DNA from: an uncultured Bacteroidales bacterium | GTDB lineage: Bacteria; Bacteroidota; Bacteroidia; Bacteroidales; UBA3824 | DNA: 64,000 nt | Assembly (NCBI GenBank): GCA_937877455.1 | Contig: CALFIU010000189.1 | Span: 28,852 to 92,851, forward strand | Direction: 5' to 3' | Shown: positions 1-64,000 of the stretch, piece after piece | How positions within the stretch are numbered: the first letter of the stretch is position 1 | Layout of the letters: the number at the start of each line of letters is the position of its first letter | Translations under genes and position numbers: made by a program | Notes under the pieces: model-generated | What the model saw: only the letters and a program-made list of their open reading frames with translations | What the model was told of the DNA's origin: nothing | Databases searched by the model: none

Positions 1-2
1 AA

Positions 3-653
3 CTTACCTTCCGGGAATTCTCCCTCGAACTTCTTTTGACAGAAGCAAGGGGCCGTAATGAACGACGCAGGAAGAGGAACTATGCTGCAGCACACTTTCC
101 ACCAGATATCCGTTCCATCGATGAATTCGATATCTCCGAACTGGAATCCGGCATAACAGAGGGACAAATCAAGCGCCTTAAAGAACTGAACTGGATCGAC
201 ACCCATGGAAACATCATCTTCGCTGGTCCTCCCGGTCTTGGGAAGACCATGCTTGCCTGCGGGCTTGGGCTGGAGGCTATCAATAACGGCTATACCGTCT
301 GCTTTGAACGCATGGCCAACTTTGTGTCAATCATGGATAAAGCCGCTGCGGGCGACCGATCCTCCGGTTTCCGCTTGAAGAATATCCTGAAAGCCCAGCT
401 GGTTCTGATAGACGAGATTGGGTATACACCCATCTCCCGCAGCCAGGCCAACCGCTTCTTTACATTCATCAGCAACTGCTACCGTACCACCTCCGTGATC
501 TTCACTACCAACAAACAGGTTTCTGAATGGGCAGAGGTTATGGGCGACGCGGACTTGACAGGCGCTATGCTTGACCGGATCCTCAGCCATGCGGCGTGCT
601 TTTCACTGAAGGGCGATTCCTACCGACTAAAGCACCCTGAACTCTTCATTTAA
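3..653 (+). CDS. istB: IS21-family helper ATPase IstB (5' end outside window)
   Basis: Frame open from position 3. Walker A GPPGLGKT, Walker B LVLIDEIGY, and TTNK...EW...DRIL motifs typical of IstB/DnaC-like ATPases. Confidence 0.9.
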   Translation, partial: LTFREFSLELLLTEARGRNERRRKRNYAAAHFPPDIRSIDEFDISELESGITEGQIKRLKELNWIDTHGNIIFAGPPGLGKTMLACGLGLEAINNGYTVCFERMANFVSIMDKAAAGDRSSGFRLKNILKAQLVLIDEIGYTPISRSQANRFFTFISNCYRTTSVIFTTNKQVSEWAEVMGDADLTGAMLDRILSHAACFSLKGDSYRLKHPELFI

Positions 654-680
654 GCTATCTATAACCACTCGGTTGTGAAT

Positions 681-840
681 GGAAAATCTTCTTACCGTAA
701 ACCAGGAAAAAGTCCTTACCGAGATAGTGGAAAAAGTCCTTACCGTGTAATAGGAAAATTTGCTTACCAGGATTATGGAAAACTCCTTACCGGACAAATA
801 GAAAAACTCCTTACCTTACCACTGGAAAAAGTGCTTGACA
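681..840 (+). repeat. Seven direct repeats GGAAAAnnnCTTACC at ~24-bp phasing (IS21-type multiple transposase-binding sites)
   Basis: Copies start at 681, 705, 729, 753, 777, ~800 and 825. The last copy runs into the terminal ...TGACA. Confidence 0.8.
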
Positions 841-1873
841 TTCACAAGAAATAACCATATATGAACGAGGAAAGCCACGGATTATAACGCCAATCCATAT
901 TAAAGACAGGGTTATTCAAAAAGTATTATGCGACTATGCGCTTGTGCCAATATTATCTAAAACTTTGATATATGATAATGGAGCAAGTCTTGAAGGAAAA
1001 GGTGTTTTATTTTCAAGAAATCGAATGCTTCAACACCTTAGAAATGCGGTGAAAGAATATGGAACTGATTTTTATGTTCTCTCGTTTGATTTCAAAAGTT
1101 TCTTTGACAGCATACCGCATAAAACATGCAGAATGATGCTTAATAGATATATCTGCGATCAAGAAATAATTGCTTTGACAATGGATATTATCAAAGCGCC
1201 ATATCGTGTAAAAATAAATAAAATAAAAGATAAAGAAGAAAAACAAAAACAACTTAAACTTCTTGATAATGATGAGTTATGCGGAATTTGTCTTGGCAGT
1301 CAGGTATCTCAAATAATGGCTCTTGTTATTGCTAACGACATTGACCACTACATCAAAGATATTAAGAAATGTAAATATTATACAAGATATATGGATGATG
1401 GAAATATTTTCCTTAAAACTAAAGAGGAATTGAATGATCTTCTTTGCGGCATGAAAGAGATAGCAGAAAATCTCGGATTACACTTCAACTTGACTAAAAC
1501 TCATATTACGAAGATTAGTAAAGGATTTACATTTTTAAAGGTACACTATTCTGTCACGGACACGGGAAAAATAGTCAAAGTATTAGTACGATCTGGAACT
1601 GTAAGAATGAGAAGAAAGTTAAAGAAGTTTGAAAATAAAATTCAAGATGGGAAAATGACGATTGATAATGTCTATGATTCAATTCAATCATGGGTCGCGC
1701 ATTCAAAAGTTGCCAATTCTTATACGACAGTTAGAAGTATGTTGAAATTATATAATGAAAAGTATAATGGATACAAAATTACAAAGAAATGGGAACATGT
1801 TAAAGGAGGAAAGAACAGTGAGTTATTACAAACTGATAAGTGGGCAGAATATCGTTGGGGTCGTGTCACTTGA
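839..1873 (+). pseudogene. Reverse transcriptase, 5'-truncated by the IS21 insertion (DGR-like or retron-like RT core)
   Basis: Frame reads HSQEITIYERGKPRIITPIHIKDRVIQKVL from 839 and is closed by TGA at 836-838 at the IS end. RT motifs present: SFDFKSFFDSIPH, LGSQVSQ, YTRYMDDG. Confidence 0.75.
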
Positions 1874-2573
1874 CAACTTTAGGCGATATCAGGCTAAACA
1901 CGGTATAGTTCTGTTCTCAGATATAGACACGGCGCAATACGTGGAATTTAGGGGAGTCTATTATAGGGATGACTGGCTGAAGGCTACAACAACTGACAGA
2001 ATCCAATATGAAGATGTCTCTATAATATCTATTGACGAGACAGAATATAATGCGCTAATTGAAGCGTTTGAAACAAATGATGAAATTGAAATCGAGCCAA
2101 CTGAAGAGCCGATTGACAATACAATACCACAAGATGAAAACGAGCAAGTAACTTTAGAATTTGTTCGCGATGCAAAAATTGCTCAAATGAGCAAAATATG
2201 TCATGATACGATAGTAAACGGAATAGACGTTGTTTTGAGTGATGGTGAAAGCCATCATTTTTCTTTGGAAATCGAAGATCAAATTAAAATACAGGCATTG
2301 GCTCTGAAGGCGCAGAATGGAGAAAGTACGCTTTTCTGGCACGAAGATGATATGCCGTGTAAATTTTATTCTGCAAATGATATTTTAGCTATATACACAG
2401 CGCTTGAGAAAATACAGACTATAGAAACGACATGGTTTAATTCATTAAAGATGTATATCATGTCTATGGAAACAATCGAACAAATAAGCGCAGTTACATA
2501 TAGAACAGAAATACCAGAGGAATATCAAAGTGAGGTTTTAAAATATTTACTTAGCCAACAGGATGGTGAGTAA
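1818..2573 (+). CDS. Phage tail-fibre-associated protein (DUF4376-like C-terminal region)
   Basis: GTG start 8 nt after AAAGGAGGAAAG. The C-terminal half resembles DUF4376 proteins of prophage tail modules (recalled similarity only). Confidence 0.5.
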   Translation: MSYYKLISGQNIVGVVSLDNFRRYQAKHGIVLFSDIDTAQYVEFRGVYYRDDWLKATTTDRIQYEDVSIISIDETEYNALIEAFETNDEIEIEPTEEPIDNTIPQDENEQVTLEFVRDAKIAQMSKICHDTIVNGIDVVLSDGESHHFSLEIEDQIKIQALALKAQNGESTLFWHEDDMPCKFYSANDILAIYTALEKIQTIETTWFNSLKMYIMSMETIEQISAVTYRTEIPEEYQSEVLKYLLSQQDGE

Positions 2574-3063
2574 CATGAAAAACATGATTTTGAAAAACTT
2601 AGTTTTATTCTTATCTGGATTTTGTCTATATATGACGATAGAGTGCCTTTTTCGTGGGTACTCTTTTCCGTTGATGGGTTGTTGCGGCGGATTATGTGTT
2701 GTCATACTTGATAAGATTAACGATTACATTTCGTGGGATGTTGACTTATTTTGGCAAGCCTTATGCGGTGCTTTATTAGTGACAATAATGGAACTTGTCA
2801 TAGGAACTATTGCAAAATATACTGACTTACTTCCTGTTATGTGGGATTACTCTTCTCTTCCGTTGAATTTTAACGGAATAGTATGCGTACCATTTTTTAT
2901 AGCATGGCTATTTTTAAGTGTAGTAGCAATCTTTTTAGCTGATGCAATAAATTATTACATTTTTGAAGATACTGTTGTTCCGCACTATGTATTATTTGGT
3001 GGGTTGTTTGTAATTGTCTTTCATAAAAAGAAATGTGATATAGAGGTGAGAACAAATGAATAA
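2563..3063 (+). CDS. Multi-pass membrane protein (PF06541 / putative ABC-transporter type IV-like)
   Basis: 4-5 hydrophobic segments and a WDYSSLPLNFNG motif. Start overlaps the preceding stop. Confidence 0.5.
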   Translation: MVSNMKNMILKNLVLFLSGFCLYMTIECLFRGYSFPLMGCCGGLCVVILDKINDYISWDVDLFWQALCGALLVTIMELVIGTIAKYTDLLPVMWDYSSLPLNFNGIVCVPFFIAWLFLSVVAIFLADAINYYIFEDTVVPHYVLFGGLFVIVFHKKKCDIEVRTNE

Positions 3064-3349
3064 TGTTATTGTTGAATATAATGATTTTTCAAAAGAAAAC
3101 TCAAATGTAGAAAAGATTACTTTTGATTTGCTACCAAATGTATCTCTTACTTTTTCACAAGGAACAAGTGCGGATACAGACGGAAACGATGAAACAGAGA
3201 ACACTGATACAGAAACTAATGAAGGTGTGCTTTCAATATCAATGGTTGACAAGCAAACTGATGAAACTGAAATAACAGGGGCGATTGACATTGAAACGCT
3301 TAATGCATTAATCAGGAGCTTAATTATTTTCAGAGGGCAGATATCATAA
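3056..3349 (+). CDS. Hypothetical acidic protein
   Basis: Co-oriented ORF with start overlapping the upstream stop. D/E/T-rich. Confidence 0.4.
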   Translation: MNNVIVEYNDFSKENSNVEKITFDLLPNVSLTFSQGTSADTDGNDETENTDTETNEGVLSISMVDKQTDETEITGAIDIETLNALIRSLIIFRGQIS

Positions 3350-3801
3350 TGGCAAAGAAAGATAAGAGATTATTTGCAATCCTTATTATGACACTTGTTA
3401 TTCTTATGTGTATACTTTTATCTATTGGTTTTAAGAAATCTAATAAAAGTGGAATTTTATTGGAGAGTAAAGGTCGAGAAAAGGTGCTAAATCAGTCAAT
3501 TTCGATTTTCGGATTTTCTGAATTACACATGAAATCTGGCGAATTAGAACAATCATTCGATTTTCGCAATCCAAAAACAAATAATTGCTATATGAATATA
3601 GAATTACTATTATCAGACGGATCGCAACTATTCGAGATAAAGAGAATCGAACCCGGATATGGGATAAAGGAAGTACAATTAAATAAAGTTTTGGAAAACG
3701 GTGATTATTTGAATTGCCTTTTTAACATTAAATGCTTTTCATTGAACGATAATGCGCAGCTTAACGGTGCGTCAATGTCTGTCAATCTATATGTGAGGTA
3801 G
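3349..3801 (+). CDS. Hypothetical protein with N-terminal transmembrane anchor
   Basis: ATGA stop/start overlap with the upstream ORF. Hydrophobic N-terminus LFAILIMTLVILMCILLSIGF. Confidence 0.45.
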   Translation: MAKKDKRLFAILIMTLVILMCILLSIGFKKSNKSGILLESKGREKVLNQSISIFGFSELHMKSGELEQSFDFRNPKTNNCYMNIELLLSDGSQLFEIKRIEPGYGIKEVQLNKVLENGDYLNCLFNIKCFSLNDNAQLNGASMSVNLYVR

Positions 3802-3807
3802 AGATAG

Positions 3808-4257
3808 ATGAAGAAAATATTTTGTACAATCATATCAATTATAATGCTGATCGCTAATCCAGTTTACGCATCGGAACAAACGGCGCAAGCAACAATTACC
3901 TATACTTGTGATGATAGTTTTTATATTGAAATACCATCGACAATAAATGTCGGCGAAGAATGTTATATCAATGCCGTAGAAGTAAATATATCTCCAACAA
4001 AAAATGTATATGTGGATTTAGGACATCCAGAAGGATACGTCAGGTTATATAACGAAGGAAATGAAAACGAATATATAGATACATATTTTCAAGATGGCAG
4101 CGGAAATACATTAACCGTTACAAACCTAAACCTTGCAATGTTTTCTTCTGGTTCTTCTGGTTCAAGCCAATCATTCACAACATATGTAGAAGATACAACT
4201 GGAAAAACTGCTGGTCAGTATACTGGCGTTGCTATGTTTTGGATTCATTGTGATTAA
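3808..4257 (+). CDS. Secreted hypothetical protein (signal peptide)
   Basis: MKKIFCTIISIIMLIANPVYA/SEQ signal-like N-terminus. GAGG-type RBS upstream. Confidence 0.5.
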   Translation: MKKIFCTIISIIMLIANPVYASEQTAQATITYTCDDSFYIEIPSTINVGEECYINAVEVNISPTKNVYVDLGHPEGYVRLYNEGNENEYIDTYFQDGSGNTLTVTNLNLAMFSSGSSGSSQSFTTYVEDTTGKTAGQYTGVAMFWIHCD

Positions 4258-4262
4258 AAATA

Positions 4263-4299
4263 AGGGTATAAGATGCTACGTCTTATACCCTAATCTTTT
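4263..4299 (+). terminator. Rho-independent terminator closing the plus-strand gene block
   Basis: 11-bp stem AGGGTATAAGA/TCTTATACCCT with a 7-nt loop, followed by AATCTTTT. Confidence 0.7.
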
Positions 4300-4311
4300 C
4301 CTTCCTCTTTT

Positions 4312-4345
4312 CTTGAGATACTATACGTGTGTAAATTGAATACTG
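4312..4345. repeat. Left copy of the 34-bp inverted repeat bracketing the integrase/attP segment
   Basis: CTTGAGATACTATACGTGTGTAAATTGAATACTG matches the reverse complement of 5967-6000 at 31 of 34 positions. Confidence 0.9.
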
Positions 4346-4349
4346 TTAA

Positions 4350-4710
4350 GGTATTTGCGTAAACTTAGCCGAAGGAAATCGGTTTTTATTTTACGCATTT
4401 TTATACGCAAATCTTACGCATAACTTGCTGATAATTTGCGATAAAACACGATAGTTTATGATACTTTACTCAACAGCGTCAATTGACTTCTCAATGTGCT
4501 GAAACCCTTATAAATCAAGGCTATACAGGACTTCTTGATTAAGACTTAGCCGAGGTACTTAGCGCCCCATCTGAAATGCTACCTTTGTTCCAAAACAGGC
4601 TTAAATACTGCATTCCCAAAACGCTCTACGCAACTTTTACGCAACATCACGCAGATTTCAAAATCACATTTGCAAGATATTGTTACGCATCGCCTTAATT
4701 CTACGCACTT
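4350..4710. other. attP-like region: two clusters of TACGCA arm-type repeats flanking a ~200-bp central segment
   Basis: TACGCA at 4404, 4415, 4627, 4638, 4684, 4702, within TTACGCA at 4391, and inverted at 4356. CACGCA at 4648. ACTTAGCCGARG appears twice (about 4364 and 4543). Confidence 0.55.
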
Positions 4711-4735
4711 TTAAAATAATGTCAATCTTCAATTT

Positions 4736-5935
4736 TCAAAGAAACTTGCCGACTTTCGTGACCTCTTCTTTGGTTTTATCTTCTAATATATGTGTGTAAG
4801 AGAGTGTGGTGCTGTAATTCGCATGTCCCATGATACTCTGAACAACAACAGGGTCTAACCCTTTTTCAAAACACCTTGTCGCAAATGTGTGTCTAAAACA
4901 ATGTGGATGAAGATGCCCGAATTCACGAGGTTTTCTTCCTTCACGATAAGCACGATTGCTTTCTTTCAGGATGATATTTGTCTCAACCTTCTTCAAATCA
5001 TGCACTATATTATATCTCGTGATAGGTGATCCCATCGTGGTTGTGAAAACCAAATCACCAAACTTTTCATCTGAACGCCAACGACTGCCGAGCTTCTGCC
5101 TGTATAAATCCTGCTTATTCTTCCATACTTTGAAGAGGTTTTCCGTATCATCAAAGAACGGAATAGAACGATACGAATTTGCTGTCTTTGGCGTAGTAAG
5201 CTCCATTATCTTTTTGCCATCCAGATAGGCAGTCATCATTGATCGTCTAATGTGAATGACTTTCTTTTCAAAATCTATATCATCCCACTGTAAACCAGAA
5301 AACTCACCAATCCTCATGCCAGTAACCAGAAGTATTCTATAAGGTTCATTATAATAACTGTCATTTACTTCTTCAAGAAAAACATCCTGTTCCCAATGGT
5401 TAAGAACTCTCCGCTCTTTCGCCATTTCGTTTCCTTCATGAACAGTAACGCCTCTGCATGGATTTACAGAAAGAATTTTGTTCACAATGGCAATGTCGAG
5501 ACACTCTCTGAGAACACTTAATGCTTCTTTTATACTTCTTGCATTATAATGTTCTACTTCATATAATTGAGTGGCAGCATCTTGAATATTCATCTGCGTG
5601 ACTTCTTCAATCCGCTTATCGCCCAATATCCTTATAAACGTGTTTCTGAGTTTCCTGTCATATGTTTTTCTGCTGACATCTGATTTCAGCTGCGGTGATT
5701 TACATTTTTCAAACCATTCATTGTACCATTCTTTTAGTTTTAAGTTTGGTCTAATACCCTTTTCATCTCTTAACACTCTTGCCTTTTCCATTTCAAAAGT
5801 TTTCTTTAGATTTGGAAGAGACATATCATAGATGTCGATTTTAACGCCGTTGATTTTCGCCCTTGCTTCATACCTCCCATCCGGGCGCTGACTAAATCCT
5901 TTTCCTAATTCTTTTCCTTTTAAGTCTTTTCCCAT
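4736..5935 (-). CDS. int: Tyrosine recombinase / phage integrase
   Basis: N-terminal SAM-like domain. Catalytic region contains LLVTGMRIGE ... HCFRHTFATRCFEKG ... MGHANYSTTLSYTH (R..HxxR..Y). AAGGAG RBS. Confidence 0.9.
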   Translation of the reverse strand: MGKDLKGKELGKGFSQRPDGRYEARAKINGVKIDIYDMSLPNLKKTFEMEKARVLRDEKGIRPNLKLKEWYNEWFEKCKSPQLKSDVSRKTYDRKLRNTFIRILGDKRIEEVTQMNIQDAATQLYEVEHYNARSIKEALSVLRECLDIAIVNKILSVNPCRGVTVHEGNEMAKERRVLNHWEQDVFLEEVNDSYYNEPYRILLVTGMRIGEFSGLQWDDIDFEKKVIHIRRSMMTAYLDGKKIMELTTPKTANSYRSIPFFDDTENLFKVWKNKQDLYRQKLGSRWRSDEKFGDLVFTTTMGSPITRYNIVHDLKKVETNIILKESNRAYREGRKPREFGHLHPHCFRHTFATRCFEKGLDPVVVQSIMGHANYSTTLSYTHILEDKTKEEVTKVGKFL

Positions 5936-5966
5936 AATTCATATCTCCTTTCGGGGAAACAAATTA

Positions 5967-6000
5967 CAGTATTCAACTTACACACATATAGTAACTCAAG
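5967..6000. repeat. Right copy of the 34-bp inverted repeat bracketing the integrase/attP segment
   Basis: Its reverse complement CTTGAGTTACTATATGTGTGTAAGTTGAATACTG pairs with 4312-4345. Confidence 0.9.
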
Positions 6001-6016
6001 TACAAATAAATGTCAA
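5988..6016 (-). promoter_or_regulatory. Sigma-A type promoter for int (TTGACA-N17-TACTAT), with its -10 inside the inverted repeat
   Basis: The minus strand reads TTGACATTTATTTGTACTTGAGTTACTAT. Confidence 0.6.
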
Positions 6017-6036
6017 TAAAAGATTAAACAAAATAA

Positions 6037-6423
6037 TTATTGATTACCGTTTATAATATCGTTTAGGCTTGCTATTCTTTCTATTGTTTGATCTGGCGTA
6101 TGACCATCCCATTCAGGTGCATTTGTTAATTCTGTAACATCAAATAAATCCCAACAATCAAGATGATAATGATATGTAGCCTGACCTTTTGGCGTTTGAA
6201 TTCCGACAATAAACATATCGTCATACATTGGTTCTTTTTCTTCATCATGATGTCTCTTTGATTTCCAAGCTACTGCCTTAAACATATTAAAAACCACGGA
6301 TGATAAAATAGCTCTGTGATGATATAATTCTTCAAATGTATGATTGCCATCAGAAAAATTTTTAAAAGAACCTTCCGATACACACTTATTAAATAATGCG
6401 AGTTTTTCAAAATAATTATCCAT
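6037..6423 (-). CDS. Hypothetical protein (conserved EWDGH motif)
   Basis: Co-oriented ORF, 8-nt overlap with the upstream gene. Confidence 0.5.
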   Translation of the reverse strand: MDNYFEKLALFNKCVSEGSFKNFSDGNHTFEELYHHRAILSSVVFNMFKAVAWKSKRHHDEEKEPMYDDMFIVGIQTPKGQATYHYHLDCWDLFDVTELTNAPEWDGHTPDQTIERIASLNDIINGNQ

Positions 6424-6871
6424 CGTTTTCTATTCCTTTGTTATTATTGAATGTGGCAATTTCTAACATGGCTATCATATTACCAGCTATCGTCCTGATA
6501 GTTTCATTTTGCTCCATTCCATTTTTATACGCATATGCACATATCTCATGGATGATATGTTTCAAAAATTCAGTGTCAGCCTCAAAATCTTCTGTAGAAA
6601 TATCTACAGGCGGTTCGTCTATTGTACTCGATATTTTATGTGTATCGTTATCAAACAGACAAAGTGTTATATTTCCACCATCTTTTTTATTATAAACATA
6701 ACCAGCAAAACCATTATTTTTCTGATAGTCCGGCATACTCATAATGTGTTGAATCACAGCATTCAGCGCGTCATCAGTCATTTCAACTCTGCCAGACAAA
6801 GACATCTTTCCATCTTTAAGTATATTCGCATAATAAATATTGCCAAAACTTCCACAAACTAATTTCTTCAT
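6416..6871 (-). CDS. Hypothetical protein
   Basis: Co-oriented ORF in a tightly packed operon. Confidence 0.5.
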   Translation of the reverse strand: MKKLVCGSFGNIYYANILKDGKMSLSGRVEMTDDALNAVIQHIMSMPDYQKNNGFAGYVYNKKDGGNITLCLFDNDTHKISSTIDEPPVDISTEDFEADTEFLKHIIHEICAYAYKNGMEQNETIRTIAGNMIAMLEIATFNNNKGIENDG

Positions 6872-6872
6872 T

Positions 6873-7061
6873 TTATATACCTATTTGATATTTTATGCAG
6901 CTGTCGAGATAATCATCAAATTTCTTTTTATCTATGTAGTACCTGTTTCCCATTTTTACCGTGAACACACTGTCTTTTCTTTTTACGATTTCCCTTACTT
7001 TCGTTTCTCCCCATCCTGTATATTCACAGATTTCTTTAATTGTTAAAAATTTCTTATCCAT
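6873..7061 (-). CDS. xis: Excisionase-family helix-turn-helix DNA-binding protein
   Basis: 62 aa. LTIKEICEYTGWGETKVREIV is a typical Xis/MerR-like HTH, and the gene lies close to int. Confidence 0.6.
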   Translation of the reverse strand: MDKKFLTIKEICEYTGWGETKVREIVKRKDSVFTVKMGNRYYIDKKKFDDYLDSCIKYQIGI

Positions 7062-7068
7062 ATTTCCA

Positions 7069-7359
7069 CTAATAATTCATTAGCTCTCGCGTTGTTATTT
7101 CAAGTGCTTGTATACCGCCGCAAGAATCAACTATATACCCAAGGCTAAAATGATCGCGGAGCTTTTCTACACATTTTGCAACTCTTTCATGTAAAGTTCC
7201 GTAATAAGGATCGTCTTTCATAGAAATAATTTTTGTTTTTGCTACCTCATAGATGCAATGGTCAACAGGTCTTTCAATTTTTACATCGCCATTTCTTTCT
7301 ATTTTTATAAAACAGTCTTTTAAATTCCAATCATCAGGTACATCAAATATATACTTCAT
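7069..7359 (-). CDS. Hypothetical protein
   Basis: Co-oriented ORF with stop/start overlap to its neighbour. Confidence 0.45.
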   Translation of the reverse strand: MKYIFDVPDDWNLKDCFIKIERNGDVKIERPVDHCIYEVAKTKIISMKDDPYYGTLHERVAKCVEKLRDHFSLGYIVDSCGGIQALEITTRELMNY

Positions 7360-7670
7360 CTTAATTCTATCTCCCCATAATCAAGGGTTGGATCAGAAAA
7401 TACTTTGTATCCTTTATATTTACCAACCATACCAGTACAGTTATTTCTCGTGCTTTGCCCTATAAAACGTTCACATTCATTTAGTCTTGGCATACGCGCA
7501 AGTGTCTCTGGCGACATCAAGATAACTGGATCATATGATATGTCGGGATTATAGAAACTACTATGAAAACTATCTAAACCATTATCAAGTTTTTGTAAAT
7601 CAAGAGCTTGCGCAATATTAAATTTTTTCATCATATCAATATTCGACCTCGACAAAATTTTTATGACCAA
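7356..7670 (-). CDS. Hypothetical protein
   Basis: Co-oriented ORF with overlapping junctions. Confidence 0.45.
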   Translation of the reverse strand: MVIKILSRSNIDMMKKFNIAQALDLQKLDNGLDSFHSSFYNPDISYDPVILMSPETLARMPRLNECERFIGQSTRNNCTGMVGKYKGYKVFSDPTLDYGEIELR

Positions 7671-7971
7671 TAAGAGGTCTTATCACAGCATTAATTATTT
7701 CATCGCCGACTGCCGATTCGACGAATGCTTTATCAATACAAATTCCTCTTGCCTTTTCATTGGCATCATAAGCAGTAATTCTTGTTCCGTCTTTGAGTTC
7801 TATCATAAATGGATGAACACCATTCTTTACAAATCTTAGAATGCACGAATGGTCTATTTTGCTGATAAAATCATTAAACCATTGTTCAGCCCATTCCCTA
7901 TGTTTAAAGAAAACACCTACCATCAGTCCGTTATATTTCATTTGTATATTCCTATTATAAGTAGCAAACAA
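7636..7971 (-). CDS. Hypothetical protein
   Basis: Co-oriented ORF. Confidence 0.45.
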   Translation of the reverse strand: MFATYNRNIQMKYNGLMVGVFFKHREWAEQWFNDFISKIDHSCILRFVKNGVHPFMIELKDGTRITAYDANEKARGICIDKAFVESAVGDEIINAVIRPLIGHKNFVEVEY

Positions 7972-8407
7972 CTATGTTAATCTGTGTATCTTTGAACACA
8001 TCTTTAATAAGCGTGCTTACATCTAACCAGTCCAACTTATCAAGTCCGCATCCTATTTTTGGCATAGCAACTTTTTTAATATTATATTTTTCACATCCAT
8101 TTTTCATTTTCTCTAATGCTCTTCTCATAGAATATAAAGTTGGTTTATGCCAATATCTTGTTTTAGTTATCAAGTCAATTATTCTTTTCTTACCATGTAA
8201 AAAAGCATCACCCGGAAGTTTCTCATCATATTCCAAATACCATTTAGAACCAAAAGCATATAGCAAATCTTCACGCAAATTAAATCTTCTTTCAAATTCT
8301 CTGGCTATTCCAGCGCCAAGTTTGAAGTCGGCGCTAATGCAATGAACCAGATGATAGCCTTTATCATGGTATTTAAAAAGATCGTCATTTATCTCTAAGT
8401 AATTCAT
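7955..8407 (-). CDS. Macrodomain protein, TARG1/OARD1/DarG-like ADP-ribose hydrolase
   Basis: HCISADFKLGAGIA, LITKTRYWHKPT and MPKIGCGLDKLDW..V motifs align with the TARG1-type macrodomain signature. Confidence 0.85.
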   Translation of the reverse strand: MNYLEINDDLFKYHDKGYHLVHCISADFKLGAGIAREFERRFNLREDLLYAFGSKWYLEYDEKLPGDAFLHGKKRIIDLITKTRYWHKPTLYSMRRALEKMKNGCEKYNIKKVAMPKIGCGLDKLDWLDVSTLIKDVFKDTQINIVVCYL

Positions 8408-8630
8408 TATCTATTGCCTTATTAAATAATGTAACCGTGTCATCACAACTTACAGGAATTGTCTCTCCCAATCCTCTATATGTAATAGATGGTATCTTAG
8501 GCTCATTCTTTCCTTTTTCGTATCCTTCGTTATATCCGCTATAATAAGCATCACTAATATATTTCTTAAAATCTTCTGTTTTTAAAGTGATCGTTTCTTT
8601 CTCTTCAGGAATAATAATAATTGGACTCAT
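8385..8630 (-). CDS. Hypothetical protein
   Basis: Co-oriented ORF. Confidence 0.4.
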   Translation of the reverse strand: MSPIIIIPEEKETITLKTEDFKKYISDAYYSGYNEGYEKGKNEPKIPSITYRGLGETIPVSCDDTVTLFNKAIDNELLRDK

Positions 8631-8809
8631 TTACCATCATCCTCCGCACGCTTTTGAAAATCTAATAATTCAGTTGCCTTTGCCGTATCCACAATAGAAA
8701 GACCTTCTTTCTTTAATGTTTCAACAATGTTTTCGCAATCTTTAGAAAACCATTTTGTTCTTTTATATAAATCATTTTTGTTAAAAATCTTCATATTTTT
8801 AAATCCCAT
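8627..8809 (-). CDS. Hypothetical protein
   Basis: First ORF downstream of the 8.8-9.07 kb regulatory region. Confidence 0.4.
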   Translation of the reverse strand: MGFKNMKIFNKNDLYKRTKWFSKDCENIVETLKKEGLSIVDTAKATELLDFQKRAEDDGK

Positions 8810-8828
8810 TATTTATGGCAAATGCACA

Positions 8829-8873
8829 CACCATCTATAAATAGACAATGGATTTCTCACCAACTATAAATAG
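8829..8873. repeat. Two direct repeats CACCAnCTATAAATAG spaced 29 bp (candidate operator pair)
   Basis: Copies at 8829-8844 and 8858-8873, in the leader of the leftward operon. Confidence 0.6.
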
Positions 8874-8942
8874 CCAACGTGCATTCACCAGATGTTTATA
8901 TTACTTTACCCATTATAGAATATGTGAATATTATATTTATAA

Positions 8943-9064
8943 CAAGGGCAACTATATGTTGTATTATCAGTTCATGTATTATTTTGTAACGCTTATTATA
9001 TATTTGTTTTAAATTGCATTGTCAATAGCTACACTTAATCTATTCAAAAATATAGTTGCCCTTG
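8943..9064. repeat. Perfect 15-bp inverted repeat (CAAGGGCAACTATAT) enclosing a 92-bp promoter-bearing spacer
   Basis: 8943-8957 is the exact reverse complement of 9050-9064. Confidence 0.85.
8997..9025 (-). promoter_or_regulatory. Sigma-A type promoter TTGACA-N17-TATATA(AT)
   Basis: The minus strand reads TTGACAATGCAATTTAAAACAAATATATAAT. Confidence 0.6.
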
Positions 9065-9069
9065 GAATT

Positions 9070-9450
9070 TTATATTGCGATTGCTTTTTCTGCCTGTTCT
9101 TTATTAAAGAAAACACGCTCTCTTAATCCTTTTTCGCTCGCTAAAACTAAATCTGGAGTTGGCGTATTAAAACGATTTGCGTTCAAATTTCGGCTGAAAC
9201 AATATGATTTTCTTGTCTTGATTGTTATTTTATAAAGGCGCATTTCTTCTATATATGGAAGATATTTATCGCCGTTATGATACATGACTACGAAATAATT
9301 GTTACCAACAATAATTAAATCATCTATTCCTTCTTGAACAATATCTATTGCTTCTAATATTCCCGCAATATAACCTTCTTTCCATTCTTTAGTTTTTCCG
9401 AGAGGATTGATTAGTAGTTTTCTGTTAAGTTTATCTATAGCTTCTCTCAT
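9070..9450 (-). CDS. Hypothetical protein
   Basis: Co-oriented ORF, 4-nt overlap with dut. Confidence 0.45.
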   Translation of the reverse strand: MREAIDKLNRKLLINPLGKTKEWKEGYIAGILEAIDIVQEGIDDLIIVGNNYFVVMYHNGDKYLPYIEEMRLYKITIKTRKSYCFSRNLNANRFNTPTPDLVLASEKGLRERVFFNKEQAEKAIAI

Positions 9451-10016
9451 TTAGTTGTACTTCCAAATCCACCGTTTCTTATTCCTTCTGCTTTATCATC
9501 TATTGTGATACCATACTGTACAAAAATCCCTTGCATATAGCCATCACCAGATTTAATGTCTATCGTCTTTTCTTCCGTTCCATCATTCGTCAGCTTCGCC
9601 ATGATATGTCCTTCATTATCGCTGTTATAATAATCGCTGTCGATGATGCCAACAGTATTATCTAACTGCATACGATATTTAAATCCAAGACCAGATCGAG
9701 GATAACACTGAAGCACCCATCCATCATCAATCTTTACACGAATGCCTGTAGGCATTTTAATTGTTTTTCCGGGTTCAAGATGAATTTTAAACGACGCATA
9801 AAAATCGTATCCTGCGCTGCCAATAGTGGCTCTTTCAGGTATTTTGATATTGTCGTAAATCTCTCTAATTTTTGTTTCTACAACAGAACCGTCTGGATCG
9901 TTGAAACTAAAAGGAAGTTCATCTATATAGACAAGAAACCAACTGCCTAATGTATTCATAAAATCTTTTTTGAATTGCTCAAATGATACCTTTTCAAATT
10001 TCGCTATCTTTTGCAT
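9447..10016 (-). CDS. dut: dUTP diphosphatase (trimeric dUTPase) with N-terminal extension
   Basis: Motifs GSAGYDF, PRSGLG, IDSDY and GGFGSTTK. Confidence 0.9.
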   Translation of the reverse strand: MQKIAKFEKVSFEQFKKDFMNTLGSWFLVYIDELPFSFNDPDGSVVETKIREIYDNIKIPERATIGSAGYDFYASFKIHLEPGKTIKMPTGIRVKIDDGWVLQCYPRSGLGFKYRMQLDNTVGIIDSDYYNSDNEGHIMAKLTNDGTEEKTIDIKSGDGYMQGIFVQYGITIDDKAEGIRNGGFGSTTK

Positions 10017-10554
10017 ATAAAACTATCTGCTCCTTTTCTAAAGATTTCTTTGCGTCAATAACCTTCTGATTTGAACTTCCTCTAAGAGGAAGAGTAATAT
10101 TACGAAGTTCCTTGACAAACTTGCCATCAATAAGAATATCTGTGTTACTAATTATCTTGTATAATTTATCACAATCGGTAACGCTGAGAACGTTGTTTTC
10201 GGCATTCACAGAATACATTAAATCTTCCCATGAATAGCCAGTCCAGATAAAAATCTTGATATTTGGATACTTCTCTTTTACTTTCATAATTAAACCAAAA
10301 GTAAATGCAAGATTTTGATTGCATAACGGTTCGCCACCAAGAATAGATAAATTTCTTTGAATACCATTTTTATGTATCATATCTATAATGTGGTTTACAA
10401 CTTCCTGATCGTCACCGTCTATACCGCCTTTGTAGTCCCATGTGTTTGGATTATGGCATCCGGGGCATCTGTGAGGACACCCCTGACTCCAAAAGCTAAC
10501 ACATACTCCCTGACCATTTACAACATCATTGTTGATTATTCCTGCATATTTCAT
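9994..10554 (-). CDS. nrdG: Anaerobic ribonucleotide reductase activating protein (radical SAM)
   Basis: GCPHRCPGCHN cluster. Lies immediately downstream of nrdD. Confidence 0.9.
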   Translation of the reverse strand: MKYAGIINNDVVNGQGVCVSFWSQGCPHRCPGCHNPNTWDYKGGIDGDDQEVVNHIIDMIHKNGIQRNLSILGGEPLCNQNLAFTFGLIMKVKEKYPNIKIFIWTGYSWEDLMYSVNAENNVLSVTDCDKLYKIISNTDILIDGKFVKELRNITLPLRGSSNQKVIDAKKSLEKEQIVLYAKDSEI

Positions 10555-12788
10555 TGATGCTTCACCCTCATCTCGACTTCCTGTTGTTTACCTTTATTAA
10601 ATGCGGTAGTGTAATTACCTGTTAAATATCCAGTCACACGGCGCAAACGCTGAATGTTATCACTTCCACATACAGGGCAAACATCATTGAATTCACCAGT
10701 AAAGCCACAATCCATACAAGTATCATTCGGAACATTAACGGCAAAATATGGTATATCTTTGTCCATTGCATAATTGACGATTTGTTCAAGTGCGTCAATG
10801 TTATGCTTTACGCCGCCTTCAAGCTCAACATAAGTGATGCATCCTGCACTACTATATCCTGTAAGTTGTGACTCAATATCAATCTTATCAAAAGGTGAAA
10901 TTTCTTCCCAAACAGGAACATGCATACTATTCGTAAAGAAATCTCTGTCAGAAACATTAGGAATAATACCAAACCGATCCTTGAATTTCTGCATAGCTGT
11001 ATAGCAAAGATTTTCAGCTGGCGTATAATAGACACCAAAGTTTAACTTATATTCCTGTTTAAATTCTGCGCATCTTTTCTTAAACAGTCCCTCGATTTTC
11101 TTTGCAAGCTCCATTCCTTTTTCTGTAGTATGATTGCAACCTATAAGAATTTGAAGCGCTTCTGCAAGTCCAAGCTGACCAATTACTATAGTTCCATGTT
11201 TTAATGCAGATGAAATATCTTTACCATCGTATCCAGCCATCACATTGTTTTCATACATGAATTTTGCCGAGTCTGCCGATTGCGAACAAATGAATTCAAA
11301 CCGTTCAAGAAGCATATCTTTTGCTTCGTGAATCTTTTCATCCAACAAATCCATAAAAGCATCAAGTAAAACTTCTTCTCCGTTTTCACCGTCAATCAAA
11401 TGATGACTTTCGCCATACTTTCTGCACATCATAGCAAGAGTAGGAAGTATAATAGTAACAGGACAAATATTTCCTCTGCCATCTTTCAACTGACCAAAAC
11501 CATTTACATCCCATCCATTCGCTGTCCGACATCCCATTGTCGAGAAGTATGTGCGCGGATCGTTAATGTCGTATCCTTCATTACCAGACCAATCCACATT
11601 AGCATAATTTGGATAGAGCCTTGTTGCCGTTGACTGTAATGCTAATCTAAATAAGTCATAATTTGGTTCGCCCTTCTTTCTGTTTACGCCTTTCATACAT
11701 TGGAAAATACCGCAAGGGAAAATAGGAGTCTTATGCAACTTCCCGATACCTTTTATAGATACATCAAGTACAGCTTTTGTAACCATTCTTCCTTCTGGTG
11801 TTGTACAAGTACCATAGTTAATTGATGTAAAAGGAAGTTGATTCCCGGATCGTGACTGCAATGTGTTAAGATTATGGTACATTCCTTCGACTGCCTGATA
11901 TACTTCTTTCACAGTCATATCAAACGCATATTTATATGCTTTTGGAAAACAATCTTTATACCAATCATCTTCTATAGATAACTCTTCTGGTTTGCAATCA
12001 ATATGTAATTCTTCTGTAGCGCCCTCAATATACTTTGCGCCATCTTTGTAATGTTTCCAAAAACTTTTCCTGATATATGGCATCATTGTCCAGTCAAGAT
12101 GCGTTGCACTTACGCCGCCGAATTGCTGAAGGCTTTGAAGCTGAAACAAAACAGCAAGAAGCTGAAACGCCGTATTAACTGATTGCGCTGGTCTAACATC
12201 TGTTTGTCTCGTATTGAAACCATTTGCAAGTAAATCATCAAAAGGAATTGACATGCAGTTATGATCTCCGACAGGATAATGGTCTAAATCATGAACATAA
12301 ATCATATTCTCTTTGTGGTTTTTAACTGCCATTTCGGACATGCAATAATTCATTGCATAATCCTTCATTACCTCGCTTGTTGCAGCTCCAATTCTTCCAC
12401 CAAAAGATTTCTCGTCAACATTTGCGTTCTGGTTTTGCACATTGGATGCTTCAAGTTTTTCAGATATGCTTTTTATTAATTTTGCGTTTCTTTCTCTTAC
12501 CTTTGTTCTTTCATTACGGTATAAGATATATAGTTTTGCAACATCTTTTCGTTTGCTGTTCATCAACTTTTTCTCAACAATATCCTGAATTTCTTCTACA
12601 TTCATCTCGGACTTATTGAGATTTGATATTTCTTCTACAATGCGATTTATGCACTCATAGTCATTCTGCTTTAAATTTCCTGTTTCATTAAATGCTTTCA
12701 AGATAGCGTTATATATTTTGTTGCTGTCAAATTCCACGATGCGCCCATCGCGTTTAATAATTTTATCAATCAAATTGCCAACCTCCAC
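10551..12788 (-). CDS. nrdD: Anaerobic ribonucleoside-triphosphate reductase
   Basis: N-terminal ATP-cone, C-terminal Zn ribbon CMDCG...CPVCG, and glycyl-radical motif RRVTGYL. Confidence 0.95.
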   Translation of the reverse strand: MEVGNLIDKIIKRDGRIVEFDSNKIYNAILKAFNETGNLKQNDYECINRIVEEISNLNKSEMNVEEIQDIVEKKLMNSKRKDVAKLYILYRNERTKVRERNAKLIKSISEKLEASNVQNQNANVDEKSFGGRIGAATSEVMKDYAMNYCMSEMAVKNHKENMIYVHDLDHYPVGDHNCMSIPFDDLLANGFNTRQTDVRPAQSVNTAFQLLAVLFQLQSLQQFGGVSATHLDWTMMPYIRKSFWKHYKDGAKYIEGATEELHIDCKPEELSIEDDWYKDCFPKAYKYAFDMTVKEVYQAVEGMYHNLNTLQSRSGNQLPFTSINYGTCTTPEGRMVTKAVLDVSIKGIGKLHKTPIFPCGIFQCMKGVNRKKGEPNYDLFRLALQSTATRLYPNYANVDWSGNEGYDINDPRTYFSTMGCRTANGWDVNGFGQLKDGRGNICPVTIILPTLAMMCRKYGESHHLIDGENGEEVLLDAFMDLLDEKIHEAKDMLLERFEFICSQSADSAKFMYENNVMAGYDGKDISSALKHGTIVIGQLGLAEALQILIGCNHTTEKGMELAKKIEGLFKKRCAEFKQEYKLNFGVYYTPAENLCYTAMQKFKDRFGIIPNVSDRDFFTNSMHVPVWEEISPFDKIDIESQLTGYSSAGCITYVELEGGVKHNIDALEQIVNYAMDKDIPYFAVNVPNDTCMDCGFTGEFNDVCPVCGSDNIQRLRRVTGYLTGNYTTAFNKGKQQEVEMRVKHQ

Positions 12789-13231
12789 TATATAAGTAGA
12801 TATTCAATTATATATTGTGAAGCATCAGAATAATTATCTTCTATTCTGTTGCAAGTTTCTTTAATCCAAGGATGAAGATTATTTTCTTCCCCAATACCAA
12901 CGACATATATGTATTTATCGCCAAAACGATTTATACCTTGAACAGCACCAAGTTCCATATGCGATCCAATAGTTGAATCAATACCTTTAAGATTAACAAC
13001 AACGATGTCGCAGTCATGCAGTTGCATCATTTCCCAATCAAGGATTTCGCGCTCCGTCTTATGCATCATGTGTTCATAATTAAAGTAAAGTGGGGGATGA
13101 ATGAATTTAATTTTGTCAGAACCATCGTATTTATCTCGAACAAATGTTTCTAATGTTTTTCTCCATTGCATCTGCTGTTCGAATGGTATCCCGCTCATTT
13201 TGCCACAAGTATAAATTTTGTATTCCTTCAT
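12788..13231 (-). CDS. Nucleoside 2-deoxyribosyltransferase-like protein
   Basis: The pattern KIYTCGKMSG ... DIVVVNL ... STIGSHMELG resembles the NDT-like fold family (recalled). Confidence 0.5.
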   Translation of the reverse strand: MKEYKIYTCGKMSGIPFEQQMQWRKTLETFVRDKYDGSDKIKFIHPPLYFNYEHMMHKTEREILDWEMMQLHDCDIVVVNLKGIDSTIGSHMELGAVQGINRFGDKYIYVVGIGEENNLHPWIKETCNRIEDNYSDASQYIIEYLLI

Positions 13232-13755
13232 GAATTCATTTCCTCGATAATCGCGTCTGCAATTACTTCAACACCGCACAGATATTTATCATTTTTAACA
13301 ACCAAATCTACTTCGTCAGAAATCCCATCAAACTGTCCAACATCACTTAGGCTTCTTCGATATGCTTCTTCTATGTTGTCGCCTCGTTCTAAACACTTGA
13401 TAAGCCTATCTCTCCTCGGAACATCAATATAAACAGCGAAGATATTGTCAATTCCAGATCTTTTAATAGACCTTAATCCTCTTGGCGTAAGGACGATAAC
13501 ACAATCATCTTTATAATCTTCTTTTGCACTTCCATAGCTCCATCCATTATATGTTGCTGTTTCAGCGAAGAAACCTTGATCTTCGAGTGTTTTAAAATGT
13601 TGCTGATTTATATAGAAATAATCAACGCCATCCTGCTCTCCTTCTCTTGGTTGTCTTGTGGTATAAGTCACAATTCGTTTATATCCGTAATGCTCCATTA
13701 GATATTTTGCAACAGAGCTTTTACCGCAAGCACTCTCACCAACGATTACAATCAT
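13228..13755 (-). CDS. Guanylate kinase-like nucleoside monophosphate kinase
   Basis: P-loop GESACGKSS and TTRQPREGEQDGVDYFY, typical of Gmk. Confidence 0.75.
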   Translation of the reverse strand: MIVIVGESACGKSSVAKYLMEHYGYKRIVTYTTRQPREGEQDGVDYFYINQQHFKTLEDQGFFAETATYNGWSYGSAKEDYKDDCVIVLTPRGLRSIKRSGIDNIFAVYIDVPRRDRLIKCLERGDNIEEAYRRSLSDVGQFDGISDEVDLVVKNDKYLCGVEVIADAIIEEMNS

Positions 13756-13767
13756 TCTTATCTCCTA

Positions 13768-14163
13768 TCAAATTTCTAAAATCCCATCGTCTATCATTTT
13801 ATTAAGCCATCGAATAGTATTGACTTGAATATTCATGTCGTATTTGTTTTCAATGTCACAAGCTTTATAGAATTCATTGAAACGATAGTGACACATTCCA
13901 CCATATGATGTGAAGTGACAATCTATCTTGTTATTGGCTTCATTAAATCCAATCCAGAATTCATCTTCGTCATCATAATCGCCGTTAAGATTACTTCCTT
14001 CAAGGTGACACCACCAATTACCAGACAGCATTGCATCGTTATGCCATGTTCTCTTCTTTAATCTTTCCCAATCAAGTATTTTTAATTTCTTGATATTCTT
14101 TGGCGTTAGATTGTATTTATTCGGGTACTTTTTTATTAAATCAAAATCAATATATTTGTTCAT
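13768..14163 (-). CDS. Hypothetical protein
   Basis: Co-oriented ORF, 4-nt overlap with the upstream gene. Confidence 0.45.
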   Translation of the reverse strand: MNKYIDFDLIKKYPNKYNLTPKNIKKLKILDWERLKKRTWHNDAMLSGNWWCHLEGSNLNGDYDDEDEFWIGFNEANNKIDCHFTSYGGMCHYRFNEFYKACDIENKYDMNIQVNTIRWLNKMIDDGILEI

Positions 14164-14951
14164 TTTTTTACAACCGATTGTATTAGTTCCCTAACTTTTA
14201 CTTTCGATGGATATATGCCACACGACATCCTTCCTTCTGGACACCACATCAGATGGACGCAATGGGGAACAAGTTCATTTGCAAAATCTTCATTTATTTC
14301 TTTCACGGCTTGTTTCATTGCGATTGCAAGTTTCTGAATTTCTGGCTGCGCACGATTGCATAGCCTCTTATGCATAAACCGTATCAATGCCTCTGGCGTA
14401 AAACCAATTGTCAATGTTGAATTTGTTGCCCTTGGCAAAACAAAATTAATACATTCATTAACACGTTTAGTATCAACATCATTATTGTCAAGAATATCTT
14501 TTAATTCACTTCTTGCCGTATTTATAGAACACATTAACGTGTCGTAAATAAGTTTGGCTCTTTGGTTATTTTCAATCTCTTTTGGGGTTGTATATGTGAA
14601 ACCATCTTTATCAATGTAGCGAAAACTCCCCATGTTCTTAACGATTTGGTCAGGGCTTACATCAATAACCTTCTCTGAATATTCATCAAACGTATAATTA
14701 TCCATGTCCTCGAACGGAAATGAAACTCCGATTTCATGTCTCATACACTGTTCTGCTGTACCGCGATCAACATCTGTAATTCTAAACTTGATGTATTCAC
14801 ATCTACTTCCGCTCATGTGTCCACTTTTTTCACATGACTTTCCTACTCTTTCTGCATACTTTTCAGGCGTGTCATAACATGTACATGCAAATACACCATG
14901 ATTTTTGTACAGATTTTTTAATTCTTCTGGATTGATAATCTCGACTTTCAT
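14160..14951 (-). CDS. thyX: ThyX-like flavin-dependent thymidylate synthase
   Basis: Size and the R..CNRAQPEIQ motif fit ThyX. The RHR motif is divergent (MRHE). RBS is GGAGAG. Confidence 0.65.
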   Translation of the reverse strand: MKVEIINPEELKNLYKNHGVFACTCYDTPEKYAERVGKSCEKSGHMSGSRCEYIKFRITDVDRGTAEQCMRHEIGVSFPFEDMDNYTFDEYSEKVIDVSPDQIVKNMGSFRYIDKDGFTYTTPKEIENNQRAKLIYDTLMCSINTARSELKDILDNNDVDTKRVNECINFVLPRATNSTLTIGFTPEALIRFMHKRLCNRAQPEIQKLAIAMKQAVKEINEDFANELVPHCVHLMWCPEGRMSCGIYPSKVKVRELIQSVVKK

Positions 14952-15025
14952 TCACTCTCCGAATTATCTTGCATTATTTATCTGTCAATATTGATGTGAT
15001 AGCCTTCTCGAACTACCACACCAAT

Positions 15026-15054
15026 ATAGTACCATATATAATCCGCATTGTCAA
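15026..15054 (-). promoter_or_regulatory. Sigma-A type promoter TTGACA-N17-TACTAT (TG-extended)
   Basis: The minus strand reads TTGACAATGCGGATTATATATGGTACTAT, preceded by GCAAAATAATAA. Confidence 0.55.
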
Positions 15055-15305
15055 TTATTATTTTGCAATGCTTTTAAATTTGTGAGCATCCATACCAACG
15101 GCTGAACGGATTCGCTAATAGAATATTCTTTGCCTCTTAATTCAATGGCAAATCCACCATCGCCAAATACATTATCAGATGTGAAAGAGCCAATAAATCT
15201 TGTTGTTCCTAATAATAATGTCAATGCACATTCAGCGCTTTCCGCTTCAGATATATATATAAACACTTCATGTTCACTGAACTTAATGACAATGTACTTT
15301 TTCAT
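15051..15305 (-). CDS. Hypothetical protein
   Basis: Co-oriented ORF. Confidence 0.4.
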   Translation of the reverse strand: MKKYIVIKFSEHEVFIYISEAESAECALTLLLGTTRFIGSFTSDNVFGDGGFAIELRGKEYSISESVQPLVWMLTNLKALQNNN

Positions 15306-15306
15306 C

Positions 15307-15516
15307 TTATCCCCTTGTGTACCTTACTTTACTGCCATCATCAAATTCGACTATCACATTGTCAGGTATGCCATCTTTTGCCGATGTATAAGGTCTGTAT
15401 TTCGCCGAAATCGTCTTGATAATTTTTCTATGTGCATGTTCACATTCTTTTGCTTTCTTTTCATCGTTAAACGAAGTACCGCATACCTCACATTGATATA
15501 ATTTTAATTCTTTCAT
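15307..15516 (-). CDS. Small zinc-ribbon protein
   Basis: CEVCG ... CEHAH metal-binding pattern, 69 aa. Confidence 0.45.
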   Translation of the reverse strand: MKELKLYQCEVCGTSFNDEKKAKECEHAHRKIIKTISAKYRPYTSAKDGIPDNVIVEFDDGSKVRYTRG

Positions 15517-18500
15517 ATGTTGTTAATCCTTTTATATGATGTGATCCAGAGTTCGCTTGTGCCTTCAACTGGAACGAATTCGCCATCTTCATTCCTTTTC
15601 ATCTTTGGTTTATTACGACATCCCGAAATCATAACAATGTCGCCCTCTTTGAGTTTATTCTTATTGAATGTTTTCCTGTCGATTTTGCAATCAAGTGTAT
15701 TGCCATGTTTTAAAGAATACATTTTTAACTTCGGAGCATATTTGGTGTCAAGTGATACCACGCAAGCCATACCACTATATCTATCGTCAATGATATCGAC
15801 ATATCCAAGATGGTCTATCTGCGCTTGAACTTTATCTTTTAATGTTCTCTTCGGACAATGAATTTCGTTTGCAACCAACTGTAATAGTTTTCTGCTATTT
15901 AGTTTTGTGAACATCTTTAGTGATTCTTTTTCTGCACAGCTTCTAATTAAATCCATATTAAATCCTTCTCTTTCGAGAATATCTTTTTTAATTTGAAGTC
16001 TGCCATTAAAATAATCAAAGTATTCATATAGTTTCATCAAGTAATTGGCATCACCAAATTCATTGAAGAAATCAAGCTCAATAAGGATTTTTAATTGTCT
16101 CGAATTCAAAGTTGTCTTGTTAGTCAAATCGTAAAGCAAATCAATAAATGAATTATATTTATTATTTCTAAGTTCATACATTTCATCTGCTACTTGCGTA
16201 TTCATATATTTGATAGAAGATATACCTTTGAATATTTCATTGGTTTCTTTTGAAATGCTATATTTCGCCGAAGAATGCCTAAACTTAATTGGCTTTAATG
16301 CAATTTTGAAAAACTTTAATTCATTGGTTAATTTTAGTGTTCTTTCATTATCGTCTGCGTAATAGTTAAGGACAGTTGTATAATACTCAAGCGGATAATG
16401 CGATTTCAAATACGCACCATATAAACTATCATATGCATAAGATAGCGAATGCGATGCATTGAAAGAATATCGTGCAGCCTGTTCAACAACAGTCCACGTT
16501 TCAATAAATCCGTCCTCTGTGCCTACACGTTTCATCCACCCATGTAATAGTCTATCTTTCAGGTCTGCAAGTTCCTTTTCTTTAAATTTCTTTTTAGCTA
16601 TCTTCTTAATGATATCGTATGATCCTGTTTCCTCTATACCAAGCCAAATCAAATATTTCATAATTAGTTCCTGATAAATCATTCTGTGTTTCCCTTCGAC
16701 AAGAATGTTATCAAGCTCCTCAATGCCTGTAGTGTATGGCTTTCTGTCTATGAAATCATCAAGCAAGCTTGCGCATCCGGGGCGAATAATGGCTACAAAT
16801 GCAGACATTTCAGATACGCTTTGCGGTTTATATTTTTTCACAAGCCCTGTCGCAAAATCACTATCAGCCTGATTGATTGTACATGTTAATCCGTTCGCAT
16901 AGATATCGAATGTTTTGTCATCAAGAAGTTTATCAATCTCTCGGATAGTAGGAATTGGTATCCCAGCAAGCTCACAGGTATCTTTTATTATCGCCCATAC
17001 AGTGACTGATAAATAATCGTTCTTTAAATATTTATATTTATCACAGTTGTATCCATCTAAAAGACAGCATATTTTTTCTTTCGTATGTATGAGTCCAAGT
17101 TCTTTTCGAATTGGTTTGTTATATAACAACATGCTACATGGACTCTCGGATATGCTTTCAACAACGCCGACAAATCTTTGACTTTCCTCGATGAGTTTCT
17201 TCCATTTTGGATTATCACGATAACTATCTAAGTCTTTGGCTACATCGTCATATTCCGATATATTCTTGCCAATACCTTTACAATAAACCCTGAACGCAGA
17301 TGAGTCTTGTAATGGTTTCCAAGCTATCATCCATGCGCAGTTTTCAGCGCCAAGCAAATCTTCTGTGGCTTTGATAAATGGCGTTCTATCGGCGGTATTA
17401 AGATCAATGTCTGGAAGGCTGCGCGTACCAAGTATTCTTTCAACAGACATAAATCTTGTCGGAAATAATGTTATTGGAGCATCAACACGATCTATATCTG
17501 TTAATCCAAGCATCTTTGTAATATAGAAACTCGGCGCTGAACCTCTTCCAGTGTTGGTTAATTTGCCACCATACTTCTCTTGACCATCTTTTACCACGTT
17601 ATAGTCAATTAAGAAATAGTTTGCCATGTTGGTTTTCTCTACGATGTCAACCTCATATCGGATTGCATCGAGATATTTACCCCATTCATGTTTTGGAATA
17701 TTTCTTCTTTCCTCTAACCATTTATTATTGATTATGTCCTTTAAATCCTTTATCGGATTTTGTGATACAGATGGAAGTTTAATGTCATCATTTATAATTG
17801 TAATTTCAGAGCAATCGTCAAATACAAGAGTGTTGTATAGTAGTTCTTCTGCTTGCTTTCTGTTGAATATTCCTTGCTTTACATATCGGTTGATTATTGT
17901 TTTATCATCAGGATAATCCAATATCATCCCATCTTCTTCTGGATATTTTCTATCTTTTCCTTTAAGAAAAATATCTCTATATTTTGCATCATCTGGAAGA
18001 ATGTAATGGCTGTCATTAGCATGAATCATGGCAATTCCCGATGCCTTGCTGAACTCATACATTGCAGTATTTACTTGTTTTTGAAAATCCGTATTATGTG
18101 CTTGCATTTCAAGAAAGAAATGTTTTCCAAAATGCCGATTTAATGCAAGAAGAAGCTCTCTGTCCTGCCAAATTCCTGCAACACAAGCTGAAGTTACTAT
18201 GAAATTATTTGGATTAAGCGAAAATAACAGTTCATCGTCTATCCTTGGGCGATAATAAAAACCAGTATCATGAGCTTCAGACATGATATCATTCAGTTGC
18301 ATTACACCGTCATTATTCAGCGCAATAATGATGATATGTCTATTACTTCTATCCCTTCCATATACAGGATTGCCATCTTTATCTTCACCAGTTTGAATTT
18401 TAGCTATACGGTCATGAACATAATATGCTTCTGTACCATAAATCATTTTCAAGCCGTATCGTTTTGAGCAGTCAAGCCAAGTGAATATATCACCTTGCAC

Positions 18501-18635
18501 ACCATGATTTGTTGTAAAGACAGTTGTATGCCCCAATTCAACGGCTCTTTTGCAATAATCTTCTTCTTTGACTACTACATCAAGACTCCACGGATTCCCT
18601 TTATGGTCATGTTTGTGATAGTTATTATATCTCAT
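15513..18635 (-). CDS. dnaE: DNA polymerase III alpha subunit (DnaE-type, PHP domain)
   Basis: 1040 aa with an N-terminal PHP motif (HKHDHKG...TNHG). Overall C-family polymerase architecture with a C-terminal OB-like region. Confidence 0.9.
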   Translation of the reverse strand: MRYNNYHKHDHKGNPWSLDVVVKEEDYCKRAVELGHTTVFTTNHGVQGDIFTWLDCSKRYGLKMIYGTEAYYVHDRIAKIQTGEDKDGNPVYGRDRSNRHIIIIALNNDGVMQLNDIMSEAHDTGFYYRPRIDDELLFSLNPNNFIVTSACVAGIWQDRELLLALNRHFGKHFFLEMQAHNTDFQKQVNTAMYEFSKASGIAMIHANDSHYILPDDAKYRDIFLKGKDRKYPEEDGMILDYPDDKTIINRYVKQGIFNRKQAEELLYNTLVFDDCSEITIINDDIKLPSVSQNPIKDLKDIINNKWLEERRNIPKHEWGKYLDAIRYEVDIVEKTNMANYFLIDYNVVKDGQEKYGGKLTNTGRGSAPSFYITKMLGLTDIDRVDAPITLFPTRFMSVERILGTRSLPDIDLNTADRTPFIKATEDLLGAENCAWMIAWKPLQDSSAFRVYCKGIGKNISEYDDVAKDLDSYRDNPKWKKLIEESQRFVGVVESISESPCSMLLYNKPIRKELGLIHTKEKICCLLDGYNCDKYKYLKNDYLSVTVWAIIKDTCELAGIPIPTIREIDKLLDDKTFDIYANGLTCTINQADSDFATGLVKKYKPQSVSEMSAFVAIIRPGCASLLDDFIDRKPYTTGIEELDNILVEGKHRMIYQELIMKYLIWLGIEETGSYDIIKKIAKKKFKEKELADLKDRLLHGWMKRVGTEDGFIETWTVVEQAARYSFNASHSLSYAYDSLYGAYLKSHYPLEYYTTVLNYYADDNERTLKLTNELKFFKIALKPIKFRHSSAKYSISKETNEIFKGISSIKYMNTQVADEMYELRNNKYNSFIDLLYDLTNKTTLNSRQLKILIELDFFNEFGDANYLMKLYEYFDYFNGRLQIKKDILEREGFNMDLIRSCAEKESLKMFTKLNSRKLLQLVANEIHCPKRTLKDKVQAQIDHLGYVDIIDDRYSGMACVVSLDTKYAPKLKMYSLKHGNTLDCKIDRKTFNKNKLKEGDIVMISGCRNKPKMKRNEDGEFVPVEGTSELWITSYKRINNI

Positions 18636-19436
18636 TTACTCATCCTGATTTGCGTATTCGCATGACGAACGGAAATCGCACAACTGCGTGCAATAAAAGA
18701 ATTCTAAGTTCGCGTCAAAAGTTTCATCATTTTCAATCTTTTTTATTTCGTCAGAAAACCATTTTAATGCTTCATCATAATCTCTTTTCACAAAAGGTAT
18801 TCTTGCTATCTTCTGATCCTTAAAGTGATTCCATATTATCCATTTAGGATACACGCCATATTCATCAAAAACAGCTTTACAATATAGATACATCTGTTTT
18901 TTGTACTTTGAAAAATCTTCTTCCGATTTCTTTAAAACAGATTTGCCATCTTTTTTAAAAGGGTATCCAGAGCTTTTATGGTCTATTACCGATATCTCAT
19001 TGGTTTCTTTATTTCTTATAAGAAGGTCTATGTAGCCAATAAATCTATATCCGTTCAAATCGATATCAAGTTCTTTTTCAACGCCAAGTATTTCATAGTG
19101 ATTAAGCCAGTCAAAATCAACTGATGCGAAGTAATCAGCACAAGCCTCATACGCTTTGTCCATAGCACTTTGCCTTGTCGTATAAAATACATTGTCATCA
19201 AAATGATCTACATAATATTGTGACGCATCTTCCACTTTTAACTCGCCGTTAAAAATCATTTCTAATATCGAATGAACATAACTCCCGACTTCGGCATAAT
19301 AGTTTCCTTCGGCTAAATATTGTGTATCATCATCTATTATGTATTTAAGATAAAAACTATATGGACAATGGTTATAACAAGTTATTCTTGAATATGACCA
19401 CTTCATTTTGTCTATCTTGTCTTTATACTCGTTCAT
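18636..19436 (-). CDS. PD-(D/E)XK nuclease, Cas4/AddB-like with Fe-S cysteines
   Basis: N-terminal C (YNHCPY), IDLL...VIDHKS nuclease core, and C-terminal CTQLCDFRSSC. Confidence 0.75.
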   Translation of the reverse strand: MNEYKDKIDKMKWSYSRITCYNHCPYSFYLKYIIDDDTQYLAEGNYYAEVGSYVHSILEMIFNGELKVEDASQYYVDHFDDNVFYTTRQSAMDKAYEACADYFASVDFDWLNHYEILGVEKELDIDLNGYRFIGYIDLLIRNKETNEISVIDHKSSGYPFKKDGKSVLKKSEEDFSKYKKQMYLYCKAVFDEYGVYPKWIIWNHFKDQKIARIPFVKRDYDEALKWFSDEIKKIENDETFDANLEFFYCTQLCDFRSSCEYANQDE

Positions 19437-20437
19437 TACGTTACCTTTGTTTTATTAAAATATAGTTGCTCCCATATTTCTCTTGATAAATCTACGGGTG
19501 CATTTTTAGCATCCTTGCCTCCAAGTAATCCTTTCCTATCGTATATGACATATACATTTGTTATTCTTTTTAAAACATCTATAGTCTTTTTGATATCTTT
19601 GTCTGAATAGCTTATGTCTGAATCGAACGCAAAGACAATATTTACGCGCAATCTAACAAGGAGTTTTAATTGTTCATCAGTAATCGTATGCTTTTCTGCC
19701 GATGCACTATTTTTATATCCCCAACCATAAGCCTTCATTACAGATTTTACGGATTCAAATATAATCATTTCATTCTGATCTTTGATGAACGGCAACGTTA
19801 CATTTAACCCCTGAAAATAATCCATCGTTCCTATAGGATAATAGTTGATGTACTTAGGTATTCTCAATTCTTTAAAATTTTTATATCTCGTTCTTCCTTT
19901 AATATTGATTAAGTTCCCATCTATATCATAAACAGGATATACAATCCTATTGTCGCGATCATTTATTCTTACATCGAACAAATCCATAACTTCCTGAAGT
20001 ATCCCCTCATCTATCCATTCTGGAATATCTTCGTAACTATATTTATTCAATTCATTACTATTCAATATCTCATGGACTACTTGTTCTTTTTCGCGCATTA
20101 GATTTTTTGTTTTTTTTAGAAACGTTATTGTTTGCGATTTGCACATTTTAGACAAATCCATATTGCCAAGCTTCGCAGCTTTATCAACTGCATCATCAAA
20201 TCGCAAATGTTCATAGTCCATCAAGTAACCAATAATGCCACCTGATCTACCACATGAAAAACAATAATAAGAATTCTTACTTGGTGTAATCGAAAAAGAG
20301 GGAGTATTATCTATGTGTAGTGGACAATGCCCAAAGTAATCTCTCCCCTTCTTTTCCATCTCTATAGATTGGCTAACATACTCTAATAAATCAACGCTTG
20401 CATTTATTTCCTGAAGCATTTCATCATCGTATGTCAT
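19436..20437 (-). CDS. DNA primase (DnaG-like, CHC2 zinc finger plus Toprim)
   Basis: Contains CPLHIDNTPSFSI...YYCFSCGRSG. Confidence 0.85.
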   Translation of the reverse strand: MTYDDEMLQEINASVDLLEYVSQSIEMEKKGRDYFGHCPLHIDNTPSFSITPSKNSYYCFSCGRSGGIIGYLMDYEHLRFDDAVDKAAKLGNMDLSKMCKSQTITFLKKTKNLMREKEQVVHEILNSNELNKYSYEDIPEWIDEGILQEVMDLFDVRINDRDNRIVYPVYDIDGNLINIKGRTRYKNFKELRIPKYINYYPIGTMDYFQGLNVTLPFIKDQNEMIIFESVKSVMKAYGWGYKNSASAEKHTITDEQLKLLVRLRVNIVFAFDSDISYSDKDIKKTIDVLKRITNVYVIYDRKGLLGGKDAKNAPVDLSREIWEQLYFNKTKVT

Positions 20438-20449
20438 GCCTAATCCTCC

Positions 20450-21796
20450 TTAAAAGTTATTTTGTTTACTATGTTGTTTCACTTCTGAAATTGTCATTTT
20501 ATCACCATCGAAATACAAGTCGATATAATCATCCTCGTCATCTTCACGCATCTGCTTGCCAAGACGATTAACATATATCTTTGCATATGCATTTCCACAT
20601 TCAGCGCCATCTTTAACCATCTGCTCCTGTGTTTTCTGCCCATATTTAATACCAACAGAGAGATAACGATTGATCTTTATACTGTCGGCTACTTCACCTT
20701 GTCTGTTTAACTGGCAAGCTGCAAGTACAGCAAGGTTTAATTCTCCTGCGATCTTGTTTTTCAGAAAGTCACACTTCGCGCCAAGTACATTGTAGTTAGT
20801 GCCTGTTTCTGACTCATTGCTTTTCAGATAGTCAAACACAAGAAATCTGATTCCAATTTTGTTAATCCATAACTTGCAAGTAGTATATAATTCATTATCG
20901 GATATTTCTGGTTTATAGATATGTTTAAACTTTTGCTTCTTTATCCAAGCGATACTGTCTTTAATACGCTGTTCTTCTTCAGCATTGTATCTACCGTTCT
21001 TCACTTTTTCTATATCTACGGCTGATAAATGTGCAAGAAGTCTTTCGACATATAACCTTGTCTGCATTTCAGTATCAACAACCAAAACAGGAACACCATT
21101 CTTTAACTTATGTACAACTTCATTCATAAGTATGATTGATTTTCCCTCTTTGTATTTGGCTTGAACAACTACCAATTCGCCTGTTTCATATGTAAAATGC
21201 TTATTAAAACTCTTGAATTTTGATGGGATGCCGTACATTCCATCTGATGTTCTTCTACTTTCTATTTCGTGCCAGATATCATCTATCTCATCGCCAAGCA
21301 GTTTCACATCAGAACCGCAAATAAATTCTGCCGTAACATCATCTAATTCGCCATAAACATCGCCACTCAAATCATCAAGCGTAAGATTTTTATCAAAACA
21401 TTTGCCAGATAGACCAACGAGCTTTTTATAGAGATCTCTTTTAAATGCAAGCTCCGTCACATTTTTTGCAAGCATCAAATATTCTTCTAATGTATGCCGT
21501 GCAAGTTCTTTGTATAATTCAACAAACTCTTGAACAGATGGAAGGTTATATTTTTCAATTGTATGCTTCACCCCTGTATTGCTGTTGAGTTTATTTGATA
21601 AATTCAACGCATCAATATTATTGATACCTTCTTCTATCAATTCTTGAATAGCCCAATAAACGCATCCGTTTTCAACGTTATAGAAATGTCCAGCCTTTAA
21701 GAAAGTATCAGAGTGAAGTATATATTCTGGATGAAATATCAATGTGCCGATAACGCCACTCTCAGATTGGATATCTGATAATTCTGATATATCCAT
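20450..21796 (-). CDS. dnaB: Replicative DNA helicase (DnaB family)
   Basis: DnaB N-terminal domain signature SESGVIGTLIF and a RecA-like C-terminal domain. Confidence 0.85.
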   Translation of the reverse strand: MDISELSDIQSESGVIGTLIFHPEYILHSDTFLKAGHFYNVENGCVYWAIQELIEEGINNIDALNLSNKLNSNTGVKHTIEKYNLPSVQEFVELYKELARHTLEEYLMLAKNVTELAFKRDLYKKLVGLSGKCFDKNLTLDDLSGDVYGELDDVTAEFICGSDVKLLGDEIDDIWHEIESRRTSDGMYGIPSKFKSFNKHFTYETGELVVVQAKYKEGKSIILMNEVVHKLKNGVPVLVVDTEMQTRLYVERLLAHLSAVDIEKVKNGRYNAEEEQRIKDSIAWIKKQKFKHIYKPEISDNELYTTCKLWINKIGIRFLVFDYLKSNESETGTNYNVLGAKCDFLKNKIAGELNLAVLAACQLNRQGEVADSIKINRYLSVGIKYGQKTQEQMVKDGAECGNAYAKIYVNRLGKQMREDDEDDYIDLYFDGDKMTISEVKQHSKQNNF

Positions 21797-22279
21797 TTAC
21801 TTTCCCCCGAAAATATCTCCAAATTTCTTTTTACTGTCAGTTTCGTTATAAGTGAACGAAGGTTCATTGTCTGATTTGGTTTCTATCTTTGTTTTACTTT
21901 CATTAAACGCTTTAAGTTTTTTCTCAAAATCCCATTCTTTTTTAAGTTGTTTGTCTTTTGCAACATATACAAGTCCGGGTGGATGATTAAGAAATTTTGC
22001 TTTCTTTTTAAGCGCCCATAACAAGTAGTCACAATCAACAGACTCTTTATAAATCAAGCGATCAACAATCCTTACAAGCTGATTGAAGATAACATCTTCA
22101 TCAATATACTTATACCAATAGTCAATTATCTCTGCTCTTGTATCCTTCTCGTGTTTGCAGTCTGCATGATAATATCTACCGTTTTCTTCTGCGTATTTAT
22201 CAGTCTCTATAGAGATAATTTTGTCATCATGTTTACAATGGCTATATTGACATTTTCTAAAATCAGCTTTTTTTGCCAT
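21797..22279 (-). CDS. Hypothetical protein (Cys/His-rich N-terminus)
   Basis: Contains CQYSHCKH...YHADCKHE. Abuts the dnaB start. Confidence 0.45.
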   Translation of the reverse strand: MAKKADFRKCQYSHCKHDDKIISIETDKYAEENGRYYHADCKHEKDTRAEIIDYWYKYIDEDVIFNQLVRIVDRLIYKESVDCDYLLWALKKKAKFLNHPPGLVYVAKDKQLKKEWDFEKKLKAFNESKTKIETKSDNEPSFTYNETDSKKKFGDIFGGK

Positions 22280-22916
22280 TTTCCACCTCTAAAATATGTG
22301 TTGCCTCCATGTCTGCCTGATGAAGTGCAAGAGCCAATGGATACTTTTCATAAGCCTGTCCAAGCTCTGTCCACTGCGAACTATCGCAATAAGCTCCCAT
22401 ATGATAGGTAATTGCCGTGATCTCTTCCATTGACAGTTTCATGTACTGAAGAATAAAGACAACGCTTTTACTTCCATGACCAAGAGGATATTTGTTATCC
22501 ACCGTATAGCATGGTACAGTTTCCCAAATATAATCGCCTTTTGCATCGTGCTTTACTTCACGAGCGTTCGAAGAAGCAACCTTATTAGCATCATATGTCT
22601 TTTGGTTTTTGTAATCGGTCACGTAATAATATGTTTTGCAAAGATCATGCAGAAGTGAAACAATCAGAACCGTATCTCTGGAAACATCTTTGAGAACATC
22701 TTTCCAAATAGGTGCATCAAGCTTTGCATTGAGGCATTCATATACATGTAAGCTATGTTTTAATAATCCACCTTCTTCAGAAAGATGAAATCTTGTACTT
22801 GCTGGTGCAGTATAGAAATCTGACTTGCGGATAAAGCCGAGAAGGTTTTCTACGCCTTCTCGCTTTACCTCACTCAGCAGCTCTTCAAATTTAACAATGT
22901 TTGAATTTTCTGCCAT
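22263..22916 (-). CDS. HD-domain phosphohydrolase
   Basis: Contains H...LLHDLCK and a downstream D. Confidence 0.7.
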   Translation of the reverse strand: MAENSNIVKFEELLSEVKREGVENLLGFIRKSDFYTAPASTRFHLSEEGGLLKHSLHVYECLNAKLDAPIWKDVLKDVSRDTVLIVSLLHDLCKTYYYVTDYKNQKTYDANKVASSNAREVKHDAKGDYIWETVPCYTVDNKYPLGHGSKSVVFILQYMKLSMEEITAITYHMGAYCDSSQWTELGQAYEKYPLALALHQADMEATHILEVENGKKS

Positions 22917-23011
22917 GTGATAATCCTTTCAATAAAATGTCGGTTTTATTAGTTACTTTATACAATATATAGTGTTCATTATAAATTCAACATACTATAT
23001 ATTGTGTACGT

Positions 23012-23428
23012 TTAGTTAAATGGTAACTCGTCATCAACGCCATCAGGGATATTCATAAATTCATCCGAGCCGCTGTTTGTATTAGCGGAATTGACGTTAT
23101 TTCCTTTGTTATTTGTGTTTCCGTCCTGAATTTCAAGTCCGAAAATCGTATAATGAGGCGTGTATGACACTTTGCCATCTGGAGCAGTATAAACATTTGT
23201 TACTTCGCAAGATGAAATTTTAATCGACAGACCTTTCTTTTCATCAATCTGTACACTCTGAAGTGCCGTGTGCGCCTGTCCGACCAGTCTTACAAAACCA
23301 TCCTGAAAATCTGTATTGTATGTACCTGTGTTTTTGTCTTTACGACTGATTGAAACTCTGGCTGTAGAATAATTTCCTTTTTCTTCTACTGCCCATACTC
23401 TTGCATATGCGTCCTGTCTAAAACCCAT
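23012..23428 (-). CDS. ssb: Single-stranded DNA-binding protein
   Basis: OB-fold N-terminus, N/G-rich linker, and an acidic tail DDELPFN. Confidence 0.85.
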   Translation of the reverse strand: MGFRQDAYARVWAVEEKGNYSTARVSISRKDKNTGTYNTDFQDGFVRLVGQAHTALQSVQIDEKKGLSIKISSCEVTNVYTAPDGKVSYTPHYTIFGLEIQDGNTNNKGNNVNSANTNSGSDEFMNIPDGVDDELPFN

Positions 23429-23462
23429 ACTTTTCTTTTCCTTTCTTTTTATCTTGTATTAT

Positions 23463-24092
23463 TTATTTGCGAACTGTCATAAGCTGTTTCTTTAATTCCG
23501 ACAAAACTTCGATGTCCTCAATAAGTCTCGGATCTCCGTTTGCGTTTTCATCCGCAGCTTTGCAGATTTCACCAACTTTTTCTTTTGCCTTTTCAGAAAG
23601 ATTGCATTTCTTTTTAATCAATTCCATACACTCATTCTGAAGTTTAACTACGTTTGCAAGTTCATCAGGTAATTCTTCTCCTTCATAAATATAGAGTCCG
23701 ATTCCACTTGCGATTGCTAACGCCTTGCATAAACAACGCTTAATGCTTTTATTCGCATCAACAGATGTAATTTGATCTGCGCTGATTGACTGGTTTTTGA
23801 AATTCATGATTGCAAGCATTTCTTTAGCCTCACAAATCTCACCATCATCAGCTTCAATCTTTACATTAACTTCAACCCACCCACTCTTTCCATCATCATG
23901 CCAAGGTCTTGTATTGCCTTTATCATCTACGATTTGTGGAATAACCTCAAATGTTGTTTTTGGATAAATGCCCTTCACAATCTGGATTGCAGAACTCCAA
24001 GGGAGATACTTTAATCCATTTTTTTCCTTAACTTTATCTGTAGTATTGATAGAGCTTAATGTTGCAAAAATTCCTTTCTTCTTCTCTGCCAT
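23463..24092 (-). CDS. Single-strand annealing protein, Sak3/DUF1071 (Rad52-like) family
   Basis: KYLPWSSAI ... KRCLCKALAIASGIGLYIYEGEELP matches the DUF1071 signature (recalled). Confidence 0.65.
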   Translation of the reverse strand: MAEKKKGIFATLSSINTTDKVKEKNGLKYLPWSSAIQIVKGIYPKTTFEVIPQIVDDKGNTRPWHDDGKSGWVEVNVKIEADDGEICEAKEMLAIMNFKNQSISADQITSVDANKSIKRCLCKALAIASGIGLYIYEGEELPDELANVVKLQNECMELIKKKCNLSEKAKEKVGEICKAADENANGDPRLIEDIEVLSELKKQLMTVRK

Positions 24093-24110
24093 AATTCTCC
24101 TTTTGTAAAT

Positions 24111-24641
24111 TCAGACCGTATACCAGTCACGAGCCAGTAAATCAGTCTGACTTGCAAGCCACGGAATAACCGTACCATCAACAGTTTTCATAGCAATATA
24201 TGCACCATATGGAACTAACCCATCATCATTTGTACAATATTTTGCAGCCGCTTTTGTGCAAGGCGCGTAATTGCCTTTTGGAACAAAGTAAATAAACATG
24301 TTTTTCCCGTTCCATCCTTTACGCGCAACTCGTTTACCCCTCTGGATAAGCTGCAACGCCGCATCGAAACCAAATTCTAAAATCTTATCAGATGAAAATT
24401 CAGCGCCAACAATATAAATATCTTTGTTATTCTTATGTGCCAGATTTTCATCGTATGTCTTATCAACGTATTTAACTTTGGTATGACCGCGAGAATTAAA
24501 GATAATCTCAATGCTATCATCGGGCATATGAATATGTAAATTTACAGCAAGGTTTTCTGAATCCTTATATCTCTCGTACTGGTTCATAAATTCATCTTTT
24601 GTCATGCGTGGAATTTCTGGAATATTAACTGTTTTCTCCAT
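24111..24641 (-). CDS. DUF2829 (Tad2-like) domain protein with N-terminal extension
   Basis: The C-terminal half RGKRVARKGWNGKNMFIYFV ... IPWLASQTDLLARDWYTV matches the DUF2829 pattern. Confidence 0.65.
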   Translation of the reverse strand: MEKTVNIPEIPRMTKDEFMNQYERYKDSENLAVNLHIHMPDDSIEIIFNSRGHTKVKYVDKTYDENLAHKNNKDIYIVGAEFSSDKILEFGFDAALQLIQRGKRVARKGWNGKNMFIYFVPKGNYAPCTKAAAKYCTNDDGLVPYGAYIAMKTVDGTVIPWLASQTDLLARDWYTV

Positions 24642-24828
24642 TATGTAATCCTTTCTCGCAAAATTCTTTTATTTCATCTAATTTTTCTTTATCTGTCTTT
24701 TCTTTGTTGCACATATCCAATACGACACTTAATGCCGATTTCATGCCAGTAACAATAGCATCGTTTCTAACTCTGGTCATTTCTGTTTTGATTTGTTTCG
24801 TTAGTTTCTCTTCTTGCTCTTTGTTCAT
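24625..24828 (-). CDS. Hypothetical protein
   Basis: Co-oriented ORF overlapping its neighbours. Confidence 0.4.
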   Translation of the reverse strand: MNKEQEEKLTKQIKTEMTRVRNDAIVTGMKSALSVVLDMCNKEKTDKEKLDEIKEFCEKGLHNGENS

Positions 24829-25018
24829 TATCTTGTCCTTTCGGTTTTCTATCCTTACCAGTCTCGCAACGAAGAATACTTACATCAGTTTCATATGGCT
24901 GATAACCTACAAGAGGGCAATCTTCACATTGATGTGTTCTGCAAAGTTCATTCGCATATTGAAACCAATAGTTAATTCTCTCCATTTCTGGACTATTAAC
25001 ACCAAAATTTATTCTCAT
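24767..25018 (-). CDS. Hypothetical Cys-containing protein
   Basis: Co-oriented ORF whose 3' end overlaps the next ORF by 62 nt. Confidence 0.4.
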   Translation of the reverse strand: MRINFGVNSPEMERINYWFQYANELCRTHQCEDCPLVGYQPYETDVSILRCETGKDRKPKGQDNEQRARRETNETNQNRNDQS

Positions 25019-25023
25019 ATCTT

Positions 25024-25965
25024 TTAATGCGCATATTCGTCTGCTTCATGCAAAGCAACAACTTCATTAAATACTTTATCGCCAAGCTGTATCTTTAATC
25101 TCTTTTCGACACTCTTGCTCATCTTCCATTCACGATAAGGATGCATATGGAAATAAATCAAAGTCGCAACATGGATAATATCATCAACATGATAATCCAT
25201 ATTGTAAAGATAAAAGATTGAGTCATAAGCTCCTACACAATGATGTTGATAGTAATGGCAATTTCCATCTCTTTCACCTTTAGAATTTACAGCAGTCATT
25301 GTGAATATCTTTCCTTCATCGTGCAAAAGCGCCGCCAAATGAAGCAACTCATTTTTGGGATATTTCTCAAGGATATATTTTCCTGCTTTTCTACAATGCT
25401 CGCCAAGCGTTAAACTATGATGATGATTTCCCTGATCCATATAATCAATGCCTGTTGCGTGGTTATAAAGTGTTGCTAATGTATAATCGGCAAAATCTTC
25501 TCTCTGGCAACTAAACATGATATCTACATCATCCCATCCTTCAGTTTTGTGCGGAGGCTGAAAATTCATGTACATGCGCTTGATTACACTATCAGGAACT
25601 TTTCTTTCCCTTTTCTGATTATTAAGCAAACACACATAGTATGGTGCTACAACTAAAACACACGATTTATGGCAAGGAATATTTTTAAGTTCCTGAAGAA
25701 ACCCCATGCGCCTTTTTCTATTGAGATTTGTGGCATCGTAAATGACATCTTTACCATTCCTTAAATCTTCTTTGATGCGCCTATGTAATTCAGTGAAAAG
25801 CTGCGCGTTTGCTTCTTTTGAATTTTCATTTACATCACCAAACATTTCTTCACGAAGATCATCAGAAGAATGAAGCTGATAATATTTACTCAACGTTCTT
25901 GCATATGTAGACTTACCACTTCCGGGCAAACCTACAAGCATCATTAAAGTTGGTATATTGTTCAT
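25024..25965 (-). CDS. Polynucleotide kinase (P-loop) fused to an HD phosphohydrolase domain
   Basis: N-terminus LVGLPGSGKST...YDATNL (T4 Pnk / AAA_33-like kinase). C-terminus HHHS...LLHDEGK (HD). Confidence 0.75.
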   Translation of the reverse strand: MNNIPTLMMLVGLPGSGKSTYARTLSKYYQLHSSDDLREEMFGDVNENSKEANAQLFTELHRRIKEDLRNGKDVIYDATNLNRKRRMGFLQELKNIPCHKSCVLVVAPYYVCLLNNQKRERKVPDSVIKRMYMNFQPPHKTEGWDDVDIMFSCQREDFADYTLATLYNHATGIDYMDQGNHHHSLTLGEHCRKAGKYILEKYPKNELLHLAALLHDEGKIFTMTAVNSKGERDGNCHYYQHHCVGAYDSIFYLYNMDYHVDDIIHVATLIYFHMHPYREWKMSKSVEKRLKIQLGDKVFNEVVALHEADEYAH

Positions 25966-27332
25966 ATGGCATCCTCCACGATCAATTCTTCCGCTTCTTC
26001 CATGTCTGGCATGTCAGATGTATCTTTGATAATTCCTTCAAGACATTTAAAACTGAAGTTTTTATGTTTGTAAGCTGTAAAACTCGGTCTGTTATCAATT
26101 CTGATAACAACGCCTTCGCGAACATGTGTCTTACCAATCGGGTCTGCGCCATCATAGTATTTTTCGACACGCGCCATAAGATCATCCCATGTAGTAAAGA
26201 TAAACTTTTCAAATGTAGGAACACACTTAGCGCCCATCTTTTCGGCTTCAATTTGTACCTGTTCCCAAGGAAGTTCAACCATAATGCCATCTTCATTCAT
26301 CATTATCATGCGATAAACATATGCATCATTTTCTCCGACTTCACATCCGTAAGAGAACACGGTTTCTTTCCCGTACTGCTTCTGGAAATCTTTATCTTTC
26401 ACGAGCTTATTTGAACATTTGCCCATGATAGTCTGATTTCCTTCTGTATAGCCAACGACCTCATAGAACACTTCGCATCCTTTAGGAAGTTTGTCTTTGA
26501 AGAAATCATGATATTTCTGTCTGAATTTGTTACTTCCGTAGTAGCCACCGTCATACTCGCGCAATGTGGTTCTTCTTGTGCCAGTGATGTATTGATACTT
26601 TCTTGTCTGTTTATCGCGAAGTTTAAACAGTTTTTTCAGAATTGGGTTTCTTCTCTTCTTTGTAATCTGAAGTGTGTTGGCTGTCCTCTGGCTCGTGCCA
26701 TGCATCTTTAATGTGATGTAGCACGTATCGCCTTCTCTAAATGCGTTCTGATTAAATGCAAGCTGCTGTGTATCAATATGCTCAACGAATAAAGGATAAC
26801 TAACCGTTTCTTTTAATTCTTTCTTGTTTACCTTGTACTTGCTACCGCCAGAAGAATTGTTTCTCTTTCTCTTCGGAATATACTTTCTGCAAATCTCGTG
26901 ACCGTCAATTACAGAAATCATATCGCCATCTCTCAGTGTAGTTACATCGACATACTTTGAAAGCGTTTCAATCGGTAAAACTAATCCGTCAGACTTTTCG
27001 CCACGAAGTTTTAATGCCGTGATATTTCTTTTCTCGGCATCCATGTATCCACCGACATTTATAACATCAACGCCATCTTTCTGAATAATTTGCTTTCCTT
27101 CAATCTGTGCATCGTCAAGTTCGGAAACAGGAACGTATTTCTTGACAAGATTATTGTCTGTTGCAAATTCTTCACTCAGCTGCCCATCGACAGGGAAATA
27201 AATAACGCGCTGTCCTTCATGATAATTCAAATCAACAATAACATTATTCCCAAACACGCTCGTTGTGAGGAGTCTGTCTGCATTCGAGTGTTTATGTAAT
27301 TCCTTTAACGTAGTGACATATGCGAAATACAT
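25962..27332 (-). CDS. RNA ligase, DRB0094/DraRnl-like (N-terminal OB domain plus adenylyltransferase)
   Basis: N-terminus HSNADRLLTTSVFGNNVIV (OB module). Motif I is ITLKMHGTS (KxHG, as in the Rnl2/Rnl5 clade). Confidence 0.75.
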   Translation of the reverse strand: MYFAYVTTLKELHKHSNADRLLTTSVFGNNVIVDLNYHEGQRVIYFPVDGQLSEEFATDNNLVKKYVPVSELDDAQIEGKQIIQKDGVDVINVGGYMDAEKRNITALKLRGEKSDGLVLPIETLSKYVDVTTLRDGDMISVIDGHEICRKYIPKRKRNNSSGGSKYKVNKKELKETVSYPLFVEHIDTQQLAFNQNAFREGDTCYITLKMHGTSQRTANTLQITKKRRNPILKKLFKLRDKQTRKYQYITGTRRTTLREYDGGYYGSNKFRQKYHDFFKDKLPKGCEVFYEVVGYTEGNQTIMGKCSNKLVKDKDFQKQYGKETVFSYGCEVGENDAYVYRMIMMNEDGIMVELPWEQVQIEAEKMGAKCVPTFEKFIFTTWDDLMARVEKYYDGADPIGKTHVREGVVIRIDNRPSFTAYKHKNFSFKCLEGIIKDTSDMPDMEEAEELIVEDAI

Positions 27333-27589
27333 TATTTCTTCTTTCCTTTCTTCTGCTTCTTCCTATTTGGTTTCTTTTTAGGCTTTTCATTAACCTTTTT
27401 AACTTTCTCTTTCTTGTTGTGTTTCGTGTTATCTTGCATTATTTCAATATTGTCAATCTTCAGTCTTTTTGGTTTCGTTTCAAAATAACAATTCTTGCAA
27501 ATATCTAATTCGCAGTTTCTATCAGTTGTAAATCTGTAAACATGACTCATAACATTATAGCATTTTGGACAAATCATCATTTTGCACAT
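27332..27589 (-). CDS. Zinc-ribbon protein with lysine-rich tail
   Basis: CPKC...CKNC followed by a KKKPNRKKQKKGKKK tail. Confidence 0.5.
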   Translation of the reverse strand: MCKMMICPKCYNVMSHVYRFTTDRNCELDICKNCYFETKPKRLKIDNIEIMQDNTKHNKKEKVKKVNEKPKKKPNRKKQKKGKKK

Positions 27590-27604
27590 ACCTCCTTACT
27601 GAAT

Positions 27605-27653
27605 ATTATAACACATTTATGGAATTATGCAAGAGTTATTTTGTATTATTTCT
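27605..27653 (-). promoter_or_regulatory. Promoter TTGCAT-N16-TATAAT (TG-extended) preceded by the AATAATACAAAATAA motif
   Basis: The minus strand reads GAAATAATACAAAATAACTCTTGCATAATTCCATAAATGTGTTATAAT. Confidence 0.6.
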
Positions 27654-28354
27654 AAATTATCCTTATGTATGTACAGTTTTTCTGTAGACTTAAACTGATT
27701 GTTCTTATTAACATCAAGTATTCGTCTTATTTCTTTCTGCCATATACATACGAAATCATCTGGAGCATTCAGTTCTGAAATATATACCACATGATCTTTG
27801 CTTATCTGCCTCATATATTCCCAAAATTGTGCAGTATTAAAATCGCCATTAGCATATTTTGTCGTATTCTCATATGGTGGATCGGCATAAACAGCGCATC
27901 CGTCTGGAAGTAAAACATCTCTATAATCCAAACAAGTAAACTCTGCGTCCATTAGCGTCCTCATTTTGGACGCAAGCGACCGTTTACCTCTTAGTGCATA
28001 ATTAACTTGTGCCTTATCTCTTGCATAACCACCAAACCATTTACCACCAAAACTACATGCAAATCCGACAAATCCTGTTAGCGCAGGATCATCGTCTTTA
28101 TGTTCTTTTATGTAATGATATTGTTCTTCCGTAACTGTTTCAGGTAAATCATATCCGTTCTGTAATGCCTGAAATAAAGCAATCAAATACGGCTGATTAT
28201 CGTTGCATATAATCCTATCAAACCCTTTAACCTTTGCTTCTATGTTGCAAGCCCCACAAAAGAGGGAAACCAAGGTTCTACTTAGTGATACCCCCCCCTC
28301 TACGTGCAAGGCAATATCCTTTGCAATCCTTGATTTTCCACCTTGATACCTCAT
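27617..28354 (-). CDS. dam: DNA adenine methyltransferase (Dam-like, D12 class)
   Basis: N-terminal YQGGKSRIAK, FCGACN (FxGxG-like), and catalytic YADPPY. Confidence 0.85.
   Translation of the reverse strand: MRYQGGKSRIAKDIALHVEGGVSLSRTLVSLFCGACNIEAKVKGFDRIICNDNQPYLIALFQALQNGYDLPETVTEEQYHYIKEHKDDDPALTGFVGFACSFGGKWFGGYARDKAQVNYALRGKRSLASKMRTLMDAEFTCLDYRDVLLPDGCAVYADPPYENTTKYANGDFNTAQFWEYMRQISKDHVVYISELNAPDDFVCIWQKEIRRILDVNKNNQFKSTEKLYIHKDNLEIIQNNSCIIP
28291..28298 (-). repeat. G8 homopolymer (coding strand) inside dam, codons 20-22
   Basis: C8 on the plus strand. Encodes part of HVEGGVS. Confidence 0.95.
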
Positions 28355-28358
28355 TGTA

Positions 28359-28366
28359 CCCCCCCC
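28359..28366 (-). repeat. G8 homopolymer 4 nt upstream of the dam ATG (RBS position)
   Basis: The minus strand reads AGTAGGGGGGGGTACAATG. Confidence 0.95.
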
Positions 28367-28426
28367 TACTAATGATGCTTGCTATATTAGATGATATAAT
28401 GTACTTGCCACCTTGGTACTGCATAT

Positions 28427-28867
28427 TCACTCTCCGTCTATCTTTGTTTGTTTAGCTTCGCCATCTAAGCTATCATATGTTCCCATAGCTTCGCGTTGCG
28501 CCAACATTTTCCTGTTTTTCAAATCTTCAAAAAATTGTTCTTTTGGATTGATAAATACATATGCCAGTTCATTTCCAAAGAAAACGCCATAGATAACATC
28601 ATCGCAATCGCGCCATTTTCTTTTATCATCGTCTGTATAAACTCGCCAACGCATTTCAATTACGGTTGTATATTCATCCGTGAGAGCCTGTCCAGCAAAA
28701 CCACTTTTCAAATTAAATCCTGTCGCAGTATCAGCCCATGTTTGTATGAAAACATCAGCCCTGAATGTCGGGAAACAAGTATTCTTTAATATTCCCTCAC
28801 CTTCACTAAACACAAATTGTTTAAATTTATATTCAATCAATTCTAAATTAGGATACCTTGCTTTCAT
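28427..28867 (-). CDS. Hypothetical protein
   Basis: Co-oriented ORF. Confidence 0.45.
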   Translation of the reverse strand: MKARYPNLELIEYKFKQFVFSEGEGILKNTCFPTFRADVFIQTWADTATGFNLKSGFAGQALTDEYTTVIEMRWRVYTDDDKRKWRDCDDVIYGVFFGNELAYVFINPKEQFFEDLKNRKMLAQREAMGTYDSLDGEAKQTKIDGE

Positions 28868-29018
28868 CTTTGCACTCCATTTTTAAAAAGTTTCTGATTT
28901 GGTTGTAACGAATAATATTTATAACATCATCGGTTTTATAATCATCCCAAAACTGGTTGCATAGCCAATCAGCCAACTCATCATCATTCATAGTTCTTAC
29001 TTTGTCGCCGACAGTCAT
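28848..29018 (-). CDS. Small hypothetical protein (56 aa, below the ORF-track cutoff)
   Basis: TAATG stop/start overlap with the upstream ORF, and its 3' end overlaps the next start. Reads MTVGDKVRTMNDDELADWLCNQFWDDY... Confidence 0.45.
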   Translation of the reverse strand: MTVGDKVRTMNDDELADWLCNQFWDDYKTDDVINIIRYNQIRNFLKMECKDESKVS

Positions 29019-29404
29019 TATTTCATTTCCTCTACATCACCATATTTATGTATATCCCATGACCCATCGCTGTAAACCTTCATTTTGTAATTGCCTACTG
29101 CGAGTTCGTTCATTAAGGCGCTTGGTGTTCTTTCAACTTTTTCAAATAAATCACTTTTGGCAAATTGATAATGAAATATAACTGTACCTCCACAAATGTT
29201 GTTAGCGCAACTTCCATCTGGAGTCCAACAATTTTTCAGACATCCATCAGATACACTTCCATAAACATTATCATCTGGATCGTGATAGAAAATTGTACCA
29301 GCTTTCATAAAACCTAAATTTTTAGTCAACATATAATAGTCATAACATGGATTTTCAAACGCTCTTACCGCACCTACCATTTTGTTTCCTCTTCTTATAC
29401 ACAA
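29018..29404 (-). CDS. Hypothetical protein
   Basis: Co-oriented ORF. Confidence 0.45.
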   Translation of the reverse strand: MCIRRGNKMVGAVRAFENPCYDYYMLTKNLGFMKAGTIFYHDPDDNVYGSVSDGCLKNCWTPDGSCANNICGGTVIFHYQFAKSDLFEKVERTPSALMNELAVGNYKMKVYSDGSWDIHKYGDVEEMK

Positions 29405-29738
29405 GATTTAATTGTTTCTCAAAACTTTTCTTTTCCATTGGATTTTTAGAATGTTTGATTCTTTTCTTTAAGGCTTTTATATCATTTTCAAGTAAATGTT
29501 CTGGATCAGATGGTGTAACAATCTCGGCGCTTGTTGGATAATATTTGGACTTATCTATTTTTAAAATATAGCCATCTTTTGTAACCCAAGCATAATTACC
29601 CTCTTCATTATTCGCAATTAAATATCCGAGAGTTTCATCATCCTTTTTTAAATCACCATTGATTTTTTTAATTCTTTCAATTATTTCTTTCAACGCTGTT
29701 TCGTTAAAAGAATTTGTAAGCGTTGGTTCTATATTCAT
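29355..29738 (-). CDS. Hypothetical protein
   Basis: Co-oriented ORF. Confidence 0.45.
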   Translation of the reverse strand: MNIEPTLTNSFNETALKEIIERIKKINGDLKKDDETLGYLIANNEEGNYAWVTKDGYILKIDKSKYYPTSAEIVTPSDPEHLLENDIKALKKRIKHSKNPMEKKSFEKQLNLVYKKRKQNGRCGKSV

Positions 29739-29744
29739 TTTTTT

Positions 29745-29951
29745 TCACCAACAATCCTCGTCATCATCATCTTCACCATCAAAACAATCACCGTCAAAAT
29801 ATTCATCTTTGCGACTTGAATAGTATTCATCTTGTCTTGCTTCGTACTGCGTATGACTCTTATATTCTTCGTAAGTAATTGCGTCACATTTCAAACCACT
29901 ATATATACTTATATCTTCCTCTATAATCACGAAAAATACAGATGCACGCAC
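29745..29951 (-). CDS. Small highly acidic protein
   Basis: C-terminus DGDCFDGEDDDDEDCW. Confidence 0.4.
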   Translation of the reverse strand: MRASVFFVIIEEDISIYSGLKCDAITYEEYKSHTQYEARQDEYYSSRKDEYFDGDCFDGEDDDDEDCW

Positions 29952-29991
29952 TAACAGTTAAAGTCAACGTGCATCTGTTGTCAAAAGATAA

Positions 29992-30537
29992 TTAGTTCAA
30001 TTTTACCCATTCATCGACAGGTTTTCCAAGCTTTCGCTCAACGTCTGTGCAGTAAGCTACACCACCAGCCATCTGGCAATCTGCAAATACTTCTTTTGCA
30101 ATATCCTGATACAGTGTGCTTAACACGCCATGCGGATCGTTCAGGTTGTCATTAAAAAACTGAACAACACAGTTTTTGAAAACAACATATGTAAACGGCA
30201 CATACCAATAATCTTCTGTTGACACGACATAGGCAAATGCAGGATTACCACTGAAAGCAGTTTCAAATAGTTCTTTCGGATTTACAAAAGCCATGTTGCT
30301 AATAGTATGACAATCTACTCCGATTTTTAATGTGACATTTCCGAATGTCTTTTCGGAAGGAAGAAGTTTTAAAAGTGCAGCTGCTTTATCGGGGTTATTA
30401 GTTGCAAGTACGATTGACGGATTCGTGCCATCCACATTTACATTACACGCAATCTGCGGATCGCCATCAAAAAGCGCCTCGATTTCATTGATAAAAGTTG
30501 ACCAAGGTGGAAGAATTCTAAGTCTTACATCTGCCAT
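29992..30537 (-). CDS. Hypothetical protein
   Basis: Co-oriented ORF. Confidence 0.45.
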   Translation of the reverse strand: MADVRLRILPPWSTFINEIEALFDGDPQIACNVNVDGTNPSIVLATNNPDKAAALLKLLPSEKTFGNVTLKIGVDCHTISNMAFVNPKELFETAFSGNPAFAYVVSTEDYWYVPFTYVVFKNCVVQFFNDNLNDPHGVLSTLYQDIAKEVFADCQMAGGVAYCTDVERKLGKPVDEWVKLN

Positions 30538-30563
30538 AATTATTTCTCCTTTTGTGAATTGTA

Positions 30564-32066
30564 TTATTTTGGATTATTTATTTTTAATCCGATTTCGTTA
30601 TATAATTCATCTACTGCACTTTTCTTTCGCTGTAGACAATCATATATCTTCTCATCAATAGTTTCACGAGCTTGCAAAATAATGTATGTACATTTATTTG
30701 TTTGCCCTATTCTATGTATTCTGTCCTGACTCTGTTTAAATTCTTCATAGCTGAAAGACAATGAATAATAAACATTGTATGTACAGTTTACAAACGTTAA
30801 TCCTTTTCCAAGTAATTGAGGATGCGTAAATAAATATTTGATCTTACCATTCCTGAAATCTCTGATAATATCATCTCTGCCTTTGGTTTTTGATGTAAGT
30901 CCTACACCGCCAAACTGCTCGGCAAGTGAATCTATTTCATATTGGAACTGACACCAGATGATTACCTGTTTATCGCCGATTTCGTTTAACACTTCCGATA
31001 AAATTGCTGTTTTATTGGAGAGCATTTTGACTATTTCTGCCCCTTTATTGACTTTCGGATAAACGAAACCAGACACAATTTCTCGCAGTTTCATCAATTT
31101 CGCGGTAAACTCGAATTTTGACCACTCGTTGATGTGAGATTGGATGTCATTTATCATTTCATCATAGTATTTGCGCTGTTCTTTTGAAAGATCAAATCTT
31201 CTTACTTGGAAAATCTTATCTGGCAAGTCAACACAATCTTCTTTCTTTAAAAAGATAGACTGTTCACCGAGGCGCAGATTATATCTTTCTTTATCTTCGT
31301 CAGTCTGAAACCAAACATGAGGATTAGCCATATCCTGATGGAAATATCGCGCAAGAAAACCATAATAGTTATTGCCGAATATCTCGTTGTTTACGAACTT
31401 CATCTGCGGAAAAATCTCACCATTAAAATTTGGACATGGACATCCAGAAAGAACAAATCTATGCGGAATAATAGAAATCATTTCAAGTACCATACTTGTT
31501 ATCTGACTACCCATGTTCTTCATGCAAGAGCTTTCATCTACAATCATGCAATCAAATCCAGCTACACGAATTTCATTCTTCAAAATTTTGTAGCTTTCAT
31601 AATTCATAACGTAAATATCTACATCTTCATTCAGCGCATCAATGCGTCCATCGCGAGAATTTGACCAACAGTTAATGATTTTCTTTTCAGGATAAAACTT
31701 ATTGCAGTCATCAACCCACGCAGTCTCAATAACACTTAGCGGACAAAGAACAAGCGTCTTGTTATAATGCGATGCAACCTCTAACCCCATCACGGTTTTT
31801 CCTGTACCAGTATCGGCAAAGATACCATAGCATCCTGTGTTGAGTGCTTCGTTTACAATATCTTTTTGATAACCGCGAAGAAAGGATGAAAGTTCATATT
31901 CGATTTTCTTTGGTTTTTCAATACTTACATTTTCTGCGACCAGTCCATATTTCTGAAGTGTCGGAAGGGCATGGTCAGGGAAAATCCATTTGCCATCCTT
32001 AAACTTGCGTCCTTCTATCGTTCTTATGTATGGTATCTGTTCAACAGGGATTGTCAGTTCGATCAA
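30564..32066 (-). CDS. SNF2-family helicase/ATPase
   Basis: Motifs ADTGTGKT (I), DESS (II) and QSQDRIHRIGQ (VI). Confidence 0.85.
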   Translation of the reverse strand: MIELTIPVEQIPYIRTIEGRKFKDGKWIFPDHALPTLQKYGLVAENVSIEKPKKIEYELSSFLRGYQKDIVNEALNTGCYGIFADTGTGKTVMGLEVASHYNKTLVLCPLSVIETAWVDDCNKFYPEKKIINCWSNSRDGRIDALNEDVDIYVMNYESYKILKNEIRVAGFDCMIVDESSCMKNMGSQITSMVLEMISIIPHRFVLSGCPCPNFNGEIFPQMKFVNNEIFGNNYYGFLARYFHQDMANPHVWFQTDEDKERYNLRLGEQSIFLKKEDCVDLPDKIFQVRRFDLSKEQRKYYDEMINDIQSHINEWSKFEFTAKLMKLREIVSGFVYPKVNKGAEIVKMLSNKTAILSEVLNEIGDKQVIIWCQFQYEIDSLAEQFGGVGLTSKTKGRDDIIRDFRNGKIKYLFTHPQLLGKGLTFVNCTYNVYYSLSFSYEEFKQSQDRIHRIGQTNKCTYIILQARETIDEKIYDCLQRKKSAVDELYNEIGLKINNPK

Positions 32067-32238
32067 ATTCTTTCATCCTTTCTTTTATGGCTATCTCTTT
32101 TACAAGATATTTATGTTTTCTGTTTTCTTCACACCATTCACAACCGCCGTGATTTCTACAGGTTTTATCTATCGCTTTTGAACCACAATATTCTTTTCTG
32201 TGTTCTTTGCCGTGTTCTATGGCTTTATTAAGGCTCAT
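32041..32238 (-). CDS. Small Cys-rich protein
   Basis: Contains CRNHGGCEWCEENRKH. Confidence 0.4.
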   Translation of the reverse strand: MSLNKAIEHGKEHRKEYCGSKAIDKTCRNHGGCEWCEENRKHKYLVKEIAIKERMKEFDRTDNPC

Positions 32239-32576
32239 GATATCGGATCGCCATTCATATCAAAATGTGATGCCATTTCGACATTCATTTGATATTCCTG
32301 TTCTTCGTACCAGTCTGCGATTTCTTTCTCAACCAGAAAATATATTGAATGTTCTGTCGTGATAATCAATCCATCATCTGCTTGCGCAACGCCTTTGACA
32401 AAAGAAGTAATGATTGACTTGTACCATCCGGGGTCTGTACATGTCATGTACAGGCGATTGTCAATCTTTATATCTTTTATATCAAGGTCAATAATGCGTC
32501 CAATGCGAGCCACAACTTCATCATCTGTCTTATCTTTCCCATCCAAATCAGTTATTTTAACAAGTTTGTAAAGCAT
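32235..32576 (-). CDS. Hypothetical protein
   Basis: Co-oriented ORF with 4-nt overlaps. Confidence 0.45.
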   Translation of the reverse strand: MLYKLVKITDLDGKDKTDDEVVARIGRIIDLDIKDIKIDNRLYMTCTDPGWYKSIITSFVKGVAQADDGLIITTEHSIYFLVEKEIADWYEEQEYQMNVEMASHFDMNGDPIS

Positions 32577-33309
32577 CTTTTACACCTAACCTTTCTTCCG
32601 CAATGCGCAGATATTCTTTATCAAGTTCTATTCCTAAAAATCTTCTGTTTGTATTTATACACGCAACACCTGTACTTCCAGAGCCACAACAGTTATCAAG
32701 AACTAAATCTCCTTCATTTGAATATGTTTTAATCAGCCATTCAAGAAGTGCAATCGGCTTTTGTGTTGGATGTAATCTACTGCTGTCACGAGGAAACGAT
32801 AGAATACTTAAAGGATTTCTTCTGCCATCTTCACTTTCAGAAAATGCTTCGTTTCTAAATCCATAATTTGTTGATAGGCTACTATTCTTTGTTCTCTTAT
32901 ACGGCTCTGAATACCAAAATTGTTTATTATATGTAGGTTTCTTTTTGTAAAATACTGCTATATCTTCATGGCATTTTAATGGTTTAACATTTGCGTTTAG
33001 GAAATCACATCCTCTTTGTTTATCCCATACAAGATTGTATCTCCACATTTTAGGATTTGATAAAAGCAATTTCGCCGTAAACATACCATCGCAAAATAGA
33101 ATTATTGCGCCATTATCTTTGATTATTCTTTTGTAATGCACCCATAATTCATCAAACGGTATCAAACAATCCCATGTGTTTCTTGTGGAAGAATATGGTA
33201 AATCACATAAAACCAAATCAATGCTTTTATCGGGGAGATTACCCATCAGAGATAGGCAATCCCCCCCCCACAAAGATATTTGTTTATTATTATTATTATT
33301 ATCTTGCAT
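32557..33309 (-). CDS. DNA methyltransferase (N6_N4 type, beta class)
   Basis: CDLPY catalytic motif and HPTQKP...VLDNCCGSGST SAM motif. Contains a G9 tract. Confidence 0.85.
   Translation of the reverse strand: MQDNNNNNKQISLWGGDCLSLMGNLPDKSIDLVLCDLPYSSTRNTWDCLIPFDELWVHYKRIIKDNGAIILFCDGMFTAKLLLSNPKMWRYNLVWDKQRGCDFLNANVKPLKCHEDIAVFYKKKPTYNKQFWYSEPYKRTKNSSLSTNYGFRNEAFSESEDGRRNPLSILSFPRDSSRLHPTQKPIALLEWLIKTYSNEGDLVLDNCCGSGSTGVACINTNRRFLGIELDKEYLRIAEERLGVKDALQTC
33261..33269 (-). repeat. G9 homopolymer (coding strand) at codons 14-16 of methyltransferase 32557-33309
   Basis: C9 on the plus strand. Encodes SLWGGDC and follows an (AAT)n asparagine run. Confidence 0.95.
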
Positions 33310-34328
33310 TATTCATTATCCATGACTGCATTATCTTTGATTTCCTTAATTTCTTTTGCCTTCAGTCCAAGAGCTTTTAACTGTGCTTCAAGTTCTTTAA
33401 TTTCCGCACGAACATCTTTCTTCTTCTGCTGAAGCCGCTTCTGCTCTTCTTTCACAGCTTTAGCATTTGTACTCTGCTCTTTTCCTTTTTCAAGTTCGAC
33501 ATTGAAACGTTCTTTCATAGCTTCAATACCATCATCTGTTTCAAAAATACTATCGTCCCACTTGCTAAATCTTTCATTAATTGCCAAATCATAGAAATCT
33601 TTATTGAGTTCAATGCCGATTGCACTTCTATGGTTTTCGATAGCAACCTTATTTACCGTGCCAGCACCAGCGAAAGGATCAAGTATTACATCACCCGGAC
33701 AAGACCATAGTCTAATACATCTCTCAACAAGTGCTTCAGCGAACGGAGTTGTATGTCCGATGCCTGAATTTCCTATATTCCATACACCATCAGCCCAATC
33801 AGCCCATTCAGCAAGTGTAATATCAGATGCCTTAATCAGTTCGCAATCGCCAGATTTTTTATAGACATATACGAAGCCGACATTGGCAGCGAGGATTGTA
33901 TCTCTGGCTTTCATATTCCTATAATAGAGATTGCCCTGTGCTAACATTGCTCTCTGCGCGGAATACTTGCGCCAAAATGCCTTAGTCCATAACTGGAAAT
34001 TGTTTTCAAGCATAATCCTGTTAATATCGCCAGTAATAGATTCCTGCCCCATCTTGTTATCTCTGCCGAGTGTGTAATTGTAATCTTCAAACTGCATGAT
34101 AAATTTACCACCGGGTTTAAGAACACGTTCACACTCAGCGATAACAAGACCAAGCATATAATAATATTCTTCGTAGCTTTCACAATTAGATAGATCGTGT
34201 GGATCGTTCGAGTAAACTCGAAGATTGTGATAAGGGGGGCTTGTCATAATCATATCAACGCTTTCAGCGTCAAGTTTCTTTAGTTCGGTAAGACAGTCAC
34301 CATTGATCCATTTGTTTGTTAATCTCAT
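33309..34328 (-). CDS. DNA methyltransferase (N4-C/N6-A type, SPPY) with C-terminal coiled coil
   Basis: Contains TSPPY and DPFAGAGTV. K/E-rich C-terminal tail. Confidence 0.85.
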   Translation of the reverse strand: MRLTNKWINGDCLTELKKLDAESVDMIMTSPPYHNLRVYSNDPHDLSNCESYEEYYYMLGLVIAECERVLKPGGKFIMQFEDYNYTLGRDNKMGQESITGDINRIMLENNFQLWTKAFWRKYSAQRAMLAQGNLYYRNMKARDTILAANVGFVYVYKKSGDCELIKASDITLAEWADWADGVWNIGNSGIGHTTPFAEALVERCIRLWSCPGDVILDPFAGAGTVNKVAIENHRSAIGIELNKDFYDLAINERFSKWDDSIFETDDGIEAMKERFNVELEKGKEQSTNAKAVKEEQKRLQQKKKDVRAEIKELEAQLKALGLKAKEIKEIKDNAVMDNE

Positions 34329-34348
34329 GTTATGCTTTCCTTTCTTTA

Positions 34349-34414
34349 TTATCTTGCATTATCTATTATACCAAACATAAGATAGCTTGTCAATTACTAT
34401 CTTGTATTATTTCT
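34349..34414 (-). promoter_or_regulatory. Motif-bracketed promoter: AATAATACAAGATAG-N3-TTGACA-N17-TATAAT-N7-GCAAGATAA
   Basis: The minus strand reads GAAATAATACAAGATAGTAATTGACAAGCTATCTTATGTTTGGTATAATAGATAATGCAAGATAA. Confidence 0.7.
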
Positions 34415-35697
34415 TGATCTTCTTTCAGTTCTTGCGCCCAAGTTACAAGCCATTTATTTTTATTCTTGAATGGATCTCTCATCACTTCATCCAAAAGTAA
34501 ATGAAGTACATCGCCGATTTCCTTGCTTGGTTCATATCCAATTTCTATCAAATCATCGCCAGAAATATCCAACTTATCCAAGCTACAACAATCATTATTG
34601 CCGATAATGATTCCTGCGTCAACCTTCATCTGATTTATAAGTTTTAAAAACTTGAATTTATTGATTGGACTTGCGACCGTTGCTTTCGCCATCCAGTAAT
34701 CACACAGATTTTTCGTGTTTCTAAAACCTATCTCACTAATCAGTTTTCGTACTTCATATTTACGATCATCATACTTGAAGCTGATATGTTTATAATCTTC
34801 TTTATGCTTTAGAATATCGCAAATAAGTTTACTTCTTTGGTTATCCATGCGCATATCAGTCAAGATTTCTTTTGGATTATCCGTAAACTGTAGCAACAAT
34901 GCCATTCTTACAGCAAGTTCATCATCTTTATTTGTCGCCATCAAAGACTCGATAACTTCATGATGTTCAAATAAAGTTCCTGCGTTTTTCACGCTATCGT
35001 TAAAATATGGAGTAATACAGTAGAATAAATCAAGGCAATTATAAAGTGTCCTAAATGCACTCGGAAACTGTGTACTCATTATCTTACATGTTTCGGCGCA
35101 AATTCTTTCTTTGGATATGTTGCCAAGCAATTCACGATTATATTGCATAGACCAGAGAGTTTGATTTTCAATTCTAAATCCAAGTGTAATCGCAAATCTT
35201 AACCCACGCATTATGCGCAATCCATCTTCTTTAAACCTATCATCTGGATTACCAACGCACCGAATAACACCGTCTTGAATATCTTCTAATCCGTGGAATA
35301 AATCAACGATGCCTACATCTGGATTATACGCCATAGCATTGATCGTGAAGTCGCGCCTCTTCAAATCTTCTTCGAGTCTGTCAGTGAAATTTACGTCATC
35401 AGGATGCCGACCATCGCTATACGTTCCGTCTATTCTAAATGTCGTGATTTCATATGGTTTATCTTCTATCACTACAGTGACAGTACCATGTTTAATCCCT
35501 GTTTCAACTACTTTGTAATCCTGAAAAACTTTTTCTACAACTTCAGGTAATAATGCTGTGCATATATCCCAATCGTCAGGCTCTTTTCCGAGTATGTAAT
35601 CGCGAACGCAGCCACCAACCACATAGCCAATACTACCGTAGTCATTCAGTTTTTCTAATATAAATTCTACATTTTCAGGAAGGTGTATAATTCCCAT
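34390..35697 (-). CDS. cca: tRNA nucleotidyltransferase (CCA-adding enzyme / poly(A) polymerase family)
   Basis: Head-domain motif VGGCVRDYILG...DWDI and RDFTINA. Confidence 0.85.
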   Translation of the reverse strand: MGIIHLPENVEFILEKLNDYGSIGYVVGGCVRDYILGKEPDDWDICTALLPEVVEKVFQDYKVVETGIKHGTVTVVIEDKPYEITTFRIDGTYSDGRHPDDVNFTDRLEEDLKRRDFTINAMAYNPDVGIVDLFHGLEDIQDGVIRCVGNPDDRFKEDGLRIMRGLRFAITLGFRIENQTLWSMQYNRELLGNISKERICAETCKIMSTQFPSAFRTLYNCLDLFYCITPYFNDSVKNAGTLFEHHEVIESLMATNKDDELAVRMALLLQFTDNPKEILTDMRMDNQRSKLICDILKHKEDYKHISFKYDDRKYEVRKLISEIGFRNTKNLCDYWMAKATVASPINKFKFLKLINQMKVDAGIIIGNNDCCSLDKLDISGDDLIEIGYEPSKEIGDVLHLLLDEVMRDPFKNKNKWLVTWAQELKEDQEIIQDSN

Positions 35698-36721
35698 TTA
35701 ACACACTCCAATTCGCATCTGCGAGAAACTTGTTAATTCTATCGTAATCTGGATTAGGCGGTAAATCAGTATGTTCTTTTAAGTAATTCATTTTTGCTTC
35801 TAACTCATCTACCATTTCATAAAATTCTTTCGTTGGTTGTCTGTTATCATCAAGATACTTTCCGTTCCTGATATCCATAAGAAAATCGTGATCTTTAGCA
35901 CGATAAGTAATAATTTCACCACGCTCAAGAATATCGAAACACATCAAATAAAGTCGAACCAAATGCATCATGTGCTTTGATAATTTGTCGTGTTCTATAG
36001 CATGTTGATTGCGCTTTCCAAGTTTTGAATAATCCTTGACAATATTATTCATCTCAGACCACATGCATTTATAATCACGAAGCGGATAATGCTTTAATGA
36101 CACATCCATAAAAATTTCTGTATCATAGTCCTCTTGTTCTGACTTATCAATATACAGTCTAATTGCGTCCTCTGGATAATTGAAGTATTTTTCTGGATAA
36201 GAATATCGTGTGTTTTCAATACTTCCAAGAATATGTTCTTCACGTTTTGATTGTTCAACAAGTCTAACCGCCTTGTTATCGAGCCTTCGCGCTTGGGAAA
36301 CCGCATAACCTCCGAAAGAATGAACCGCCCTTTTTGAAAGAAACATATCCCTGTTATCAATCAACGCCTGACCAATATCGGAAACATACAAATACTGCCA
36401 CGGTTCTAATCCAAGGATCTCAATCGTATTGGGATTACAATTCGATAGCAAATTGATAATCTTTTCAAGAGAATATACCGTTGTATCAGTAGCTTCATTA
36501 ACAACCTGATCGAAACCTTTTCTTGTCAGAATATCTACTGCCGAATGTGTAGCGATTCCACGCACATCAAGATCGCTATTCTCGTTATTCGTGCCATATG
36601 CATGACTGCCGCCCAATCCAAGAAGAATAATATTCTCGCCTAACGGCTTTTCTCTCAGGAAACTATATTCATCCGATTCTACTTTGCGCTTAATCTCATC
36701 AATCGTCATACTTGTATTCAC
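35675..36721 (-). CDS. Pol-beta-fold nucleotidyltransferase, RlaP-like (RNA-repair-pathway family)
   Basis: LGLGGSHAYGTNNENSDLDVRG is an NTase motif, with a long helical C-terminus (recalled PF10127 pattern). Confidence 0.6.
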   Translation of the reverse strand: MNTSMTIDEIKRKVESDEYSFLREKPLGENIILLGLGGSHAYGTNNENSDLDVRGIATHSAVDILTRKGFDQVVNEATDTTVYSLEKIINLLSNCNPNTIEILGLEPWQYLYVSDIGQALIDNRDMFLSKRAVHSFGGYAVSQARRLDNKAVRLVEQSKREEHILGSIENTRYSYPEKYFNYPEDAIRLYIDKSEQEDYDTEIFMDVSLKHYPLRDYKCMWSEMNNIVKDYSKLGKRNQHAIEHDKLSKHMMHLVRLYLMCFDILERGEIITYRAKDHDFLMDIRNGKYLDDNRQPTKEFYEMVDELEAKMNYLKEHTDLPPNPDYDRINKFLADANWSVLNGNYTPS

Positions 36722-36944
36722 TCATTTCTTCATTAAATCTACGCACAACATCAATTTTATTACTGTGGATATGAACACTCAGAGGCTTAGTTAAATCAAA
36801 AGAAAATATTCCCATGATTGATTTCGCGTCAATAATATATCTACCACTACTTAAATCAATATCTTCTTCATAGTTATCGCAGATTTTTACAAATCGTTTC
36901 ACACGATCAATCGTATTAAGCTGCACAAGAAATTCATTCTTCAT
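36699..36944 (-). CDS. HPr-like small protein (start reassigned to MKNEF)
   Basis: IIDAKSIMGIFSFDLTKPLSV resembles the HPr fold signature. An AAAGGAAG RBS precedes the internal ATG. Confidence 0.45.
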   Translation of the reverse strand: MKNEFLVQLNTIDRVKRFVKICDNYEEDIDLSSGRYIIDAKSIMGIFSFDLTKPLSVHIHSNKIDVVRRFNEEMSEYKYDD

Positions 36945-37095
36945 TTTGACTTCCTTTCTTTCCTTTTGGTTTCTTATCGGCGTTCTTTTTCTGCTCGGCA
37001 GCTTGCTTTCTAAGTTCGTTATCAAGTTTTGCCATAATGCTTTCCCACTTTGCATATTCAGTTCTCTTTCCGCGCTTGCCTTTATTCTTTCCCAT
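36934..37095 (-). CDS. Small basic protein (53 aa, below the ORF-track cutoff)
   Basis: GGAG RBS. Reads MGKNKGKRGKRTEYAKWESIMAKLDNELRKQAAEQKK... and ends overlapping the next start. Confidence 0.35.
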   Translation of the reverse strand: MGKNKGKRGKRTEYAKWESIMAKLDNELRKQAAEQKKNADKKPKGKKGSQNEE

Positions 37096-37264
37096 GTTAC
37101 ACTCCGTATCTGCTTCTTATATATTGTCTAAACTCTTTTGCTGTTATGGATTGAAAAATATCTTTATAATCTTTTTCTATTTCATACATAATCCTTTCTA
37201 CAGATTCGTATATCAAGTACAATGAAATATCAATTTTATCTAATTCTGCAAAATTATTATTCAT

Positions 37265-37888
37265 CTAATCCCATCCGTACTTGTTACCGAAATCTATGAA
37301 GTCTTTATAACGCCTTACCTCGTCTGGAACATCTAACTCTTTCCACATTTCTATGAAATCATTTATAACTTCGTTCTTATTTGTAAAATCGTACTTGATT
37401 GTTGGTTGATTTCCGTATGTATGTGTAGTGATTTCTTTATGATGTCCACGAACTTGTATACCATTTGCGTTTACATCGCAGAAATCTATACCGAGAAAAT
37501 TCGGATAATCTTTCAATCCTTCATTTATAAGTTTTTCAATCCTGACCATTTCACCCTTGAATTTTTCAAGAGTTTCCCTTTTCACATATGGCTTGCGCCA
37601 AAATCCTTTTGTATATAGTTTATTGATATGCTTAACTTGCTTATCAGCTTCTTCCCATCCATCATATAAATCTTCCCATCTGGCGAAAGCGCTATATTTC
37701 TGCAAACACATTTCATCATCAAAGTAGACAACTATCGGATGTTCTTCATTCCATTCGTGAGTCTTTGACAAAACGCATGGTTTTAAATTTGGCTCTATGT
37801 TCTTACCGCCAGTTACATGATAGAAAACTCGCTGACTAAACAATTCTAATAACTGTTTTTGTGTAGCACCCTTACATGGTCTTACCAT
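37265..37888 (-). CDS. Hypothetical protein
   Basis: Co-oriented ORF. Confidence 0.45.
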   Translation of the reverse strand: MVRPCKGATQKQLLELFSQRVFYHVTGGKNIEPNLKPCVLSKTHEWNEEHPIVVYFDDEMCLQKYSAFARWEDLYDGWEEADKQVKHINKLYTKGFWRKPYVKRETLEKFKGEMVRIEKLINEGLKDYPNFLGIDFCDVNANGIQVRGHHKEITTHTYGNQPTIKYDFTNKNEVINDFIEMWKELDVPDEVRRYKDFIDFGNKYGWD

Positions 37889-38054
37889 CCTTTCTTAGCT
37901 CCTTAAATTCACAAGGTACATACTGACCGTAAATATAATCTTTGTCCTTTGCATCACAGTGGAACTTTAATGTAATATTCTTTACATCTAAGTTGCTGTG
38001 AATACATTCTGAACATTCACTCGTGCAAATCATACTTCCACTTTTACGCGCCAT
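37872..38054 (-). CDS. Small Cys-rich protein
   Basis: Contains CTSECSECIH...CDAKD...C. Confidence 0.4.
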   Translation of the reverse strand: MARKSGSMICTSECSECIHSNLDVKNITLKFHCDAKDKDYIYGQYVPCEFKELRKDGKTM

Positions 38055-38468
38055 TATGTACCTCCTGTATTAAATCTTTCCTGTATTTATATCTATGTAA
38101 AGCCTATCTAATCCTGACTCAAATGCGCCTATTCCTGAAAAGAAACTGCTCAATTTAAGGTCATCGAATAGATAAGGCATAACTTTATATAATTGTTTAT
38201 ATATATGATATAAAACATCTACTACTATACTATTTCCAGCCTGTTTATATAACTGACTGTTACTTATTCCTGCTGCTTCTGCTTTGTTAAAATCTTCATC
38301 AGAAAATCCCATTAGTCTAAAGCACTCTTTTGGAGTCAGCTTTCGTATTCTATATTCTTCTAATTCGTCACTTTCACATACTGTTATCGTATCGCTATCA
38401 TCTTCGAGATAACCTTTTGGGAAATAAATAACGCCTTCTCGTTTTTCATATTCTACCACTCGTTTCGC

Positions 38469-38476
38469 CCCCCCCG
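38469..38476 (-). repeat. G8 homopolymer in the C-terminal C5-MTase fragment (codons 29-31)
   Basis: C8 on the plus strand. Encodes IDSGGAK. Confidence 0.95.
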
Positions 38477-38675
38477 AATCGATAGTCCGTATCGCACCAA
38501 TAGTATTATCCTTAAAGGTTCTCAATCCTTCGTCATATCTTCTTTCGCACACAATCTTCATTTACCTTTTCTATCCTCAATATCATGTTTGATGTTTGAA
38601 GTGTCGGACAAGTCCATCCATTGTCTTGAACTCTTCCACGTTTTAATTTGCTTTTGGGGTAACTTGCATTAAATA

Positions 38676-38684
38676 CCCCCCCCC
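38676..38684 (-). repeat. G9 homopolymer at a frame junction between TRD-like segments
   Basis: The minus strand reads GATGCGGGGGGGGGTATTTAA. A G8 tract would read on into VFNASYPKSKLKRGRVQDNGWTCPTLQT. Confidence 0.95.
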
Positions 38685-39030
38685 GCATCACAGAGTATAT
38701 AACCCTTTTTAGTTGCCTGTCTTATTCTTATTTTGTCCATTTATTTTCACCAATACTTTTGGTTCATGCCCCCCACCTTGGCAAGTATTAAGTGTTGGAC
38801 ATAAACCATAGACGGAATAAACTCTTCCCACTTGTGGATTTTTAAAATTGTTTTCTTTTTGAATGTTTCCAAGCAAAATTATATCTTTTGTTTTATCTTG
38901 CATTATTTATATTCTATAATACCACTTTTCTCTTTTCTTCTGTTTCCGATTCCAGAATCATATCTTGCCGTAATGCAGCAAGCCACATCAACAACTCCTG
39001 CACCATTCACACACAAGTCAATACCTTGCC

Positions 39031-39075
39031 TCTTGTCTTGTCTTGTCTTGTCTTGTCTTGTCTTGTCTTGTCTTG
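39031..39075 (-). repeat. Pentanucleotide repeat (TCTTG)9, GACAA on the coding strand, inside the C5-MTase after motif VIII
   Basis: Nine perfect copies. It is translated as (DKTRQ)3 and followed by a stop in the present frame. Confidence 0.95.
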
Positions 39076-39941
39076 TCGGCTTCTAAGACACCATCGTGTA
39101 GTAAATCTCTTATAAGACTTCTTGCTTTTTCTGTGTTGATGTAATACTTTTCATCAACTTCATCTTCGAGCATGTCTAATAAACACTTCCCATCTGATAT
39201 CGGTTCTGGAAATTTAAATTGTCCGTTATCCATTTCCTTCTTGATTATGATTAGATATAATCTTTCTCTGTTTTGAGGTATGCCATAATTCTTAGCATTT
39301 AATACTTGCCAATAACAGTTATATCCATATTCGCCAAGTTCAGATATGAATAAATCAAAAGTAGGTTTAAATCTCTTGCTTACAATATTCTTTACATTCT
39401 CGTATATTCCCCAAGTAGGTTTATTTTCTTTTATGATACGCAACCATTCAACAAGTAGTGAAGATCGTGTTTTGTCAAGGTTCTGGCTACCGCAATTAGG
39501 GCATTTATTTCTTTTTGAATAATGAACTGTTAATGGATTATACTCGCATCCGCAATCGGAGCATTGCCATCTGCTGCCTTTCTGTTTTCCAGCTATTGAA
39601 AAATCCTGACATGGACTCCCACCGCAAATCATTGTAAATGGAAAAAGATTGTGTTCATCAACTTTTGTTATATCACCGAGATTTAAACTCTCATCTACTC
39701 CGTGAATTGCGCAGAAGCTTTTTGTTGCAAACTTATCAAATTCGCAGAAGTTTACAAGTTCATAACCTCGATCCGATAAAACAATCTTTTTATCGTTACT
39801 ATCTTCCATAAACTACCTATTTTAGCGCACTTTGAAAACCGTAACGCTTCACCTTTCTTGATTTTGTCGGCAAGCGAAAAATCTTTTTGACTATTTTAGC
39901 GAGTTTATTTTCACTGAAACGTTAATAAAAAGATTGTTTCT

Positions 39942-40007
39942 TTATCTTGCCTTATTTATTGTACTATATTAACACAATTTAGTCAAGTGTTATTTTGCAT
40001 TATCAAT
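39942..40007 (-). promoter_or_regulatory. Motif-bracketed promoter: GATAATGCAAAATAA-N3-TTGACT-N17-TACAAT-N7-GCAAGATAA
   Basis: The minus strand reads TTGATAATGCAAAATAACACTTGACTAAATTGTGTTAATATAGTACAATAAATAAGGCAAGATAA. Confidence 0.7.
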
Positions 40008-40404
40008 TATGTTTATTTAAAATGCCATGCAGTATGGCCTCTAAATCGACTACACTTTTATCAACCTTAGATGCTATATCATCAATTTTCAAAGTTTCGA
40101 CAAGTCCACTTGAATATATAACATGATATATTACATTATGAATTGTATCTGCTGTATCATAATCTTCTATATAAGTGATAAGACACGGCAACCCAACTTT
40201 AGTTAAAACAATATCGCCAATTTCATATACTCCGTAATAGGATAAGACAGCTTCAGTAACATCATCAAAATCCATCTTATCTAATTTTCGGCTGCTAAAA
40301 CTTTCGTCAGGAAAGAAGCATCTCCATTTTCCGTTTGTGCTTGGATAATCCTTTTTTGCCCTCTCGACTTCTTGAATAATCCATTTAGCTTCGTTATAAG
40401 TCAT
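40003..40404 (-). CDS. Hypothetical protein
   Basis: Co-oriented ORF. Confidence 0.45.
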   Translation of the reverse strand: MTYNEAKWIIQEVERAKKDYPSTNGKWRCFFPDESFSSRKLDKMDFDDVTEAVLSYYGVYEIGDIVLTKVGLPCLITYIEDYDTADTIHNVIYHVIYSSGLVETLKIDDIASKVDKSVVDLEAILHGILNKHN

Positions 40405-40742
40405 TTATATTCCTCTTTCACTGGTATGCATGTTTGTTCTTTTATTTTCCCAAGTTCCCAATCATCAAACAACATTCTTAATGCTTTCTCTACAACATCT
40501 TTTTCTGCTTGATACATAAGCATCGGACACTCAACATCACGAATAACATTCAAAACCATTTCAGCCCAATGTGCATCTTTGTCCGTTACTTCAAATCTGC
40601 TTCTGTACGGTTTTAGTTCTCTTATTCTGCTCTGCGTTGTTAGTGCGCCTGTCTCTGCTGTAATATCCAACACTTCTTTAATACTTACTGGATAATCTTG
40701 TTCAATGCCAACATAGCCCATCTTATAGTCCTTTATTTTCAA
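40401..40742 (-). CDS. Hypothetical protein
   Basis: Co-oriented ORF with 4-nt overlaps. Confidence 0.45.
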   Translation of the reverse strand: MKIKDYKMGYVGIEQDYPVSIKEVLDITAETGALTTQSRIRELKPYRSRFEVTDKDAHWAEMVLNVIRDVECPMLMYQAEKDVVEKALRMLFDDWELGKIKEQTCIPVKEEYK

Positions 40743-41167
40743 TAACTGGAATGTTCTAAAAATGCATCATTAAATATTAACCTATGTGTTCCAATCTCAT
40801 AAATAAAAGTTTCTGAAATAATTGGTTTTAAATGTTTAATAAATCTTATAACGATTTTTTTATTATCTTTAACTACAATTATCTTTTGTTTGCCTCTGTA
40901 AAAATAATGAATACCATTTTCCACATCACTAAGCTTCACATTTTTAATTTGTTTAATACTATTTGTATATTCATATTCTTTGAATGAATTTACCAAGTAT
41001 GATAAGCCATCATTTATGTTGCTTATAAACTTTTCGTACTGTTCAAGTGTTAAATAATCTAATATGATATTCTTACCATTTAATGTTAAGATATAATAAT
41101 CTCCATCAATATTCTTATCTTCGCTGTGTTTATAAAGAAGCATATTAAATAATCTTTTTATATACAT
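40739..41167 (-). CDS. Hypothetical protein
   Basis: Co-oriented ORF. Confidence 0.45.
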   Translation of the reverse strand: MYIKRLFNMLLYKHSEDKNIDGDYYILTLNGKNIILDYLTLEQYEKFISNINDGLSYLVNSFKEYEYTNSIKQIKNVKLSDVENGIHYFYRGKQKIIVVKDNKKIVIRFIKHLKPIISETFIYEIGTHRLIFNDAFLEHSSY

Positions 41168-41185
41168 ATTTAATCTAGATCACCA

Positions 41186-41986
41186 TCACACATTTTCTAA
41201 ACTCTTAAATGTTTCATATACATTGATTATATTTTCGTAGATTAGTAAGTTTGATTGAAGTTTATCTTTTTCTTTGTCGTCAAATGTAGTACAAATTGAA
41301 GTTTTTATTTCTTCTATTTTTTCTTTTATATATTTTTTAAACATATCCTCTAAATCATCCCTCAATTGTGTTCTATTCTTTAAAGCAACGGATACAAACT
41401 GATATATTTTTGTGCTTTCACTAATAGAACCACCGTGTTGACCACATTTTGTTAGTGTATCAAGATTATCAAATATCGGTATTTTAATTCCATGAACATT
41501 TCGTAAAATATCTGTTGCTTCTTTTATTATATTAATTGGTATTAACCAACCTGAATCTTTATTTGTTCTATAGTCATATATATATGAAAGAAACATTCTA
41601 TAATCCGAAATATCAGGGCTATTTTTATGGCATTGTTCGCATATTAAAAATAAGTTTTCAGGCTTATCTTCTCCTCCAAGCATTTTAGGTTTAATATGCG
41701 CTCTATTTAAGTAGTGTTTTGATGTTTTCGAATCCCAAATTCTTTTTAAACCTTTATCTGAATTGTCTGAAATCCACTCATCATATTTCTCTTCTTTTTC
41801 TACTGGAATTACTTTTCTACAACACCAACATTCTGGCTCGCCCCAATCAGTAACCACTTCAATAGTCTTGTCATAATATTCTGGAATATTAGGGTATACA
41901 TTTCCGAATTTATCTATGCATTTATCCTTCCAATAATCAAATATTTTTGAGTGTGGTATCGTAGTACCAGATTTATAATCGCTCAT
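41186..41986 (-). CDS. HNH endonuclease domain protein
   Basis: Contains CWCCRK ... NRAHIKPKMLGGEDKPENLFLICEQCH. Confidence 0.65.
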   Translation of the reverse strand: MSDYKSGTTIPHSKIFDYWKDKCIDKFGNVYPNIPEYYDKTIEVVTDWGEPECWCCRKVIPVEKEEKYDEWISDNSDKGLKRIWDSKTSKHYLNRAHIKPKMLGGEDKPENLFLICEQCHKNSPDISDYRMFLSYIYDYRTNKDSGWLIPINIIKEATDILRNVHGIKIPIFDNLDTLTKCGQHGGSISESTKIYQFVSVALKNRTQLRDDLEDMFKKYIKEKIEEIKTSICTTFDDKEKDKLQSNLLIYENIINVYETFKSLENV

Positions 41987-42047
41987 AAAGTCCTTTCTAC
42001 TTTTTTTATGCGCCGCGCCAAAACACGGCTCAATGAATTATTCTGCA

Positions 42048-43314
42048 TTATTTATTGATTGTTAAATATTTTTGTGTTTTTTCGTTGCCATACTCTTTTT
42101 CATACTTGTCATAATTCGGAATATACATTTTCGTGTTCCCATGCATATTTATGTATTGCATCACAAACCAATATCCAAGACCTTTATTTGACGGTTTCCA
42201 CAAACCATTTTCATCAAATGCGCCGCCTCTTAAAATGTAATCCTGAATCTTCGGATTTGATAATTCTTCAATTAGTTCTAACCGATTAGGACGTTTTTCT
42301 AAATGCAGTCCGAACCCACACATGCAGCATCCAGTCCTTGAACATCCTGTTGTTTTTAAGCATGGTCTATCTAATTCAAATATTCCTTTATCCTCATATC
42401 CCACAACGTCAAATTTAGAACCATCATCGGCTACAATATCACCATATACGGGGCATAATTTTATATCATGTAGAAGTGCATACAAAAGAATATCTTGCTC
42501 AAACCAGAATGACATCGGATTACTGATGGGATTTTTAGCATCAAACATATTACATCCGTGTTGAAGCCATTTCTGCGTTCTAAGCCTACTTTCACTTGCC
42601 ATTTGTGCAGTGATACCTTTTCTTCCTGTCTGCTTCGTATATGTGTGCATTGGTGATTTTTTCATTACATTGCAACACTTATTTGATATTTCAAAAGGAG
42701 CTTCAAGTAAAAACTGCCATTTTACTTGCGTAAATTGTGACTTATCTTTTTCAGGGATATTCGCCTTTATCTGTTGATCCTTCGTCAGCATCCCCAACAT
42801 TTGAGCGAGTCTCTGATTGTTGCCTCCTTTGTGGTTTTTCATTCTGTAATTTAGTATATTCGCCAATTCCTCGGAGTTTGCGATATTTGTTATCGTACCC
42901 CCCCTCGACATTGAAATCAGGCATTGTCTCTTCTTCTATCAGCTTTGTCAAATATTTTCTTGCACCAGATACACATTCCGATACTTCTTTTGATACGAAT
43001 GGATAACCATATTTTTCTATCGTTTGTTTAAATCCCATTTTAGGTTTAATCCAATCAACGTTATCAAAAGTCTTTACAAAACTTCTAATCTCTGGATATT
43101 CCAAACCAGTATCAGAATAGACTGCTTTAATATTTGGATACATTTCTCGTGCAATATGTAAAAGAACCGTACTGTCTTTGCCTCCACTGAACGAAACAAA
43201 CACACCATCTTCTCCATATTCATTTACCCATTGTCTAATTCTGTTCTGCGTCATGCGAACTTTTATATCAAGAGGTAATGCTTGCATTTGTTGTAAGTCT
43301 TGCCGTGTTCTCAT
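42048..43314 (-). pseudogene. PAPS-reductase/DndC-like PP-loop enzyme, split by a frameshift at a G7 tract
   Basis: The upstream ORF has the FSGGKDS PP-loop and the downstream ORF has the Cys-rich C-terminus (CSRTGCCMCG). The two frames overlap, and removing one G at 42898-42904 gives ...FNVEGGTITNIANSEE... Confidence 0.75.
42898..42904 (-). repeat. G7 homopolymer at the PAPS-reductase-like frame junction
   Basis: C7 on the plus strand. Confidence 0.95.
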
Positions 43315-44119
43315 ATATTTTTATTTTAACCTCACTATGATTCTTAATTTTCGAACAAATTTTTTGCAACGCTTCTTTGTCCGACATATAAAAATGATCT
43401 TCGCCTAATATATTTACAACAGCCTGACCAAATCTAATCATCGGATACTGACTATGATAATCAAGCATCGCCTGAACGATGTTATCAAAATCATCTTCCT
43501 CTACTGCGTCACGGCTATACTTTGCCTTTGGATTGTAATGATCGACAATGTATTGTAATGTTCTCGGCGCATAATCTATGTACGGATACATGCATCCAAC
43601 GTTATAAATCTCGCACGGAAATCCTTGACGATTTAACATAGCGGTGAGCCTACGTTCCATCTCGCTCTCAGCCGAATTGTGCGAATGACCATGAAGCATA
43701 ATAGCATTTCTGTAATGGTGGTTGTAAAATGGTATATAATAATGCGATAAAATTACTCTTTTATTAGCACCATTTACTTCATCATTGACCTCTTTATATG
43801 GAACAACTTCCTCGAATAGTTTTTTAAAACGATCATTTACAAATTTGTCGTGATTGCCAAGTATAAGATGCTTATTTCCATTCAGATTATTCAATAGTTC
43901 TTTGTAATAATCGAAATTCTGGTTGCTTACTTTCCACGCTATATCACCAAGGCAATACACATGATCTGCATTGGTTACGACAGCATTCCATTTCTTAGTT
44001 ATAGTATCATGCATTTCATCCAAATCTTTGAAACCACGATTATCAAAATCTTTTCCTGCTTTAGTCACGTTTATATGCCCTAAATGCAAGTCAGAAATAT
44101 ATAGTTTACGTTCACCCAT
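43268..44119 (-). CDS. Calcineurin-like metallophosphoesterase
   Basis: Motifs DLHLGH, GDIAW, GNHD and GHSH. Confidence 0.75.
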   Translation of the reverse strand: MGERKLYISDLHLGHINVTKAGKDFDNRGFKDLDEMHDTITKKWNAVVTNADHVYCLGDIAWKVSNQNFDYYKELLNNLNGNKHLILGNHDKFVNDRFKKLFEEVVPYKEVNDEVNGANKRVILSHYYIPFYNHHYRNAIMLHGHSHNSAESEMERRLTAMLNRQGFPCEIYNVGCMYPYIDYAPRTLQYIVDHYNPKAKYSRDAVEEDDFDNIVQAMLDYHSQYPMIRFGQAVVNILGEDHFYMSDKEALQKICSKIKNHSEVKIKIYENTARLTTNASITS

Positions 44120-44453
44120 TCATGTCTACCATCCCATGTGTATATTGATTCCAAACATAGTCTATAAAGATGTCCCAATTTAATCTAACTTGACTAAACA
44201 CATCGACCTTCTCTTTTTTAAACTTCTTGCTTTCAGGAAAATCTGAAAGAATAATCTCCCATTCACATTTTGACCAGAAGTAATACATCAATTCTGCGTA
44301 AACATCTTTTTCGAATTTTTCAAAATTATTTTTACACTCAATCCACGCTTTGTCGCATCCTTTTTTAAAACTTGCGTGATCGAAAATGTTATAGATTTCT
44401 ATTCGTCTACGGTTTATACTATCGACATAGACATTCCATTTTAATTCCTTCAT
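44112..44453 (-). CDS. Hypothetical protein
   Basis: Co-oriented ORF. Confidence 0.45.
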   Translation of the reverse strand: MKELKWNVYVDSINRRRIEIYNIFDHASFKKGCDKAWIECKNNFEKFEKDVYAELMYYFWSKCEWEIILSDFPESKKFKKEKVDVFSQVRLNWDIFIDYVWNQYTHGMVDMNG

Positions 44454-44701
44454 ATATCACCAACAAAACTTAATTGTTCAAGCTGTACATTATTGTTATC
44501 GTGTTTTCTTGTATTATTTCTTGGTTGGTATTTGCGACCTGTTACAACATCGCCCAAATCTGACATTACAAAATTCTTACAATGGGTTTCTCTTTTGATC
44601 TGTTCTTCAGTCCAATGTGGCTGTTTGCCTTTTGGATGATTACTACATCTATAATCGTCAGCTTCGAAACAGAACGCGCAATATCTGCAATATTGTTTCA
44701 T
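44450..44701 (-). CDS. Small Cys-rich protein
   Basis: Contains CRYCAFCFEADDYRC. Confidence 0.4.
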   Translation of the reverse strand: MKQYCRYCAFCFEADDYRCSNHPKGKQPHWTEEQIKRETHCKNFVMSDLGDVVTGRKYQPRNNTRKHDNNNVQLEQLSFVGDI

Positions 44702-44718
44702 TTTTCAAAACCCCGATT

Positions 44719-45477
44719 TTATGCTATCTGGATTATCTGTTCATATAAAAGAATGAATTTTCCCATGATTTGTTTATTATCATGATAATGCGCGAAAAAC
44801 CACTTGTTAAACTTCAACCCATCCCATAACAACTCATTAAAATACCATGTTAGTTTATCTCTATCAGTGAAACCAATTACAGAAGATACTTCTTGTGGCG
44901 CACAATGGCTAATCACAAAATCAACTTCATTATTCACGGCTTTCAATGATTGTCGCCCACGCTCCATTTCTTCATCGCTCGGCATTTCCTGTTCCCACCA
45001 TGAAACGCCTTTAACCCTGAAGAATGCTCCACGTTTTCTAAGACTTTCATATACGTTTCTGAACTCACCCGGACGATCAATATAATCATCGGGGTCTAAA
45101 ATGCCATCTTGAATGTCGTGTGAACTTGCGCCACCAAACGCAAAAAACTTTTTATCGCAAATATCAAATACATAGCCACGCATTAAATGATAGATATTAT
45201 CTGCTATCTTGTGCGCCTTGCCACCGTGAAAATCTACGACAGGATATGTATATAACAAATCAAAATTTTCGTGATTACCATCAATAAAAACTGTTGTGAA
45301 TGGTTTATCGTTTAGCCATTTCAACCAATACTTTTCCTCTTTTGAGTGCGACCATACCAGACCAAAATCTCCCAAGATAATAACGCAATCATCTTGCGTC
45401 ATTTCTTTTTGTTCTGGAAAATTATCAACACTGAATCGGCGCGGATCTCCATGTATATCACCTGTCACGAAAATCAT
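44719..45477 (-). CDS. Metallophosphoesterase (lambda-type Ser/Thr phosphatase-like)
   Basis: Motifs GDIHGD, LGDFG and GNHENF. Confidence 0.75.
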   Translation of the reverse strand: MIFVTGDIHGDPRRFSVDNFPEQKEMTQDDCVIILGDFGLVWSHSKEEKYWLKWLNDKPFTTVFIDGNHENFDLLYTYPVVDFHGGKAHKIADNIYHLMRGYVFDICDKKFFAFGGASSHDIQDGILDPDDYIDRPGEFRNVYESLRKRGAFFRVKGVSWWEQEMPSDEEMERGRQSLKAVNNEVDFVISHCAPQEVSSVIGFTDRDKLTWYFNELLWDGLKFNKWFFAHYHDNKQIMGKFILLYEQIIQIA

Positions 45478-46100
45478 TCATCATACCTCTCTAATTTCTG
45501 TTCTTTTGTTTGCAATATAAACGATCTGTAATTTTCATAATCTGCGAATGTAATATACTTACCATTGATTACATCGAAACAGTTTTCATTTCTTGCTAAT
45601 TCATATCCATTCGCGCTGATTATAAAGTAAACATCTTTATTCTCTTCTGTTTCTATAACCAATGGAATAAGACTTTCTTTTATATCAATTACATTGTCAA
45701 TACTTAATCCGCTGTCAATAGCATCAAACAAGAACCATAGTTCTTTAGCATCTGGATTTTCCTGTGACATGCGCCCCATTTTTCTGGCTATATTTTCAAG
45801 AACGTTTACAATGTTTTCGCCTTCGCTACTCATCATTGTTCTTGCTACGATATCAAAACTTCCATAAAACGCAGCCTTACTTCTTAACTCTCTCTCGCCA
45901 TTCTGCATATTGCTATGAAACAGCACAGGAATATCTTTGTTTTTCAAACTTTGATTTATTTGCTTGAGCATCGTTGTTTTTCCTGCACCATTACATCCGA
46001 CAAGAACGGTTAATCCGGGGTTTATCTTTATCTGTTTCTTTTTGAAGATGGCGCAATCATCACCATACCAGTCATTAGATAATCTAAACTGTCTGCTCAT
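45474..46100 (-). CDS. Compact ABC-type ATPase
   Basis: Walker A GCNGAGKTT, signature-like SSEGE, and Walker B LFDAIDSG. Confidence 0.6.
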   Translation of the reverse strand: MSRQFRLSNDWYGDDCAIFKKKQIKINPGLTVLVGCNGAGKTTMLKQINQSLKNKDIPVLFHSNMQNGERELRSKAAFYGSFDIVARTMMSSEGENIVNVLENIARKMGRMSQENPDAKELWFLFDAIDSGLSIDNVIDIKESLIPLVIETEENKDVYFIISANGYELARNENCFDVINGKYITFADYENYRSFILQTKEQKLERYDE

Positions 46101-46552
46101 ACCAATATACCATCAAGAATACTGCTTACAAGTTTGCCATCTGCTTTACCTTTAACCTTCGGCATAAGCTCTTTCATAATGATACCTTTACTTTTCTTTG
46201 TTGCTGGATTATCAGAAGTAAAGCCAAGAGATAACATGACCTCTTCAATAACGGCTCTGATCTGTGTTTCATCCATCAATTCAGGAGCAAACTTCTTTAG
46301 TATTTCTATCCTTCTCTTGCATTGTTCGATAATATCCGTCCTATCTTCGGGACACATGTCTAACGTTTCCTGTGTCTGTCTGATTTCCTTATAGACAACA
46401 GCATTCTCTTCATCTTCCGTAAGCTCACGTTGTTTATCAATTTCCGCATTCTTTAACGCAGAAAGAAGCAATGAAAGCGTATCTTTTGTTTCTTGGTCAT
46501 GAGCTTTCATTGCGTCAATCATGCACATTCTTACATAATCTTCTTTCTTCAT
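46097..46552 (-). CDS. GatB/YqeY-domain protein
   Basis: AMKAHDQETKDTLSLLLSALKNAEI ... KGKADGKLVSSIL matches the YqeY pattern. Confidence 0.8.
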   Translation of the reverse strand: MKKEDYVRMCMIDAMKAHDQETKDTLSLLLSALKNAEIDKQRELTEDEENAVVYKEIRQTQETLDMCPEDRTDIIEQCKRRIEILKKFAPELMDETQIRAVIEEVMLSLGFTSDNPATKKSKGIIMKELMPKVKGKADGKLVSSILDGILV

Positions 46553-46566
46553 CTGGTTTCCTTTCT

Positions 46567-46599
46567 AAAAATGGCGCAATATATTTCAACTGCGCCATT
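46567..46599 (-). terminator. Hairpin plus U-run between the conserved motif and the yqeY-like gene RBS
   Basis: The minus strand reads AATGGCGCAGTTGAAATATATTGCGCCATTTTT. Confidence 0.55.
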
Positions 46600-46611
46600 A
46601 TCTTGCATTAT

Positions 46612-47268
46612 TTATTCATCCTTCTTCTCAGCTTTTTCTAATTCATCAAGAAGTCCTTTGAAAGACGCTTCAAGTTCTGTTGATGCTTGTTTTGAAACAT
46701 CATTGATTGCACGTTTATACGCTTCTGTCATTTCACGGATACGATCTTCACGCTTTTTGTTTTCAATACGCCGTGTCTCTTGCTTAATAGATGCAAGTTT
46801 CATTCTTTCTTCTTTAACTTTCTTTAGTTCTTCTTCTCTCTTTTTCTTTGTCGCGTCAACCTTTGTAAGTGCATATTTGATAATTTTGTTGTAAACAGAT
46901 GATCCAGTTCCGATAATATCCATATCTGCAAACATCTTCTTAACAACACAAATCAGAATACCAGTTTCAAGACTGAATACATCACCTTCATTCAGATGCG
47001 CAACTTCTTTCGTTCCGTCTGCAAACTCTACGAATACTGTTTTGTCATTCGGATTAGACACGTTGATAATGTCTGGCATTAAATTTGTATGACCGATAAT
47101 GCCGTTATCCTTATTAAGATATCCAAGGAATAGATCACCATCGTCCGCGAATAGCGTGCTGCCGACAGTATTTTGTTCCATCATGTTACGGAGAAATTCA
47201 ATGAAATCATTTTCATTTTTACCGTTGTAAAGCCCACATTCAACTACACTTAGTTCATTTTCGCCCAT
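46612..47268 (-). CDS. Hypothetical protein with C-terminal coiled coil
   Basis: Co-oriented ORF with a K/E-rich tail. Confidence 0.45.
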   Translation of the reverse strand: MGENELSVVECGLYNGKNENDFIEFLRNMMEQNTVGSTLFADDGDLFLGYLNKDNGIIGHTNLMPDIINVSNPNDKTVFVEFADGTKEVAHLNEGDVFSLETGILICVVKKMFADMDIIGTGSSVYNKIIKYALTKVDATKKKREEELKKVKEERMKLASIKQETRRIENKKREDRIREMTEAYKRAINDVSKQASTELEASFKGLLDELEKAEKKDE

Positions 47269-47303
47269 GATTTTTCCTCCATGTTCTTTGTTTTTAGTGG
47301 CAG

Positions 47304-47384
47304 TGCGGATGAAGGGATTCGAACCCTTACGCCTTTCGACATTAGTTCCTAAGACTAACGTGGCTGCCGTTACACCACATCCGC
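47304..47384 (-). tRNA. tRNA-Leu (anticodon TAG), class II
   Basis: Folds by hand as GCGGATG/CATCCGC acceptor, anticodon arm TTAGT-CTTAGGA-ACTAA, a 13-nt variable arm, and T arm AAGGG-TTCGAAT-CCCTT. Confidence 0.85.
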
Positions 47385-47389
47385 ATTTA

Positions 47390-47483
47390 CAAGGCGCATT
47401 TGTTGTTTGGTGTCCTTGTCGGACAAAAAGATAATTCCCATAATCATCGCTTGTTAAACATTTACGATTGCTGTATGCGCCTT
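47390..47483 (-). ncRNA. ACAGCAA-box structured RNA, stand-alone copy (closing helix AAGGCGCAT/ATGCGCCTT)
   Basis: The 9-bp closing helix encloses AU-ACAGCAAU, an ATCG...CGAT hairpin and a GTCC-GACAA-GGAC hairpin. Confidence 0.6.
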
Positions 47484-47515
47484 TCGTGCTATAATAACAA
47501 CCCTTTACAGGGTAA

Positions 47516-47588
47516 TAGAAGGAGAAGGAGTCGAACCTTCCGCAGCTGCTTTATAAGAACAGCCCCATCGCCGCTTGGGTATCCTTCC
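47516..47588 (-). tRNA. tRNA-Ile (anticodon TAT)
   Basis: GGAAGGA/TCCTTCT acceptor (G1-U72), anticodon arm CTGTT-CTTATAA-AGCAG, and T arm GAAGG-TTCGACT-CCTTC. Confidence 0.75.
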
Positions 47589-47936
47589 AAACATAATCAA
47601 TACCAATTCTCCTCGTCAATAATTACTCAATCACCGAAACACTGTTAGTTGGTTTGCGTTGCCTTCTTCACCGAATGGCTACTTAATCCACATCCACGCC
47701 TCATTATCGGCGATTTGAATTGATATTGATTTGTCCGTATTGACTCGTCCTGTTTTCAGCCCCAACAGTCAGACCACCATCACGCACGATAGGCAGAACC
47801 AATCAACCGATACTCGTACACTGTTGCGTTTTATAGTATATTAGTAAATCTGGTGCGTCAGTCATCATAAGTGAATAAGTATATATCATTTCAACTTATT
47901 CCATCCTTGTCTACGGATGTTTTACTTATTTCTGAT
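47589..47936 (-). ncRNA. ORF-free, relatively GC-richer ~350-nt segment inside the tRNA array; candidate large structured RNA
   Basis: No minus-strand ORF. Several local and long-range complementarities, including CATCC..GGATG, GAATAAGT..ACTTATTC and CAACAGT..ACTGTTG. Confidence 0.3.
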
Positions 47937-48017
47937 TGCGGTGATTAGGATTCGAACCTATACCTCGCCCACGTTTCCCATGTCTACAGGCGTATGCTGC
48001 CTCTTACAACACACCGC
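47937..48017 (-). tRNA. Aberrant tRNA-like gene (normal acceptor and T arm, enlarged ~15-nt anticodon loop)
   Basis: GCGGTGT/TCACCGC acceptor and T arm ATAGG-TTCGAAT-CCTAA. The stem CGCC(TG)/(TG)GGCG closes the loop TAGACATGGGAAACG. Confidence 0.45.
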
Positions 48018-48151
48018 TTTTCAGTTATTCCATACCTTTGCATTTGTCCTATGGTTAGCTACACCATCGCCACCCTCACACTATTGCTAATCTTTCCCTC
48101 GATGCTATTCTTTGGATAACCTTTCTGAATTATTCGCGATATAATTCATAG

Positions 48152-48233
48152 TGCGGATAAAGGGATTTGCACCCTTACGCCATTCGGCATGGAATTTTAA
48201 GTTCCACATGTCTGCTTGTTCCATCATATCCGC
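48152..48233 (-). tRNA. tRNA-Leu (anticodon TAA), class II
   Basis: GCGGATA/TATCCGC acceptor, anticodon arm TGGAA-CTTAAAA-TTCCA, a long variable arm, and T arm AAGGG-TGCAAAT-CCCTT. Confidence 0.85.
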
Positions 48234-49004
48234 TTATATGGTGTTCCATTCATAGTCTGATATTCTTTTTATTTCAGAAGAATGATATGGCAAGTTATAT
48301 GATTTGCACCATTTTCTTATAGAATTGTCACTAACACCATAATTTTTCCCAATTTGTAAAAATGAATGATGTCTAATCATGTGCTTTAAGACATCTCTTT
48401 CTGGCTTTTTGCTTATGGCACTATATCTCTTTTTAACTTCACACGATTTACATCTTTTTGCATGTCTACTTATTTCTTTTCCACAATCGGCACAATAATT
48501 TTTAGAATCAATTTTATTTCCTATATGACTATCATGATTCGTAACGACATGTTCATATTTTCTTTTTGCACGACCACGATAGTTATCTGTTAACGCGTGG
48601 CAATTTGGACACAAAACCTTTAAGTTGCTCAAATTATTATTAAAATGATTTCCGTCTACATGATGGAGTTCAAGAGGAATCTGAACACCTTGCCAATATT
48701 CTAAACCGCAATTTTCACATTTCATATTTTTGATACCTTCTTTAATCAATCTATTTTTTAATGAAAGTGATTTAATTGGTTTTTCGTTATTCAAGAAAAT
48801 TTCAATTGGCAATTGTTTCCTATTACAACTATAACCTTTATGTGATTTATTTCCTTCATAATTAATACCAAGCACATTTAAATACTTGTTTAATGTCGTT
48901 GATTTACATGAAAGCTCTCTGCAAATATATTGTTTAGACCTATTTTCTGAAATCCATTTTAAAATATCATCTTTTCTTTCTAATATATCCTTTCTTTGTT
49001 TCAT
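48234..49004 (-). CDS. HNH homing endonuclease embedded in the tRNA array
   Basis: CENCG...LELHHVDGNHFNNNLSNLKVLCPNCH plus C-terminal HTH-like repeats. Its stop codon abuts the tRNA-Leu(TAA) 5' end. Confidence 0.8.
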   Translation of the reverse strand: MKQRKDILERKDDILKWISENRSKQYICRELSCKSTTLNKYLNVLGINYEGNKSHKGYSCNRKQLPIEIFLNNEKPIKSLSLKNRLIKEGIKNMKCENCGLEYWQGVQIPLELHHVDGNHFNNNLSNLKVLCPNCHALTDNYRGRAKRKYEHVVTNHDSHIGNKIDSKNYCADCGKEISRHAKRCKSCEVKKRYSAISKKPERDVLKHMIRHHSFLQIGKNYGVSDNSIRKWCKSYNLPYHSSEIKRISDYEWNTI

Positions 49005-49194
49005 TAAATATTCACTGACGAGTTAATATATTTTTTTTTAAAGTGTAAAGACCTTTACAATAAACTTTACACGTATTTTGTTTAGCGCTTAAAAGTAAAC
49101 CAAATGACAACATACACACTGAAACACAAAGCACAAATCTATCTTTAGGAGGAGATACACCATGTAGCGCTAAATCAGGTTTTAGAAGTTTGAA

Positions 49195-49320
49195 CGGCGA
49201 GGACAGGACTCGAACCTGCGACCTACGGCGTTTAAGGCATAATATTAAAATTGCTGTGTGTATCTTAACAAGATACGTTGTTTGTTTTTACGTTGCTCTA
49301 ACCGACTGGGCTACCTCGCC
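49195..49320 (-). tRNA. tRNA body (Asn-like GTT stem-loop) with extra sequence on both sides of the anticodon hairpin
   Basis: Has the GGCGAGG/CCTCGCC acceptor, U8A9, D arm GCCC-AGTCGGTTA-GAGC and T arm GCAGG-TTCGAGT-CCTGT. The centre is A/C-rich linker, then GTATC-TTGTTAA-GATAC, then ACACAGCAAU plus 26 nt. Confidence 0.6.
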
Positions 49321-49387
49321 GACATAGTGGATATGGCATGGAATAATCCAAGGTAAGAACCCATATCCACTTTACATATGAGTGTTC

Positions 49388-49438
49388 TAAGCGCTTATAC
49401 CCTTATCTGCTAATGGTTATAATTGCTGTTGGCGCTTA
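49388..49438 (-). ncRNA. ACAGCAA-box structured RNA, stand-alone copy (helix TAAGCGC/GCGCTTA)
   Basis: The closing helix, the CA-ACAGCAA box and a second helix TTATAACC/GGGTATAA with a 12-nt loop. Confidence 0.55.
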
Positions 49439-49447
49439 AATTTATAT

Positions 49448-50947
49448 TTACAGTAATCCTTCTACAGCTTCTCTTACTTTCGCATAGCGTTCTCCATTCA
49501 GCGTTTCAAGAAGAACTTTGTAAGGATCGACCTGATTGCTCATGAACATCTTCAGAATTTGAACCGAAAATCCACTGCAAAGAATAAGTCCCATGTCATT
49601 CTGTTGCATCGGAATTGTTCCGTTTAATCTACCACTTAAATTCCAGAAACAAATCCTCGGAAGTTTATATCCTGCATCCTCAAACTCCTGCGCAATTTCG
49701 TCAAACAGGCTCTTGTTAAGATTATGAGAATGACCGTCAAACTGCATGTCAGAACAAATCACAATCATCTTTGGCATATCTTCCGCAGAAGTATGATTTC
49801 TTTTTGCTGTTTTCAGGATTAGCATCATAGTCTTATAGATGTCTGTATTTGAACAATCTGACTCGCGCAAGGAAAGATCGATTTTATCTGCAAGCGAATA
49901 ACAATTCGACAGATCGACAATCTTCGGATTGGACGAAAAAGTGACGAACTTATTTTTCCAATCACCTGTATTATGTTCGGACATATAGATTGCAAGCGCG
50001 GTTGCTACATCCAAAGGTGTACCACTTCCTGCAAAACTTCCCCATGTCATAGAACCAGAACCATCACGAACAATCAGTGTGTTCTCTACAGACAAGTCAG
50101 GAAGAGCTTTCCATAGTGCTTCGAGCGTTGCGTCATTTCTGCATCTATTCTGGCGATACTTCAGGCAGATCTCGTGAGGATTAAGTGTACTTGCGTTAAT
50201 CTTTACAGTTCCTTTTTCAAGTGATGCAAGATATTCGCGTCTACGATCTTCATCGTTACGGAGAAACGCGCCGTTGTATATCAGATTAGCCTTAGAAGGC
50301 ACAGACTCGTAATTGATTTTATCCCACTTTTTAGCACTCATCTTGACTTCGACAACATCAAGATATTTTCTAAGTTTGGACAAAGTCTTTCTGTACTTCT
50401 TTTCTGTCCATCCAAGTTCACGGCAAATCAGTTTTGCTCTATCAACTGTTATCTTGGATGATGCATTAACACTCGGCATCCACTTCGCGCACAACGAAAT
50501 CGACTTGCCTTCTTTCATGTTCGCTTTATCTTCTTTCAGCTGCGCCTTGATTAAAGCGATTGCCTTTCCTCTCGTTCTTTCATCATCGAGCATAACCATG
50601 ACGCTATCCCAACGATTATAGAACGGAATAAGATCAACAATAGCTTTTGCAATTTTCGGCTGTTTCTCTGCAAGATAACTTAAACCAGCTCTGAAAGCTT
50701 TTCTCTCGCCAAGCCCTTCACGGACATCGCCAAGATAGAAAAGATATTCAAGTGCAGTCAGCTTATCCTCGAAGAAAACCTTCATGAAATCTTCCTTGAT
50801 TGCTTCGGGAAATCTGTTTCGCATAGCGGATACGCCAAAGTTGAAATCAAGAAGTTTCTTTCCTGCTGTCGCATAAGCGATCGCGCCGTTTGTGGTTACT
50901 GATTTTTGAGTGTTCAATTCATTTTGCATTTCATCGAAGAAACTCAT
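49448..50947 (-). CDS. Ro60-like TROVE/vWA protein (DUF2828-type)
   Basis: N-terminus TTNGAIAYATAG..LLDF...LFYLGDVREGLGERKAF (TROVE/DUF2828-like). C-terminal vWA MIDAS motif RDGSGSM. Confidence 0.65.
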   Translation of the reverse strand: MSFFDEMQNELNTQKSVTTNGAIAYATAGKKLLDFNFGVSAMRNRFPEAIKEDFMKVFFEDKLTALEYLFYLGDVREGLGERKAFRAGLSYLAEKQPKIAKAIVDLIPFYNRWDSVMVMLDDERTRGKAIALIKAQLKEDKANMKEGKSISLCAKWMPSVNASSKITVDRAKLICRELGWTEKKYRKTLSKLRKYLDVVEVKMSAKKWDKINYESVPSKANLIYNGAFLRNDEDRRREYLASLEKGTVKINASTLNPHEICLKYRQNRCRNDATLEALWKALPDLSVENTLIVRDGSGSMTWGSFAGSGTPLDVATALAIYMSEHNTGDWKNKFVTFSSNPKIVDLSNCYSLADKIDLSLRESDCSNTDIYKTMMLILKTAKRNHTSAEDMPKMIVICSDMQFDGHSHNLNKSLFDEIAQEFEDAGYKLPRICFWNLSGRLNGTIPMQQNDMGLILCSGFSVQILKMFMSNQVDPYKVLLETLNGERYAKVREAVEGLL

Positions 50948-50987
50948 AATTGCTTTACCTCTCTCTTCTTAGTTTGTGGTTGCAATT

Positions 50988-51053
50988 CAAGGCACTGGTT
51001 TTGGTTGTAAGATTAAAAGTCTTATCCATAATTGTGGTTGCTGTATGTGCCTT
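50988..51053 (-). ncRNA. T-arm-less mini tRNA-like RNA displaying a Lys(UUU) anticodon stem-loop (ACAGCAA-box family)
   Basis: Reads AAGGCAC-AU-ACAGCAACCACAATTATGGA-[TAAGA-CTTTTAA-TCTTA]-CAACCAAAACCA-GTGCCTT-G. Confidence 0.6.
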
Positions 51054-51061
51054 AAATATAT

Positions 51062-51178
51062 AGCGCACGATTGGATTCGAACCAATGACACGATTTTTTG
51101 TTTGTTTAATTGCTGATTGCGATTATCACTAACCACGTTTAACAAGTTAAATTGCACTACCAACTGTGCTACGTGCGC
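51062..51178 (-). tRNA. tRNA body with ~50-nt insertion in the anticodon loop region
   Basis: Has the GCGCACG/CGTGCGC acceptor, U8A9, D arm GCAC-AGTTGGTA-GTGC and T arm ATTGG-TTCGAAT-CCAAT. The insert carries AU-CAGCAAU. Confidence 0.6.
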
Positions 51179-51193
51179 CATCCCTTTCGGGAA

Positions 51194-51349
51194 AAGCAGC
51201 GACAGGAATCGAACCTATGACTGCGGCTTGCCTCGGTAAATTTGCTGTATGTTTCTTTAATTCCCCAACTCTAACTCGTCTGTGCGGTTACTCTTGGTGG
51301 TAACAAGAAACATTTTTATGCCGCCGTGATCCCACTTCACTACGCCACT
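51194..51349 (-). tRNA. tRNA body with ~85-nt insertion inside the anticodon loop
   Basis: Reads AGTGGCG-UA-GTGA-AGTGGGA-TCAC-G-GCGGC[92 nt]GCCGC-AGTC-ATAGG-TTCGATT-CCTGT-CGCTGCT-T. The insert holds the GTTTCTT...AAGAAAC helix and AU-ACAGCAA. Confidence 0.7.
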
Positions 51350-51352
51350 TCG

Positions 51353-51476
51353 CCCATCGTGAAGGATTCGAACCTTCCCCTCAAGTTTTCCAGACTTGTA
51401 ATTGATATGTAATATTGCTGCAAGCGCTTCACTAAACGCACAATCAAAAGATGTGCTACCGCTACACCAACGATGG
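51353..51476 (-). tRNA. tRNA body with ~53-nt insertion between the D arm and the anticodon arm
   Basis: Has the CCATCGT/ACGATGG acceptor, D arm GTGT-AGCGGTA-GCAC, anticodon arm CAAGT-CTGGAAA-ACTTG and T arm GAAGG-TTCGAAT-CCTTC. The insert holds the hairpin GCGTTT-AGTG-AAGCGC followed by UU-GCAGCAAU. Confidence 0.6.
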
Positions 51477-51491
51477 GATATTTAATTTTTA

Positions 51492-51558
51492 CAAGACACT
51501 GAAATGGTAATATAAGTTAACAGCTTATTCCTCTTTCATTTATTGCTGTTTGTGTCTT
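51492..51558 (-). ncRNA. T-arm-less mini tRNA-like RNA displaying an Asn(GUU) anticodon stem-loop (ACAGCAA-box family)
   Basis: Reads AAGACAC-AA-ACAGCAATAAATGAAAGAGGA-[ATAAG-CTGTTAA-CTTAT]-ATTACCATTTCA-GTGTCTT-G. Confidence 0.6.
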
Positions 51559-51570
51559 TCATTTTTAACA

Positions 51571-51661
51571 CAAGGCACTTTATTTTGATGGACTTGAACC
51601 ATCTCGCAAAGACTTACAATGTATTTACTTTATCCGATGTTAAGTTTGCTGTATGTGCCTT
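51571..51661 (-). ncRNA. ACAGCAA-box RNA with a canonical T arm (Y-RNA/tRNA-like hybrid)
   Basis: Reads AAGGCAC-AU-ACAGCAA..., then TAAAG[16-nt loop]CTTTG, then GATGG-TTCAAGT-CCATC, then AAAATAAA-GTGCCTT-G. Confidence 0.55.
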
Positions 51662-51666
51662 TCTTG

Positions 51667-51732
51667 TTATCTTGCAATACCTATTATAGCATGCCGTTTA
51701 TGGTTTTGCAAGTGTTATTTTGTATTATTTCT
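51667..51732 (-). promoter_or_regulatory. Motif-bracketed promoter inside the RNA array: AATAATACAAAATAA-N3-TTGCAA-N17-TATAAT-N7-GCAAGATAA
   Basis: The minus strand reads GAAATAATACAAAATAACACTTGCAAAACCATAAACGGCATGCTATAATAGGTATTGCAAGATAA. Confidence 0.7.
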
Positions 51733-51765
51733 AATACTTTTTGAATGTCAACAACAACGGCAACG

Positions 51766-51838
51766 TGCGCCAGATGGGATTTGAACCCATGACTTTTCGA
51801 TTAAAAGTCGAATACTCTACCATCTGAGTTACTGGCGC
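51766..51838 (-). tRNA. tRNA-Lys (anticodon TTT)
   Basis: GCGCCAG/CTGGCGC acceptor, D arm ACTC-AGATGGTA-GAGT, anticodon arm TTCGA-CTTTTAA-TCGAA, and T arm ATGGG-TTCAAAT-CCCAT. Confidence 0.9.
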
Positions 51839-51842
51839 TTAA

Positions 51843-51913
51843 CAACCCCTGATGGAGTCGAACCATCACATACAGGGTCAAAGCCTGTTTCGCTACCGTT
51901 ACGATAAGGGGCT
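51843..51913 (-). tRNA. tRNA-Gln (anticodon TTG)
   Basis: AGCCCCT/AGGGGTT acceptor, anticodon arm ACAGG-CTTTGAC-CCTGT, and T arm GATGG-TTCGACT-CCATC. Confidence 0.8.
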
Positions 51914-52042
51914 AAAAAGTATTGCGTTTGTCGAAAGTTTATGTTATCATATATGAGCCATCATTAGTTTGATGTGCTTTGTGTATGTGGTAGGGAGTTG
52001 GCTTTAAGCCTTCTCCCTATCTTTATTTCCTTCAACTCTTAT

Positions 52043-52092
52043 AGTGTACCACACGCGCAAATATTCGTCAAGCGTTTTTTTGCATTATTTTT
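52043..52092 (-). promoter_or_regulatory. Promoter of the tRNA/RNA array: AATAATGCAAAAAAA-N3-TTGACG-N17-TACACT (TG-extended)
   Basis: The minus strand reads AAAAATAATGCAAAAAAACGCTTGACGAATATTTGCGCGTGTGGTACACT. Confidence 0.65.
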
Positions 52093-52095
52093 AAT

Positions 52096-52470
52096 TTAAT
52101 CACAGTACCCTGTTATAAGCTCGATCCCATATTTATTAAGAACCTTTTCAACTGCATCCCAATAGTATCTTCCACAATCTTCGTTATCTATAACGAATAC
52201 GTTCTCATATTTCTTATCATTTGTATTAACAGTCCAATAACACACTTCGTAAGGTTCATCTACATATTCTTTAATTCTGAAGTGACCGATTCCGTCGCCG
52301 CTAACATCAGACCAGTCATATTCATCATAATCGTCATCGCGCCAATGTTTAGCTTCTTCGTTCGCCATTTCCAGAAGAATATCGAGTAACCGTCCGTGTG
52401 TCACTTTATCTCTGGAAATAATGAAACTACTTGAGCTACTATTCGTCACAAAATCTTTTCTAATTTTCAT
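52096..52470 (-). CDS. Ser-tract family paralog C (start reassigned to MKIRKDFVTNSSSSSF)
   Basis: Shares the invariant N-terminus with 53096-53563 and 53560-53991. Confidence 0.55.
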   Translation of the reverse strand: MKIRKDFVTNSSSSSFIISRDKVTHGRLLDILLEMANEEAKHWRDDDYDEYDWSDVSGDGIGHFRIKEYVDEPYEVCYWTVNTNDKKYENVFVIDNEDCGRYYWDAVEKVLNKYGIELITGYCD

Positions 52471-53083
52471 TCTTTTCCACCATAGTATCAATAATATAAT
52501 AAAACGATTGATATATAAGTATCCCCCCAATAGCATTAAATAAAATATTTAACAGTAAATATCTAAGTACATTCAAATTGAATAATCCAGCAACAGAAAA
52601 ATAAAACACGTTTGCTATGCAATGTTCAAATCCGCAAAATACGAAGATAGAAGTTGCCATCCATAGAATAATTGTTCTAAATATATGCGAAACATTCTCG
52701 TTCTTAAATGTATCAACGGCAATAAAGAGCAAGACATTACACATAATAGCAAGAGGAATAATTTCCCATCCCTCGGTGAGTTTGCTTCTGCAAATTTCCA
52801 TCGCACTAACAATTAGTGTTGGCTTGGCATATCCGAAAACAATTCCCATAAGTGTTGCACCAACAATATTTCCAAAAAGAATTAAAATCAATTTTGGTAT
52901 GCCAGATATCCCGGCGATATATGGCGCTTTTCCTGTAAACAAATTTAAATGATACGCGCAAACAATCAGTAATCCTATAGGGAATAATAAAGCTTGTTTA
53001 GTACACAGGTAAGCTATTGCTCCGATAGATATTGCCACTCCTGCCCATATAGAACTTATAAATATTTCTAGTTTATCTTTCAT
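52460..53083 (-). CDS. Formate/nitrite transporter (FNT)-like membrane protein
   Basis: Six hydrophobic segments. CGFEHCIANVFYF resembles the FNT signature GFEHSIANM. Confidence 0.5.
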   Translation of the reverse strand: MKDKLEIFISSIWAGVAISIGAIAYLCTKQALLFPIGLLIVCAYHLNLFTGKAPYIAGISGIPKLILILFGNIVGATLMGIVFGYAKPTLIVSAMEICRSKLTEGWEIIPLAIMCNVLLFIAVDTFKNENVSHIFRTIILWMATSIFVFCGFEHCIANVFYFSVAGLFNLNVLRYLLLNILFNAIGGILIYQSFYYIIDTMVEKNEN

Positions 53084-53095
53084 TAAACCCCTCCA

Positions 53096-53563
53096 TTAAT
53101 GATGGCTGAACCGTTGGATAGTGCAATCAAGCCTCGGCATAACTTCATGCTCAAGATCTCCGTCTACATGATCGCTATATTCAACCAAAGAAAGATATTC
53201 TAAACCTTCTATCTTCTGTTTAAATTCCGAAAACCATACATTTACCCTTTCTTTCACAGCGTTTTCAAATGCGGTTTTGTTTTCTGGCGCTTCAATCCAA
53301 TTATAAAATTCGCGCCATCCGAGTTTTCTTTCATATTCACGTTCAATAATAAATCGCGCATCCCAATACATTTCATCCTTAAATATATGCAGCGCTTCAT
53401 CTTTTGAAATATGGTTTTTCAAAATATCTTTAAGAACACGGTCGAAATTTCTACCGATATATAATTCGTTGCCGAGTTGTTCTTTTACATCATCTTTTGA
53501 TTTAAACCCTACGATGAAGCTACTGCTGCTTGAATTGGTCACATAATCCGTTCTGATTCTCAT
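53096..53563 (-). CDS. Ser-tract family paralog B (MRIRTDYVTNSSSSSF...)
   Basis: Conserved N-terminal 16-mer. 4-nt overlap with paralog A. Confidence 0.55.
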   Translation of the reverse strand: MRIRTDYVTNSSSSSFIVGFKSKDDVKEQLGNELYIGRNFDRVLKDILKNHISKDEALHIFKDEMYWDARFIIEREYERKLGWREFYNWIEAPENKTAFENAVKERVNVWFSEFKQKIEGLEYLSLVEYSDHVDGDLEHEVMPRLDCTIQRFSHH

Positions 53564-53991
53564 TCATGTTCTCCTAACAATACGACAAAATCATCTGACT
53601 CTAACTCATAAAATAAATCTTCTCGATAGTCACCATATCCCACATTTTTAGTTAAAATTTTATATCCTTCTTCCATCTTTTTAACGCACTTTTTGTAAAT
53701 ACTTCTAACCCAAGAATCCTCTTTGCATAATTCTTCAAATGTTCTGTAGCCATATCCATAACTCTCGAATAAATGTCGGCGCAAATCTATCAAGTTTTCA
53801 AAAACTTCTGTTTCTGTTGTTTCATATGACGCGCTATTATTTCCAAAAATTGCATCCTTCACAATTTTCTGATAAGATTCAAGAAATGGATATTTTGTTA
53901 TTGTGTCCTCATCAATATTAGGTAATCCTTTGAACGCAATAACAAAACTGCTACTACTCGAATTAGTTACAAAGTCATTTCTGATTTTCAT
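53560..53991 (-). CDS. Ser-tract family paralog A (MKIRNDFVTNSSSSSF...)
   Basis: Conserved N-terminal 16-mer. Confidence 0.55.
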   Translation of the reverse strand: MKIRNDFVTNSSSSSFVIAFKGLPNIDEDTITKYPFLESYQKIVKDAIFGNNSASYETTETEVFENLIDLRRHLFESYGYGYRTFEELCKEDSWVRSIYKKCVKKMEEGYKILTKNVGYGDYREDLFYELESDDFVVLLGEHE

Positions 53992-54089
53992 CTAAATTCC
54001 TCCATTATCTCATGTGCTGTTAAAACTAACATCACGGCATTAACGCATAAAACACATCCGCAGACTATTATTAAAATCAAAGCAATCAT
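53988..54089 (-). CDS. Small hydrophobic peptide (33 aa, below the ORF-track cutoff)
   Basis: Reads MIALILIIVCGCVLCVNAVMLVLTAHEIMEEFR. Its stop overlaps the next ATG. Confidence 0.3.
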   Translation of the reverse strand: MIALILIIVCGCVLCVNAVMLVLTAHEIMEEFR

Positions 54090-54094
54090 ACAAA

Positions 54095-54379
54095 TCACCT
54101 TTTTATAATATGTTTTCCATTACTATTTCTATATACTTTGTATCCCATTTGTTTGATATTATTTAATAAACTATAATATGCCTGAACATTTCCATGCACC
54201 CAATAATCATCAAGTTTTTTAACCTGTGTTTCTGGCATATTCATACTAAACACATTTCCGAATAATTCATCTAATGTATCATCTCCAAACATTCCCATGT
54301 CAGATACCTTCGTATGGCTCTGGCAAATATCGCCAAGCAACCACGCATAATCCTTTATTTTTGTTAATCGAAAACCCAA
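54095..54379 (-). CDS. Hypothetical protein (TTG start; possibly the 3' part of a frameshifted gene)
   Basis: Overlaps 54300-54626 by 80 nt in another frame. Confidence 0.35.
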   Translation of the reverse strand: MGFRLTKIKDYAWLLGDICQSHTKVSDMGMFGDDTLDELFGNVFSMNMPETQVKKLDDYWVHGNVQAYYSLLNNIKQMGYKVYRNSNGKHIIKR

Positions 54380-54626
54380 ATATATCTTTTGGATTATATG
54401 TGTCTTGCGTTACATATCTATGATTTGTTGTTTTATCGTTCACTGTTACTTCATAAACATTTTCATATCTCGGATCTCCATCTGTTTCAACGGATCTCCA
54501 TTCATTATCCTCGTATTTTCCAAGTTTATTTCGTAAAGCATATATTTCTTGCCATTCATTTTCCCAATCTACAGCAGAACCATAATCACCCATACTGCTT
54601 CTGTATGTATATCTTTTGTTAGCCAA
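54300..54626 (-). CDS. Hypothetical protein
   Basis: TTG start after a GAGGTGG RBS. Confidence 0.45.
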   Translation of the reverse strand: MANKRYTYRSSMGDYGSAVDWENEWQEIYALRNKLGKYEDNEWRSVETDGDPRYENVYEVTVNDKTTNHRYVTQDTYNPKDIFGFSINKNKGLCVVAWRYLPEPYEGI

Positions 54627-54640
54627 TATTCCACCTCAAT

Positions 54641-54778
54641 TTACCCTCTAAGGAATAACCATTTCAACCAATTTGGAAGATCGCTACCCACTATCAAATC
54701 AAAATACCATTTATTCAACGCAATAACTGCCACGAGTATGACAGCTACCGCAATAACAATTAAAATTTTCTTTCCCAT
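54641..54778 (-). CDS. Small membrane protein (45 aa, below the ORF-track cutoff)
   Basis: Reads MGKKILIVIAVAVILVAVIALNKWYFDLIVG... Confidence 0.35.
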   Translation of the reverse strand: MGKKILIVIAVAVILVAVIALNKWYFDLIVGSDLPNWLKWLFLRG

Positions 54779-54781
54779 CAA

Positions 54782-55114
54782 CTAATCCCACACATAAAGA
54801 AATTCATGTTCATTTGGTTTACTATACTTTACAAAATCTTTTTCATCTTCTTCCATCTTTGCGAACCGCTTCTTATCGCTATGTTTATAATTATTTTTTC
54901 CGTACCAGTTACTATTAGTTTTGTCATTGTCTGTTCTGGTTTCAAGATGTTTACATTTCTTAAATCGCCCAACTTCACCTACAAATTCTTCAGATGATAC
55001 TCTTGCCACCATTTCATACACTTTTGCATGTCTTTTTGCTTTATTAAACGTTTTCTTGCGTCTTTCGCCTCTATCACACATATTGACCCCCAATAAAGGT
55101 ACTAAAATAGTCAA
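54782..55114 (-). CDS. Hypothetical basic protein
   Basis: Co-oriented ORF. Confidence 0.4.
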   Translation of the reverse strand: MTILVPLLGVNMCDRGERRKKTFNKAKRHAKVYEMVARVSSEEFVGEVGRFKKCKHLETRTDNDKTNSNWYGKNNYKHSDKKRFAKMEEDEKDFVKYSKPNEHEFLYVWD

Positions 55115-55151
55115 AAACTTTCCAATAAAATCCGTCTTTTATTGGAGTTAT

Positions 55152-55886
55152 TTACTTGTCTGCGAGATAGCACATTATTCCACAATCGGGGAAGATTTCT
55201 GTATTCATATTGCCCCGATTAGGATCAAGTTCATCTAAATAACAATCTCTAAGAATAGAATATCCTACTTTTCTTTCAAGTATAGAACGAGCTTCAAACA
55301 CTTCAGGAAAATCTTTTCTAATCCTGTTCCAATATCCCATTCCACCTTTAACGCATCCGATACAATTATTATTCGGGTATCCCAAGTCATACATTAAAGG
55401 TCTTTTGAAGTCGAATGTTCGTTCAAATAGTCCATGCACTTCTTCTTTAGATAAATTCTTATCTATCAGTGGAAATTCATGTTTAGCTTGCGGATTTGCT
55501 TCAATAGTTCTTTCCGCTCTGTTCTTTTCCTTCAGGTCAAATCCCCATACATACGTAAGATCATAATCTTGATGCTCTGATTCCCACTTTTTACGCACCC
55601 TTTTCTTTAACCAATTTGTACATGGCGCGAAACTATTATAAGGATTTCTAAAACCGCCAAAACTTAATACACATTCTTCAACCGTTTTATATTGTTCAGA
55701 TCGCAGAATTTCTACATTCTTTCCTATTGCTTTTTCAATATCCTTAATAAACCTCATGCTATCTTTGTGTTGATCGTCTATGTCAATGTAAATCCATTCA
55801 TCAACATCTCCTGCAAGCCATCCAGCCATAAAGCTACTAACTCCTGCGCTTACCCAACACACTTTTAATTCTTTCATACCGACCAC
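55152..55886 (-). CDS. PAPS-reductase-like adenine nucleotide alpha-hydrolase superfamily protein
   Basis: N-terminal WVSAGVSS (PP-loop-like), APCTNWLKKR, and C-terminal NNCIGCVKGG. Confidence 0.45.
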   Translation of the reverse strand: MVGMKELKVCWVSAGVSSFMAGWLAGDVDEWIYIDIDDQHKDSMRFIKDIEKAIGKNVEILRSEQYKTVEECVLSFGGFRNPYNSFAPCTNWLKKRVRKKWESEHQDYDLTYVWGFDLKEKNRAERTIEANPQAKHEFPLIDKNLSKEEVHGLFERTFDFKRPLMYDLGYPNNNCIGCVKGGMGYWNRIRKDFPEVFEARSILERKVGYSILRDCYLDELDPNRGNMNTEIFPDCGIMCYLADK

Positions 55887-56087
55887 TTACACTATCCGTG
55901 TTCGCGGTCAATATTTATTGCCCTCCCATGCTACTCACATTATTCTGTTTTCACGCAGTTAATCAAATATTTTACTCATGTGTTAATCAGCCCCACATGA
56001 AACCCGATTTCATCGGGATAGGTATTACTCCTTTTCTTTATTTTTTAAAATTAAATTATTTTGCATTATTTATATACCAACACTTAT

Positions 56088-56396
56088 TTAGTAAAACATA
56101 GGATTGTCTTTACACAGCTTTCCGTTCTGCGCCCAAATCAAATATTTCATAGCATGATAACAATCTATAGCATGGCAAATAAGTAAATCCGTGTTTGTTT
56201 CAACCATGAACTTATCTTTATTATCTTGAAGATAAGCACTTAATTCTTTATCGTCCACTCTCCAACAAATACAAGCATACAAAGCATCAAATAGATTCCC
56301 ATCTTCTTCGCAATTCATTCTTCCAGAAAACTCATGCATCCATTTGTTTAATTTATTTTTTACATCATCATTAAAAAATGAAATCATTTTAATCAA
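56088..56396 (-). CDS. Hypothetical protein
   Basis: Co-oriented ORF. Confidence 0.45.
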   Translation of the reverse strand: MIKMISFFNDDVKNKLNKWMHEFSGRMNCEEDGNLFDALYACICWRVDDKELSAYLQDNKDKFMVETNTDLLICHAIDCYHAMKYLIWAQNGKLCKDNPMFY

Positions 56397-57069
56397 CCAC
56401 CCTATAATATAAAGTATTACCTCTTGTTTTCCACGCCATTGCTACTCTATAGTTTAACATTTTTTTATCGCTTCTATTGCTATAAAATATACCGCGTGGT
56501 TCATCTGGTTTATTTGTCTCTTCTGGTCTGTTTTTAATATAAAAATCAAATCGTAAACTATCATTTACAGTATAAAGTCTTTTTCTGCAAATCATTTTTC
56601 CATCAATGTCAAACGCAAGACTGTAATAATTTATTGACTTACCATCTTTATATTCATCAAGAATTTGGTTAAAACTTTTTGGATTGTCTTTATCAAAATT
56701 ATATAAATTCTTGCACTGTTCAAGATTAGTTTCTAAAGATATATAGCTCTCTCTATTTATATTGAGTTTCTTCCAATGCAAATCACCGTCTAAACTTGGA
56801 AGTATTACACAATCGGATTTTTTATACGCTTTATTATATTTTGGTTGGTATGTATTAATCATTACTTCTTCAAACTTATTCATGTCAGATTCTTTATTAA
56901 AATCAACATAATAAATATCGGATAATGACAATTCATACCATCCATCTTCACATATATTATCTCCACTTTTAAGATGTTGGTTAATTCTATCTTCAATATC
57001 TTGAATTGTTTTCCCGACATATAAAATAGAATTATCTATTCCAAGAACATATTTATATATCCTATACAT
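56389..57069 (-). CDS. GIY-YIG nuclease domain protein
   Basis: N-terminus IYKYV...ILYVGKT...R..QH. Confidence 0.6.
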   Translation of the reverse strand: MYRIYKYVLGIDNSILYVGKTIQDIEDRINQHLKSGDNICEDGWYELSLSDIYYVDFNKESDMNKFEEVMINTYQPKYNKAYKKSDCVILPSLDGDLHWKKLNINRESYISLETNLEQCKNLYNFDKDNPKSFNQILDEYKDGKSINYYSLAFDIDGKMICRKRLYTVNDSLRFDFYIKNRPEETNKPDEPRGIFYSNRSDKKMLNYRVAMAWKTRGNTLYYRVVD

Positions 57070-58124
57070 TATTCAAACGCCTTTCCACATAAAACAATCT
57101 CGTTTCTAATTGGACATCCACCCATACATTCTCTTCTTCTTTCGCAATTCGGACACGAATTTCTAAAATGATTTCTAAAATCCTCAAACACTTTACTGTC
57201 CCATGCGTTCTGAATAGTATCATTTGAAATGTCATACGCCCATTTCATATCCTGATTGTCAAAGCTGCACGGCAGAGCTTTCATGTCTGATGTAATATAC
57301 ATCGACCATCTGCCTCCTTCACACGTATCAAAACTGTCTGGATTGATTTTTTCCGTGAAATTAATCAACGCTGGCACTGTGCAGCTATCAAATCCGATCT
57401 TATGTTTTCCGTTAAAATTATCGACTGCCCTGAAAAAATCTATCACTCTCGGATCGTTGGCGTTAATAACGTTCTCTATTCTTCCAAGTCCTACAGGCTT
57501 ATATAAAAGAAATACAATTGCATTTATTCCGTCCTTAAATCCGTCAAGCATAAGTTTAACTGTCGCATCCTGTATTGTTCTGCTACTTAATACATAATGG
57601 ATATTGGTTTTAACTCCTGCTTCAAGAAGCATATCAATTGCCCTATTTGTATAAGGCGCAAAATGTTCTGATACTGCTACAGCACCGCAATATTCTTTAC
57701 ATATTTCAGCCTTTTCTTTTGTCATGGCAATTCCAGAAGTCGTAAAGTTAGGAACAATATCATATTCTCTGCATAGACTTAAAATCTCTTCAAAGTTCTC
57801 GTGCGTGTCAACATCTCCAGCACCACCAAGAGCAAACTGAAAACACTTCCCTTTACACTCTTCAAGTATTCTTTTAAAGTTTTCCACGCTCATGTTTTCG
57901 CCAGTGCGGTCAATCGCCTTTTGATAACAATCGACATTGCACTGTTTGGCGCACACACATGTCTGCATAATTCCTACATCTATCAGTTCGGGGAATGAAC
58001 TCATGAACGGATCAACACCTGTATCTTTCCCGTGTTCGTCAAGAATACCTGTGCGCATGTAGTATCCTGTGTCTGGATTGAACATAGAAATGTATCTGTT
58101 CTTCTTGTCGTATTTGCGAATCAT
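57069..58124 (-). CDS. Radical SAM / SPASM-domain protein
   Basis: N-terminal Cys cluster CVCAKQCNVDCY, GGAGD, and C-terminal CPNCERRRECMGGCPIRN. Confidence 0.6.
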   Translation of the reverse strand: MIRKYDKKNRYISMFNPDTGYYMRTGILDEHGKDTGVDPFMSSFPELIDVGIMQTCVCAKQCNVDCYQKAIDRTGENMSVENFKRILEECKGKCFQFALGGAGDVDTHENFEEILSLCREYDIVPNFTTSGIAMTKEKAEICKEYCGAVAVSEHFAPYTNRAIDMLLEAGVKTNIHYVLSSRTIQDATVKLMLDGFKDGINAIVFLLYKPVGLGRIENVINANDPRVIDFFRAVDNFNGKHKIGFDSCTVPALINFTEKINPDSFDTCEGGRWSMYITSDMKALPCSFDNQDMKWAYDISNDTIQNAWDSKVFEDFRNHFRNSCPNCERRRECMGGCPIRNEIVLCGKAFE

Positions 58125-58139
58125 ATTTCCCTTTCTGGC

Positions 58140-58892
58140 TTAAAGTCCAGTCTGCGCCGTGATAAACTGGATCTCTTCGCCTGTATCAGTATTAACGCCT
58201 TCGCCTTCAACGCGAACTTCATAATTCCACGTATCGAATTTTATCTTATCACGTTCTTCGTCAAGACATACAATCTTAAACCTGACTTTGCCTTTAAAGT
58301 TTTTGATTATTGTTCTGCACCATTCACCGTATTCGTCTATGAAATCTGGTTTGCGTTTAAGAATATTTTCCAGCGTGTCAATACATACCATTCCTGCATC
58401 CGCGCAAAAGTTTCCGATTGGTTCTTTTGTTTTCTTATCATATGTCGTGCAACTCCAGTCTCCATAAATCGTATTTCTGCATAACGGCAACAAATCGGGC
58501 TTGAATCCTTCACACCATTTATCTGTTGTATAACACGGATCAGTGATTACAATATCGCCTTCAATGTCAACCCATTCACTGTCAAGTAATCCTTTGATGG
58601 CTGTTAGCATGGATTTACAATTTCGCAAAGTTTCAAAACCCAATTCAGAGTTAACATACTTTTCGTTGTCGAAAATATTCTCGTCCTGATTTACGCACTT
58701 TATTCCATAGATGAGCCATTGAAAATCGTTTGCAGTAGCGTCCTGACAAGTCCTGACTTTTTCAATCAGATATTTCTTATCAACGCTCTGAAAGTTATTA
58801 TCTTGTTCGATTAACTTACAAGTTAACTGAATGGCAACTCCTATATCATGGAGTGCTTCTTCTTTCTTTCGTTCATACCATTTGTTGTCCAT
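58140..58892 (-). CDS. Hypothetical protein
   Basis: Co-oriented ORF. Confidence 0.45.
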   Translation of the reverse strand: MDNKWYERKKEEALHDIGVAIQLTCKLIEQDNNFQSVDKKYLIEKVRTCQDATANDFQWLIYGIKCVNQDENIFDNEKYVNSELGFETLRNCKSMLTAIKGLLDSEWVDIEGDIVITDPCYTTDKWCEGFKPDLLPLCRNTIYGDWSCTTYDKKTKEPIGNFCADAGMVCIDTLENILKRKPDFIDEYGEWCRTIIKNFKGKVRFKIVCLDEERDKIKFDTWNYEVRVEGEGVNTDTGEEIQFITAQTGL

Positions 58893-58958
58893 CCTTAATA
58901 CCTTTTGTCTTGAATGATAGGGGCGGTCTTACGCCGCCCGATATATAGTGAGTTTTAT

Positions 58959-59684
58959 TTAGAATGTTTCACCGTTATAGATACGGATTGAGAAGCCCGG
59001 CACAACCCCAATGACGTAGCTCGCGTAGCTGTTGTTGCCCACGTTGCCGCTGTTGCCGACATAAATGAAGTACGTAGTGTTGCTCAGACTCGGAGAGCAA
59101 ATCCAATACCAGTCTGTTTCTCCTTTATAATTTTTGCATCTTTCTGCTTCTGTCTGCAAACCATCGAACAGAATATCATCTTTTCCTGAATAATAATCTG
59201 TCTTTATTAGATTAGCCAAAGAGAGGATATTTACTTTTCTGCACGACTTAAACACTTCGCCATCTACCATCGCAATATGCTCGATGAACTTCATCCTGTC
59301 AACAAGCTCAATCGGCATCTTATCAGTCAGATCATCAAGGTATTCGTCCATTTCCTTCATACTTGATTTTCCAATTATATCTTTTGCGACAAAATAAACA
59401 TCATCATATTCATTTGTATGATTGATGTGTTCAACCACAAAGGTAATAACTTTATCTCCAACAGGAATATCAAGTGTTTCCTTCAACCTGTAAGTGTCCT
59501 TGATAACATCGCCGATTTTGCGATCCTCGTATGATATGTATCCATGCTTGTATGTAAAATCTTCAGCGCCGATTTCTTCAAGTTCCAAATCATTATCATT
59601 GACAGCCTCAAGCACAATACCATTTTCAAGTTTCACATATTTCTTTCCTGTGCGCTTGTCGCAAAATCTCTTTACGCCTTCCAT
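58959..59684 (-). CDS. Hypothetical protein
   Basis: Co-oriented ORF with an AGGAGG RBS downstream of the bracketed promoter. Confidence 0.5.
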   Translation of the reverse strand: MEGVKRFCDKRTGKKYVKLENGIVLEAVNDNDLELEEIGAEDFTYKHGYISYEDRKIGDVIKDTYRLKETLDIPVGDKVITFVVEHINHTNEYDDVYFVAKDIIGKSSMKEMDEYLDDLTDKMPIELVDRMKFIEHIAMVDGEVFKSCRKVNILSLANLIKTDYYSGKDDILFDGLQTEAERCKNYKGETDWYWICSPSLSNTTYFIYVGNSGNVGNNSYASYVIGVVPGFSIRIYNGETF

Positions 59685-59705
59685 AAATATTCCTCCTATA
59701 TTGAA

Positions 59706-59773
59706 TTATCTTGCATTTCTTATATTATAACATTGTCACTTTGGTATGTCAATATTTATCTTGTATTATCTAT
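59706..59773 (-). promoter_or_regulatory. Motif-bracketed promoter: GATAATACAAGATAA-N3-TTGACA-N17-TATAAT-N9-GCAAGATAA
   Basis: The minus strand reads ATAGATAATACAAGATAAATATTGACATACCAAAGTGACAATGTTATAATATAAGAAATGCAAGATAA. Confidence 0.7.
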
Positions 59774-60027
59774 TCAATGTTATCAATTACCTTTTCCAAT
59801 GCTTCTAATGCCACTTCTGTATTTATACAGTAACCAAAATCATCATTGTAAAAAACATATGGTGCATCAATATCTAATACTTTTTCAAATTCATGTTTAA
59901 TTGCTTTCGTTAAATTCTTATCCTTTAATTTCATAAGCGATGAGCATCTCCTGTAAAAATCCAGTTTAGAAAATGCATGATTATCTGCTGTTTTTCGTTT
60001 TTTAAAATTTTTCTTTTCTGCCACCAA
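59770..60027 (-). CDS. Hypothetical protein
   Basis: Co-oriented ORF. Confidence 0.4.
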   Translation of the reverse strand: MVAEKKNFKKRKTADNHAFSKLDFYRRCSSLMKLKDKNLTKAIKHEFEKVLDIDAPYVFYNDDFGYCINTEVALEALEKVIDNIE

Positions 60028-60031
60028 TACC

Positions 60032-60253
60032 TCAATTTACACTGTTCAAATAGAACACATCATCTTCTATTTTATTATTGATCGTGACAGACACAGGATT
60101 GAAATAATGCTTTCCGAAGCGTTTCACTGTTTTCGAATTACAAATTAAACATCTTACATGTTCGTATCCTTCGCAGATCTCGCGCATATCATCATTGCAG
60201 CTCATGTCTGTCAGTATGTATCTATTCTTCTTAGTTTCATCTTTAATTATCAT
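60032..60253 (-). CDS. Small Cys-containing protein
   Basis: Co-oriented ORF. Confidence 0.4.
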   Translation of the reverse strand: MIIKDETKKNRYILTDMSCNDDMREICEGYEHVRCLICNSKTVKRFGKHYFNPVSVTINNKIEDDVFYLNSVN

Positions 60254-60353
60254 TTGTTCATCCTCGGAATTATGAACTCTCTATCCATCCATTTAACCAG
60301 AAGGACATCGCGACAAACATAAACCCTTGGTTTTATATACCATACAAACTTTT

Positions 60354-60833
60354 CTATTGCTCTCTTGACTTTTGATAACATTCTCTTACCTTCCTTACTG
60401 GCGTATCCACTGGTGGAGTATCAAGAACTTCAATCTTTTCAACAGTGATTCTTTTATCTCCATGTTTTGTTGCTACCTGAACTCGATTGCCGACAGCCAA
60501 TCTTTCAGGATGTTTTGTTTTCCTTGTCATGCGCCAGACATACGTTTTTCCGTCTGGTTTATGCTTTCCGAAAACATACTTTGTCGGCATGTTTTTATAG
60601 TGAACTTTGTTTAATATAGTGACTTCGGCGCGTTCGACACCGCGATGAACCAAAACAAGATAGCGAATATACCCATCAATAAGCTCACCAGCTGTATTAA
60701 CTACAATCTCTTTCGCAATATCTTCGCCGTTATCATAGTCGATATTAACATTCGCAATTTTATAATCGTTTGGAATTGACTGTCTGAACTTATCGGGAAT
60801 GATAATATCCTTCAGATTTAACTCTATTGTCAT
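60354..60833 (-). CDS. Hypothetical protein (possible ParB/Srx-like N-terminal domain)
   Basis: The weak pattern LKDIIIPDKF...ELIDGYIRYLV...G. Confidence 0.35.
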   Translation of the reverse strand: MTIELNLKDIIIPDKFRQSIPNDYKIANVNIDYDNGEDIAKEIVVNTAGELIDGYIRYLVLVHRGVERAEVTILNKVHYKNMPTKYVFGKHKPDGKTYVWRMTRKTKHPERLAVGNRVQVATKHGDKRITVEKIEVLDTPPVDTPVRKVRECYQKSREQ

Positions 60834-60915
60834 TTATTTCATCCTTTCTTAGTTTTCCAATATGTAGATTTTCTGTTTTTCTGATTCAAAAATTTCCAAT
60901 TCTTAAAAACTATGT

Positions 60916-61542
60916 TTAATTGAAAAGACTTGTCAGAACCCTCGGAACATATGTTTTGTTATCAAGATCGGAAATCACTGTCAATAGATCACCGAACATG
61001 GACGCATCCATCTTGCACTCGCCAAGCTGCCGAAGAACAGATAATTCATTCTTGATTTGTCTCCTATTCTTCAGGCGTGTTTTTAGCATATCATATGTAG
61101 ATGCAATATCATCACCATCAATGTCGCTAAACTCTATGTAATGCTGAATGTCGGTTATTTCCTTGTCAGTATTGCTAAGAAGATCGGATAACTCACTTCG
61201 CCTGTTTTCGGCATCGTCAATAAATTTCTTTACTCCTTCTATCTTTTTCCGAAGATCATCAATCTGCGGAGATACCGTCAGCCGTTCAGGATTTACTTCT
61301 GCTTTTGGATTTTCCAGATGATCCTGTTCTGGCTTTTTAACCACTGTGAAACCAACATCTTCCTCTACAACACGATATAACTTTCGTTTCTTTGGTGTTA
61401 AATTATTCTTCAGCACCTTCTCAGCTTTCCATTTTTCCAGAAACTCATCAGCCAAGGCTCGGCTTCTGGCAGCTACATACTTTCCGTCTATATCTCTCCT
61501 GATATAATTTTTGTTTCCATCAGTGATAACATAGAGAGCCAT
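60916..61542 (-). CDS. Hypothetical protein
   Basis: Co-oriented ORF with an AAGGAGG RBS. Confidence 0.5.
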   Translation of the reverse strand: MALYVITDGNKNYIRRDIDGKYVAARSRALADEFLEKWKAEKVLKNNLTPKKRKLYRVVEEDVGFTVVKKPEQDHLENPKAEVNPERLTVSPQIDDLRKKIEGVKKFIDDAENRRSELSDLLSNTDKEITDIQHYIEFSDIDGDDIASTYDMLKTRLKNRRQIKNELSVLRQLGECKMDASMFGDLLTVISDLDNKTYVPRVLTSLFN

Positions 61543-61637
61543 GTTGATACCTCCTTATTTTCTTGTATTATTTATTATTTATAATGGAAGTTGCGCCGTG
61601 AAACGCAACCCCATCTTGAATATGTAAATAATGTTAT

Positions 61638-61937
61638 TTATGAAATGATAGCCATGCACCCGAATCCACTGTCATATGTAGGCGTTTTTCCTTTAATTAA
61701 GTGGACGATCTTTTCTTCCGCGATCCTCTTGCATTCTGGATGCACCATCTTCTCTTCTTTCACATATTCATCTCGCTCATTTGAAGTGTCAAACACAAGA
61801 ACGGTATTTGTTCCATGATACAGCGCATAAAATTTTCTTCCCATTTGTGATACTCCTTTTAAAATTTGATGTATGCGCGAAATTCCATCCGAACGAACAT
61901 GTTTATAGTAAATAAATTTTCCGCATTTAACAATCAT
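61638..61937 (-). CDS. Hypothetical protein
   Basis: Co-oriented ORF. Confidence 0.45.
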   Translation of the reverse strand: MIVKCGKFIYYKHVRSDGISRIHQILKGVSQMGRKFYALYHGTNTVLVFDTSNERDEYVKEEKMVHPECKRIAEEKIVHLIKGKTPTYDSGFGCMAIIS

Positions 61938-61974
61938 ATTTTGTTTTATCTTGTATTAGTTATATGTAATTATC

Positions 61975-61990
61975 AAAACCGCCGAAGCGG
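61975..61990 (-). terminator. Rho-independent terminator (CCGC-TTCG-GCGG plus UUUU)
   Basis: The minus strand reads ACCGCTTCGGCGGTTTTGA, directly followed by a copy of the conserved motif. Confidence 0.65.
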
Positions 61991-62005
61991 TAATGATAAT
62001 TTAAA

Positions 62006-63001
62006 TTAAGATGCGGACACAAAAGGCATAAGAACCTTTTTCAATGTGGTTACATTCTGCTCGACAACGCCATATTGTTCCGCGAGAGCCATAATCTTTT
62101 TCGTATCTTCTGAATTCCTAACAGACATAATAAGCCTATCTGTTTCTTCCTGACCGACTTCTCTGACTACAAAATCATAAAACCCACGGAGATAAAGTGT
62201 CCTCGCGTTGATGTTAATATCAAGCTTATTCTTTATGTCACGATTAAAAATTCTACTGATATGTCCAGCCCAATACTCTGGTGGTCTTTCGTTAAATTCC
62301 TTTTCAAACTTCGCCCTTGTTGGAAATTTGAAATACGATCCACGATAGCTCATCATTAGATAACTGCCACGATGCGCAGGATATTCTTCCATGTGGTTTA
62401 TCTTGACCATCAATTCATATAATCTGTCTGATAATCGTATCTCGCGCCCTCTGACAATAGTAGTTTTCTTTTTGTGATTAACATCTCCTTCTTTAAGATT
62501 AACTATGTCTATAGCTTCAGGAAATCCCTCATAGAACATGCGGATAATCGCTTCTTGATAATCCGCGTACTCGTCTATCTGGCTATTCCTAATTCTTTCT
62601 ATGGCTTCTTCCATAGCATTTTTGTCAAATATCTGATCGCCATCAACAAATAAAGACATAACATTTCTGCCTTTAATTCTTTTATCATTACAAGGATTTT
62701 TAATCACCTCATAATTATCAATGTACCAGTTGAAAAAGTCACGAAGGATAGATAATAAAGTATCATATGTGCGATAGGAGATTTTGTATACTTTATTTGA
62801 ATAAGTTTTATTGCTGAATGTCTTTATCATTTCAGTGATCTCTTGTGATTCCATATCAACAAGAGGTTTTCCTATCTTTTGCTCGTAAGCGTATAATTCA
62901 GGTCTATCTATTTGACCGCGAATTTTTCGTGCCGTTGTTTCGGGTCTTGTCTTAAAATATTCATCCAATAATCGATCTGTATCGAATGTTCCCCTTGCCA
63001 T
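62006..63001 (-). CDS. Hypothetical protein (start reassigned to MARGTFD)
   Basis: An AAGGAGG RBS lies 9 nt upstream of the internal ATG. Confidence 0.5.
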   Translation of the reverse strand: MARGTFDTDRLLDEYFKTRPETTARKIRGQIDRPELYAYEQKIGKPLVDMESQEITEMIKTFSNKTYSNKVYKISYRTYDTLLSILRDFFNWYIDNYEVIKNPCNDKRIKGRNVMSLFVDGDQIFDKNAMEEAIERIRNSQIDEYADYQEAIIRMFYEGFPEAIDIVNLKEGDVNHKKKTTIVRGREIRLSDRLYELMVKINHMEEYPAHRGSYLMMSYRGSYFKFPTRAKFEKEFNERPPEYWAGHISRIFNRDIKNKLDININARTLYLRGFYDFVVREVGQEETDRLIMSVRNSEDTKKIMALAEQYGVVEQNVTTLKKVLMPFVSAS

Positions 63002-63022
63002 ACATAACACCTCCTTTATATA

Positions 63023-63078
63023 TATGTACCATAAATTCATGAAGATGTCAATGTATATAATTATCTTGTGTTATTTCA
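63023..63078 (-). promoter_or_regulatory. Promoter TTGACA-N17-TACATA (TG-extended) with an upstream AATAACACAAGATAA motif
   Basis: The minus strand reads GAAATAACACAAGATAATTATATACATTGACATCTTCATGAATTTATGGTACATA. Confidence 0.6.
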
Positions 63079-63546
63079 AGTGTCAAGAACAGGAAACTGC
63101 GACTGCATAGCACGACAAATTCTCATCAACATGTCAACGTCCTTAATCTCGCCCATATAATACCTTAAATTTTCCTTCTGCATTGTGGTCAATTGCTCAA
63201 TGAGTAACGTACTCGGAGCAGTTAACCCATACTTTTTATGATCCCAAATTTCCACATGGCAAGGCAGATTTCTTTTGTTCATCTTTGTTGTCATGGGAAT
63301 GACATTAAGTGTTGTGCTATACTGATTGTTCTTGTCATTAGAAATGACAAACACAGGTCTATGACCACTCTGTATACTGCCGTTTCCTTCAAGATTTGCC
63401 ATCCAGATATCACCACATTTAACAGTGCGACTTTCAGCGCCAATGAACTCGACATTGTTCTGTTCATATTTAATGAAGAATGTCATAGGCTGCGCAGATT
63501 TTCCATATTGTTTTGTCATTGTCCTTCTGCTTGTTGCCGTGTTCAT
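63076..63546 (-). CDS. MazF/PemK-family endoribonuclease toxin-like protein with N-terminal extension
   Basis: Contains GDIWMANLEGNGSIQSGHRPVFVISND...LNVIPMTTK. Confidence 0.7.
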   Translation of the reverse strand: MNTATSRRTMTKQYGKSAQPMTFFIKYEQNNVEFIGAESRTVKCGDIWMANLEGNGSIQSGHRPVFVISNDKNNQYSTTLNVIPMTTKMNKRNLPCHVEIWDHKKYGLTAPSTLLIEQLTTMQKENLRYYMGEIKDVDMLMRICRAMQSQFPVLDT

Positions 63547-63570
63547 TGAGCGCCTCCAGTCTACGTGCTA

Positions 63571-63873
63571 TTAAAAATCAGTTATCGGTTGTGTTATCCC
63601 ATCTTTAGGTTTTCTTTTCACAAAGAAATCGTATCCCGGTTTAATCAACACAAGTTTTCCGCAATTCGGGAGATCATAACCAAAATAAGGTTTATTTTTG
63701 TTTTTGTTTAGCTTAATTCTCATCATTCTGCCAACGGCATTGACGATTTCAAACGTGCGATCATCAGATTTATTAGTGTATTTGATTGTGCCATCCTTCT
63801 TCAAATCGCCAGTGCCGATAAATAAACCGTTTGTTACGTGGTTTATTCCTATATAGTATCTTTTCCAGTTCAT
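63571..63873 (-). CDS. Hypothetical protein
   Basis: Co-oriented ORF. Confidence 0.45.
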   Translation of the reverse strand: MNWKRYYIGINHVTNGLFIGTGDLKKDGTIKYTNKSDDRTFEIVNAVGRMMRIKLNKNKNKPYFGYDLPNCGKLVLIKPGYDFFVKRKPKDGITQPITDF

Positions 63874-63927
63874 TATTTACCTCTTATGAATGTGTACCAC
63901 TTTTACGGCGGTACACTTCATCTTGTA

Positions 63928-63999
63928 TTACATATCTGCTTCTTCAGGCTCGTTCATGAAGTCAGAAGGAATGCCATCATATTTTTCAATATCGGATTT
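63928..63999 (-). CDS. 3' end of an ORF entering from beyond the window
   Basis: Open frame ...KSDIEKYDGIPSDFMNEPEEADM ending at TAA (63928-63930). Confidence 0.4.
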   Translation of the reverse strand, partial: KSDIEKYDGIPSDFMNEPEEADM

Positions 64000-64000
64000 T

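Follow-up and report, generated by a model that had tools for sequence, protein, structure and literature searches.

The window analysed here is a stretch of 64,000 nucleotides from an uncultured Bacteroidales bacterium (assembly GCA_937877455.1, contig CALFIU010000189.1). It opens with the right-hand part of an IS21-family insertion sequence (IS), which lies within a phage reverse transcriptase (RT) gene of apparent diversity-generating retroelement (DGR) type. The features are collected in Table 1, in which TR stands for template repeat and VR for variable repeat. L001 coordinates correspond to window positions plus 18,000 and contig (C189) coordinates to window positions plus 28,851.

Table 1. 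Coordinates of the features at the interrupted RT gene and at the second target.
Feature	Window position	Strand	Other coordinates	Basis or remark
GC-rich hairpin downstream of VR1			L001 14301-14319	GGGCGG-CGTAAGA-CCGCCC; direct reading
RT 5' fragment, 89 codons			L001 15644-15910	Directly left of the IS
Whole IS21-family element, 2,936 bp			L001 15911-18846 = C189 26762-29697	
istA			L001 16190-17866	Upstream of the window, in the left part of the IS
Right-hand 846 bp of the IS	1-846	+		Left 2,090 bp upstream of the window
istB, 3' part (AAA+ helper ATPase)	1-653	+		Pfam and NCBIfam profile matches
Right terminal region of the IS	684-846	+		Repeat search and direct sequence reading
Target-site duplication AGAAATA, right copy	847-853	+	Left copy L001 15904-15910	
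RT 3' fragment, codons 90-428 and stop	854-1873	+		RVT_1, homologue alignment, structure match
Tail-fibre-like gene (DUF4376)	1755-2573	+		PHROG 1348 'tail fiber protein', E = 3.8e-15
Hairpin downstream of VR2	58921-58939	-		Identical to the VR1 hairpin
Second DGR target gene, 241 aa	58959-59684	-		ORF list
VR2, 108 nt	58991-59098	-	Matches TR positions L001 15264-15371	

IS21-family elements encode a DDE/rve transposase (istA) and, immediately after it, an AAA+ helper (istB) between TG...CA ends. Each end holds several repeated sequences resembling transposase-binding sites, and the target is duplicated over 4-8 bp. Here istA is followed by istB in the same orientation, the whole istB gene (L001 17859-18653, 264 aa) overlapping the end of istA, stop codon included, by 8 nt. 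The complete IstB matched Pfam IstB_IS21 with E = 2.8e-58 (1.8e-55 for the C-terminal 216 aa encoded at window positions 3-653) and scored 210 bits against NCBIfam IS21_help_AAA, above the cutoff of 200; its translation shows Walker A (GPPGLGKT) and Walker B (LVLIDEIG) motifs. IstA (558 aa) contains an rve domain (35.1 bits, above the 32.6 cutoff). Its score against NCBIfam transpos_IS21 was 118 bits, below the cutoff of 160, so the transposase is a divergent member of the family. The nearest database relative of IstA is 62% identical and most others are about 50% identical; the element would count as a new IS under the usual naming rule.

Five repeats with a spacing of ~24 nt were found at each end of the element. 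At the right end (684-846) direct repeats similar to GGAAAAAGTCCTTACC lead up to the terminus ...TTCACA, and the left array (L001 15911-16108), starting with TGTG, is inverted relative to the right one, giving TG...CA ends. The target duplication AGAAATA measures 7 bp, or 8 bp (AAGAAATA, L001 15903-15910 and window 846-853) when the last A of the IS is counted, a length within the family range that is seen both in the flanks here and in the single copy of a sibling phage contig (L018, described below). The IS21-family element placed at the window start by the first-pass annotation was borne out by the two genes, the ends, the repeats and the duplication, the last of which had been proposed as a check. 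The higher GC content that it had noted was also confirmed (47.7% in the IS, 36.2% in the contig and 37.4% in the genome).

The IS boundaries are backed by independent copies that end at the same bases: one unitig of 2,936 bases from a bioreactor metagenome run has precisely these termini and shows 0 differences, and another contig (L009) carries an identical right end, terminating at the same base, next to a different flank. Within the genome the IS is single-copy. Elsewhere in the same kind of community it occurs at 99.96-100% identity in different flanking sequence, and three metagenome runs contain it without the phage. A search of 40 related genomes, 24 from the same genus and 16 from the same order, detected no DNA of the IS, and a search of a plasmid database gave no match. 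In the reference genomes one relative of IstA was found, 48% identical, in a Eubacteriales metagenome-assembled genome.

The RT gene comprises 428 codons, and the 2,936 bp of the IS plus 7 bp are interposed after codon 89, between codons 89 and 90. A single contig carries the 5' fragment, the IS, the duplication and the 3' fragment in unbroken succession. Removal of the IS and one copy of the duplication restored the frame without a gap, giving a 428-aa ORF that aligned gap-free with intact homologues of 427-430 aa. The N-terminal part of the RT had been expected beyond the IS and was found there, directly adjoining it. As had been read from the sequence, the frame is open from 839; the TGA that closes it (836-838) is situated within the IS, which ends at 846, and the true point of resumption is 854. 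The 3' fragment matched Pfam RVT_1 with E = 3.3e-17, is 83-85% identical to intact RTs of 428-429 aa and retains all of the motifs IYERGKPRIITP, SFDFKSFFDSIPH, LGSQVSQ and YTRYMDDG; its fingertips motif is RGKPRIITP, motif 4 is LGSQVSQ and the catalytic motif is YMDDG. The insertion point corresponds to approximately residues 66-67 of the Bordetella enzyme (bRT), where the N-terminal extension gives way to the fingertips loop. The N-terminal extension of the Bordetella RT binds Avd (accessory variability determinant) and positions the template (bioRxiv 10.1101/2023.10.23.563531).

An artificial junction between the IS and an RT that is intact in the real phage was considered, given that the contig belongs to a draft of 198 contigs with 3.3% contamination and that the IS was found alone in other samples of apparently the same study. 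A chimera of this kind, however, would neither duplicate the exact target as a perfect direct repeat of 7-8 bp nor set true TG...CA ends such that removal of the element restores the frame base for base. We judge an assembly chimera to be extremely unlikely, the exact duplication and the base-exact restoration effectively ruling it out.

Gene finders annotated precisely a 309-aa product from GTG 944 (P0001), and this ORF gave weak sub-threshold matches to Drt3a and group II models, as might a complete RT of a non-DGR class (retron, Abi, UG or DRT). The first-pass annotation had named a natural start at 944 as an outcome that would overturn its reading. The frame is nevertheless open and homologous upstream as far as 854, all close homologues have 427-430 aa, and the missing N-terminal 89 residues were located left of the IS. 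The SQ motif is accompanied by a cognate TR/VR pair, and all NCBIfam RT scores are far below their cutoffs. The probability of a complete non-DGR enzyme is negligible: a natural start with retron, Abi or DRT identity is refuted by the restored ORF, the homologue alignment and the uninterrupted RT of the sibling. The GTG at 944 is simply the start codon that comes first in what remains of the frame, and the 'RT' of 309 aa predicted by gene finders is a fragment.

DGR RTs are defined by (I/L/V)GxxxSQ in motif 4 and a YxDD catalytic motif (PMC3521204). The corresponding LGSQVSQ and YMDDG of the present RT are nearly invariant among its homologues. The best match to a solved structure was 8ub7_A (E = 1.3e-15), identified as the Bordetella phage DGR RT through its I181/G182/Q187 numbering, and all NCBIfam models for group II introns, retrons and DRT remained below their cutoffs. 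The motifs, the structure match and the profile scores together support assignment of the enzyme to the DGR type, in agreement with the SQ-type motif 4 noted at the outset and with the class check suggested there.

The presence of an avd, TR and VR set had been proposed as a further check, and an Avd-like gene and a TR/VR pair with mismatches confined to adenines were found just beyond the IS. The order is giant target gene with VR1, hairpin, accessory gene, TR, a spacer of ~270 nt and RT. TR and VR1 were aligned over 149 nt with 15 mismatches, 15/15 of them at TR adenines; with adenine at 40/149 TR positions, this distribution has a chance probability of about 3e-9. VR1 forms the end of a giant target gene of 2,882 aa upstream of the window, the C-terminus of which matched Pfam DUF6273 (E = 3e-13). 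VR2 shares 88.9% identity with TR, 11 of its 12 mismatches falling at TR adenines, so that both VRs display the adenine-specific mismatches of a DGR. DGR VRs are expected at the 3' end of a target ORF, in a ligand-binding domain of C-type-lectin-like kind; both VRs here end 3-12 codons from the stop codons of their targets. Their common 3' end (...GGGGTTGTGCCGGGCTTCTC) differs from that of TR (...GGGATTCTT) and identical hairpins follow, an arrangement that resembles the directional signal of a DGR (IMH in the VR, IMH* in the TR).

VR2 belongs to a second target about 60 kb away from the DGR core. The C-terminal domain of this 241-aa protein resembles that of the giant target and gave a weak DUF6273 score (20.5 bits against a cutoff of 23.5). 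A complete 121-kb relative, found among IMG/VR records, encodes a 243-aa homologue that also contains a VR.

The accessory gene (264 aa) is located between the giant target and TR. Pfam and NCBIfam searches with its product returned nothing, and PDB sequence and profile searches returned nothing useful. In the AlphaFold model (pLDDT 94), residues 139-260 superposed on Avd (4dwl) with Z = 13.6 and an r.m.s.d. of 2.2 Å (107/107 residues). The top three structure matches of this region were 2gsc (Z = 17.5), 2rld (15.4) and 4dwl (13.6), the first two being further S23-IVP family structures. The four-helix bundle is a fold of wide occurrence. With no match at sequence level, the link to Avd comes from the predicted fold together with the position of the gene; on these grounds the C-terminal half is predicted to be an Avd-like four-helix bundle of the kind expected of a DGR accessory protein, and the gene would represent an unannotated, double-size relative of avd.

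The DGR is flanked by tail-fibre, endolysin and tail-fibre-like genes, in keeping with the earlier remark that the RT adjoins tail-associated genes. The DUF4376 gene overlaps the 3' end of the RT gene in a position conserved among relatives; lying downstream of the RT, it may be subject to polarity caused by the IS. The tail-fibre-like and membrane-protein genes that follow the RT occupy window 1755-4257. A distant BLAST search of INPHARED with the accessory-TR-RT 5' region gave one match of 114 nt and no annotated relative. The host phylum was deduced from 17 SusD genes of the genome bin, but the phage contigs could be mis-binned.

The metagenomic contig L018 represents a sibling phage with 97.6% nucleotide identity in which the site is empty (...GATAAAGAAATAACCATAT...). 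Its flanks overlap by exactly the 8-bp target, present as a single copy, and its RT is uninterrupted, the restored RT matching it at 424/428 residues. The TR sequences of the two phages are identical (0/155 differences). VR1 differs at 24/150 positions, with 20 of 21 substitutions at sites of TR adenines, and elsewhere in the alignment just 39/2,473 positions differ. Because TR is identical while VR1 differs at adenine sites, the DGR was evidently active until recently. The same gene order was observed in L003-L006, L018 and L019, and the VRs of relatives are likewise adenine-specific (13/13, 22/23 and 14/14 mismatches, among others). Among about 35 related loci, none has an IS in the RT.

We therefore hold with high confidence that the locus is the DGR of a ~155-kb phage, the RT of which was split by an IS21-family insertion, probably halting mutagenesis of VR1 and VR2. 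The 2,936-bp element transposed between RT codons 89 and 90 with duplication of 7-8 bp, so that the N-terminal extension is cut off from fingers, palm and thumb. An active DGR requires an intact, expressed RT, and here the ORF is split: the 5' piece now terminates 11 codons into the IS, and the earliest in-frame start of the 3' piece is GTG 944, itself past the fingertips motif. With the fragments so constituted, neither should give rise to a functional RT, and judging from the gene structure alone RT function is almost certainly lost. Adenine mutagenesis of VR1 and VR2 would then have stopped and both targets would retain their present sequence; as read from the broken gene, both are probably frozen. 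Each check put forward in the first-pass annotation gave the outcome it had expected, and its reading of a frozen DGR is supported. By descent the system is a DGR, at present apparently disabled. From the gene position and the C-terminal VR domain we infer a role in tropism switching; a receptor-binding role of the targets is likewise presumed.

Diversification might nonetheless continue if an RT were supplied in trans. BPP-1 DGR functions can be provided from a plasmid in this way, and a suitable donor exists in the IS-free sibling, which occurs in samples of the same study and has the identical TR, an accessory protein at least 90% identical and an intact RT. In a further run of the bioreactor study about 37% of the phage's sequence words are present, as expected for such a sibling, and the source sample may mix IS-plus and IS-free genomes. 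Supply by the sibling would, however, require co-infection of one cell. The other conceivable donor, a second intact DGR RT of the bin (contig C83), is less plausible, being just 29% identical and associated with an unrelated TR. Continued diversification in trans is considered very unlikely.

The interrupted gene has also been preserved well enough to raise the question of whether the IS acts as a selected lock, or slow switch, that fixes a good pair of VRs and could be reversed by recombination with IS-free siblings or by rare precise excision between the two copies of the 7-8 bp duplication. The RT halves show no further decay (four substitutions in 428 codons relative to the sibling, with no stops or frameshifts), TR, the accessory gene and the spacer are intact, and the IS-bearing genome still closes an assembly cycle of ~155 kb. 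The same observations would nevertheless be expected from a very recent neutral or mildly deleterious accident, and a single genome of this type has been seen, against none of the about 35 related loci. Precise excision is not a known property of IS21-family elements. We regard a selected lock as very unlikely. A broader speculation, to which a slightly better though still small chance is given, is that the insertion forms a natural reversible lock of a two-target DGR and that the phage could also ferry the IS between hosts, the IS being present with different flanks in the same type of community.

With the insertional loss of RT function as the preferred reading, the two phages, 97.6% identical and sharing the same TR, with the RT intact in one and split in the other, form a natural before-and-after pair. 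What is gained or lost when hypervariation of a giant fibre and of a second, early-region protein ends can therefore be asked directly. The element interrupts the RT where its N-terminal extension meets the fingers, a junction linked to Avd binding by recent structural work. Knowledge of DGRs and of IS21 elements as such is unchanged by the locus.

The IS resembles members of the IS21 family (IS21, IS408, IS5376) in its gene pair, ends, repeats, duplication range and length (2.9 kb), and differs in the divergence of its IstA, apparent from both the identities and the sub-cutoff score. The retroelement shares with that of BPP-1 (bRT, Avd, TR and Mtd VR; 8UB7 series, 4DWL) the location of a VR, which closes a gene of the tail region, an Avd-like gene upstream of TR, an RT with motifs of the IGxxxSQ and YMDD kind (LGSQVSQ and YMDDG here), an IMH-like VR 3' end and a hairpin after the VR. 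The present RT is broken and longer (428 aa compared with 328 aa), the accessory protein has double the length of Avd owing to an additional helical domain at its N-terminus, and the target is a 2,882-aa protein with a DUF6273-type C-terminus, complemented by a second, remote target. In Quimbyvirus-type phages of gut Bacteroidota (Benler et al., 2021; PMC8008677), as here, a single RT with its TR is shared by two VRs. The first VR lies in the structural module and the second in a small remote gene, in Quimbyvirus of C-terminal-lectin type, among early or defence-related genes. The likeness noted is one of DGR layout; the present genome measures about 155 kb. The Quimbyvirus RT consists of three overlapping frames and was judged to be active (PMC8008677), whereas the present RT is a single ORF that has been split.

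Inactivation of DGR RTs by insertion elements is an already known kind of event, having been reported in 2012 for, among others, Acaryochloris marina MBIC11017 (Schillinger et al., 2012; DiGReF, PMC3521204, Fig. 4B), where it was read by the authors as very recent (PMC3521204). In both cases a mobile element occupies the RT ORF while TR and VR are intact and the substitutions are confined to adenines. The A. marina DGR is situated on a cyanobacterial chromosome, whereas the present one belongs to a large phage, is interrupted by a divergent IS21-family element, has a documented empty site in a sibling and involves two targets.

The reverse transcriptase (RT) gene of this phage is cut in two by an insertion sequence (IS). 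The source genome consists of 198 contigs (4.52 Mb), the window being C189 28852-92851; the 28.8 kb upstream of it were taken as stretches L001 (C189 10852-30851; window position + 18000 = L001 position) and L002. In the window the RT frame, with the motifs quoted in the first-pass annotation, is open from 839 to 1873, and the upstream stop, a TGA at 836-838, lies within the last bases of the IS, which ends at 846, as that annotation had described; the N-terminal part that it had placed beyond the IS was located there, together with an AGAAATA target-site duplication on both sides (7 bp, or 8 bp with the adjacent A). Joining L001 15644-15910 to window 854-1873, with the IS and one duplication copy removed, gave a 428-aa ORF; nearly all database homologues of the 3' fragment (57-85% identity) have 424-431 aa. 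In the alignment column 90 holds the last residue of the 5' fragment (...SDKEI) and column 91 the first of the 3' fragment (TIYERGKPRI), with neither gap nor overlap, and the DNA model of the empty site aligned without gaps to the intact RT genes of two relatives (L003 and L004). The comparison with L018, an IS-free sibling phage contig from a different metagenome assembly (97.6% identical on either flank of the IS), was decisive: L001 13288-15910 corresponds to L018 1-2620 and L001 18846-20000 to L018 2613-3767, the two flanks overlapping by exactly the 8-bp AAGAAATA. The L018 RT is uninterrupted (428 aa) and identical to the joined protein at 424 of 428 residues. The GTG at window 944, past the RGKPRIITP fingertips motif, was rejected as a natural start; it is merely the first start remaining in the interrupted frame, and the 309-aa product of the gene callers begins there.

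Features of the interrupted element and its targets
Feature	Position	Strand	Remarks
Giant target ORF, 2,882 aa	L001 5606-14254	+	
Variable repeat VR1	L001 14097-14245	+	3' end of giant ORF
GC-rich hairpin	L001 14301-14319	+	
Accessory ORF, 264 aa	L001 14366-15160 (C189 25217-26011)	+	
Template repeat (TR)	L001 15222-15370	+	149-155-nt repeat of giant ORF 3' end
Spacer, ~270 nt	between TR and RT ORF		
RT 5' fragment, 89 codons	L001 15644-15910	+	starts MNKNIRIKK...; foreign sequence from 15911
Flanking duplication AGAAATA	L001 15904-15910 and window 847-853		8 bp with adjacent A counted
Whole IS	L001 15911-18846 (right end = window 846)		starts TGTG..., ends ...TTCACA
istA, 558 aa	L001 16190-17866	+	ORF, rve domain
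istB, whole, 264 aa	L001 17859-18653	+	ORF, NCBIfam IS21 helper model
istB, C-terminal part (216 residues, IstB-type AAA+)	window 3-653	+	Pfam IstB_IS21, E 1.8e-55
Direct repeats (5, ~24-nt spacing)	window 684-846		right IS end
RT 3' fragment	window 854-1873	+	Pfam RVT_1, E 3.3e-17
Second target gene, 241 aa	window 58959-59684	-	weak DUF6273 match
Variable repeat VR2	window 58991-59098	-	3' end of 241-aa ORF, ~60 kb from TR

The assignment of the IS to the IS21 family was borne out. IstB scored 210 bits with the curated NCBIfam IS21 helper model (cut-off 200); the rve domain of IstA lies above the Pfam cut-off and its score with the NCBIfam IS21 transposase model (118 bits) below the cut-off of 160, which makes the element a divergent member. 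Five repeats spaced by ~24 nt are present at either end, the left array being inverted relative to the right. The higher GC content noticed earlier was quantified as 47.7% (contig 36.2%, genome 37.4%), with a drop from ~50 to ~31% across the IS/RT junction; the composition of the IS is foreign to its surroundings. Independent copies fixed the boundaries: a 2,936-base unitig in a bioreactor metagenome run matches L001 15911-18846 with 0 differences, the sequence in a second run continues past 18846 into unrelated DNA, and L009, a separate contig from ENA, agrees at 99.96% identity through the same last base and diverges beyond it. The source genome has one copy only, and the IS was absent from the 40 related genomes searched and from the plasmid collection. 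Among database relatives of IstA one entry is identical, the next nearest is 62% identical and the majority ~50%; the few named ones are Clostridia-type MAGs. The IS is a new, divergent IS21-family element, rare and probably still active. The L009 copy (1-1108, from another metagenome) lacks the left 275 bp and borders on an unrelated transposase-like ORF of 355 aa on the opposite strand; nesting of insertions, truncation or a join made in assembly could each account for this.

The interrupted gene belongs to a diversity-generating retroelement (DGR), the accessory gene, TR and VR1 of which lie upstream of the IS as had been anticipated. TR and VR1 (149 nt) differ by 15 mismatches, all 15 at TR adenines (40 of the 149 bases; chance probability ~3e-9). 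The RT carries LGSQVSQ and YMDDG, (I/L/V)GxxxSQ being the signature of DGR RTs (PMC3521204), and its best solved-structure match is the Bordetella phage RT, bRT (8ub7_A, E 1.3e-15), in which I181, G182 and Q187 agree with the published numbering (bioRxiv 10.1101/2023.10.23.563531). Group II intron, retron and DRT identities were rejected, all models scoring far under their cut-offs. In five relatives (L003-L006 and L018), none of them with an IS, the genes follow in the same order (giant DUF6273 target, 264/265-aa accessory gene, TR, RT, tail-fibre-like gene, CmpB-like membrane protein), and the VRs are adenine-specific; L004-L006 share one RT protein and have three differing VRs. Some VRs of L004, L005, L006 and L018 also carry in-frame 3-6-nt indels relative to TR, which simple cDNA replacement does not predict.

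For the 264-aa accessory protein, Pfam and PDB sequence searches gave no match. Its family (~130 representative clusters, mostly 260-270 aa) has no Pfam model. The AlphaFold model (pLDDT 94.3) consists of two helical bundles, and the three best structural matches of residues 139-260 were 2gsc (Z 17.5) and 2rld (Z 15.4), both of the S23-IVP family, and 4dwl (Z 13.6), the Bordetella phage Avd, which superposes over 107/107 residues at 2.2 Å. Since helical bundles have high background Z-scores, the predicted Avd-like nature of the C-terminal half has good but not conclusive support. The protein is about double the size of Avd, and the Avd-like bundle takes up its C-terminal half only; the extra N-terminal helical domain matched nothing known. 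Some ~130-aa proteins match just one half.

A genome search with TR identified a third copy, VR2 (C189 87842-87949), which differs from TR 15264-15371 by 12 mismatches, 11 at TR adenines. VR1 and VR2 share the 3' end ...GGGCTTCTC, where TR reads ...GGGATTCTT, and both are followed by the hairpin GGGCGG-CGTAAGA-CCGCCC in a conserved AACTCACT...ATC context, much as IMH/IMH* and a hairpin are arranged in the Bordetella element. The same dual-target layout occurs in an IMG/VR relative that is complete at 121 kb and bears terminal repeats: one VR matched by its TR lies in the giant gene, where 22 of 23 mismatches fall on adenines, and the other in a 243-aa homologue ~50 kb away (14 of 14). Phage DGRs of this layout have been described in Quimbyvirus (PMC8008677). 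At window 51741-51766 a 26-nt stretch from inside TR (TGAATGTCAACAACAACGGCAACGTG) recurs without a mismatch, adenines unmutated, directly abutting the 3' end of the phage tRNA-Lys (window 51765-51838, - strand); it may be a relic of stray cDNA or recombination.

The phage and L018 have the same TR (0/155 differences). In VR1, 24 of 150 positions are affected, by 21 substitutions, of which 20 coincide with TR-adenine sites, and by a 3-nt indel; the remaining aligned bases differ at 39 of 2,473. Mutagenic homing therefore continued after the phages diverged. Several observations point to a recent insertion, in line with the earlier proposal: the split RT shows 4 substitutions relative to L018, no stops and no further decay; the two copies of the flanking duplication match perfectly; and other copies of the IS are 99.96-100% identical to this one.

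The insertion point aligns with bRT residue ~66-67, where the N-terminal extension meets the fingertips loop (including F66, R74 and I76). This extension is the part of bRT that binds two Avd protomers, and its K29 contacts a template phosphate (bioRxiv 10.1101/2023.10.23.563531). The interrupted 5' ORF stops 11 codons inside the IS; the 3' part is left with no usable start ahead of the loss of the catalytic fingers, nor is it fused to either IS-internal frame. From these reading frames we infer a non-functional RT, and VR1 and VR2 would be fixed unless RT is supplied in trans. One candidate donor is an IS-free sibling: a run from the same bioreactor study contains 37% of the words of the phage, the share expected for a ~97% relative. 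The other is a second DGR on contig C83, which has a TR/VR of its own and an intact RT with an SQ motif, although this RT is just 29% identical to the broken one. This second DGR (C83 1-1950, L015) encodes an RT of ~360 aa with motifs IGLGSQISQ and YMDDF; its TR (~668-722) pairs with a VR cut by the contig start, with 9/9 mismatches at TR adenines.

The location at the end of the late region, as first annotated, agrees with the neighbouring genes: tail fibre/spike and endolysin upstream, and a tail-fibre-like gene, a membrane protein and a tyrosine integrase downstream. Overlaps of 55 bases link the ends of contigs C173, C101, C189 and C162, which close to a cycle of ~155 kb, in accord with IMG/VR relatives of 113-171 kb; in assembly the IS-bearing phage thus takes a circular or terminally redundant form and not that of a prophage with bacterial flanks. 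The genome bin is Bacteroidota-like (17 SusD genes). An IS-broken DGR RT is a known phenomenon: in Acaryochloris marina (2012) the RT is disrupted by insertion elements beside a clean TR/VR pair (PMC3521204, Fig. 4B), interpreted by the authors as very recent inactivation. The kind of event is the same here; the present case adds a phage in which it is well documented, with a sibling that has the empty site, two probably frozen targets and a divergent IS21-family IS.

Follow-up and report, generated by a model that had tools for sequence, protein, structure and literature searches.

Organization of the int-attP module

The window, by which we mean the whole 64-kb stretch of DNA that was analysed, carries a phage integration module: a tyrosine integrase gene (int) with an adjacent attP in which arm-type repeats flank a putative core. 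The features discussed below are, from left to right:

4255..4298, no strand: bidirectional intrinsic terminator hairpin, stem 4263-4291, followed on the int strand by TTATTTTT
4312..4346, minus strand: distal (3') arm of the inverted repeat, bordering the attP P arm on its outer side, 390 nt after the int stop codon
4347..4450, no strand: attP P arm, with arm-type repeats; the outermost one is in inverted orientation, 9 nt away from the distal arm
4560..4580, no strand: putative attP core and crossover region, ...TTCAGATGGGG... on the int strand, placed by similarity to the L017 lineage
4620..4735, no strand: attP P' arm, a cluster of arm-type repeats with consensus TTGCGTAAAA (int strand), kept in relatives
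4736..5935, minus strand: int, tyrosine integrase of 399 aa (Pfam Phage_integrase, 3.3e-26)
4787..4799, plus strand: third partial copy of the repeat, TATATGTGTGTAA, inside int at the codons S-Y-T-H-I around the catalytic tyrosine
5944..5948, minus strand: int ribosome-binding site AGGAG, read from the sequence and outside the repeat
5966..6000, minus strand: proximal (5') arm of the inverted repeat, found by repeat search, its place kept in 27 related loci
5988..6016, minus strand: int promoter, TTGACA (6016-6011), 17-nt spacer, TACTAT (5993-5988)
6037..7061, minus strand: co-oriented upstream genes, comprising the three that follow
6037-6423, minus strand: WDGH gene
6416-6871, minus strand: DUF7446 gene
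6873-7061, minus strand: xis-like gene (Tn916-Xis/HTH_17), two genes and ~900 bp upstream of int

A long array of leftward genes ends with int, which is also served by a promoter of its own. A consensus scan placed this promoter, TTGACA-17-TACTAT, at 6016..5988 of the minus strand with its -10 in the right copy of the repeat, as the first-pass annotation had read it. The -35/-10 pair recurs at the same place, with other spacer sequences, in lineages L014, L103, L105, L185, L188 and L194, and in L017-type relatives an Int arm-type repeat lies within the promoter spacer. The scan predicted no terminator in the intervals that separate int from the upstream genes and from the distal arm; read-through transcripts from upstream would therefore carry the whole 5' arm.

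Within attP, five of the 11 exact copies of TTACGCA in the window fall in 4356-4689, in clusters on both sides of the putative core. The L017 lineage includes loci read as attP form and loci read as attL form, and homology between the two stops at ...TTCGCAATTCAG, ~185 nt past the stop codon and between the arms. A plus-strand hairpin at 4367-4384 was considered as the terminator of a small rightward RNA and rejected, its 3' half not being kept in L012, L013 and L014; the segment CTTAGCCGAAGG of this region is kept in all three. Rfam searches of the window region at a permissive E-value and of eight loci read as attL at the gathering threshold returned nothing relevant, and thus identified no known RNA family and no RNA-gene target.

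A long inverted repeat spans int and attP

Repeat searching identified a 35-nt inverted repeat, 4312-4346 against 5966-6000, with 32 of 35 positions complementary (91%) and a spacing of 1619 nt; it is the best inverted repeat in the 64-kb window. The 31 of 34 matches previously recorded for 4312-4345 and 5967-6000 were thus correct, the repeat being one base longer. Its description as bounding an int/attP-like module also holds: the arms enclose int and a repeat-rich flank, although the flank measures ~390 bp (4347-4735) and not the 480 bp first given. For the 18-nt inner part, GTGTAARTTGAATACTGT, the two arms are the sole sites in 64 kb with ≤3 mismatches, against 0.20 expected, and at this threshold there are no further copies of the motif in the window, including at other promoters. 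TATAYGTGTGTAA has three matches in the window against 0.31 expected. The third partial copy (4787-4799) is probably coincidental, a view taken because the S-Y-T-H-I codons vary synonymously in relatives.

The proximal arm covers the int promoter -10 and the start region, so that the first ~16-20 nt of the int leader belong to it, and its 3' end lies 31 nt before the int ATG. On the int-sense strand the distal arm reads ACAGTATTCAATTTACACACGTATAGTATCTCAAG, the complement of the 5' arm. No local partner exists for it; it is matched by the 5' leader, at a distance of 1619 nt. The terminator hairpin (4255-4298), which starts ~20 nt after the distal arm on the int strand, is a separate element. No similarity between the arms and the putative attP core was evident.

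Conservation of the arm pair among related loci

The first-pass annotation had listed absence of the repeats from related integration modules among the results that would count against its readings. Instead, an arm pair was found in 27 related loci, representing 21 distinct arm pairs, with Int identities of 56-100%. One arm lies 21-36 nt before the int ATG, where it overlaps the conserved promoter and leader, and the other 346-392 nt past the stop codon. All 27 two-arm loci have the same orientation, with a promoter flanking the int-proximal arm on its outer side. In 16 arm pairs the repeat is long enough to take in the -10 hexamer, which is then present in both copies; in L014, L103, L105, L106 and L185 duplication begins no earlier than the start site, so the -10 is excluded and leader alone is duplicated.

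The distal arm is present in every locus read as the attP form, at the outer edge of attP beyond the P-arm repeats. Within the Int clade, all loci with downstream P-arm repeats (read as attP) carry the repeat, and those without P-arm repeats do not. Since the loci read as attL (integrated) have no distal arm, the crossover site must be straddled by the arms; judged from the L017 comparison, the integrative crossover falls in the interval that separates them and not within either one. An int-strand terminator follows ~5-25 nt past the distal arm in at least seven lineages (the window, L013, L017, L018, L103, L122 and L154), formed by unrelated hairpins and, in L017, acting in one direction only. 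In L009, L012 and L016 a gene, not a terminator, follows the distal arm.

Comparable pairing was not seen in more distant Int clades (~51-60% identity), and the feature therefore appears to be confined mainly to a clade with ≥~66% Int identity, plus L122 (62%) and L154 (56%). Megablast of 3800-6600 against INPHARED phages gave no match, and IMG/VR scans by Int protein, repeat pattern and Int alignment returned relatives that were few or distant only. Two IMG/VR pattern scans for the distal arm at the far (attR) prophage end gave only int-proximal arms or chance matches in coding sequence, and an exact-protein look-up of the neighbouring ORF (3808-4257) gave no record.

Co-variation, strand asymmetry and predicted folding

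Although arm sequences diverge between lineages, the two arms of each genome still match. Both sides have changed in 28 of 41 aligned pairs, while 97.9% of cells are paired, a result reached in none of 500 shuffles; the 97.9% is partly by construction, because the arms were chosen as best inverted repeats. For the inner 14 nt, identity is 92% within a genome and 70% between lineages. The outer part, TATGTGTGTAAG, is kept as a sequence in both arms across lineages. Arm length ranges from 13 to 35 nt, some lineages having short arms of 13-19 nt, and no dyad, direct repeat or other binding-site substructure is conserved between the arms of different lineages.

The residual mismatches are not distributed evenly between the strands. 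Among unique transition mismatches, 14 give G·U in int-sense RNA and 3 in antisense RNA (P = 0.006 at p0 = 0.5). With p0 = 0.546, the value from flanks in the same register, the 14:3 asymmetry has P = 0.017, so that by unique events it is significant only modestly (P about 0.02). Counted as mismatch cells, sense and antisense G·U stand at 39:3 inside the arms compared with 212:176 in the flanks. L107, with two A·C pairs, runs contrary to the sense G·U trend. This strand-specific pattern points to pairing in int-sense RNA.

In 18 of 21 arm pairs, the duplex formed by the sense RNA has greater stability than its antisense counterpart, and in most lineages the sense duplex is predicted to comprise 26-35 bp with a dG of -37 to -49 kcal/mol. 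In MFE folds of the ~1.7-kb transcript with the full arm, most of the arm-arm helix was kept in 12 of 13 lineages, and in 8 of those 12 all pairs but one were kept; folds starting at the int promoter likewise kept most of the helix in 12 of 13. Long-window RNAduplex z-scores were uninformative for lineages with short arms. Conserved complementarity between the 5' UTR and 3' UTR, the feature by which pairing of the icaR type is recognized, was present in 21 arm pairs. The predicted helix ends 12-18 nt upstream of the ribosome-binding site: the proximal arm stops 21-36 nt before the ATG, upstream of AGGAG, so its pairing would not mask that site.

Interpretation of the arm pair

None of the three mechanisms offered by the first-pass annotation (an invertible module, the termini of a mobile or exchangeable cassette, or duplicated promoter-operator sites with antisense transcription) is the best fit to these results; pairing in int-sense RNA was not among its readings. 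The evidence for all claims made here on the function of the repeat is computational throughout.

We give an even chance to the arms being the two halves of a long-range helix between the 5' leader and 3' UTR of int mRNA. Several observations weigh against such a helix. In most lineages the repeat runs upstream of the int start site and includes the -10, and that part of it matters for RNA only if upstream read-through transcripts are relevant. The ribosome-binding site is not covered, three lineages have a gene in place of the terminator, arms of 13-19 nt would be poor substrates for RNase III, and the conserved TATGTGTGTAAG would equally fit recognition by a protein.

The main rival, which we consider rather unlikely, is that the arms are two DNA sites for one module-specific protein, the best candidate being an Xis-like factor, or else Int together with a co-factor. 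At the P-arm edge such a protein would help to shape the recombination complex, at the promoter and leader it would repress int, and the two sites might loop together in unintegrated DNA. The placement of the arms suits this proposal: the proximal arm lies over the -10 and start site in an operator-like position, the distal arm is 9 nt from the outermost arm-type repeat, and a Tn916-Xis/HTH_17 gene lies two genes upstream of int. Conservation of the outer TATGTGTGTAAG in both arms across lineages fits as well. Directionality factors with such a dual role are established (PMC2951348), and the Int arm-type repeat in the L017-type promoter spacer implies that protein-level autoregulation exists in the family. 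Protein binding does not, however, explain why G·U mismatches favour one strand only, or why the arms are always inverted on one transcription unit that ends just past the distal arm. Nor does it account for 92% identity within genomes against 70% between lineages, whereas the TTGCGTAAAA protein sites keep one consensus in all lineages. The variable arm length (13-35 nt), the lack of a conserved dyad or repeat substructure and the lack of further sites in 64 kb also argue against protein sites.

It is improbable that the distal arm is a duplicated promoter, co-controlled with the int promoter and firing either rightward, antisense through attP into int, or leftward for a gene beyond attP. Duplication of the -10 hexamer in 16 arm pairs is consistent with such a promoter, but in the other five named above the -10 lies outside the duplicated segment. 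The first-pass annotation had noted that the rightward TACTAT of the left copy stands behind only a weak -35; no acceptable -35 precedes it in the window, L013 or L017, and the scan found no comparable rightward promoter there, which tells against the convergent antisense transcription that the annotation had suggested. An antisense RNA would, moreover, pair with int mRNA without any inverted repeat. Read on the int strand, the distal arm gives TTAACA-18-TATAGT, which in L009, L012 and L016 immediately precedes the ribosome-binding site belonging to a lipoprotein-like gene; this leftward version, however, is not kept in L017 or L154 and would fire into a terminator in seven lineages.

We regard as more doubtful still the idea that the arms delimit an exchangeable int-attP cassette, as swapping hot spots or as a relic of acquisition, with no regulatory role. 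Similarity among close relatives does end ~10 nt past the outer edge of the distal arm, with different genes or terminators beyond, and the module is found beside varied upstream genes (WDGH, protein kinase, xis, dUTPase). On the int side, however, similarity does not stop at the arm but runs through the promoter into the upstream genes. A boundary coincidence would be expected at the end of any functional module, the mismatches are strand-biased, and a relic would decay, yet the arms stay matched while changing in at least 21 arm pairs.

Inversion of int and attP between the arms by Int or another recombinase, switching int off, is very improbable: an inverted repeat does flank a recombinase gene, and with the -35 outside and the -10 inside the proximal arm inversion would uncouple int from its promoter, but the -35-bearing flank is beside the int-proximal arm in 27 of 27 two-arm loci, and at one position 12 arm pairs keep G in the proximal and A in the distal copy without exception. 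The arms bear no resemblance to the core region and, straddling the attP core as they do, would lie a whole prophage apart in a lysogen. DNA invertons such as the fim switch and the invertible promoters of Bacteroides and Clostridia share with this locus a tyrosine recombinase gene with inverted repeats of 13-35 bp close by and a promoter element at one repeat. Here, however, a single orientation is seen in 27 loci, the repeats straddle the attP crossover and the segment, at 1.6 kb, contains the recombinase gene itself.

A putative sensor of integration state

If the arms do form an int mRNA helix, a role follows from their position. In unintegrated DNA with attP intact, leftward transcripts would cross int, attP and the distal arm before ending at the terminator that closely follows, and the 5' leader would then pair with the 3' UTR. 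Read-through transcripts from the xis operon would form a duplex of 35 bp, and those begun at the int promoter one of ~16 bp. Integration would recombine the attP core between the arms and move the distal arm to the other prophage end, leaving prophage-derived int mRNA unable to form the helix, which would in this way report integration state. Int output might be lowered from replicating or excised phage DNA, with Int still available, together with Xis, from an induced prophage. With the promoter inside the 5' arm, read-through (xis plus int) and int-only transcripts could be treated differently. Site-specific recombination would physically rewire the fate of int mRNA.

Long perfect RNA duplexes are substrates for RNase III, and it is this property, together with the analogy to lambda sib, that suggests a lowered Int output. 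The predicted duplex would be cleaved by RNase III and the message would decay, reducing Int synthesis; the helix may instead stabilize the message. We infer transcription through attP, pairing of the arms and the sign of the effect alike. Our tentative view, to which we give a little less than an even chance, is that the repeat serves to sense integration state at the RNA level, through a helix of 13-35 bp that spans int and attP and forms in the unintegrated genome only, and constitutes a second, structurally independent solution to the sib problem, widespread in large gut Clostridia phages.

Comparison with known systems

The classic example of control from beyond attP is lambda sib, whose mechanism belongs to the established literature; retroregulation by sib is reportedly set out in work by Schmeissner et al. 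from 1984 and by Plunkett and Echols from 1989. In summary, sib is an RNase III site beyond attP that retroregulates int (PMC2951348). The locus described here resembles it in having a cis element across attP from int, on the int strand and removed by integration, with xis upstream of int on the same strand and int provided with its own promoter. The distal arm would be part of the predicted int transcript: it is on the same strand as int, no terminator was predicted before it, and terminators follow it in seven lineages. In both systems, a predicted double-stranded RNA would allow integrated and unintegrated transcripts to be told apart. However, sib is a local hairpin that overlaps the terminator tI and sorts transcripts by their 3' ends, whereas here the distal element forms no local hairpin and would pair with the 5' leader, 1.6 kb away; with the promoter located inside the arm, any sorting would depend on 5' ends. 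The two also lack sequence similarity, the hosts here are Clostridia, and both cleavage and a negative effect are predictions in this case.

Our literature search found no 5'-3' pairing or inverted repeat spanning int-attP, few other examples of control from beyond attP, and none recognizable by sequence outside lambda's relatives. If the reading as an integration-state sensor is correct, RNA-level sensing evolved again, with long-range 5'-3' pairing in place of a 3' hairpin, among gut Clostridia phages that form a large, uncultured family. It would also be a further natural example, in bacteria, of an mRNA that pairs with itself over a very long distance. Controls of this kind could be sought in further integration modules by a simple comparative signature: a stretch complementary to the leader that lies at attP's far edge and has a terminator after it. 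Should the arms instead be sites for a protein, the element would still represent a conserved point of control, joining the int promoter to the attP arm.

P2 Cox and 186 Apl are dual-role directionality factors that act at attP arms and repress a promoter. TorI of KplE1 is another, binding attP arms and repressing the intS promoter (PMC2951348). These systems share with the present locus one motif at both an attP arm and the int promoter, with an Xis-like gene nearby, but their sites are degenerate repeats with a conserved consensus, while here there is a near-perfect, strand-biased and always-inverted pair.

The icaR mRNA of Staphylococcus aureus undergoes 5'-3' UTR pairing with involvement of RNase III (PMC3868564), and thus offers an intramolecular UTR pairing in a Firmicute mRNA, with a link to RNase III, similar to that proposed here. 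The 3' UTR of icaR pairs with the Shine-Dalgarno region, in contrast to the helix predicted here, which ends 12-18 nt upstream of the ribosome-binding site and whose 3' partner can be removed by site-specific recombination. In S. pyogenes, prophage int genes have 5' UTRs that are also cut by RNase III (PMC5389636). Transcription of int in ICEKp1 and ICEclc depends on joined element ends (PMC13023037), so that there, too, int expression is tied to whether the ends are joined. In those elements a promoter at the far end drives int after circularization, whereas here the far-end element is downstream of int and complementary to its leader.

Inverted repeat enclosing int and attP

A repeat search confirmed the inverted repeat reported in the first-pass annotation, with arms of 35 nt that match at 32 of 35 positions and lie 1619 nt apart. 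This int/attP repeat ranks best among the inverted repeats of the 64-kb window, and no further copy of its inner 18 nt occurs elsewhere in the window with three mismatches allowed. The arms enclose int (Phage_integrase match) and an attP-like flank, as had been described; the flank spans ~390 bp and is rich in TTACGCA-type (arm-type) repeats, 4356–4689 holding 5 of the 11 exact copies in the window. A promoter scan also recovered the good int promoter that had been noted (TTGACA-17-TACTAT, 6016..5988).

The window belongs to a large phage genome (source contig, 101 kb). From 4736 onwards nearly every gene is encoded on the minus strand, with int as the final gene of that run; genes for DUF7446 and WDGH proteins also lie upstream on the same strand, and no terminator was predicted ahead of int. 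A short plus-strand gene block (36–4257) converges on a bidirectional terminator ~20 nt outside the distal (left) arm.

Features of the window around int
4263–4291, both strands: bidirectional terminator
4312–4346: distal (3′) arm of the inverted repeat
4698–4725, minus strand: strong promoter-like site TTGACA-16-TAGAAT (11/12), in the P′ arm directly after the int stop
4736–5935, minus strand: int
5966–6000: proximal (5′) arm of the inverted repeat
6873–7061, minus strand: Xis-like gene, upstream of int

Conservation of the repeat in related loci

Relatives of the window integrase number in the thousands. Related int loci (L numbers) were gathered by exact-protein look-ups, one genome scan, one metagenome scan and IMG/VR, and each locus was searched for its best ungapped inverted repeat with one arm in the 130 nt preceding int and the other in the 1000 nt that follow the gene. 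MAGs carrying related integrases in the genome scan were labelled Ruminococcus, Blautia, Kineothrix and Clostridia. Comparison of these integration modules revealed a repeat of one geometry, scoring 12–26, in 27 loci representing 21 distinct arm pairs; the proximal arm ends 21–36 nt before the int ATG and the distal arm starts 346–392 nt past the stop. In the remaining loci the best chance repeats scored 8–12, at scattered positions. The original observation stands and extends to a family; the mechanisms proposed with it are mostly unsupported.

Arm sequence varies among lineages, yet the two arms within each genome still match. In the aligned arms both sides have changed in 28 of 41 pairs, and 97.9% of cells pair, a value that no shuffle reached but that arises partly by construction because the arms were picked as repeats. 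Over a fixed inner 14 nt, identity is 92% between the arms of one genome versus 70% for the same arm between lineages.

Inner part of the arm by lineage
Window: ...AAGTTGAATACTGT
L105: AAGCTGAGTACG
L107: AAACCGTTCTGTAA
L154: ATAAAATACCGTT
L188: GTAGTTAGATACTGTAA
L194: AATCTGAATAC
L196: GAACACTG

L142 and L146–L150, an integrated clade with 59% Int identity, contain, 32 nt past the int stop, 13 nt perfectly complementary to the int leader motif (ATTACAGTATTTT); this segment lies within the P′ arm and not beyond attP. The match could be chance, or a variant in which integration leaves the 3′ partner attached to int.

Position of the arms relative to the crossover site

Within the L017 lineage, the distal arm is present in L017 and L018 and absent from L109–L115. 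All are collinear from int up to ...AAAATACTTCGCAATTCAG, ~185 nt past the stop, beyond which the loci of this lineage split into several unrelated sequences. We read the loci with the distal arm as attP and L109–L115 as attL, with a putative crossover at the AAAATACTTCGCAATTCAG divergence point. Among all loci compared, the inverted repeat is present where arm-type repeats occur 200–480 nt past the int stop (attP form) and absent where they do not; the exceptions are six loci from more distant clades (L120, L128, L137, L138, L159 and L175) and L195, in which the repeat is weak. Since attP-form loci carry the repeat and attL-form loci lack it, the arms straddle the crossover site, and on this assignment must occupy opposite prophage ends after integration. 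Searches for an attR end bearing the distal arm yielded none.

A motif, ACTTAGCCGA(A)GG, adjoins the outermost P-arm repeat (window 4364–4377) and recurs with TACTTAGCGCC at the inferred core (4543–4568). The P-arm copy is kept in relatives (AACTTAGCCGAAGG), and these copies may be core-type or accessory-factor sites.

Strand asymmetry of arm mismatches

At transition differences between the arms, G or T nearly always stands in the proximal arm, against A or C in the reverse-complemented distal arm; such mismatches are G·U pairs in int-sense RNA and A·C mismatches on the opposite strand. When each combination of alignment column and type was counted a single time, 14 events were G·U in the sense RNA versus 3 of the opposite kind, with 6 transversions (binomial P = 0.006 at p0 = 0.5; P = 0.017 at the fraction of 0.546 found for flanks in the same register). 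Cell counts of the two transition types were 39:3 within the arms versus 212:176 in the flanks. The predicted duplex is more stable in the sense than in the antisense RNA for 18 of 21 arm pairs, equal for two and weaker for one (L107). A putative helix in int-sense RNA would account for this bias, which a site in double-stranded DNA leaves unexplained. On the comparative sequence evidence, the best-supported reading is that the arms pair over a long range, forming a helix that joins the int leader to a 3′ UTR beyond attP.

The main rival is a protein site shared by both arms, for example for the Xis-like protein. Such a site would suit three features: the proximal arm is placed like an operator, the distal arm lies near an arm-type repeat, and TATGTGTGTAAG is conserved. 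It leaves unaccounted for the strand bias, the fixed inverted orientation, and the difference between the arms and the real protein sites of the module, which hold one consensus (TTGCGTAAAA) in all lineages.

Promoters, terminators and predicted transcript folds

The −35 and −10 of the int promoter are in the same place, with differing spacers, in the window group, L014, L103, L105, L185, L188 and L194, and the predicted int start site lies within the proximal arm. RNA started at this promoter would include no more of the arm than its inner ~16 nt, and read-through from the xis operon would include all of it. MFE folds of the full ~1.7-kb transcript with the full arm kept most of the arm–arm helix in 12 of 13 lineages, and all but one helix pair in 8 of the 12; folds starting at the int promoter also kept most of it in 12 of 13. 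Arms of only 13–19 nt in some lineages argue against universal promoter-specific discrimination.

A G+C-rich hairpin with a T-run lies on the int strand ~5–25 nt past the distal arm in the window, L013, L017, L018, L103, L122 and L154. Hairpin sequences are unrelated across lineages, and in L017 the T-run is on the int strand only. In the close relatives L009, L012 and L016 the int strand has instead a lipoprotein-like ORF of 119–132 aa (locus coordinates 5644–6003, 5645–6007 and 5691–6089, respectively), together with a ribosome-binding site. A signal peptide and a lipobox are encoded by the L009 ORF (MKYRMKLVLIVLVMLLSLTGC...) and by that of L012. The window and L013 have the terminator in place of the ORF, and a remnant ribosome-binding site, AAAAGAGG, persists (window 4304–4311).

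Three weaker alternatives correspond to the mechanisms of the first-pass annotation. Inversion of the int–attP segment is disfavoured by the single orientation seen throughout the 27 loci and by the location of the core between the arms. A duplicated promoter-operator producing an antisense int transcript is disfavoured because the distal arm has no −35 and the −10 is unduplicated in five arm pairs (L014, L103, L105, L106 and L185); nor did the promoter scan find a match for the rightward promoter proposed at the left copy. Arms as cassette boundaries draw on a boundary coincidence at the distal arm that is expected anyway for the end of a functional module.

The −10 of the promoter-like site at 4698–4725 overlaps an arm-type repeat (GTGCGTAGAAT). 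Transcription from it would read over the attP core to the distal arm or, in a lysogen, from attL into host DNA. TTGAC(A/T)...GTGCGTAAAAT is kept in the window group (L009, L012, L013 and L016) and not in L196 or other lineages. An arm-type repeat, TTTTGCGTAAAA, lies within the int promoter spacer, 55–70 nt upstream of the ATG, in L017, L109–L115, L125, L130 and L180–L183, which suggests that Int autoregulates int in those relatives; the window's spacer has no such repeat. Leaders of the L017/L019 type have a local hairpin 5–30 nt upstream of the int ATG with the ribosome-binding site in its loop (L017, GTCAATAT-AGAAAGGA-ATATTGAT; L019, TCAATT-AGAAAGGAC-AATTGA), the two differing by compensatory changes.

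Proposed mechanism

The leader–3′ UTR helix would be possible only on transcripts from unintegrated DNA. Its effect would be to lower Int output from replicating or excised DNA, with Int spared in an induced prophage. We infer this negative sign, and favour it, because RNase III substrates include long duplexes and because precedents exist in icaR and in Streptococcus pyogenes. Pairing between the 5′ and 3′ UTRs, with RNase III, has been described for icaR (PMC3868564), and prophage int genes of S. pyogenes have mapped RNase III cleavage sites in their 5′ UTRs (PMC5389636). The most likely mechanism would be retroregulation across attP in a structurally new form. Shared with lambda (PMC2951348) are an upstream xis, a promoter belonging to int itself and, across attP, a putative control element lost on integration; in contrast to the local hairpin at the lambda terminator, the partner here would be the 5′ leader.

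Other features of the window

The window's left end carries an IstB-like gene, which may belong to an IS21-family element or encode a DnaC-like helicase loader in the phage. Between it and a reverse-transcriptase gene, about six 24-nt units (GGAAAAAGTCCTTACCG plus 7 variable nt) are arrayed in tandem. The reverse-transcriptase gene adjoins DUF4376 and CmpB-like genes, an arrangement also present in relatives. A diversity-generating retroelement is one possible reading of this group; the window showed no template/variable repeat pair of at least 45 nt. An intergenic element of ~47–69 nt (...AGTCAAGTGTTATTTTGCATTAT...), repeated at several operon starts, is a candidate phage-specific promoter or regulatory motif.

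Further features of the window
36–653, plus strand: IstB/IS21-type ATPase gene (Pfam 5e-54)
684–836: tandem array
944–1873, plus strand: reverse-transcriptase gene (RVT_1), in the converging plus-strand block
1755–2573 and 2563–3063: DUF4376 and CmpB-like genes
15025–15071, 34346–34414, 39939–40007, 51664–51732 and 52042–52088: copies of the AGTCAAGTGTTATTTTGCATTAT element
47303–51914, minus strand: five tRNA genes (Leu-TAG, Ile-TAT, Leu-TAA, Lys-TTT, Gln-TTG)

Follow-up and report, generated by a model that had tools for sequence, protein, structure and literature searches.

A strand-locked, asymmetric 18-nt word at promoters and gene borders of a large temperate phage of Clostridia: a possible dispersed operator

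The window, that is, the whole 64,000-nucleotide stretch of DNA analysed here, belongs to a large temperate phage (>100 kb) of gut or rumen Clostridia; among cultured phages, those closest to it are phiCD211 and c-st, both large temperate phages of Clostridium. Its temperate gene set comprises an integrase, a Tn916-type excisionase, a MazF/PemK-like toxin and a second tyrosine recombinase, and the phage also encodes a Sak single-strand annealing protein. The gene strand is the minus strand of the window, and the word described below, ATAAATAATRCAARATAA, is read in that sense. It serves genes of replication and nucleotide metabolism and not those of the late class.

The initial annotation had reported more than 20 copies of this word, all oriented with the minus-strand genes. 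We counted 25 copies, every one of them on the gene strand, with about 0.6 expected by chance. Every coordinate listed earlier was correct, those at 63061 and 63918 being weaker copies (scores 19.2 and 17.3), and we add copies at 10152, 27429, 30564 and 44504, weak ones at 45389 and 15058 and a half-degenerate one at 8979-8996. A search for TTATCTTGCATTATTTAT allowing up to three mismatches returned 23 matches, on the plus strand only, compared with 0.59 ± 0.70 (maximum 3) in sequence shuffles. A weight matrix made from the motif sites themselves and then scanned over both strands gave 25 sites with scores of 17-28 on the gene (minus) strand and never exceeded 11 on the opposite strand. The word is exactly 18 nt long: its flanks are not conserved, and the information content is at background directly beyond the 18 positions. 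It lies mostly between genes, 18 of the 25 copies not being wholly within an ORF in a region that is 88% coding (p about 1e-10). Together with the comparison with relatives, the shuffle and location statistics rule out a compositional artefact of AT-rich spacers, the scenario that the initial annotation had named as a refutation.

Position 11 is an invariant C (25/25) and position 10 a purine in 24 copies. Half-sites AATAA/GATAA occupy positions 4-8 and 14-18, one helical turn apart, with a genome-specific core between them. All three frames of the word contain stop codons, and the stop of the upstream gene often lies inside it. In ORF-internal copies a T2-to-G change opens the reading frame; because the change preserves these copies, selection acts on the word itself. 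No motif was seen in the opposite-strand gene block (window positions 1-4700, and 10 kb of the relative in L185). The copies fall into three classes, namely upstream of a -35 element, from the end of a -10 element over the start site, and solitary. Those at promoters, with the promoters themselves, are as follows.

8979-8996, minus strand: downstream copy, half-degenerate (ATaagcgtTACAAAATAA), abutting the -10 of the promoter at 8995-9025; its ortholog in L017 (19506) is a full copy
15026-15054, minus strand: sigma-A-type promoter of thyX, TTGACA-N17-TACTAT
15058-15075, minus strand: upstream copy, degenerate (aaaagCATTGCAAAATAA, score 9.4), 3 nt from the thyX -35
27636-27653, minus strand: upstream copy, 3 nt from the -35 of the promoter at 27605-27632 (TTGCAT-N16-TATAAT)
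34349-34366, minus strand: downstream copy, positions 1-2 being the final two bases of the -10; methyltransferase ATG 20 nt on
34365-34393, minus strand: consensus sigma-A promoter TTGACA-N17-TATAAT (12/12)
34397-34414, minus strand: upstream copy, 3 nt from the -35, within the 3'-terminal part of the ORF for the CCA-adding enzyme, whose frame is kept open by T2 to G
39942-39959, minus strand: downstream copy sharing 2 nt with the -10, followed by a 132-nt leader
39958-39986, minus strand: sigma-A promoter TTGACT-N17-TACAAT
39990-40007, minus strand: upstream copy, 3 nt from the -35
51667-51684, minus strand: downstream copy sharing 2 nt with the -10; heads a tRNA cluster, no ribosome-binding site
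51683-51711, minus strand: sigma-A promoter of the tRNA genes, TTGCAA-N17-TATAAT
51715-51732, minus strand: upstream copy, 3 nt from the -35
52075-52092, minus strand: upstream copy, 3 nt from the -35 of the promoter at 52043-52071 (tRNA-Gln, tRNA-Lys)
59706-59723, minus strand: downstream copy abutting the -10; ATG 21 nt on
59724-59752, minus strand: consensus sigma-A promoter TTGACA-N17-TATAAT (12/12)
59756-59773, minus strand: upstream copy, 3 nt from the -35; stop of the upstream gene at motif positions 2-4
63061-63078, minus strand: upstream copy (score 19.2), 9 nt from the -35 of the promoter at 63023-63051; overlaps the stop of the MazF-like gene

An upstream copy is thus present at 8 of about 10 sigma-A promoters of the window, separated from the -35 by 3 nt at seven of them and by 9 nt at the eighth, and a downstream copy starts at the end of the -10 and covers the start site at five. 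The four pairs described earlier as bracketing promoters 48-50 bp apart hold up, with start-to-start spacings of 48, 48, 48 and 50 bp, a 3-nt gap to the -35, and GCAAGATAA starting 7 nt after the -10 at three sites and 9 nt after it at one. So do the single upstream copies at four further promoters (27605-27632, 52043-52071, 63023-63051 with the 9-nt gap, and 15026-15054 with the degenerate copy). Upstream copies therefore lie at about -57 to -40 and downstream copies at about -9 to +9. The upstream copies at 27636 and 51715 have about 30 nt in common, including the -35. Where promoters are paired with two copies, the predicted start site comes only after the 5' half of the downstream copy. 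This half matches the consensus above chance in four of the five downstream copies, so that recognition there must be on DNA.

As a rule, the solitary copies follow a stop codon and precede the next ribosome-binding site.

10152-10169, minus strand: score 22.3, in an NrdG-like ORF; dUTPase start 135 nt downstream
14964-14981, minus strand: perfect consensus; thyX ATG 12 nt on, promoter and hairpin leader upstream, same layout in L017 (13132-13222)
23449-23466, minus strand: Sak stop at motif positions 2-4; next ATG 20 nt on
27429-27446, minus strand: in an 85-aa ORF; RNA ligase gene 96 nt downstream
30564-30581, minus strand: SNF2 helicase stop at motif positions 16-18; next ATG 26 nt on
33299-33316, minus strand: gives a TAATG stop-start overlap between two N6-methyltransferase genes
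38893-38910, minus strand: perfect consensus, in a fragmented C5-methyltransferase region
42038-42055, minus strand: followed by a GC-rich hairpin (-12.6 kcal/mol) and the ribosome-binding site of an HNH endonuclease gene
44504-44521, minus strand: in an 83-aa ORF; next start 50 nt downstream
45389-45406, minus strand: weak copy (AGAAATGACGCAAGATGA, score 14.0) within an ORF
46598-46615, minus strand: perfect consensus, followed by a terminator-like hairpin (-14.2 kcal/mol) and a ribosome-binding site
56056-56073, minus strand: upstream stop codon 14 nt before
61558-61575, minus strand: after a hairpin (-16.6 kcal/mol); AAGGAGG 1 nt on
61946-61963, minus strand: terminator ACCGC..GCGGT then TTTTG (-17.1 kcal/mol) 10 nt before
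63918-63935, minus strand: weak copy (score 17.3), followed by a hairpin (-14.1 kcal/mol) and a ribosome-binding site

The GC-rich hairpins noted previously after 46598, 42038 and 63918 and the terminators ahead of 61946 and 61558, which are terminator-like hairpins, were all recovered with the folding energies given above. The suggestion that the ATG of the word itself serves as start codon stood in part: it is plausible at 33309, because of the TAATG overlap, but 38903 is only a mechanical ORF start in a fragmented-looking C5-methyltransferase gene.

Related phages have the same layout with other cores: TGCAAG in the window, TACAAA in L012 and L017, and GACGGA in L023. An upstream copy is present at 11 of 11 promoters of the closest relative, two of them inverted at unchanged distance from the -35, and at both promoters of L023, and non-promoter copies are all co-oriented with genes, including one before an opposite-strand gene of L012. 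A remoter clade carries AATAATTAATAA in 87 forward and no reverse copies, one per 1.5 kb, about 70% of them 0-6 nt ahead of a Shine-Dalgarno sequence, which would suit a role in RNA or translation too. At the RNA ligase upstream site (27429, in an ORF), the L017 and L023 orthologs each carry the core of their own genome. The word is thus uniform inside each genome and divergent across genomes, which points to a co-evolving trans-acting factor. Sites have been gained or lost between relatives, twice beside indels, and L017 has a 1.1-kb insertion and no motif at the position of 23449; solitary copies persist from genome to genome instead of decaying.

The initial annotation had offered three readings without choosing among them, and its interpretation is partly supported: an operator fits best, a conserved leader fails for about half of the copies, and a resemblance to T4 late promoters is not supported. 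The asymmetric word is genome-specific, keeps to the transcribed strand and holds fixed positions around host-type promoters, at which copies can be inverted in a relative. On this sequence pattern we tentatively favour, at somewhat less than an even chance, a putative dispersed asymmetric operator that would occlude promoters and block elongation in the manner of L5 stoperators or P1 C1 operators. The half-site layout could accommodate, on one face of the helix, either a monomer with two DNA-binding domains or a head-to-tail dimer. Given the positions of the copies at promoters, protein bound upstream and downstream would clamp or occlude the sigma-A polymerase site, where the orientation of the word need not matter. 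Solitary copies, near gene 3' ends or between genes and always along transcription, may act as polar roadblocks to elongating polymerase. Inverted promoter copies beside co-oriented non-promoter copies would follow from occlusion that works in either orientation and an elongation block that is polar. Against repression, the upstream copy lies strictly beside the -35, not over it, and resembles an UP element in position and A-richness, so that activation would suit as well.

The word might instead be a phage-specific, -35-independent initiator-type promoter spanning about -9 to +9, with its start at the purine of position 10, read by an unrecognised phage polymerase, a sigma-like factor or a polymerase-retargeting protein; host-type promoters would be placed for a common start base, and upstream copies would be tandem second promoters. 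We consider this unlikely, even though position 10 falls on the +1 predicted for the flanking sigma-A promoters, solitary copies lie 0-12 nt ahead of Shine-Dalgarno sequences, and downstream copies hold GCAAGATAA perfectly while their 5' half degenerates where the sigma-A -10 replaces it. Genome-specific cores would also be in keeping with a phage polymerase or sigma factor that co-evolves with them. Immediately upstream of the copies at 61946 and 61558 stand terminator-like hairpins, and no sigma-A promoter intervenes ahead of the following gene; these copies hence look promoter-like, and a roadblock there would be redundant. Compact AT-rich promoters are known from T4 late transcription and from the non-canonical polymerases of jumbo phages. 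T4-type late promoters (TATAAATA) depend on gp55, lack a -35 and lie close to gene starts. The window word is likewise compact, AT-rich, without a -35 and near gene starts; however, just 9 of 25 copies have the leading T that completes TATAAATA, conservation runs on for another 10 nt downstream, the genes served are not late, and no gp55 or gp33 homologue was found. Nor was an RNA polymerase, sigma factor or sigma-like protein found among about 100 window ORFs, and no RNA polymerase or sigma-like protein is annotated within phiCD211 50-131.7 kb. Inverted copies at equal distance from the -35 make no sense for a promoter, which also leaves the near-universal adjacency to -35 elements unexplained; the would-be -10 part in L023, AATAAG, would be unusable for host sigma-A; at one copy per 1.5 kb, the motif of the remoter clade is dense for promoters; and in two genomes the start of an evident promoter is about 35-40 nt upstream of the thyX copy. 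In two genomes that thyX copy also keeps a constant distance to the ribosome-binding site, not to the promoter, as would be expected if the word acted at the RNA level, serving as a conserved signal in leaders or between cistrons (the target of a translational regulator that binds RNA sequence-specifically, an endoribonuclease processing site or an AU-rich enhancer before the ribosome-binding site), with upstream copies as by-products. About 10 of the 25 window copies lie 0-12 nt ahead of a Shine-Dalgarno sequence, as do about 70% in the AATAATTAATAA clade, and the strict strand lock, the three-frame stops and the phage's MazF/PemK-like endoribonuclease would fit as well. A precedent exists in the 'start-associated sequences' (SAS) of Cluster K mycobacteriophages, of unknown function (PMC3203893), which are asymmetric repeats in one orientation just ahead of gene starts (PMC12699233). 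Both words often include the upstream stop codon and are confined to the non-structural half of the genome, but SAS include the Shine-Dalgarno core and end up 3-7 nt from the start codon, whereas the window word is found ahead of the ribosome-binding site, as well as at promoters, before tRNA genes and in ORFs. Action in RNA seems to us rather improbable, as it fails for about half the copies: those upstream of the -35 (at fixed spacing, at 8 of 10 promoters in the window and, two of them inverted, at all 11 in the relative), those before tRNA genes (51667, 52075) and those inside ORFs 50-135 nt from the next start (10152, 27429, 44504). It also fails for copies with a hairpin between them and the ribosome-binding site. 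The 5' half of the word would be untranscribed at paired promoters, and in the remoter clade the motif is almost wholly upstream of the predicted start.

No dedicated factor would be needed if upstream copies were UP-element or curved-DNA enhancers for the host alpha subunit and downstream and solitary copies favourable AT-rich discriminator or leader sequences, uniform by descent from one promoter cassette, with solitary copies arising by recombination between the flanking direct repeats. UP elements and upstream curved DNA lie beside the -35 of strong bacterial and phage early promoters, and the upstream copy is exactly in that position, A-rich and tolerated in both orientations; its 3' half prefers ACAAAATAA, close to the proximal UP subsite, AAAAAARNR. 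The segment common to 27636 and 51715, sites gained or lost beside indels and the Sak protein would fit such a history. Mobile promoter cassettes of T4-type phages (PeSL) were reportedly described by Arbiol, Comeau and Krisch in 2010, and resemble the window arrangement as repeated regulatory cassettes at early-region gene borders that could bring about modular shuffling; the window motif, in contrast, has no stem-loop, its cassette spacers are unrelated, and orthologous solitary copies are conserved. An invariant C11 and sharp borders without shared flanks are not expected from AT-richness or gene-conversion tracts, the purine positions and genome-specific core differ from UP elements, many copies have no promoter downstream, and the cores shift in concert between genomes, even at an orthologous site within an ORF. 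We find this account doubtful, and the least probable of those weighed here.

The operator reading has its closest counterpart in the immunity-repressor sites of Cluster A mycobacteriophages. In L5, asymmetric 13-mers number 20-30 and follow the direction of transcription, some at promoters and others in the short gaps between genes (PMC9283540, PMC6550527), and Cluster A stoperators and repressors have genome-specific motifs that differ at syntenic sites (PMC6550527), a pattern that the RNA ligase site of the window, L017 and L023 matches. As in L5 (gp71), Bxb1 and TipsytheTRex, a temperate phage has a short asymmetric word in 20-30 copies at promoters and between genes, with orientation tied to transcription (PMC9283540, PMC6550527). 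The window word differs in being 18 nt and AT-rich rather than 13 nt and GC-rich, in its Clostridium-type Firmicute host and phage size of >100 kb, and in bracketing promoters at fixed -57 to -40 and -9 to +9; its copies are so far confined to an early, replication and accessory block, whereas L5 stoperators lie in both arms. P1 has 22 dispersed asymmetric 17-bp C1 operators that control many scattered operons of this large plasmid prophage (PMC8546580), and the window shares plasmid-prophage-like accessories with it (a toxin module and a second recombinase), but P1 operators lie at promoters and not between cistrons, the window motif does not resemble ATTGCTCTAATAAATTT, and no C1-like protein was detected. 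In about 100 window ORFs, Pfam and PHROG scans turned up no repressor homologue, only an excisionase-type HTH. The factor reading the 18-mer as an operator would be a single sequence-specific DNA-binding protein, probably encoded by the temperate phage and probably serving as its immunity or shut-off repressor; stopped at its solitary sites, polymerase would no longer read through into the replication, nucleotide-metabolism and accessory genes, which would thereby be silenced.

The dispersed 18-mer reads ATAAATAATRCAARATAA on the gene strand. Allowing up to three mismatches, we found 23 matches, all on the same strand, against 0.59 expected from shuffled sequences, and a weight matrix returned 25 gene-strand sites scoring 17-28 with nothing above 11 on the other strand. 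The word is asymmetric, not palindromic, and over the 25 copies its borders are sharp: the information content is 0.65-2.5 bits at all 18 positions and drops to background level on either side. C11, A12 and A15 never vary, and 24 of 25 copies have a purine at position 10. The word consists of two AATAA/GATAA half-sites in direct orientation, 10 bp apart with a variable core between them, and contains TAA in all three frames. Whereas 88% of the region is coding, 18 of the 25 copies are not wholly within an ORF (p ~1e-10). The initial annotation had named a compositional artefact as the outcome that would undo the motif; the shuffles, the 25:0 strand bias and the sharp borders exclude it. Its coordinates all proved correct on re-checking, as did the 48-50 bp spacing of paired copies and the hairpins before or after particular copies, and four good copies were missing from its list (10152, 27429, 30564 and 44504). 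Rfam has no RNA family at the motif, and likenesses to the Fur, CodY and DnaA boxes, which we take to be partial matches only, were set aside.

Thirteen copies flank promoters and about 14 are solitary. An upstream copy is present at eight of the roughly ten recognisable sigma-A-type promoters on the gene strand, these promoters being called as consensus matches (two of them 12/12); simple promoter and terminator scans gave the same counts as shuffles and were uninformative. The copies that define the arrangement are the following.

Copies of the 18-mer by position relative to promoters and genes (window coordinates)
34397, 39990, 51715, 59756, 27636 and 52075, minus strand: upstream copies ending 3 nt before the -35
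15058, minus strand: degenerate upstream copy with the same 3-nt gap to the -35
63061, minus strand: upstream copy with a 9-nt gap to the -35
34349, 39942 and 51667, minus strand: downstream copies whose first bases are the last two of the -10
59706 and 8979-8996 (half-degenerate), minus strand: downstream copies directly after the -10
42038, 46598 and 63918: solitary copies with a hairpin before the ribosome-binding site
10152, 27429 and 44504: solitary copies inside ORFs, 50-135 nt from the next start, in which a T2-to-G change keeps the frame open

Within the downstream copies GCAAGATAA begins at about +1 or +2; these copies match the word perfectly in their 3' half and more loosely in their 5' half, which precedes the start site. 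Most solitary copies occupy the gap between a gene's stop codon and the following gene's ribosome-binding site, often with the upstream gene's stop inside the motif and an ATG 8-26 nt downstream. This distance to the ATG holds for about ten copies; for the others it is 44-180 nt, or no ORF follows. The motif contains no Shine-Dalgarno sequence, and for two sets of promoter-flanking copies the genes served are tRNA genes, which lack a ribosome-binding site altogether. The opposite-strand block (window 1-4700 and 10 kb of the closest relative) is free of copies, so that in the regions compared the motif is confined to the non-structural part, in a single orientation.

In window 4736-64000 the minus strand carries nearly all genes, among them those for an integrase and a Tn916-type excisionase, enzymes of nucleotide metabolism (NrdD/NrdG, ThyX, dUTPase and guanylate kinase) and replication proteins (PolIII alpha subunit, DnaB, DnaG and a Sak annealing protein). 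The window also codes for an RNA repair set (RNA ligase, kinase/HD, CCA-adding enzyme and RlaP), several DNA methyltransferases, HNH and GIY-YIG endonucleases, a Tad2-like protein, a MazF/PemK-like toxin, a second tyrosine recombinase and five ordinary tRNA genes. A search of INPHARED found no near-identical phage. The nearest cultured relatives by PolIII alpha are the large, temperate Clostridium phages phiCD211/phiCDIF1296T and c-st (~52% identity), and IMG/VR holds a large family of related contigs of 80-200 kb. The closest of these, IMGVR_UViG_3300011008_000067 and 3300010998_000021, have 84% PolIII identity and ~75% nucleotide identity and are syntenic with window 27345-3433. The gene content and these relatives identify the window, as far as sequence can tell, as belonging to a large, temperate, siphovirus-like phage whose hosts are low-GC anaerobic Firmicutes.

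Several other features of the window were recorded. The MazF/PemK-like gene (63076-63546, minus strand) is preceded by a small ORF, a possible antitoxin, and followed by the second, divergent tyrosine recombinase (62006-63040, minus strand); together these genes look like a plasmid-prophage maintenance module. On the plus strand, an IS21 IstB-like ATPase fragment, a 24/48-nt tandem repeat, a reverse transcriptase and a tail-fibre-like gene (36-653, 678-836, 944-1873 and 1755-2573) carry no motif copies; the reverse transcriptase and tail-fibre-like genes may together make up a diversity-generating retroelement at the margin of that opposite-strand block, and the IstB-like gene used as a search probe returned unrelated contigs only. 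The Tad2-like anti-Thoeris domain protein and the RNA repair set (24111-24641, 25024-27332 and 34390-36721) point to counter-defence against tRNA-cleaving systems. Four more tRNA genes (49194-49321, 51061-51179, 51193-51350 and 51352-51476, minus strand) bear insertions of 30-85 nt, much shorter than group I introns, in or adjoining the anticodon loop. ARAGORN in intron mode reads them as Leu-taa, Ala-tgc, Ala-agc and His-gtg, the Rfam tRNA model matches two of them (117 and 126 nt), and a box RCAYACAGCAA is repeated within and between them. Simple-sequence repeats lie in or directly before DNA methyltransferase genes: (CAAGA) x 9.4 at 39031-39077, in a C5-methyltransferase apparently split into fragments, and G-tracts of at least 8 bases (28291-28298, 28359-28366, 33262-33269, 38468-38475 and 38677-38684; nine Gs at 33262) at the 5' end of an N6 methyltransferase, before and within the start of a D12 (Dam-like) methyltransferase, and among the C5 fragments. 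Repeats of this kind suggest that the phage's methyltransferases are phase-variable.

We compared the 64 kb of phage genome with relatives available as 10-23 kb excerpts. The closest relative carries an upstream copy, ATAAATAATACAAAATAA, 2-4 nt from the -35 at all 11 sigma-A promoters found, including those of small early units encoding SAM-lyase-like and ArdC-like anti-restriction proteins. Two of these upstream copies are inverted at an unchanged distance to the -35. Solitary copies again precede ribosome-binding sites, and one, in the relative's locus L012, is co-oriented with a gene on the opposite strand. Locus L023 (70% PolIII identity) repeats the layout of the window with another core, ATAAATAAGACGGAATAA: copies precede the -35, overlap the -10 or stand alone. 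A remoter, very AT-rich clade (L042, L044, L045, L046, L048, L071 and L078) uses AATAATTAATAA, with 87 forward and 0 reverse copies, ~70% of them 0-6 nt before a Shine-Dalgarno sequence and others upstream of and overlapping promoters; the copies in this clade often stand just 3' of repeated homing-endonuclease-like ORFs ending ...YEVEITD. L079 appears to use ATAAACATAAT. Motif sites have been gained and lost among relatives. At an orthologous site upstream of the RNA ligase gene, within a small ORF, the window has TGAAATAATGCAAGATAA, the relative's locus L017 has AGAAATAATACAAAATAA and L023 has ACAAATAAGACGGAATAA, so that each genome's own consensus appears there (cores TGCAAG, TACAAA and GACGGA).

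The exact 18-mer has multi-copy matches in IMG/VR only in the two close relatives, and a pattern scan for the exact motif with an adjoining -35 likewise returned two close contigs only; GTDB genomes gave chance single matches, none homologous to the window. Intergenic k-mer counts of phiCD211 revealed no comparable repeated word. A Clostridia MAG contig from rabbit gut (CANQTQ010000004.1; locus L096, 5613-5690) has TTGAAA-N17-TATAAT followed by AAATATTGCAAGAAAA in the same register; it shows no nucleotide-level similarity to the window by blastn, and the match may be due to chance or to wider use of the word. Other repeated elements accompany the relatives' promoters. A conserved leader box, AGTAAATGATATACAC, which differs from the 18-mer, lies downstream of the closest relative's early promoters, and at early and tRNA promoters in L012 and L208 the -10 is followed, over a distance that varies, by (C)AAGTAAATGATATACAC or AGTAAATCACATACAGC. 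Long intergenic stretches in the early region (L012 4600-9840) hold 5-8 copies of a palindrome, GTTTTYRAAAAC, before promoters, with one similar stretch at window 60834-60915; these look like a second, symmetric binding-site system, for another regulator or as iterons.

Because the word is uniform within each genome, has sharp borders and changes in concert, even at the coding orthologous site, these comparisons argue for its being read by a co-evolving trans-acting factor. Recognition must take place at least partly on DNA, since upstream copies are independent of downstream RNA features and tolerate inversion, downstream copies have untranscribed 5' halves, and copies precede tRNA genes. We tentatively favour, as a serious possibility and by analogy, an operator- or stoperator-like site of a regulator. 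One protein could then account for all three copy classes: at promoters it would occlude the polymerase site or clamp it, in either orientation, and at solitary copies, which are always co-oriented, it might act as a polar roadblock to polymerase. The sequence of the upstream copy would fit activation and repression alike. Fast divergence of immunity specificity among relatives would be expected of an operator, and the phage being temperate, with plasmid-prophage-like accessories, is in line with it.

That the word is itself a promoter, read at the DNA level, we regard as unlikely. The purine at position 10 coincides with the predicted +1 of the flanking promoters, ribosome-binding sites follow closely, and two copies come after terminator-like hairpins with no other promoter; left unexplained are the inverted copies and the near-obligatory adjacency to a -35, the thyX copy lies ~35-40 nt downstream of an evident promoter's start, and the window ORFs scanned yielded no polymerase or sigma candidate, nor did the phiCD211 annotations over 50-131.7 kb. 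The stronger version, a complete initiator promoter independent of host sigma and serving a phage-encoded factor or polymerase, is a long shot; host- and phage-type promoters would share a start and transcripts would all be tagged 5'-GCAAGAUAA. If so, the tag could mark phage RNA as self, for example shielding it from the MazF-like RNase that the phage itself encodes or from a shut-off nuclease of the host. The T4-type late promoter (TATAAATA at the -10), to which the initial annotation had likened the 5' part of the motif, is not supported: the required T precedes only 9 of 25 copies, and L023 and the remoter clade depart further. Neither a gp55-type sigma nor a gp33 co-activator was found among the ORFs scanned of this partial genome, many of which have no family. 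Use of an internal -10 (AATAAT) in solitary copies by host sigma-A fails on L023, which has AATAAG, and on the lack of a -35 or TG extension. A MotA-box- or CII-like activator site for a downstream -10 was dismissed as well, the ribosome-binding site and ATG lying within 8-26 nt and no position downstream of the motif being conserved.

An RNA-level leader, processing or translation signal has a precedent in the start-associated sequences (SAS) of Cluster K (PMC3203893), likewise restricted to the non-structural part in one orientation. The SAS word, however, includes the Shine-Dalgarno core and nearly all its copies are 3-7 nt away from the start codon; neither is true of the 18-mer. We consider an RNA-level signal decidedly improbable. 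We hold it to be very improbable, too, that no dedicated factor is involved and the motif is a composite of an UP element, a leader and scars of recombination. The upstream copies do resemble UP elements, being A/T-rich at -40 to -60 and adjoining the -35 at eight of the ten promoters in the window and at all 11 of the closest relative. Alpha-CTD contacts alone do not explain the whole motif, given the invariant C11 and the ~14 copies with no promoter downstream, and neither AT-richness nor gene-conversion tracts nor an UP element contacted by a conserved subunit of the host polymerase would produce a uniform, sharply bordered word that changes in concert.

The operator or stoperator reading has its closest parallel in the repressors of Cluster A mycobacteriophages such as L5, which bind 20-30 asymmetric sites, operators and stoperators, oriented with transcription, with motifs that are subcluster-specific and differ at syntenic sites (PMC9283540, PMC6550527). 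The 18-mer shares with that system a short asymmetric word in at least 20 copies per genome (here 25), an orientation that tracks transcription (25:0 in the window, 87:0 in the related clade, and the opposite-strand gene of L012), a location in promoters and short intergenic spaces (here 13 promoter-flanking and ~14 solitary copies) and a consensus that varies among related phages, including the syntenic RNA-ligase site. L5-type sites are genome-wide, including the structural arm; of the opposite-strand block, the stretches covered here (window 1-4700 and 10 kb of the relative) contain none. L5-type sites are bound by an immunity repressor, a monomer with HTH and stoperator domains; Pfam and PHROG scans of ~100 window ORFs yielded no such protein and no other repressor candidate. 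Their elongation block is orientation-dependent, and a counterpart here is proposed by analogy. P1 has 22 dispersed asymmetric C1 operators (PMC8546580); the 18-mer is similarly dispersed and asymmetric but unrelated in sequence to these 17-bp C1-bound operators, which match ATTGCTCTAATAAATTT, and no C1-like protein was found in the window. As the L5, P1 and SAS words are all unrelated to it, the 18-mer is in no sequence-defined family; by behaviour it would belong, by analogy, with dispersed asymmetric phage regulatory sites. New are the host group, phages of Clostridia, the bracketing of host-type promoters at fixed positions (~-57 to -40 and ~-9 to +9), and a layout kept across the family with clade-specific words.

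Large temperate phages of the phiCD211/c-st type are common in metagenomes of gut and rumen Clostridia, and to our knowledge nothing is known of what silences these 100-160 kb genomes or times their expression. A word that is specific to each genome, sits at almost every promoter and at gene junctions, and changes in concert offers direct access to the control system. With the sequence as the sole input, it predicts immunity groups and flags promoters and transcription-unit borders for annotation, and the regulator could be nominated by asking which proteins diverge along with the motif. If the word is a promoter, a new transcription factor is to be discovered. Should the parallel with L5 prove right, stoperator-type silencing would reach beyond actinobacteriophages to phages of Firmicutes, which would suggest that it evolved more than once.
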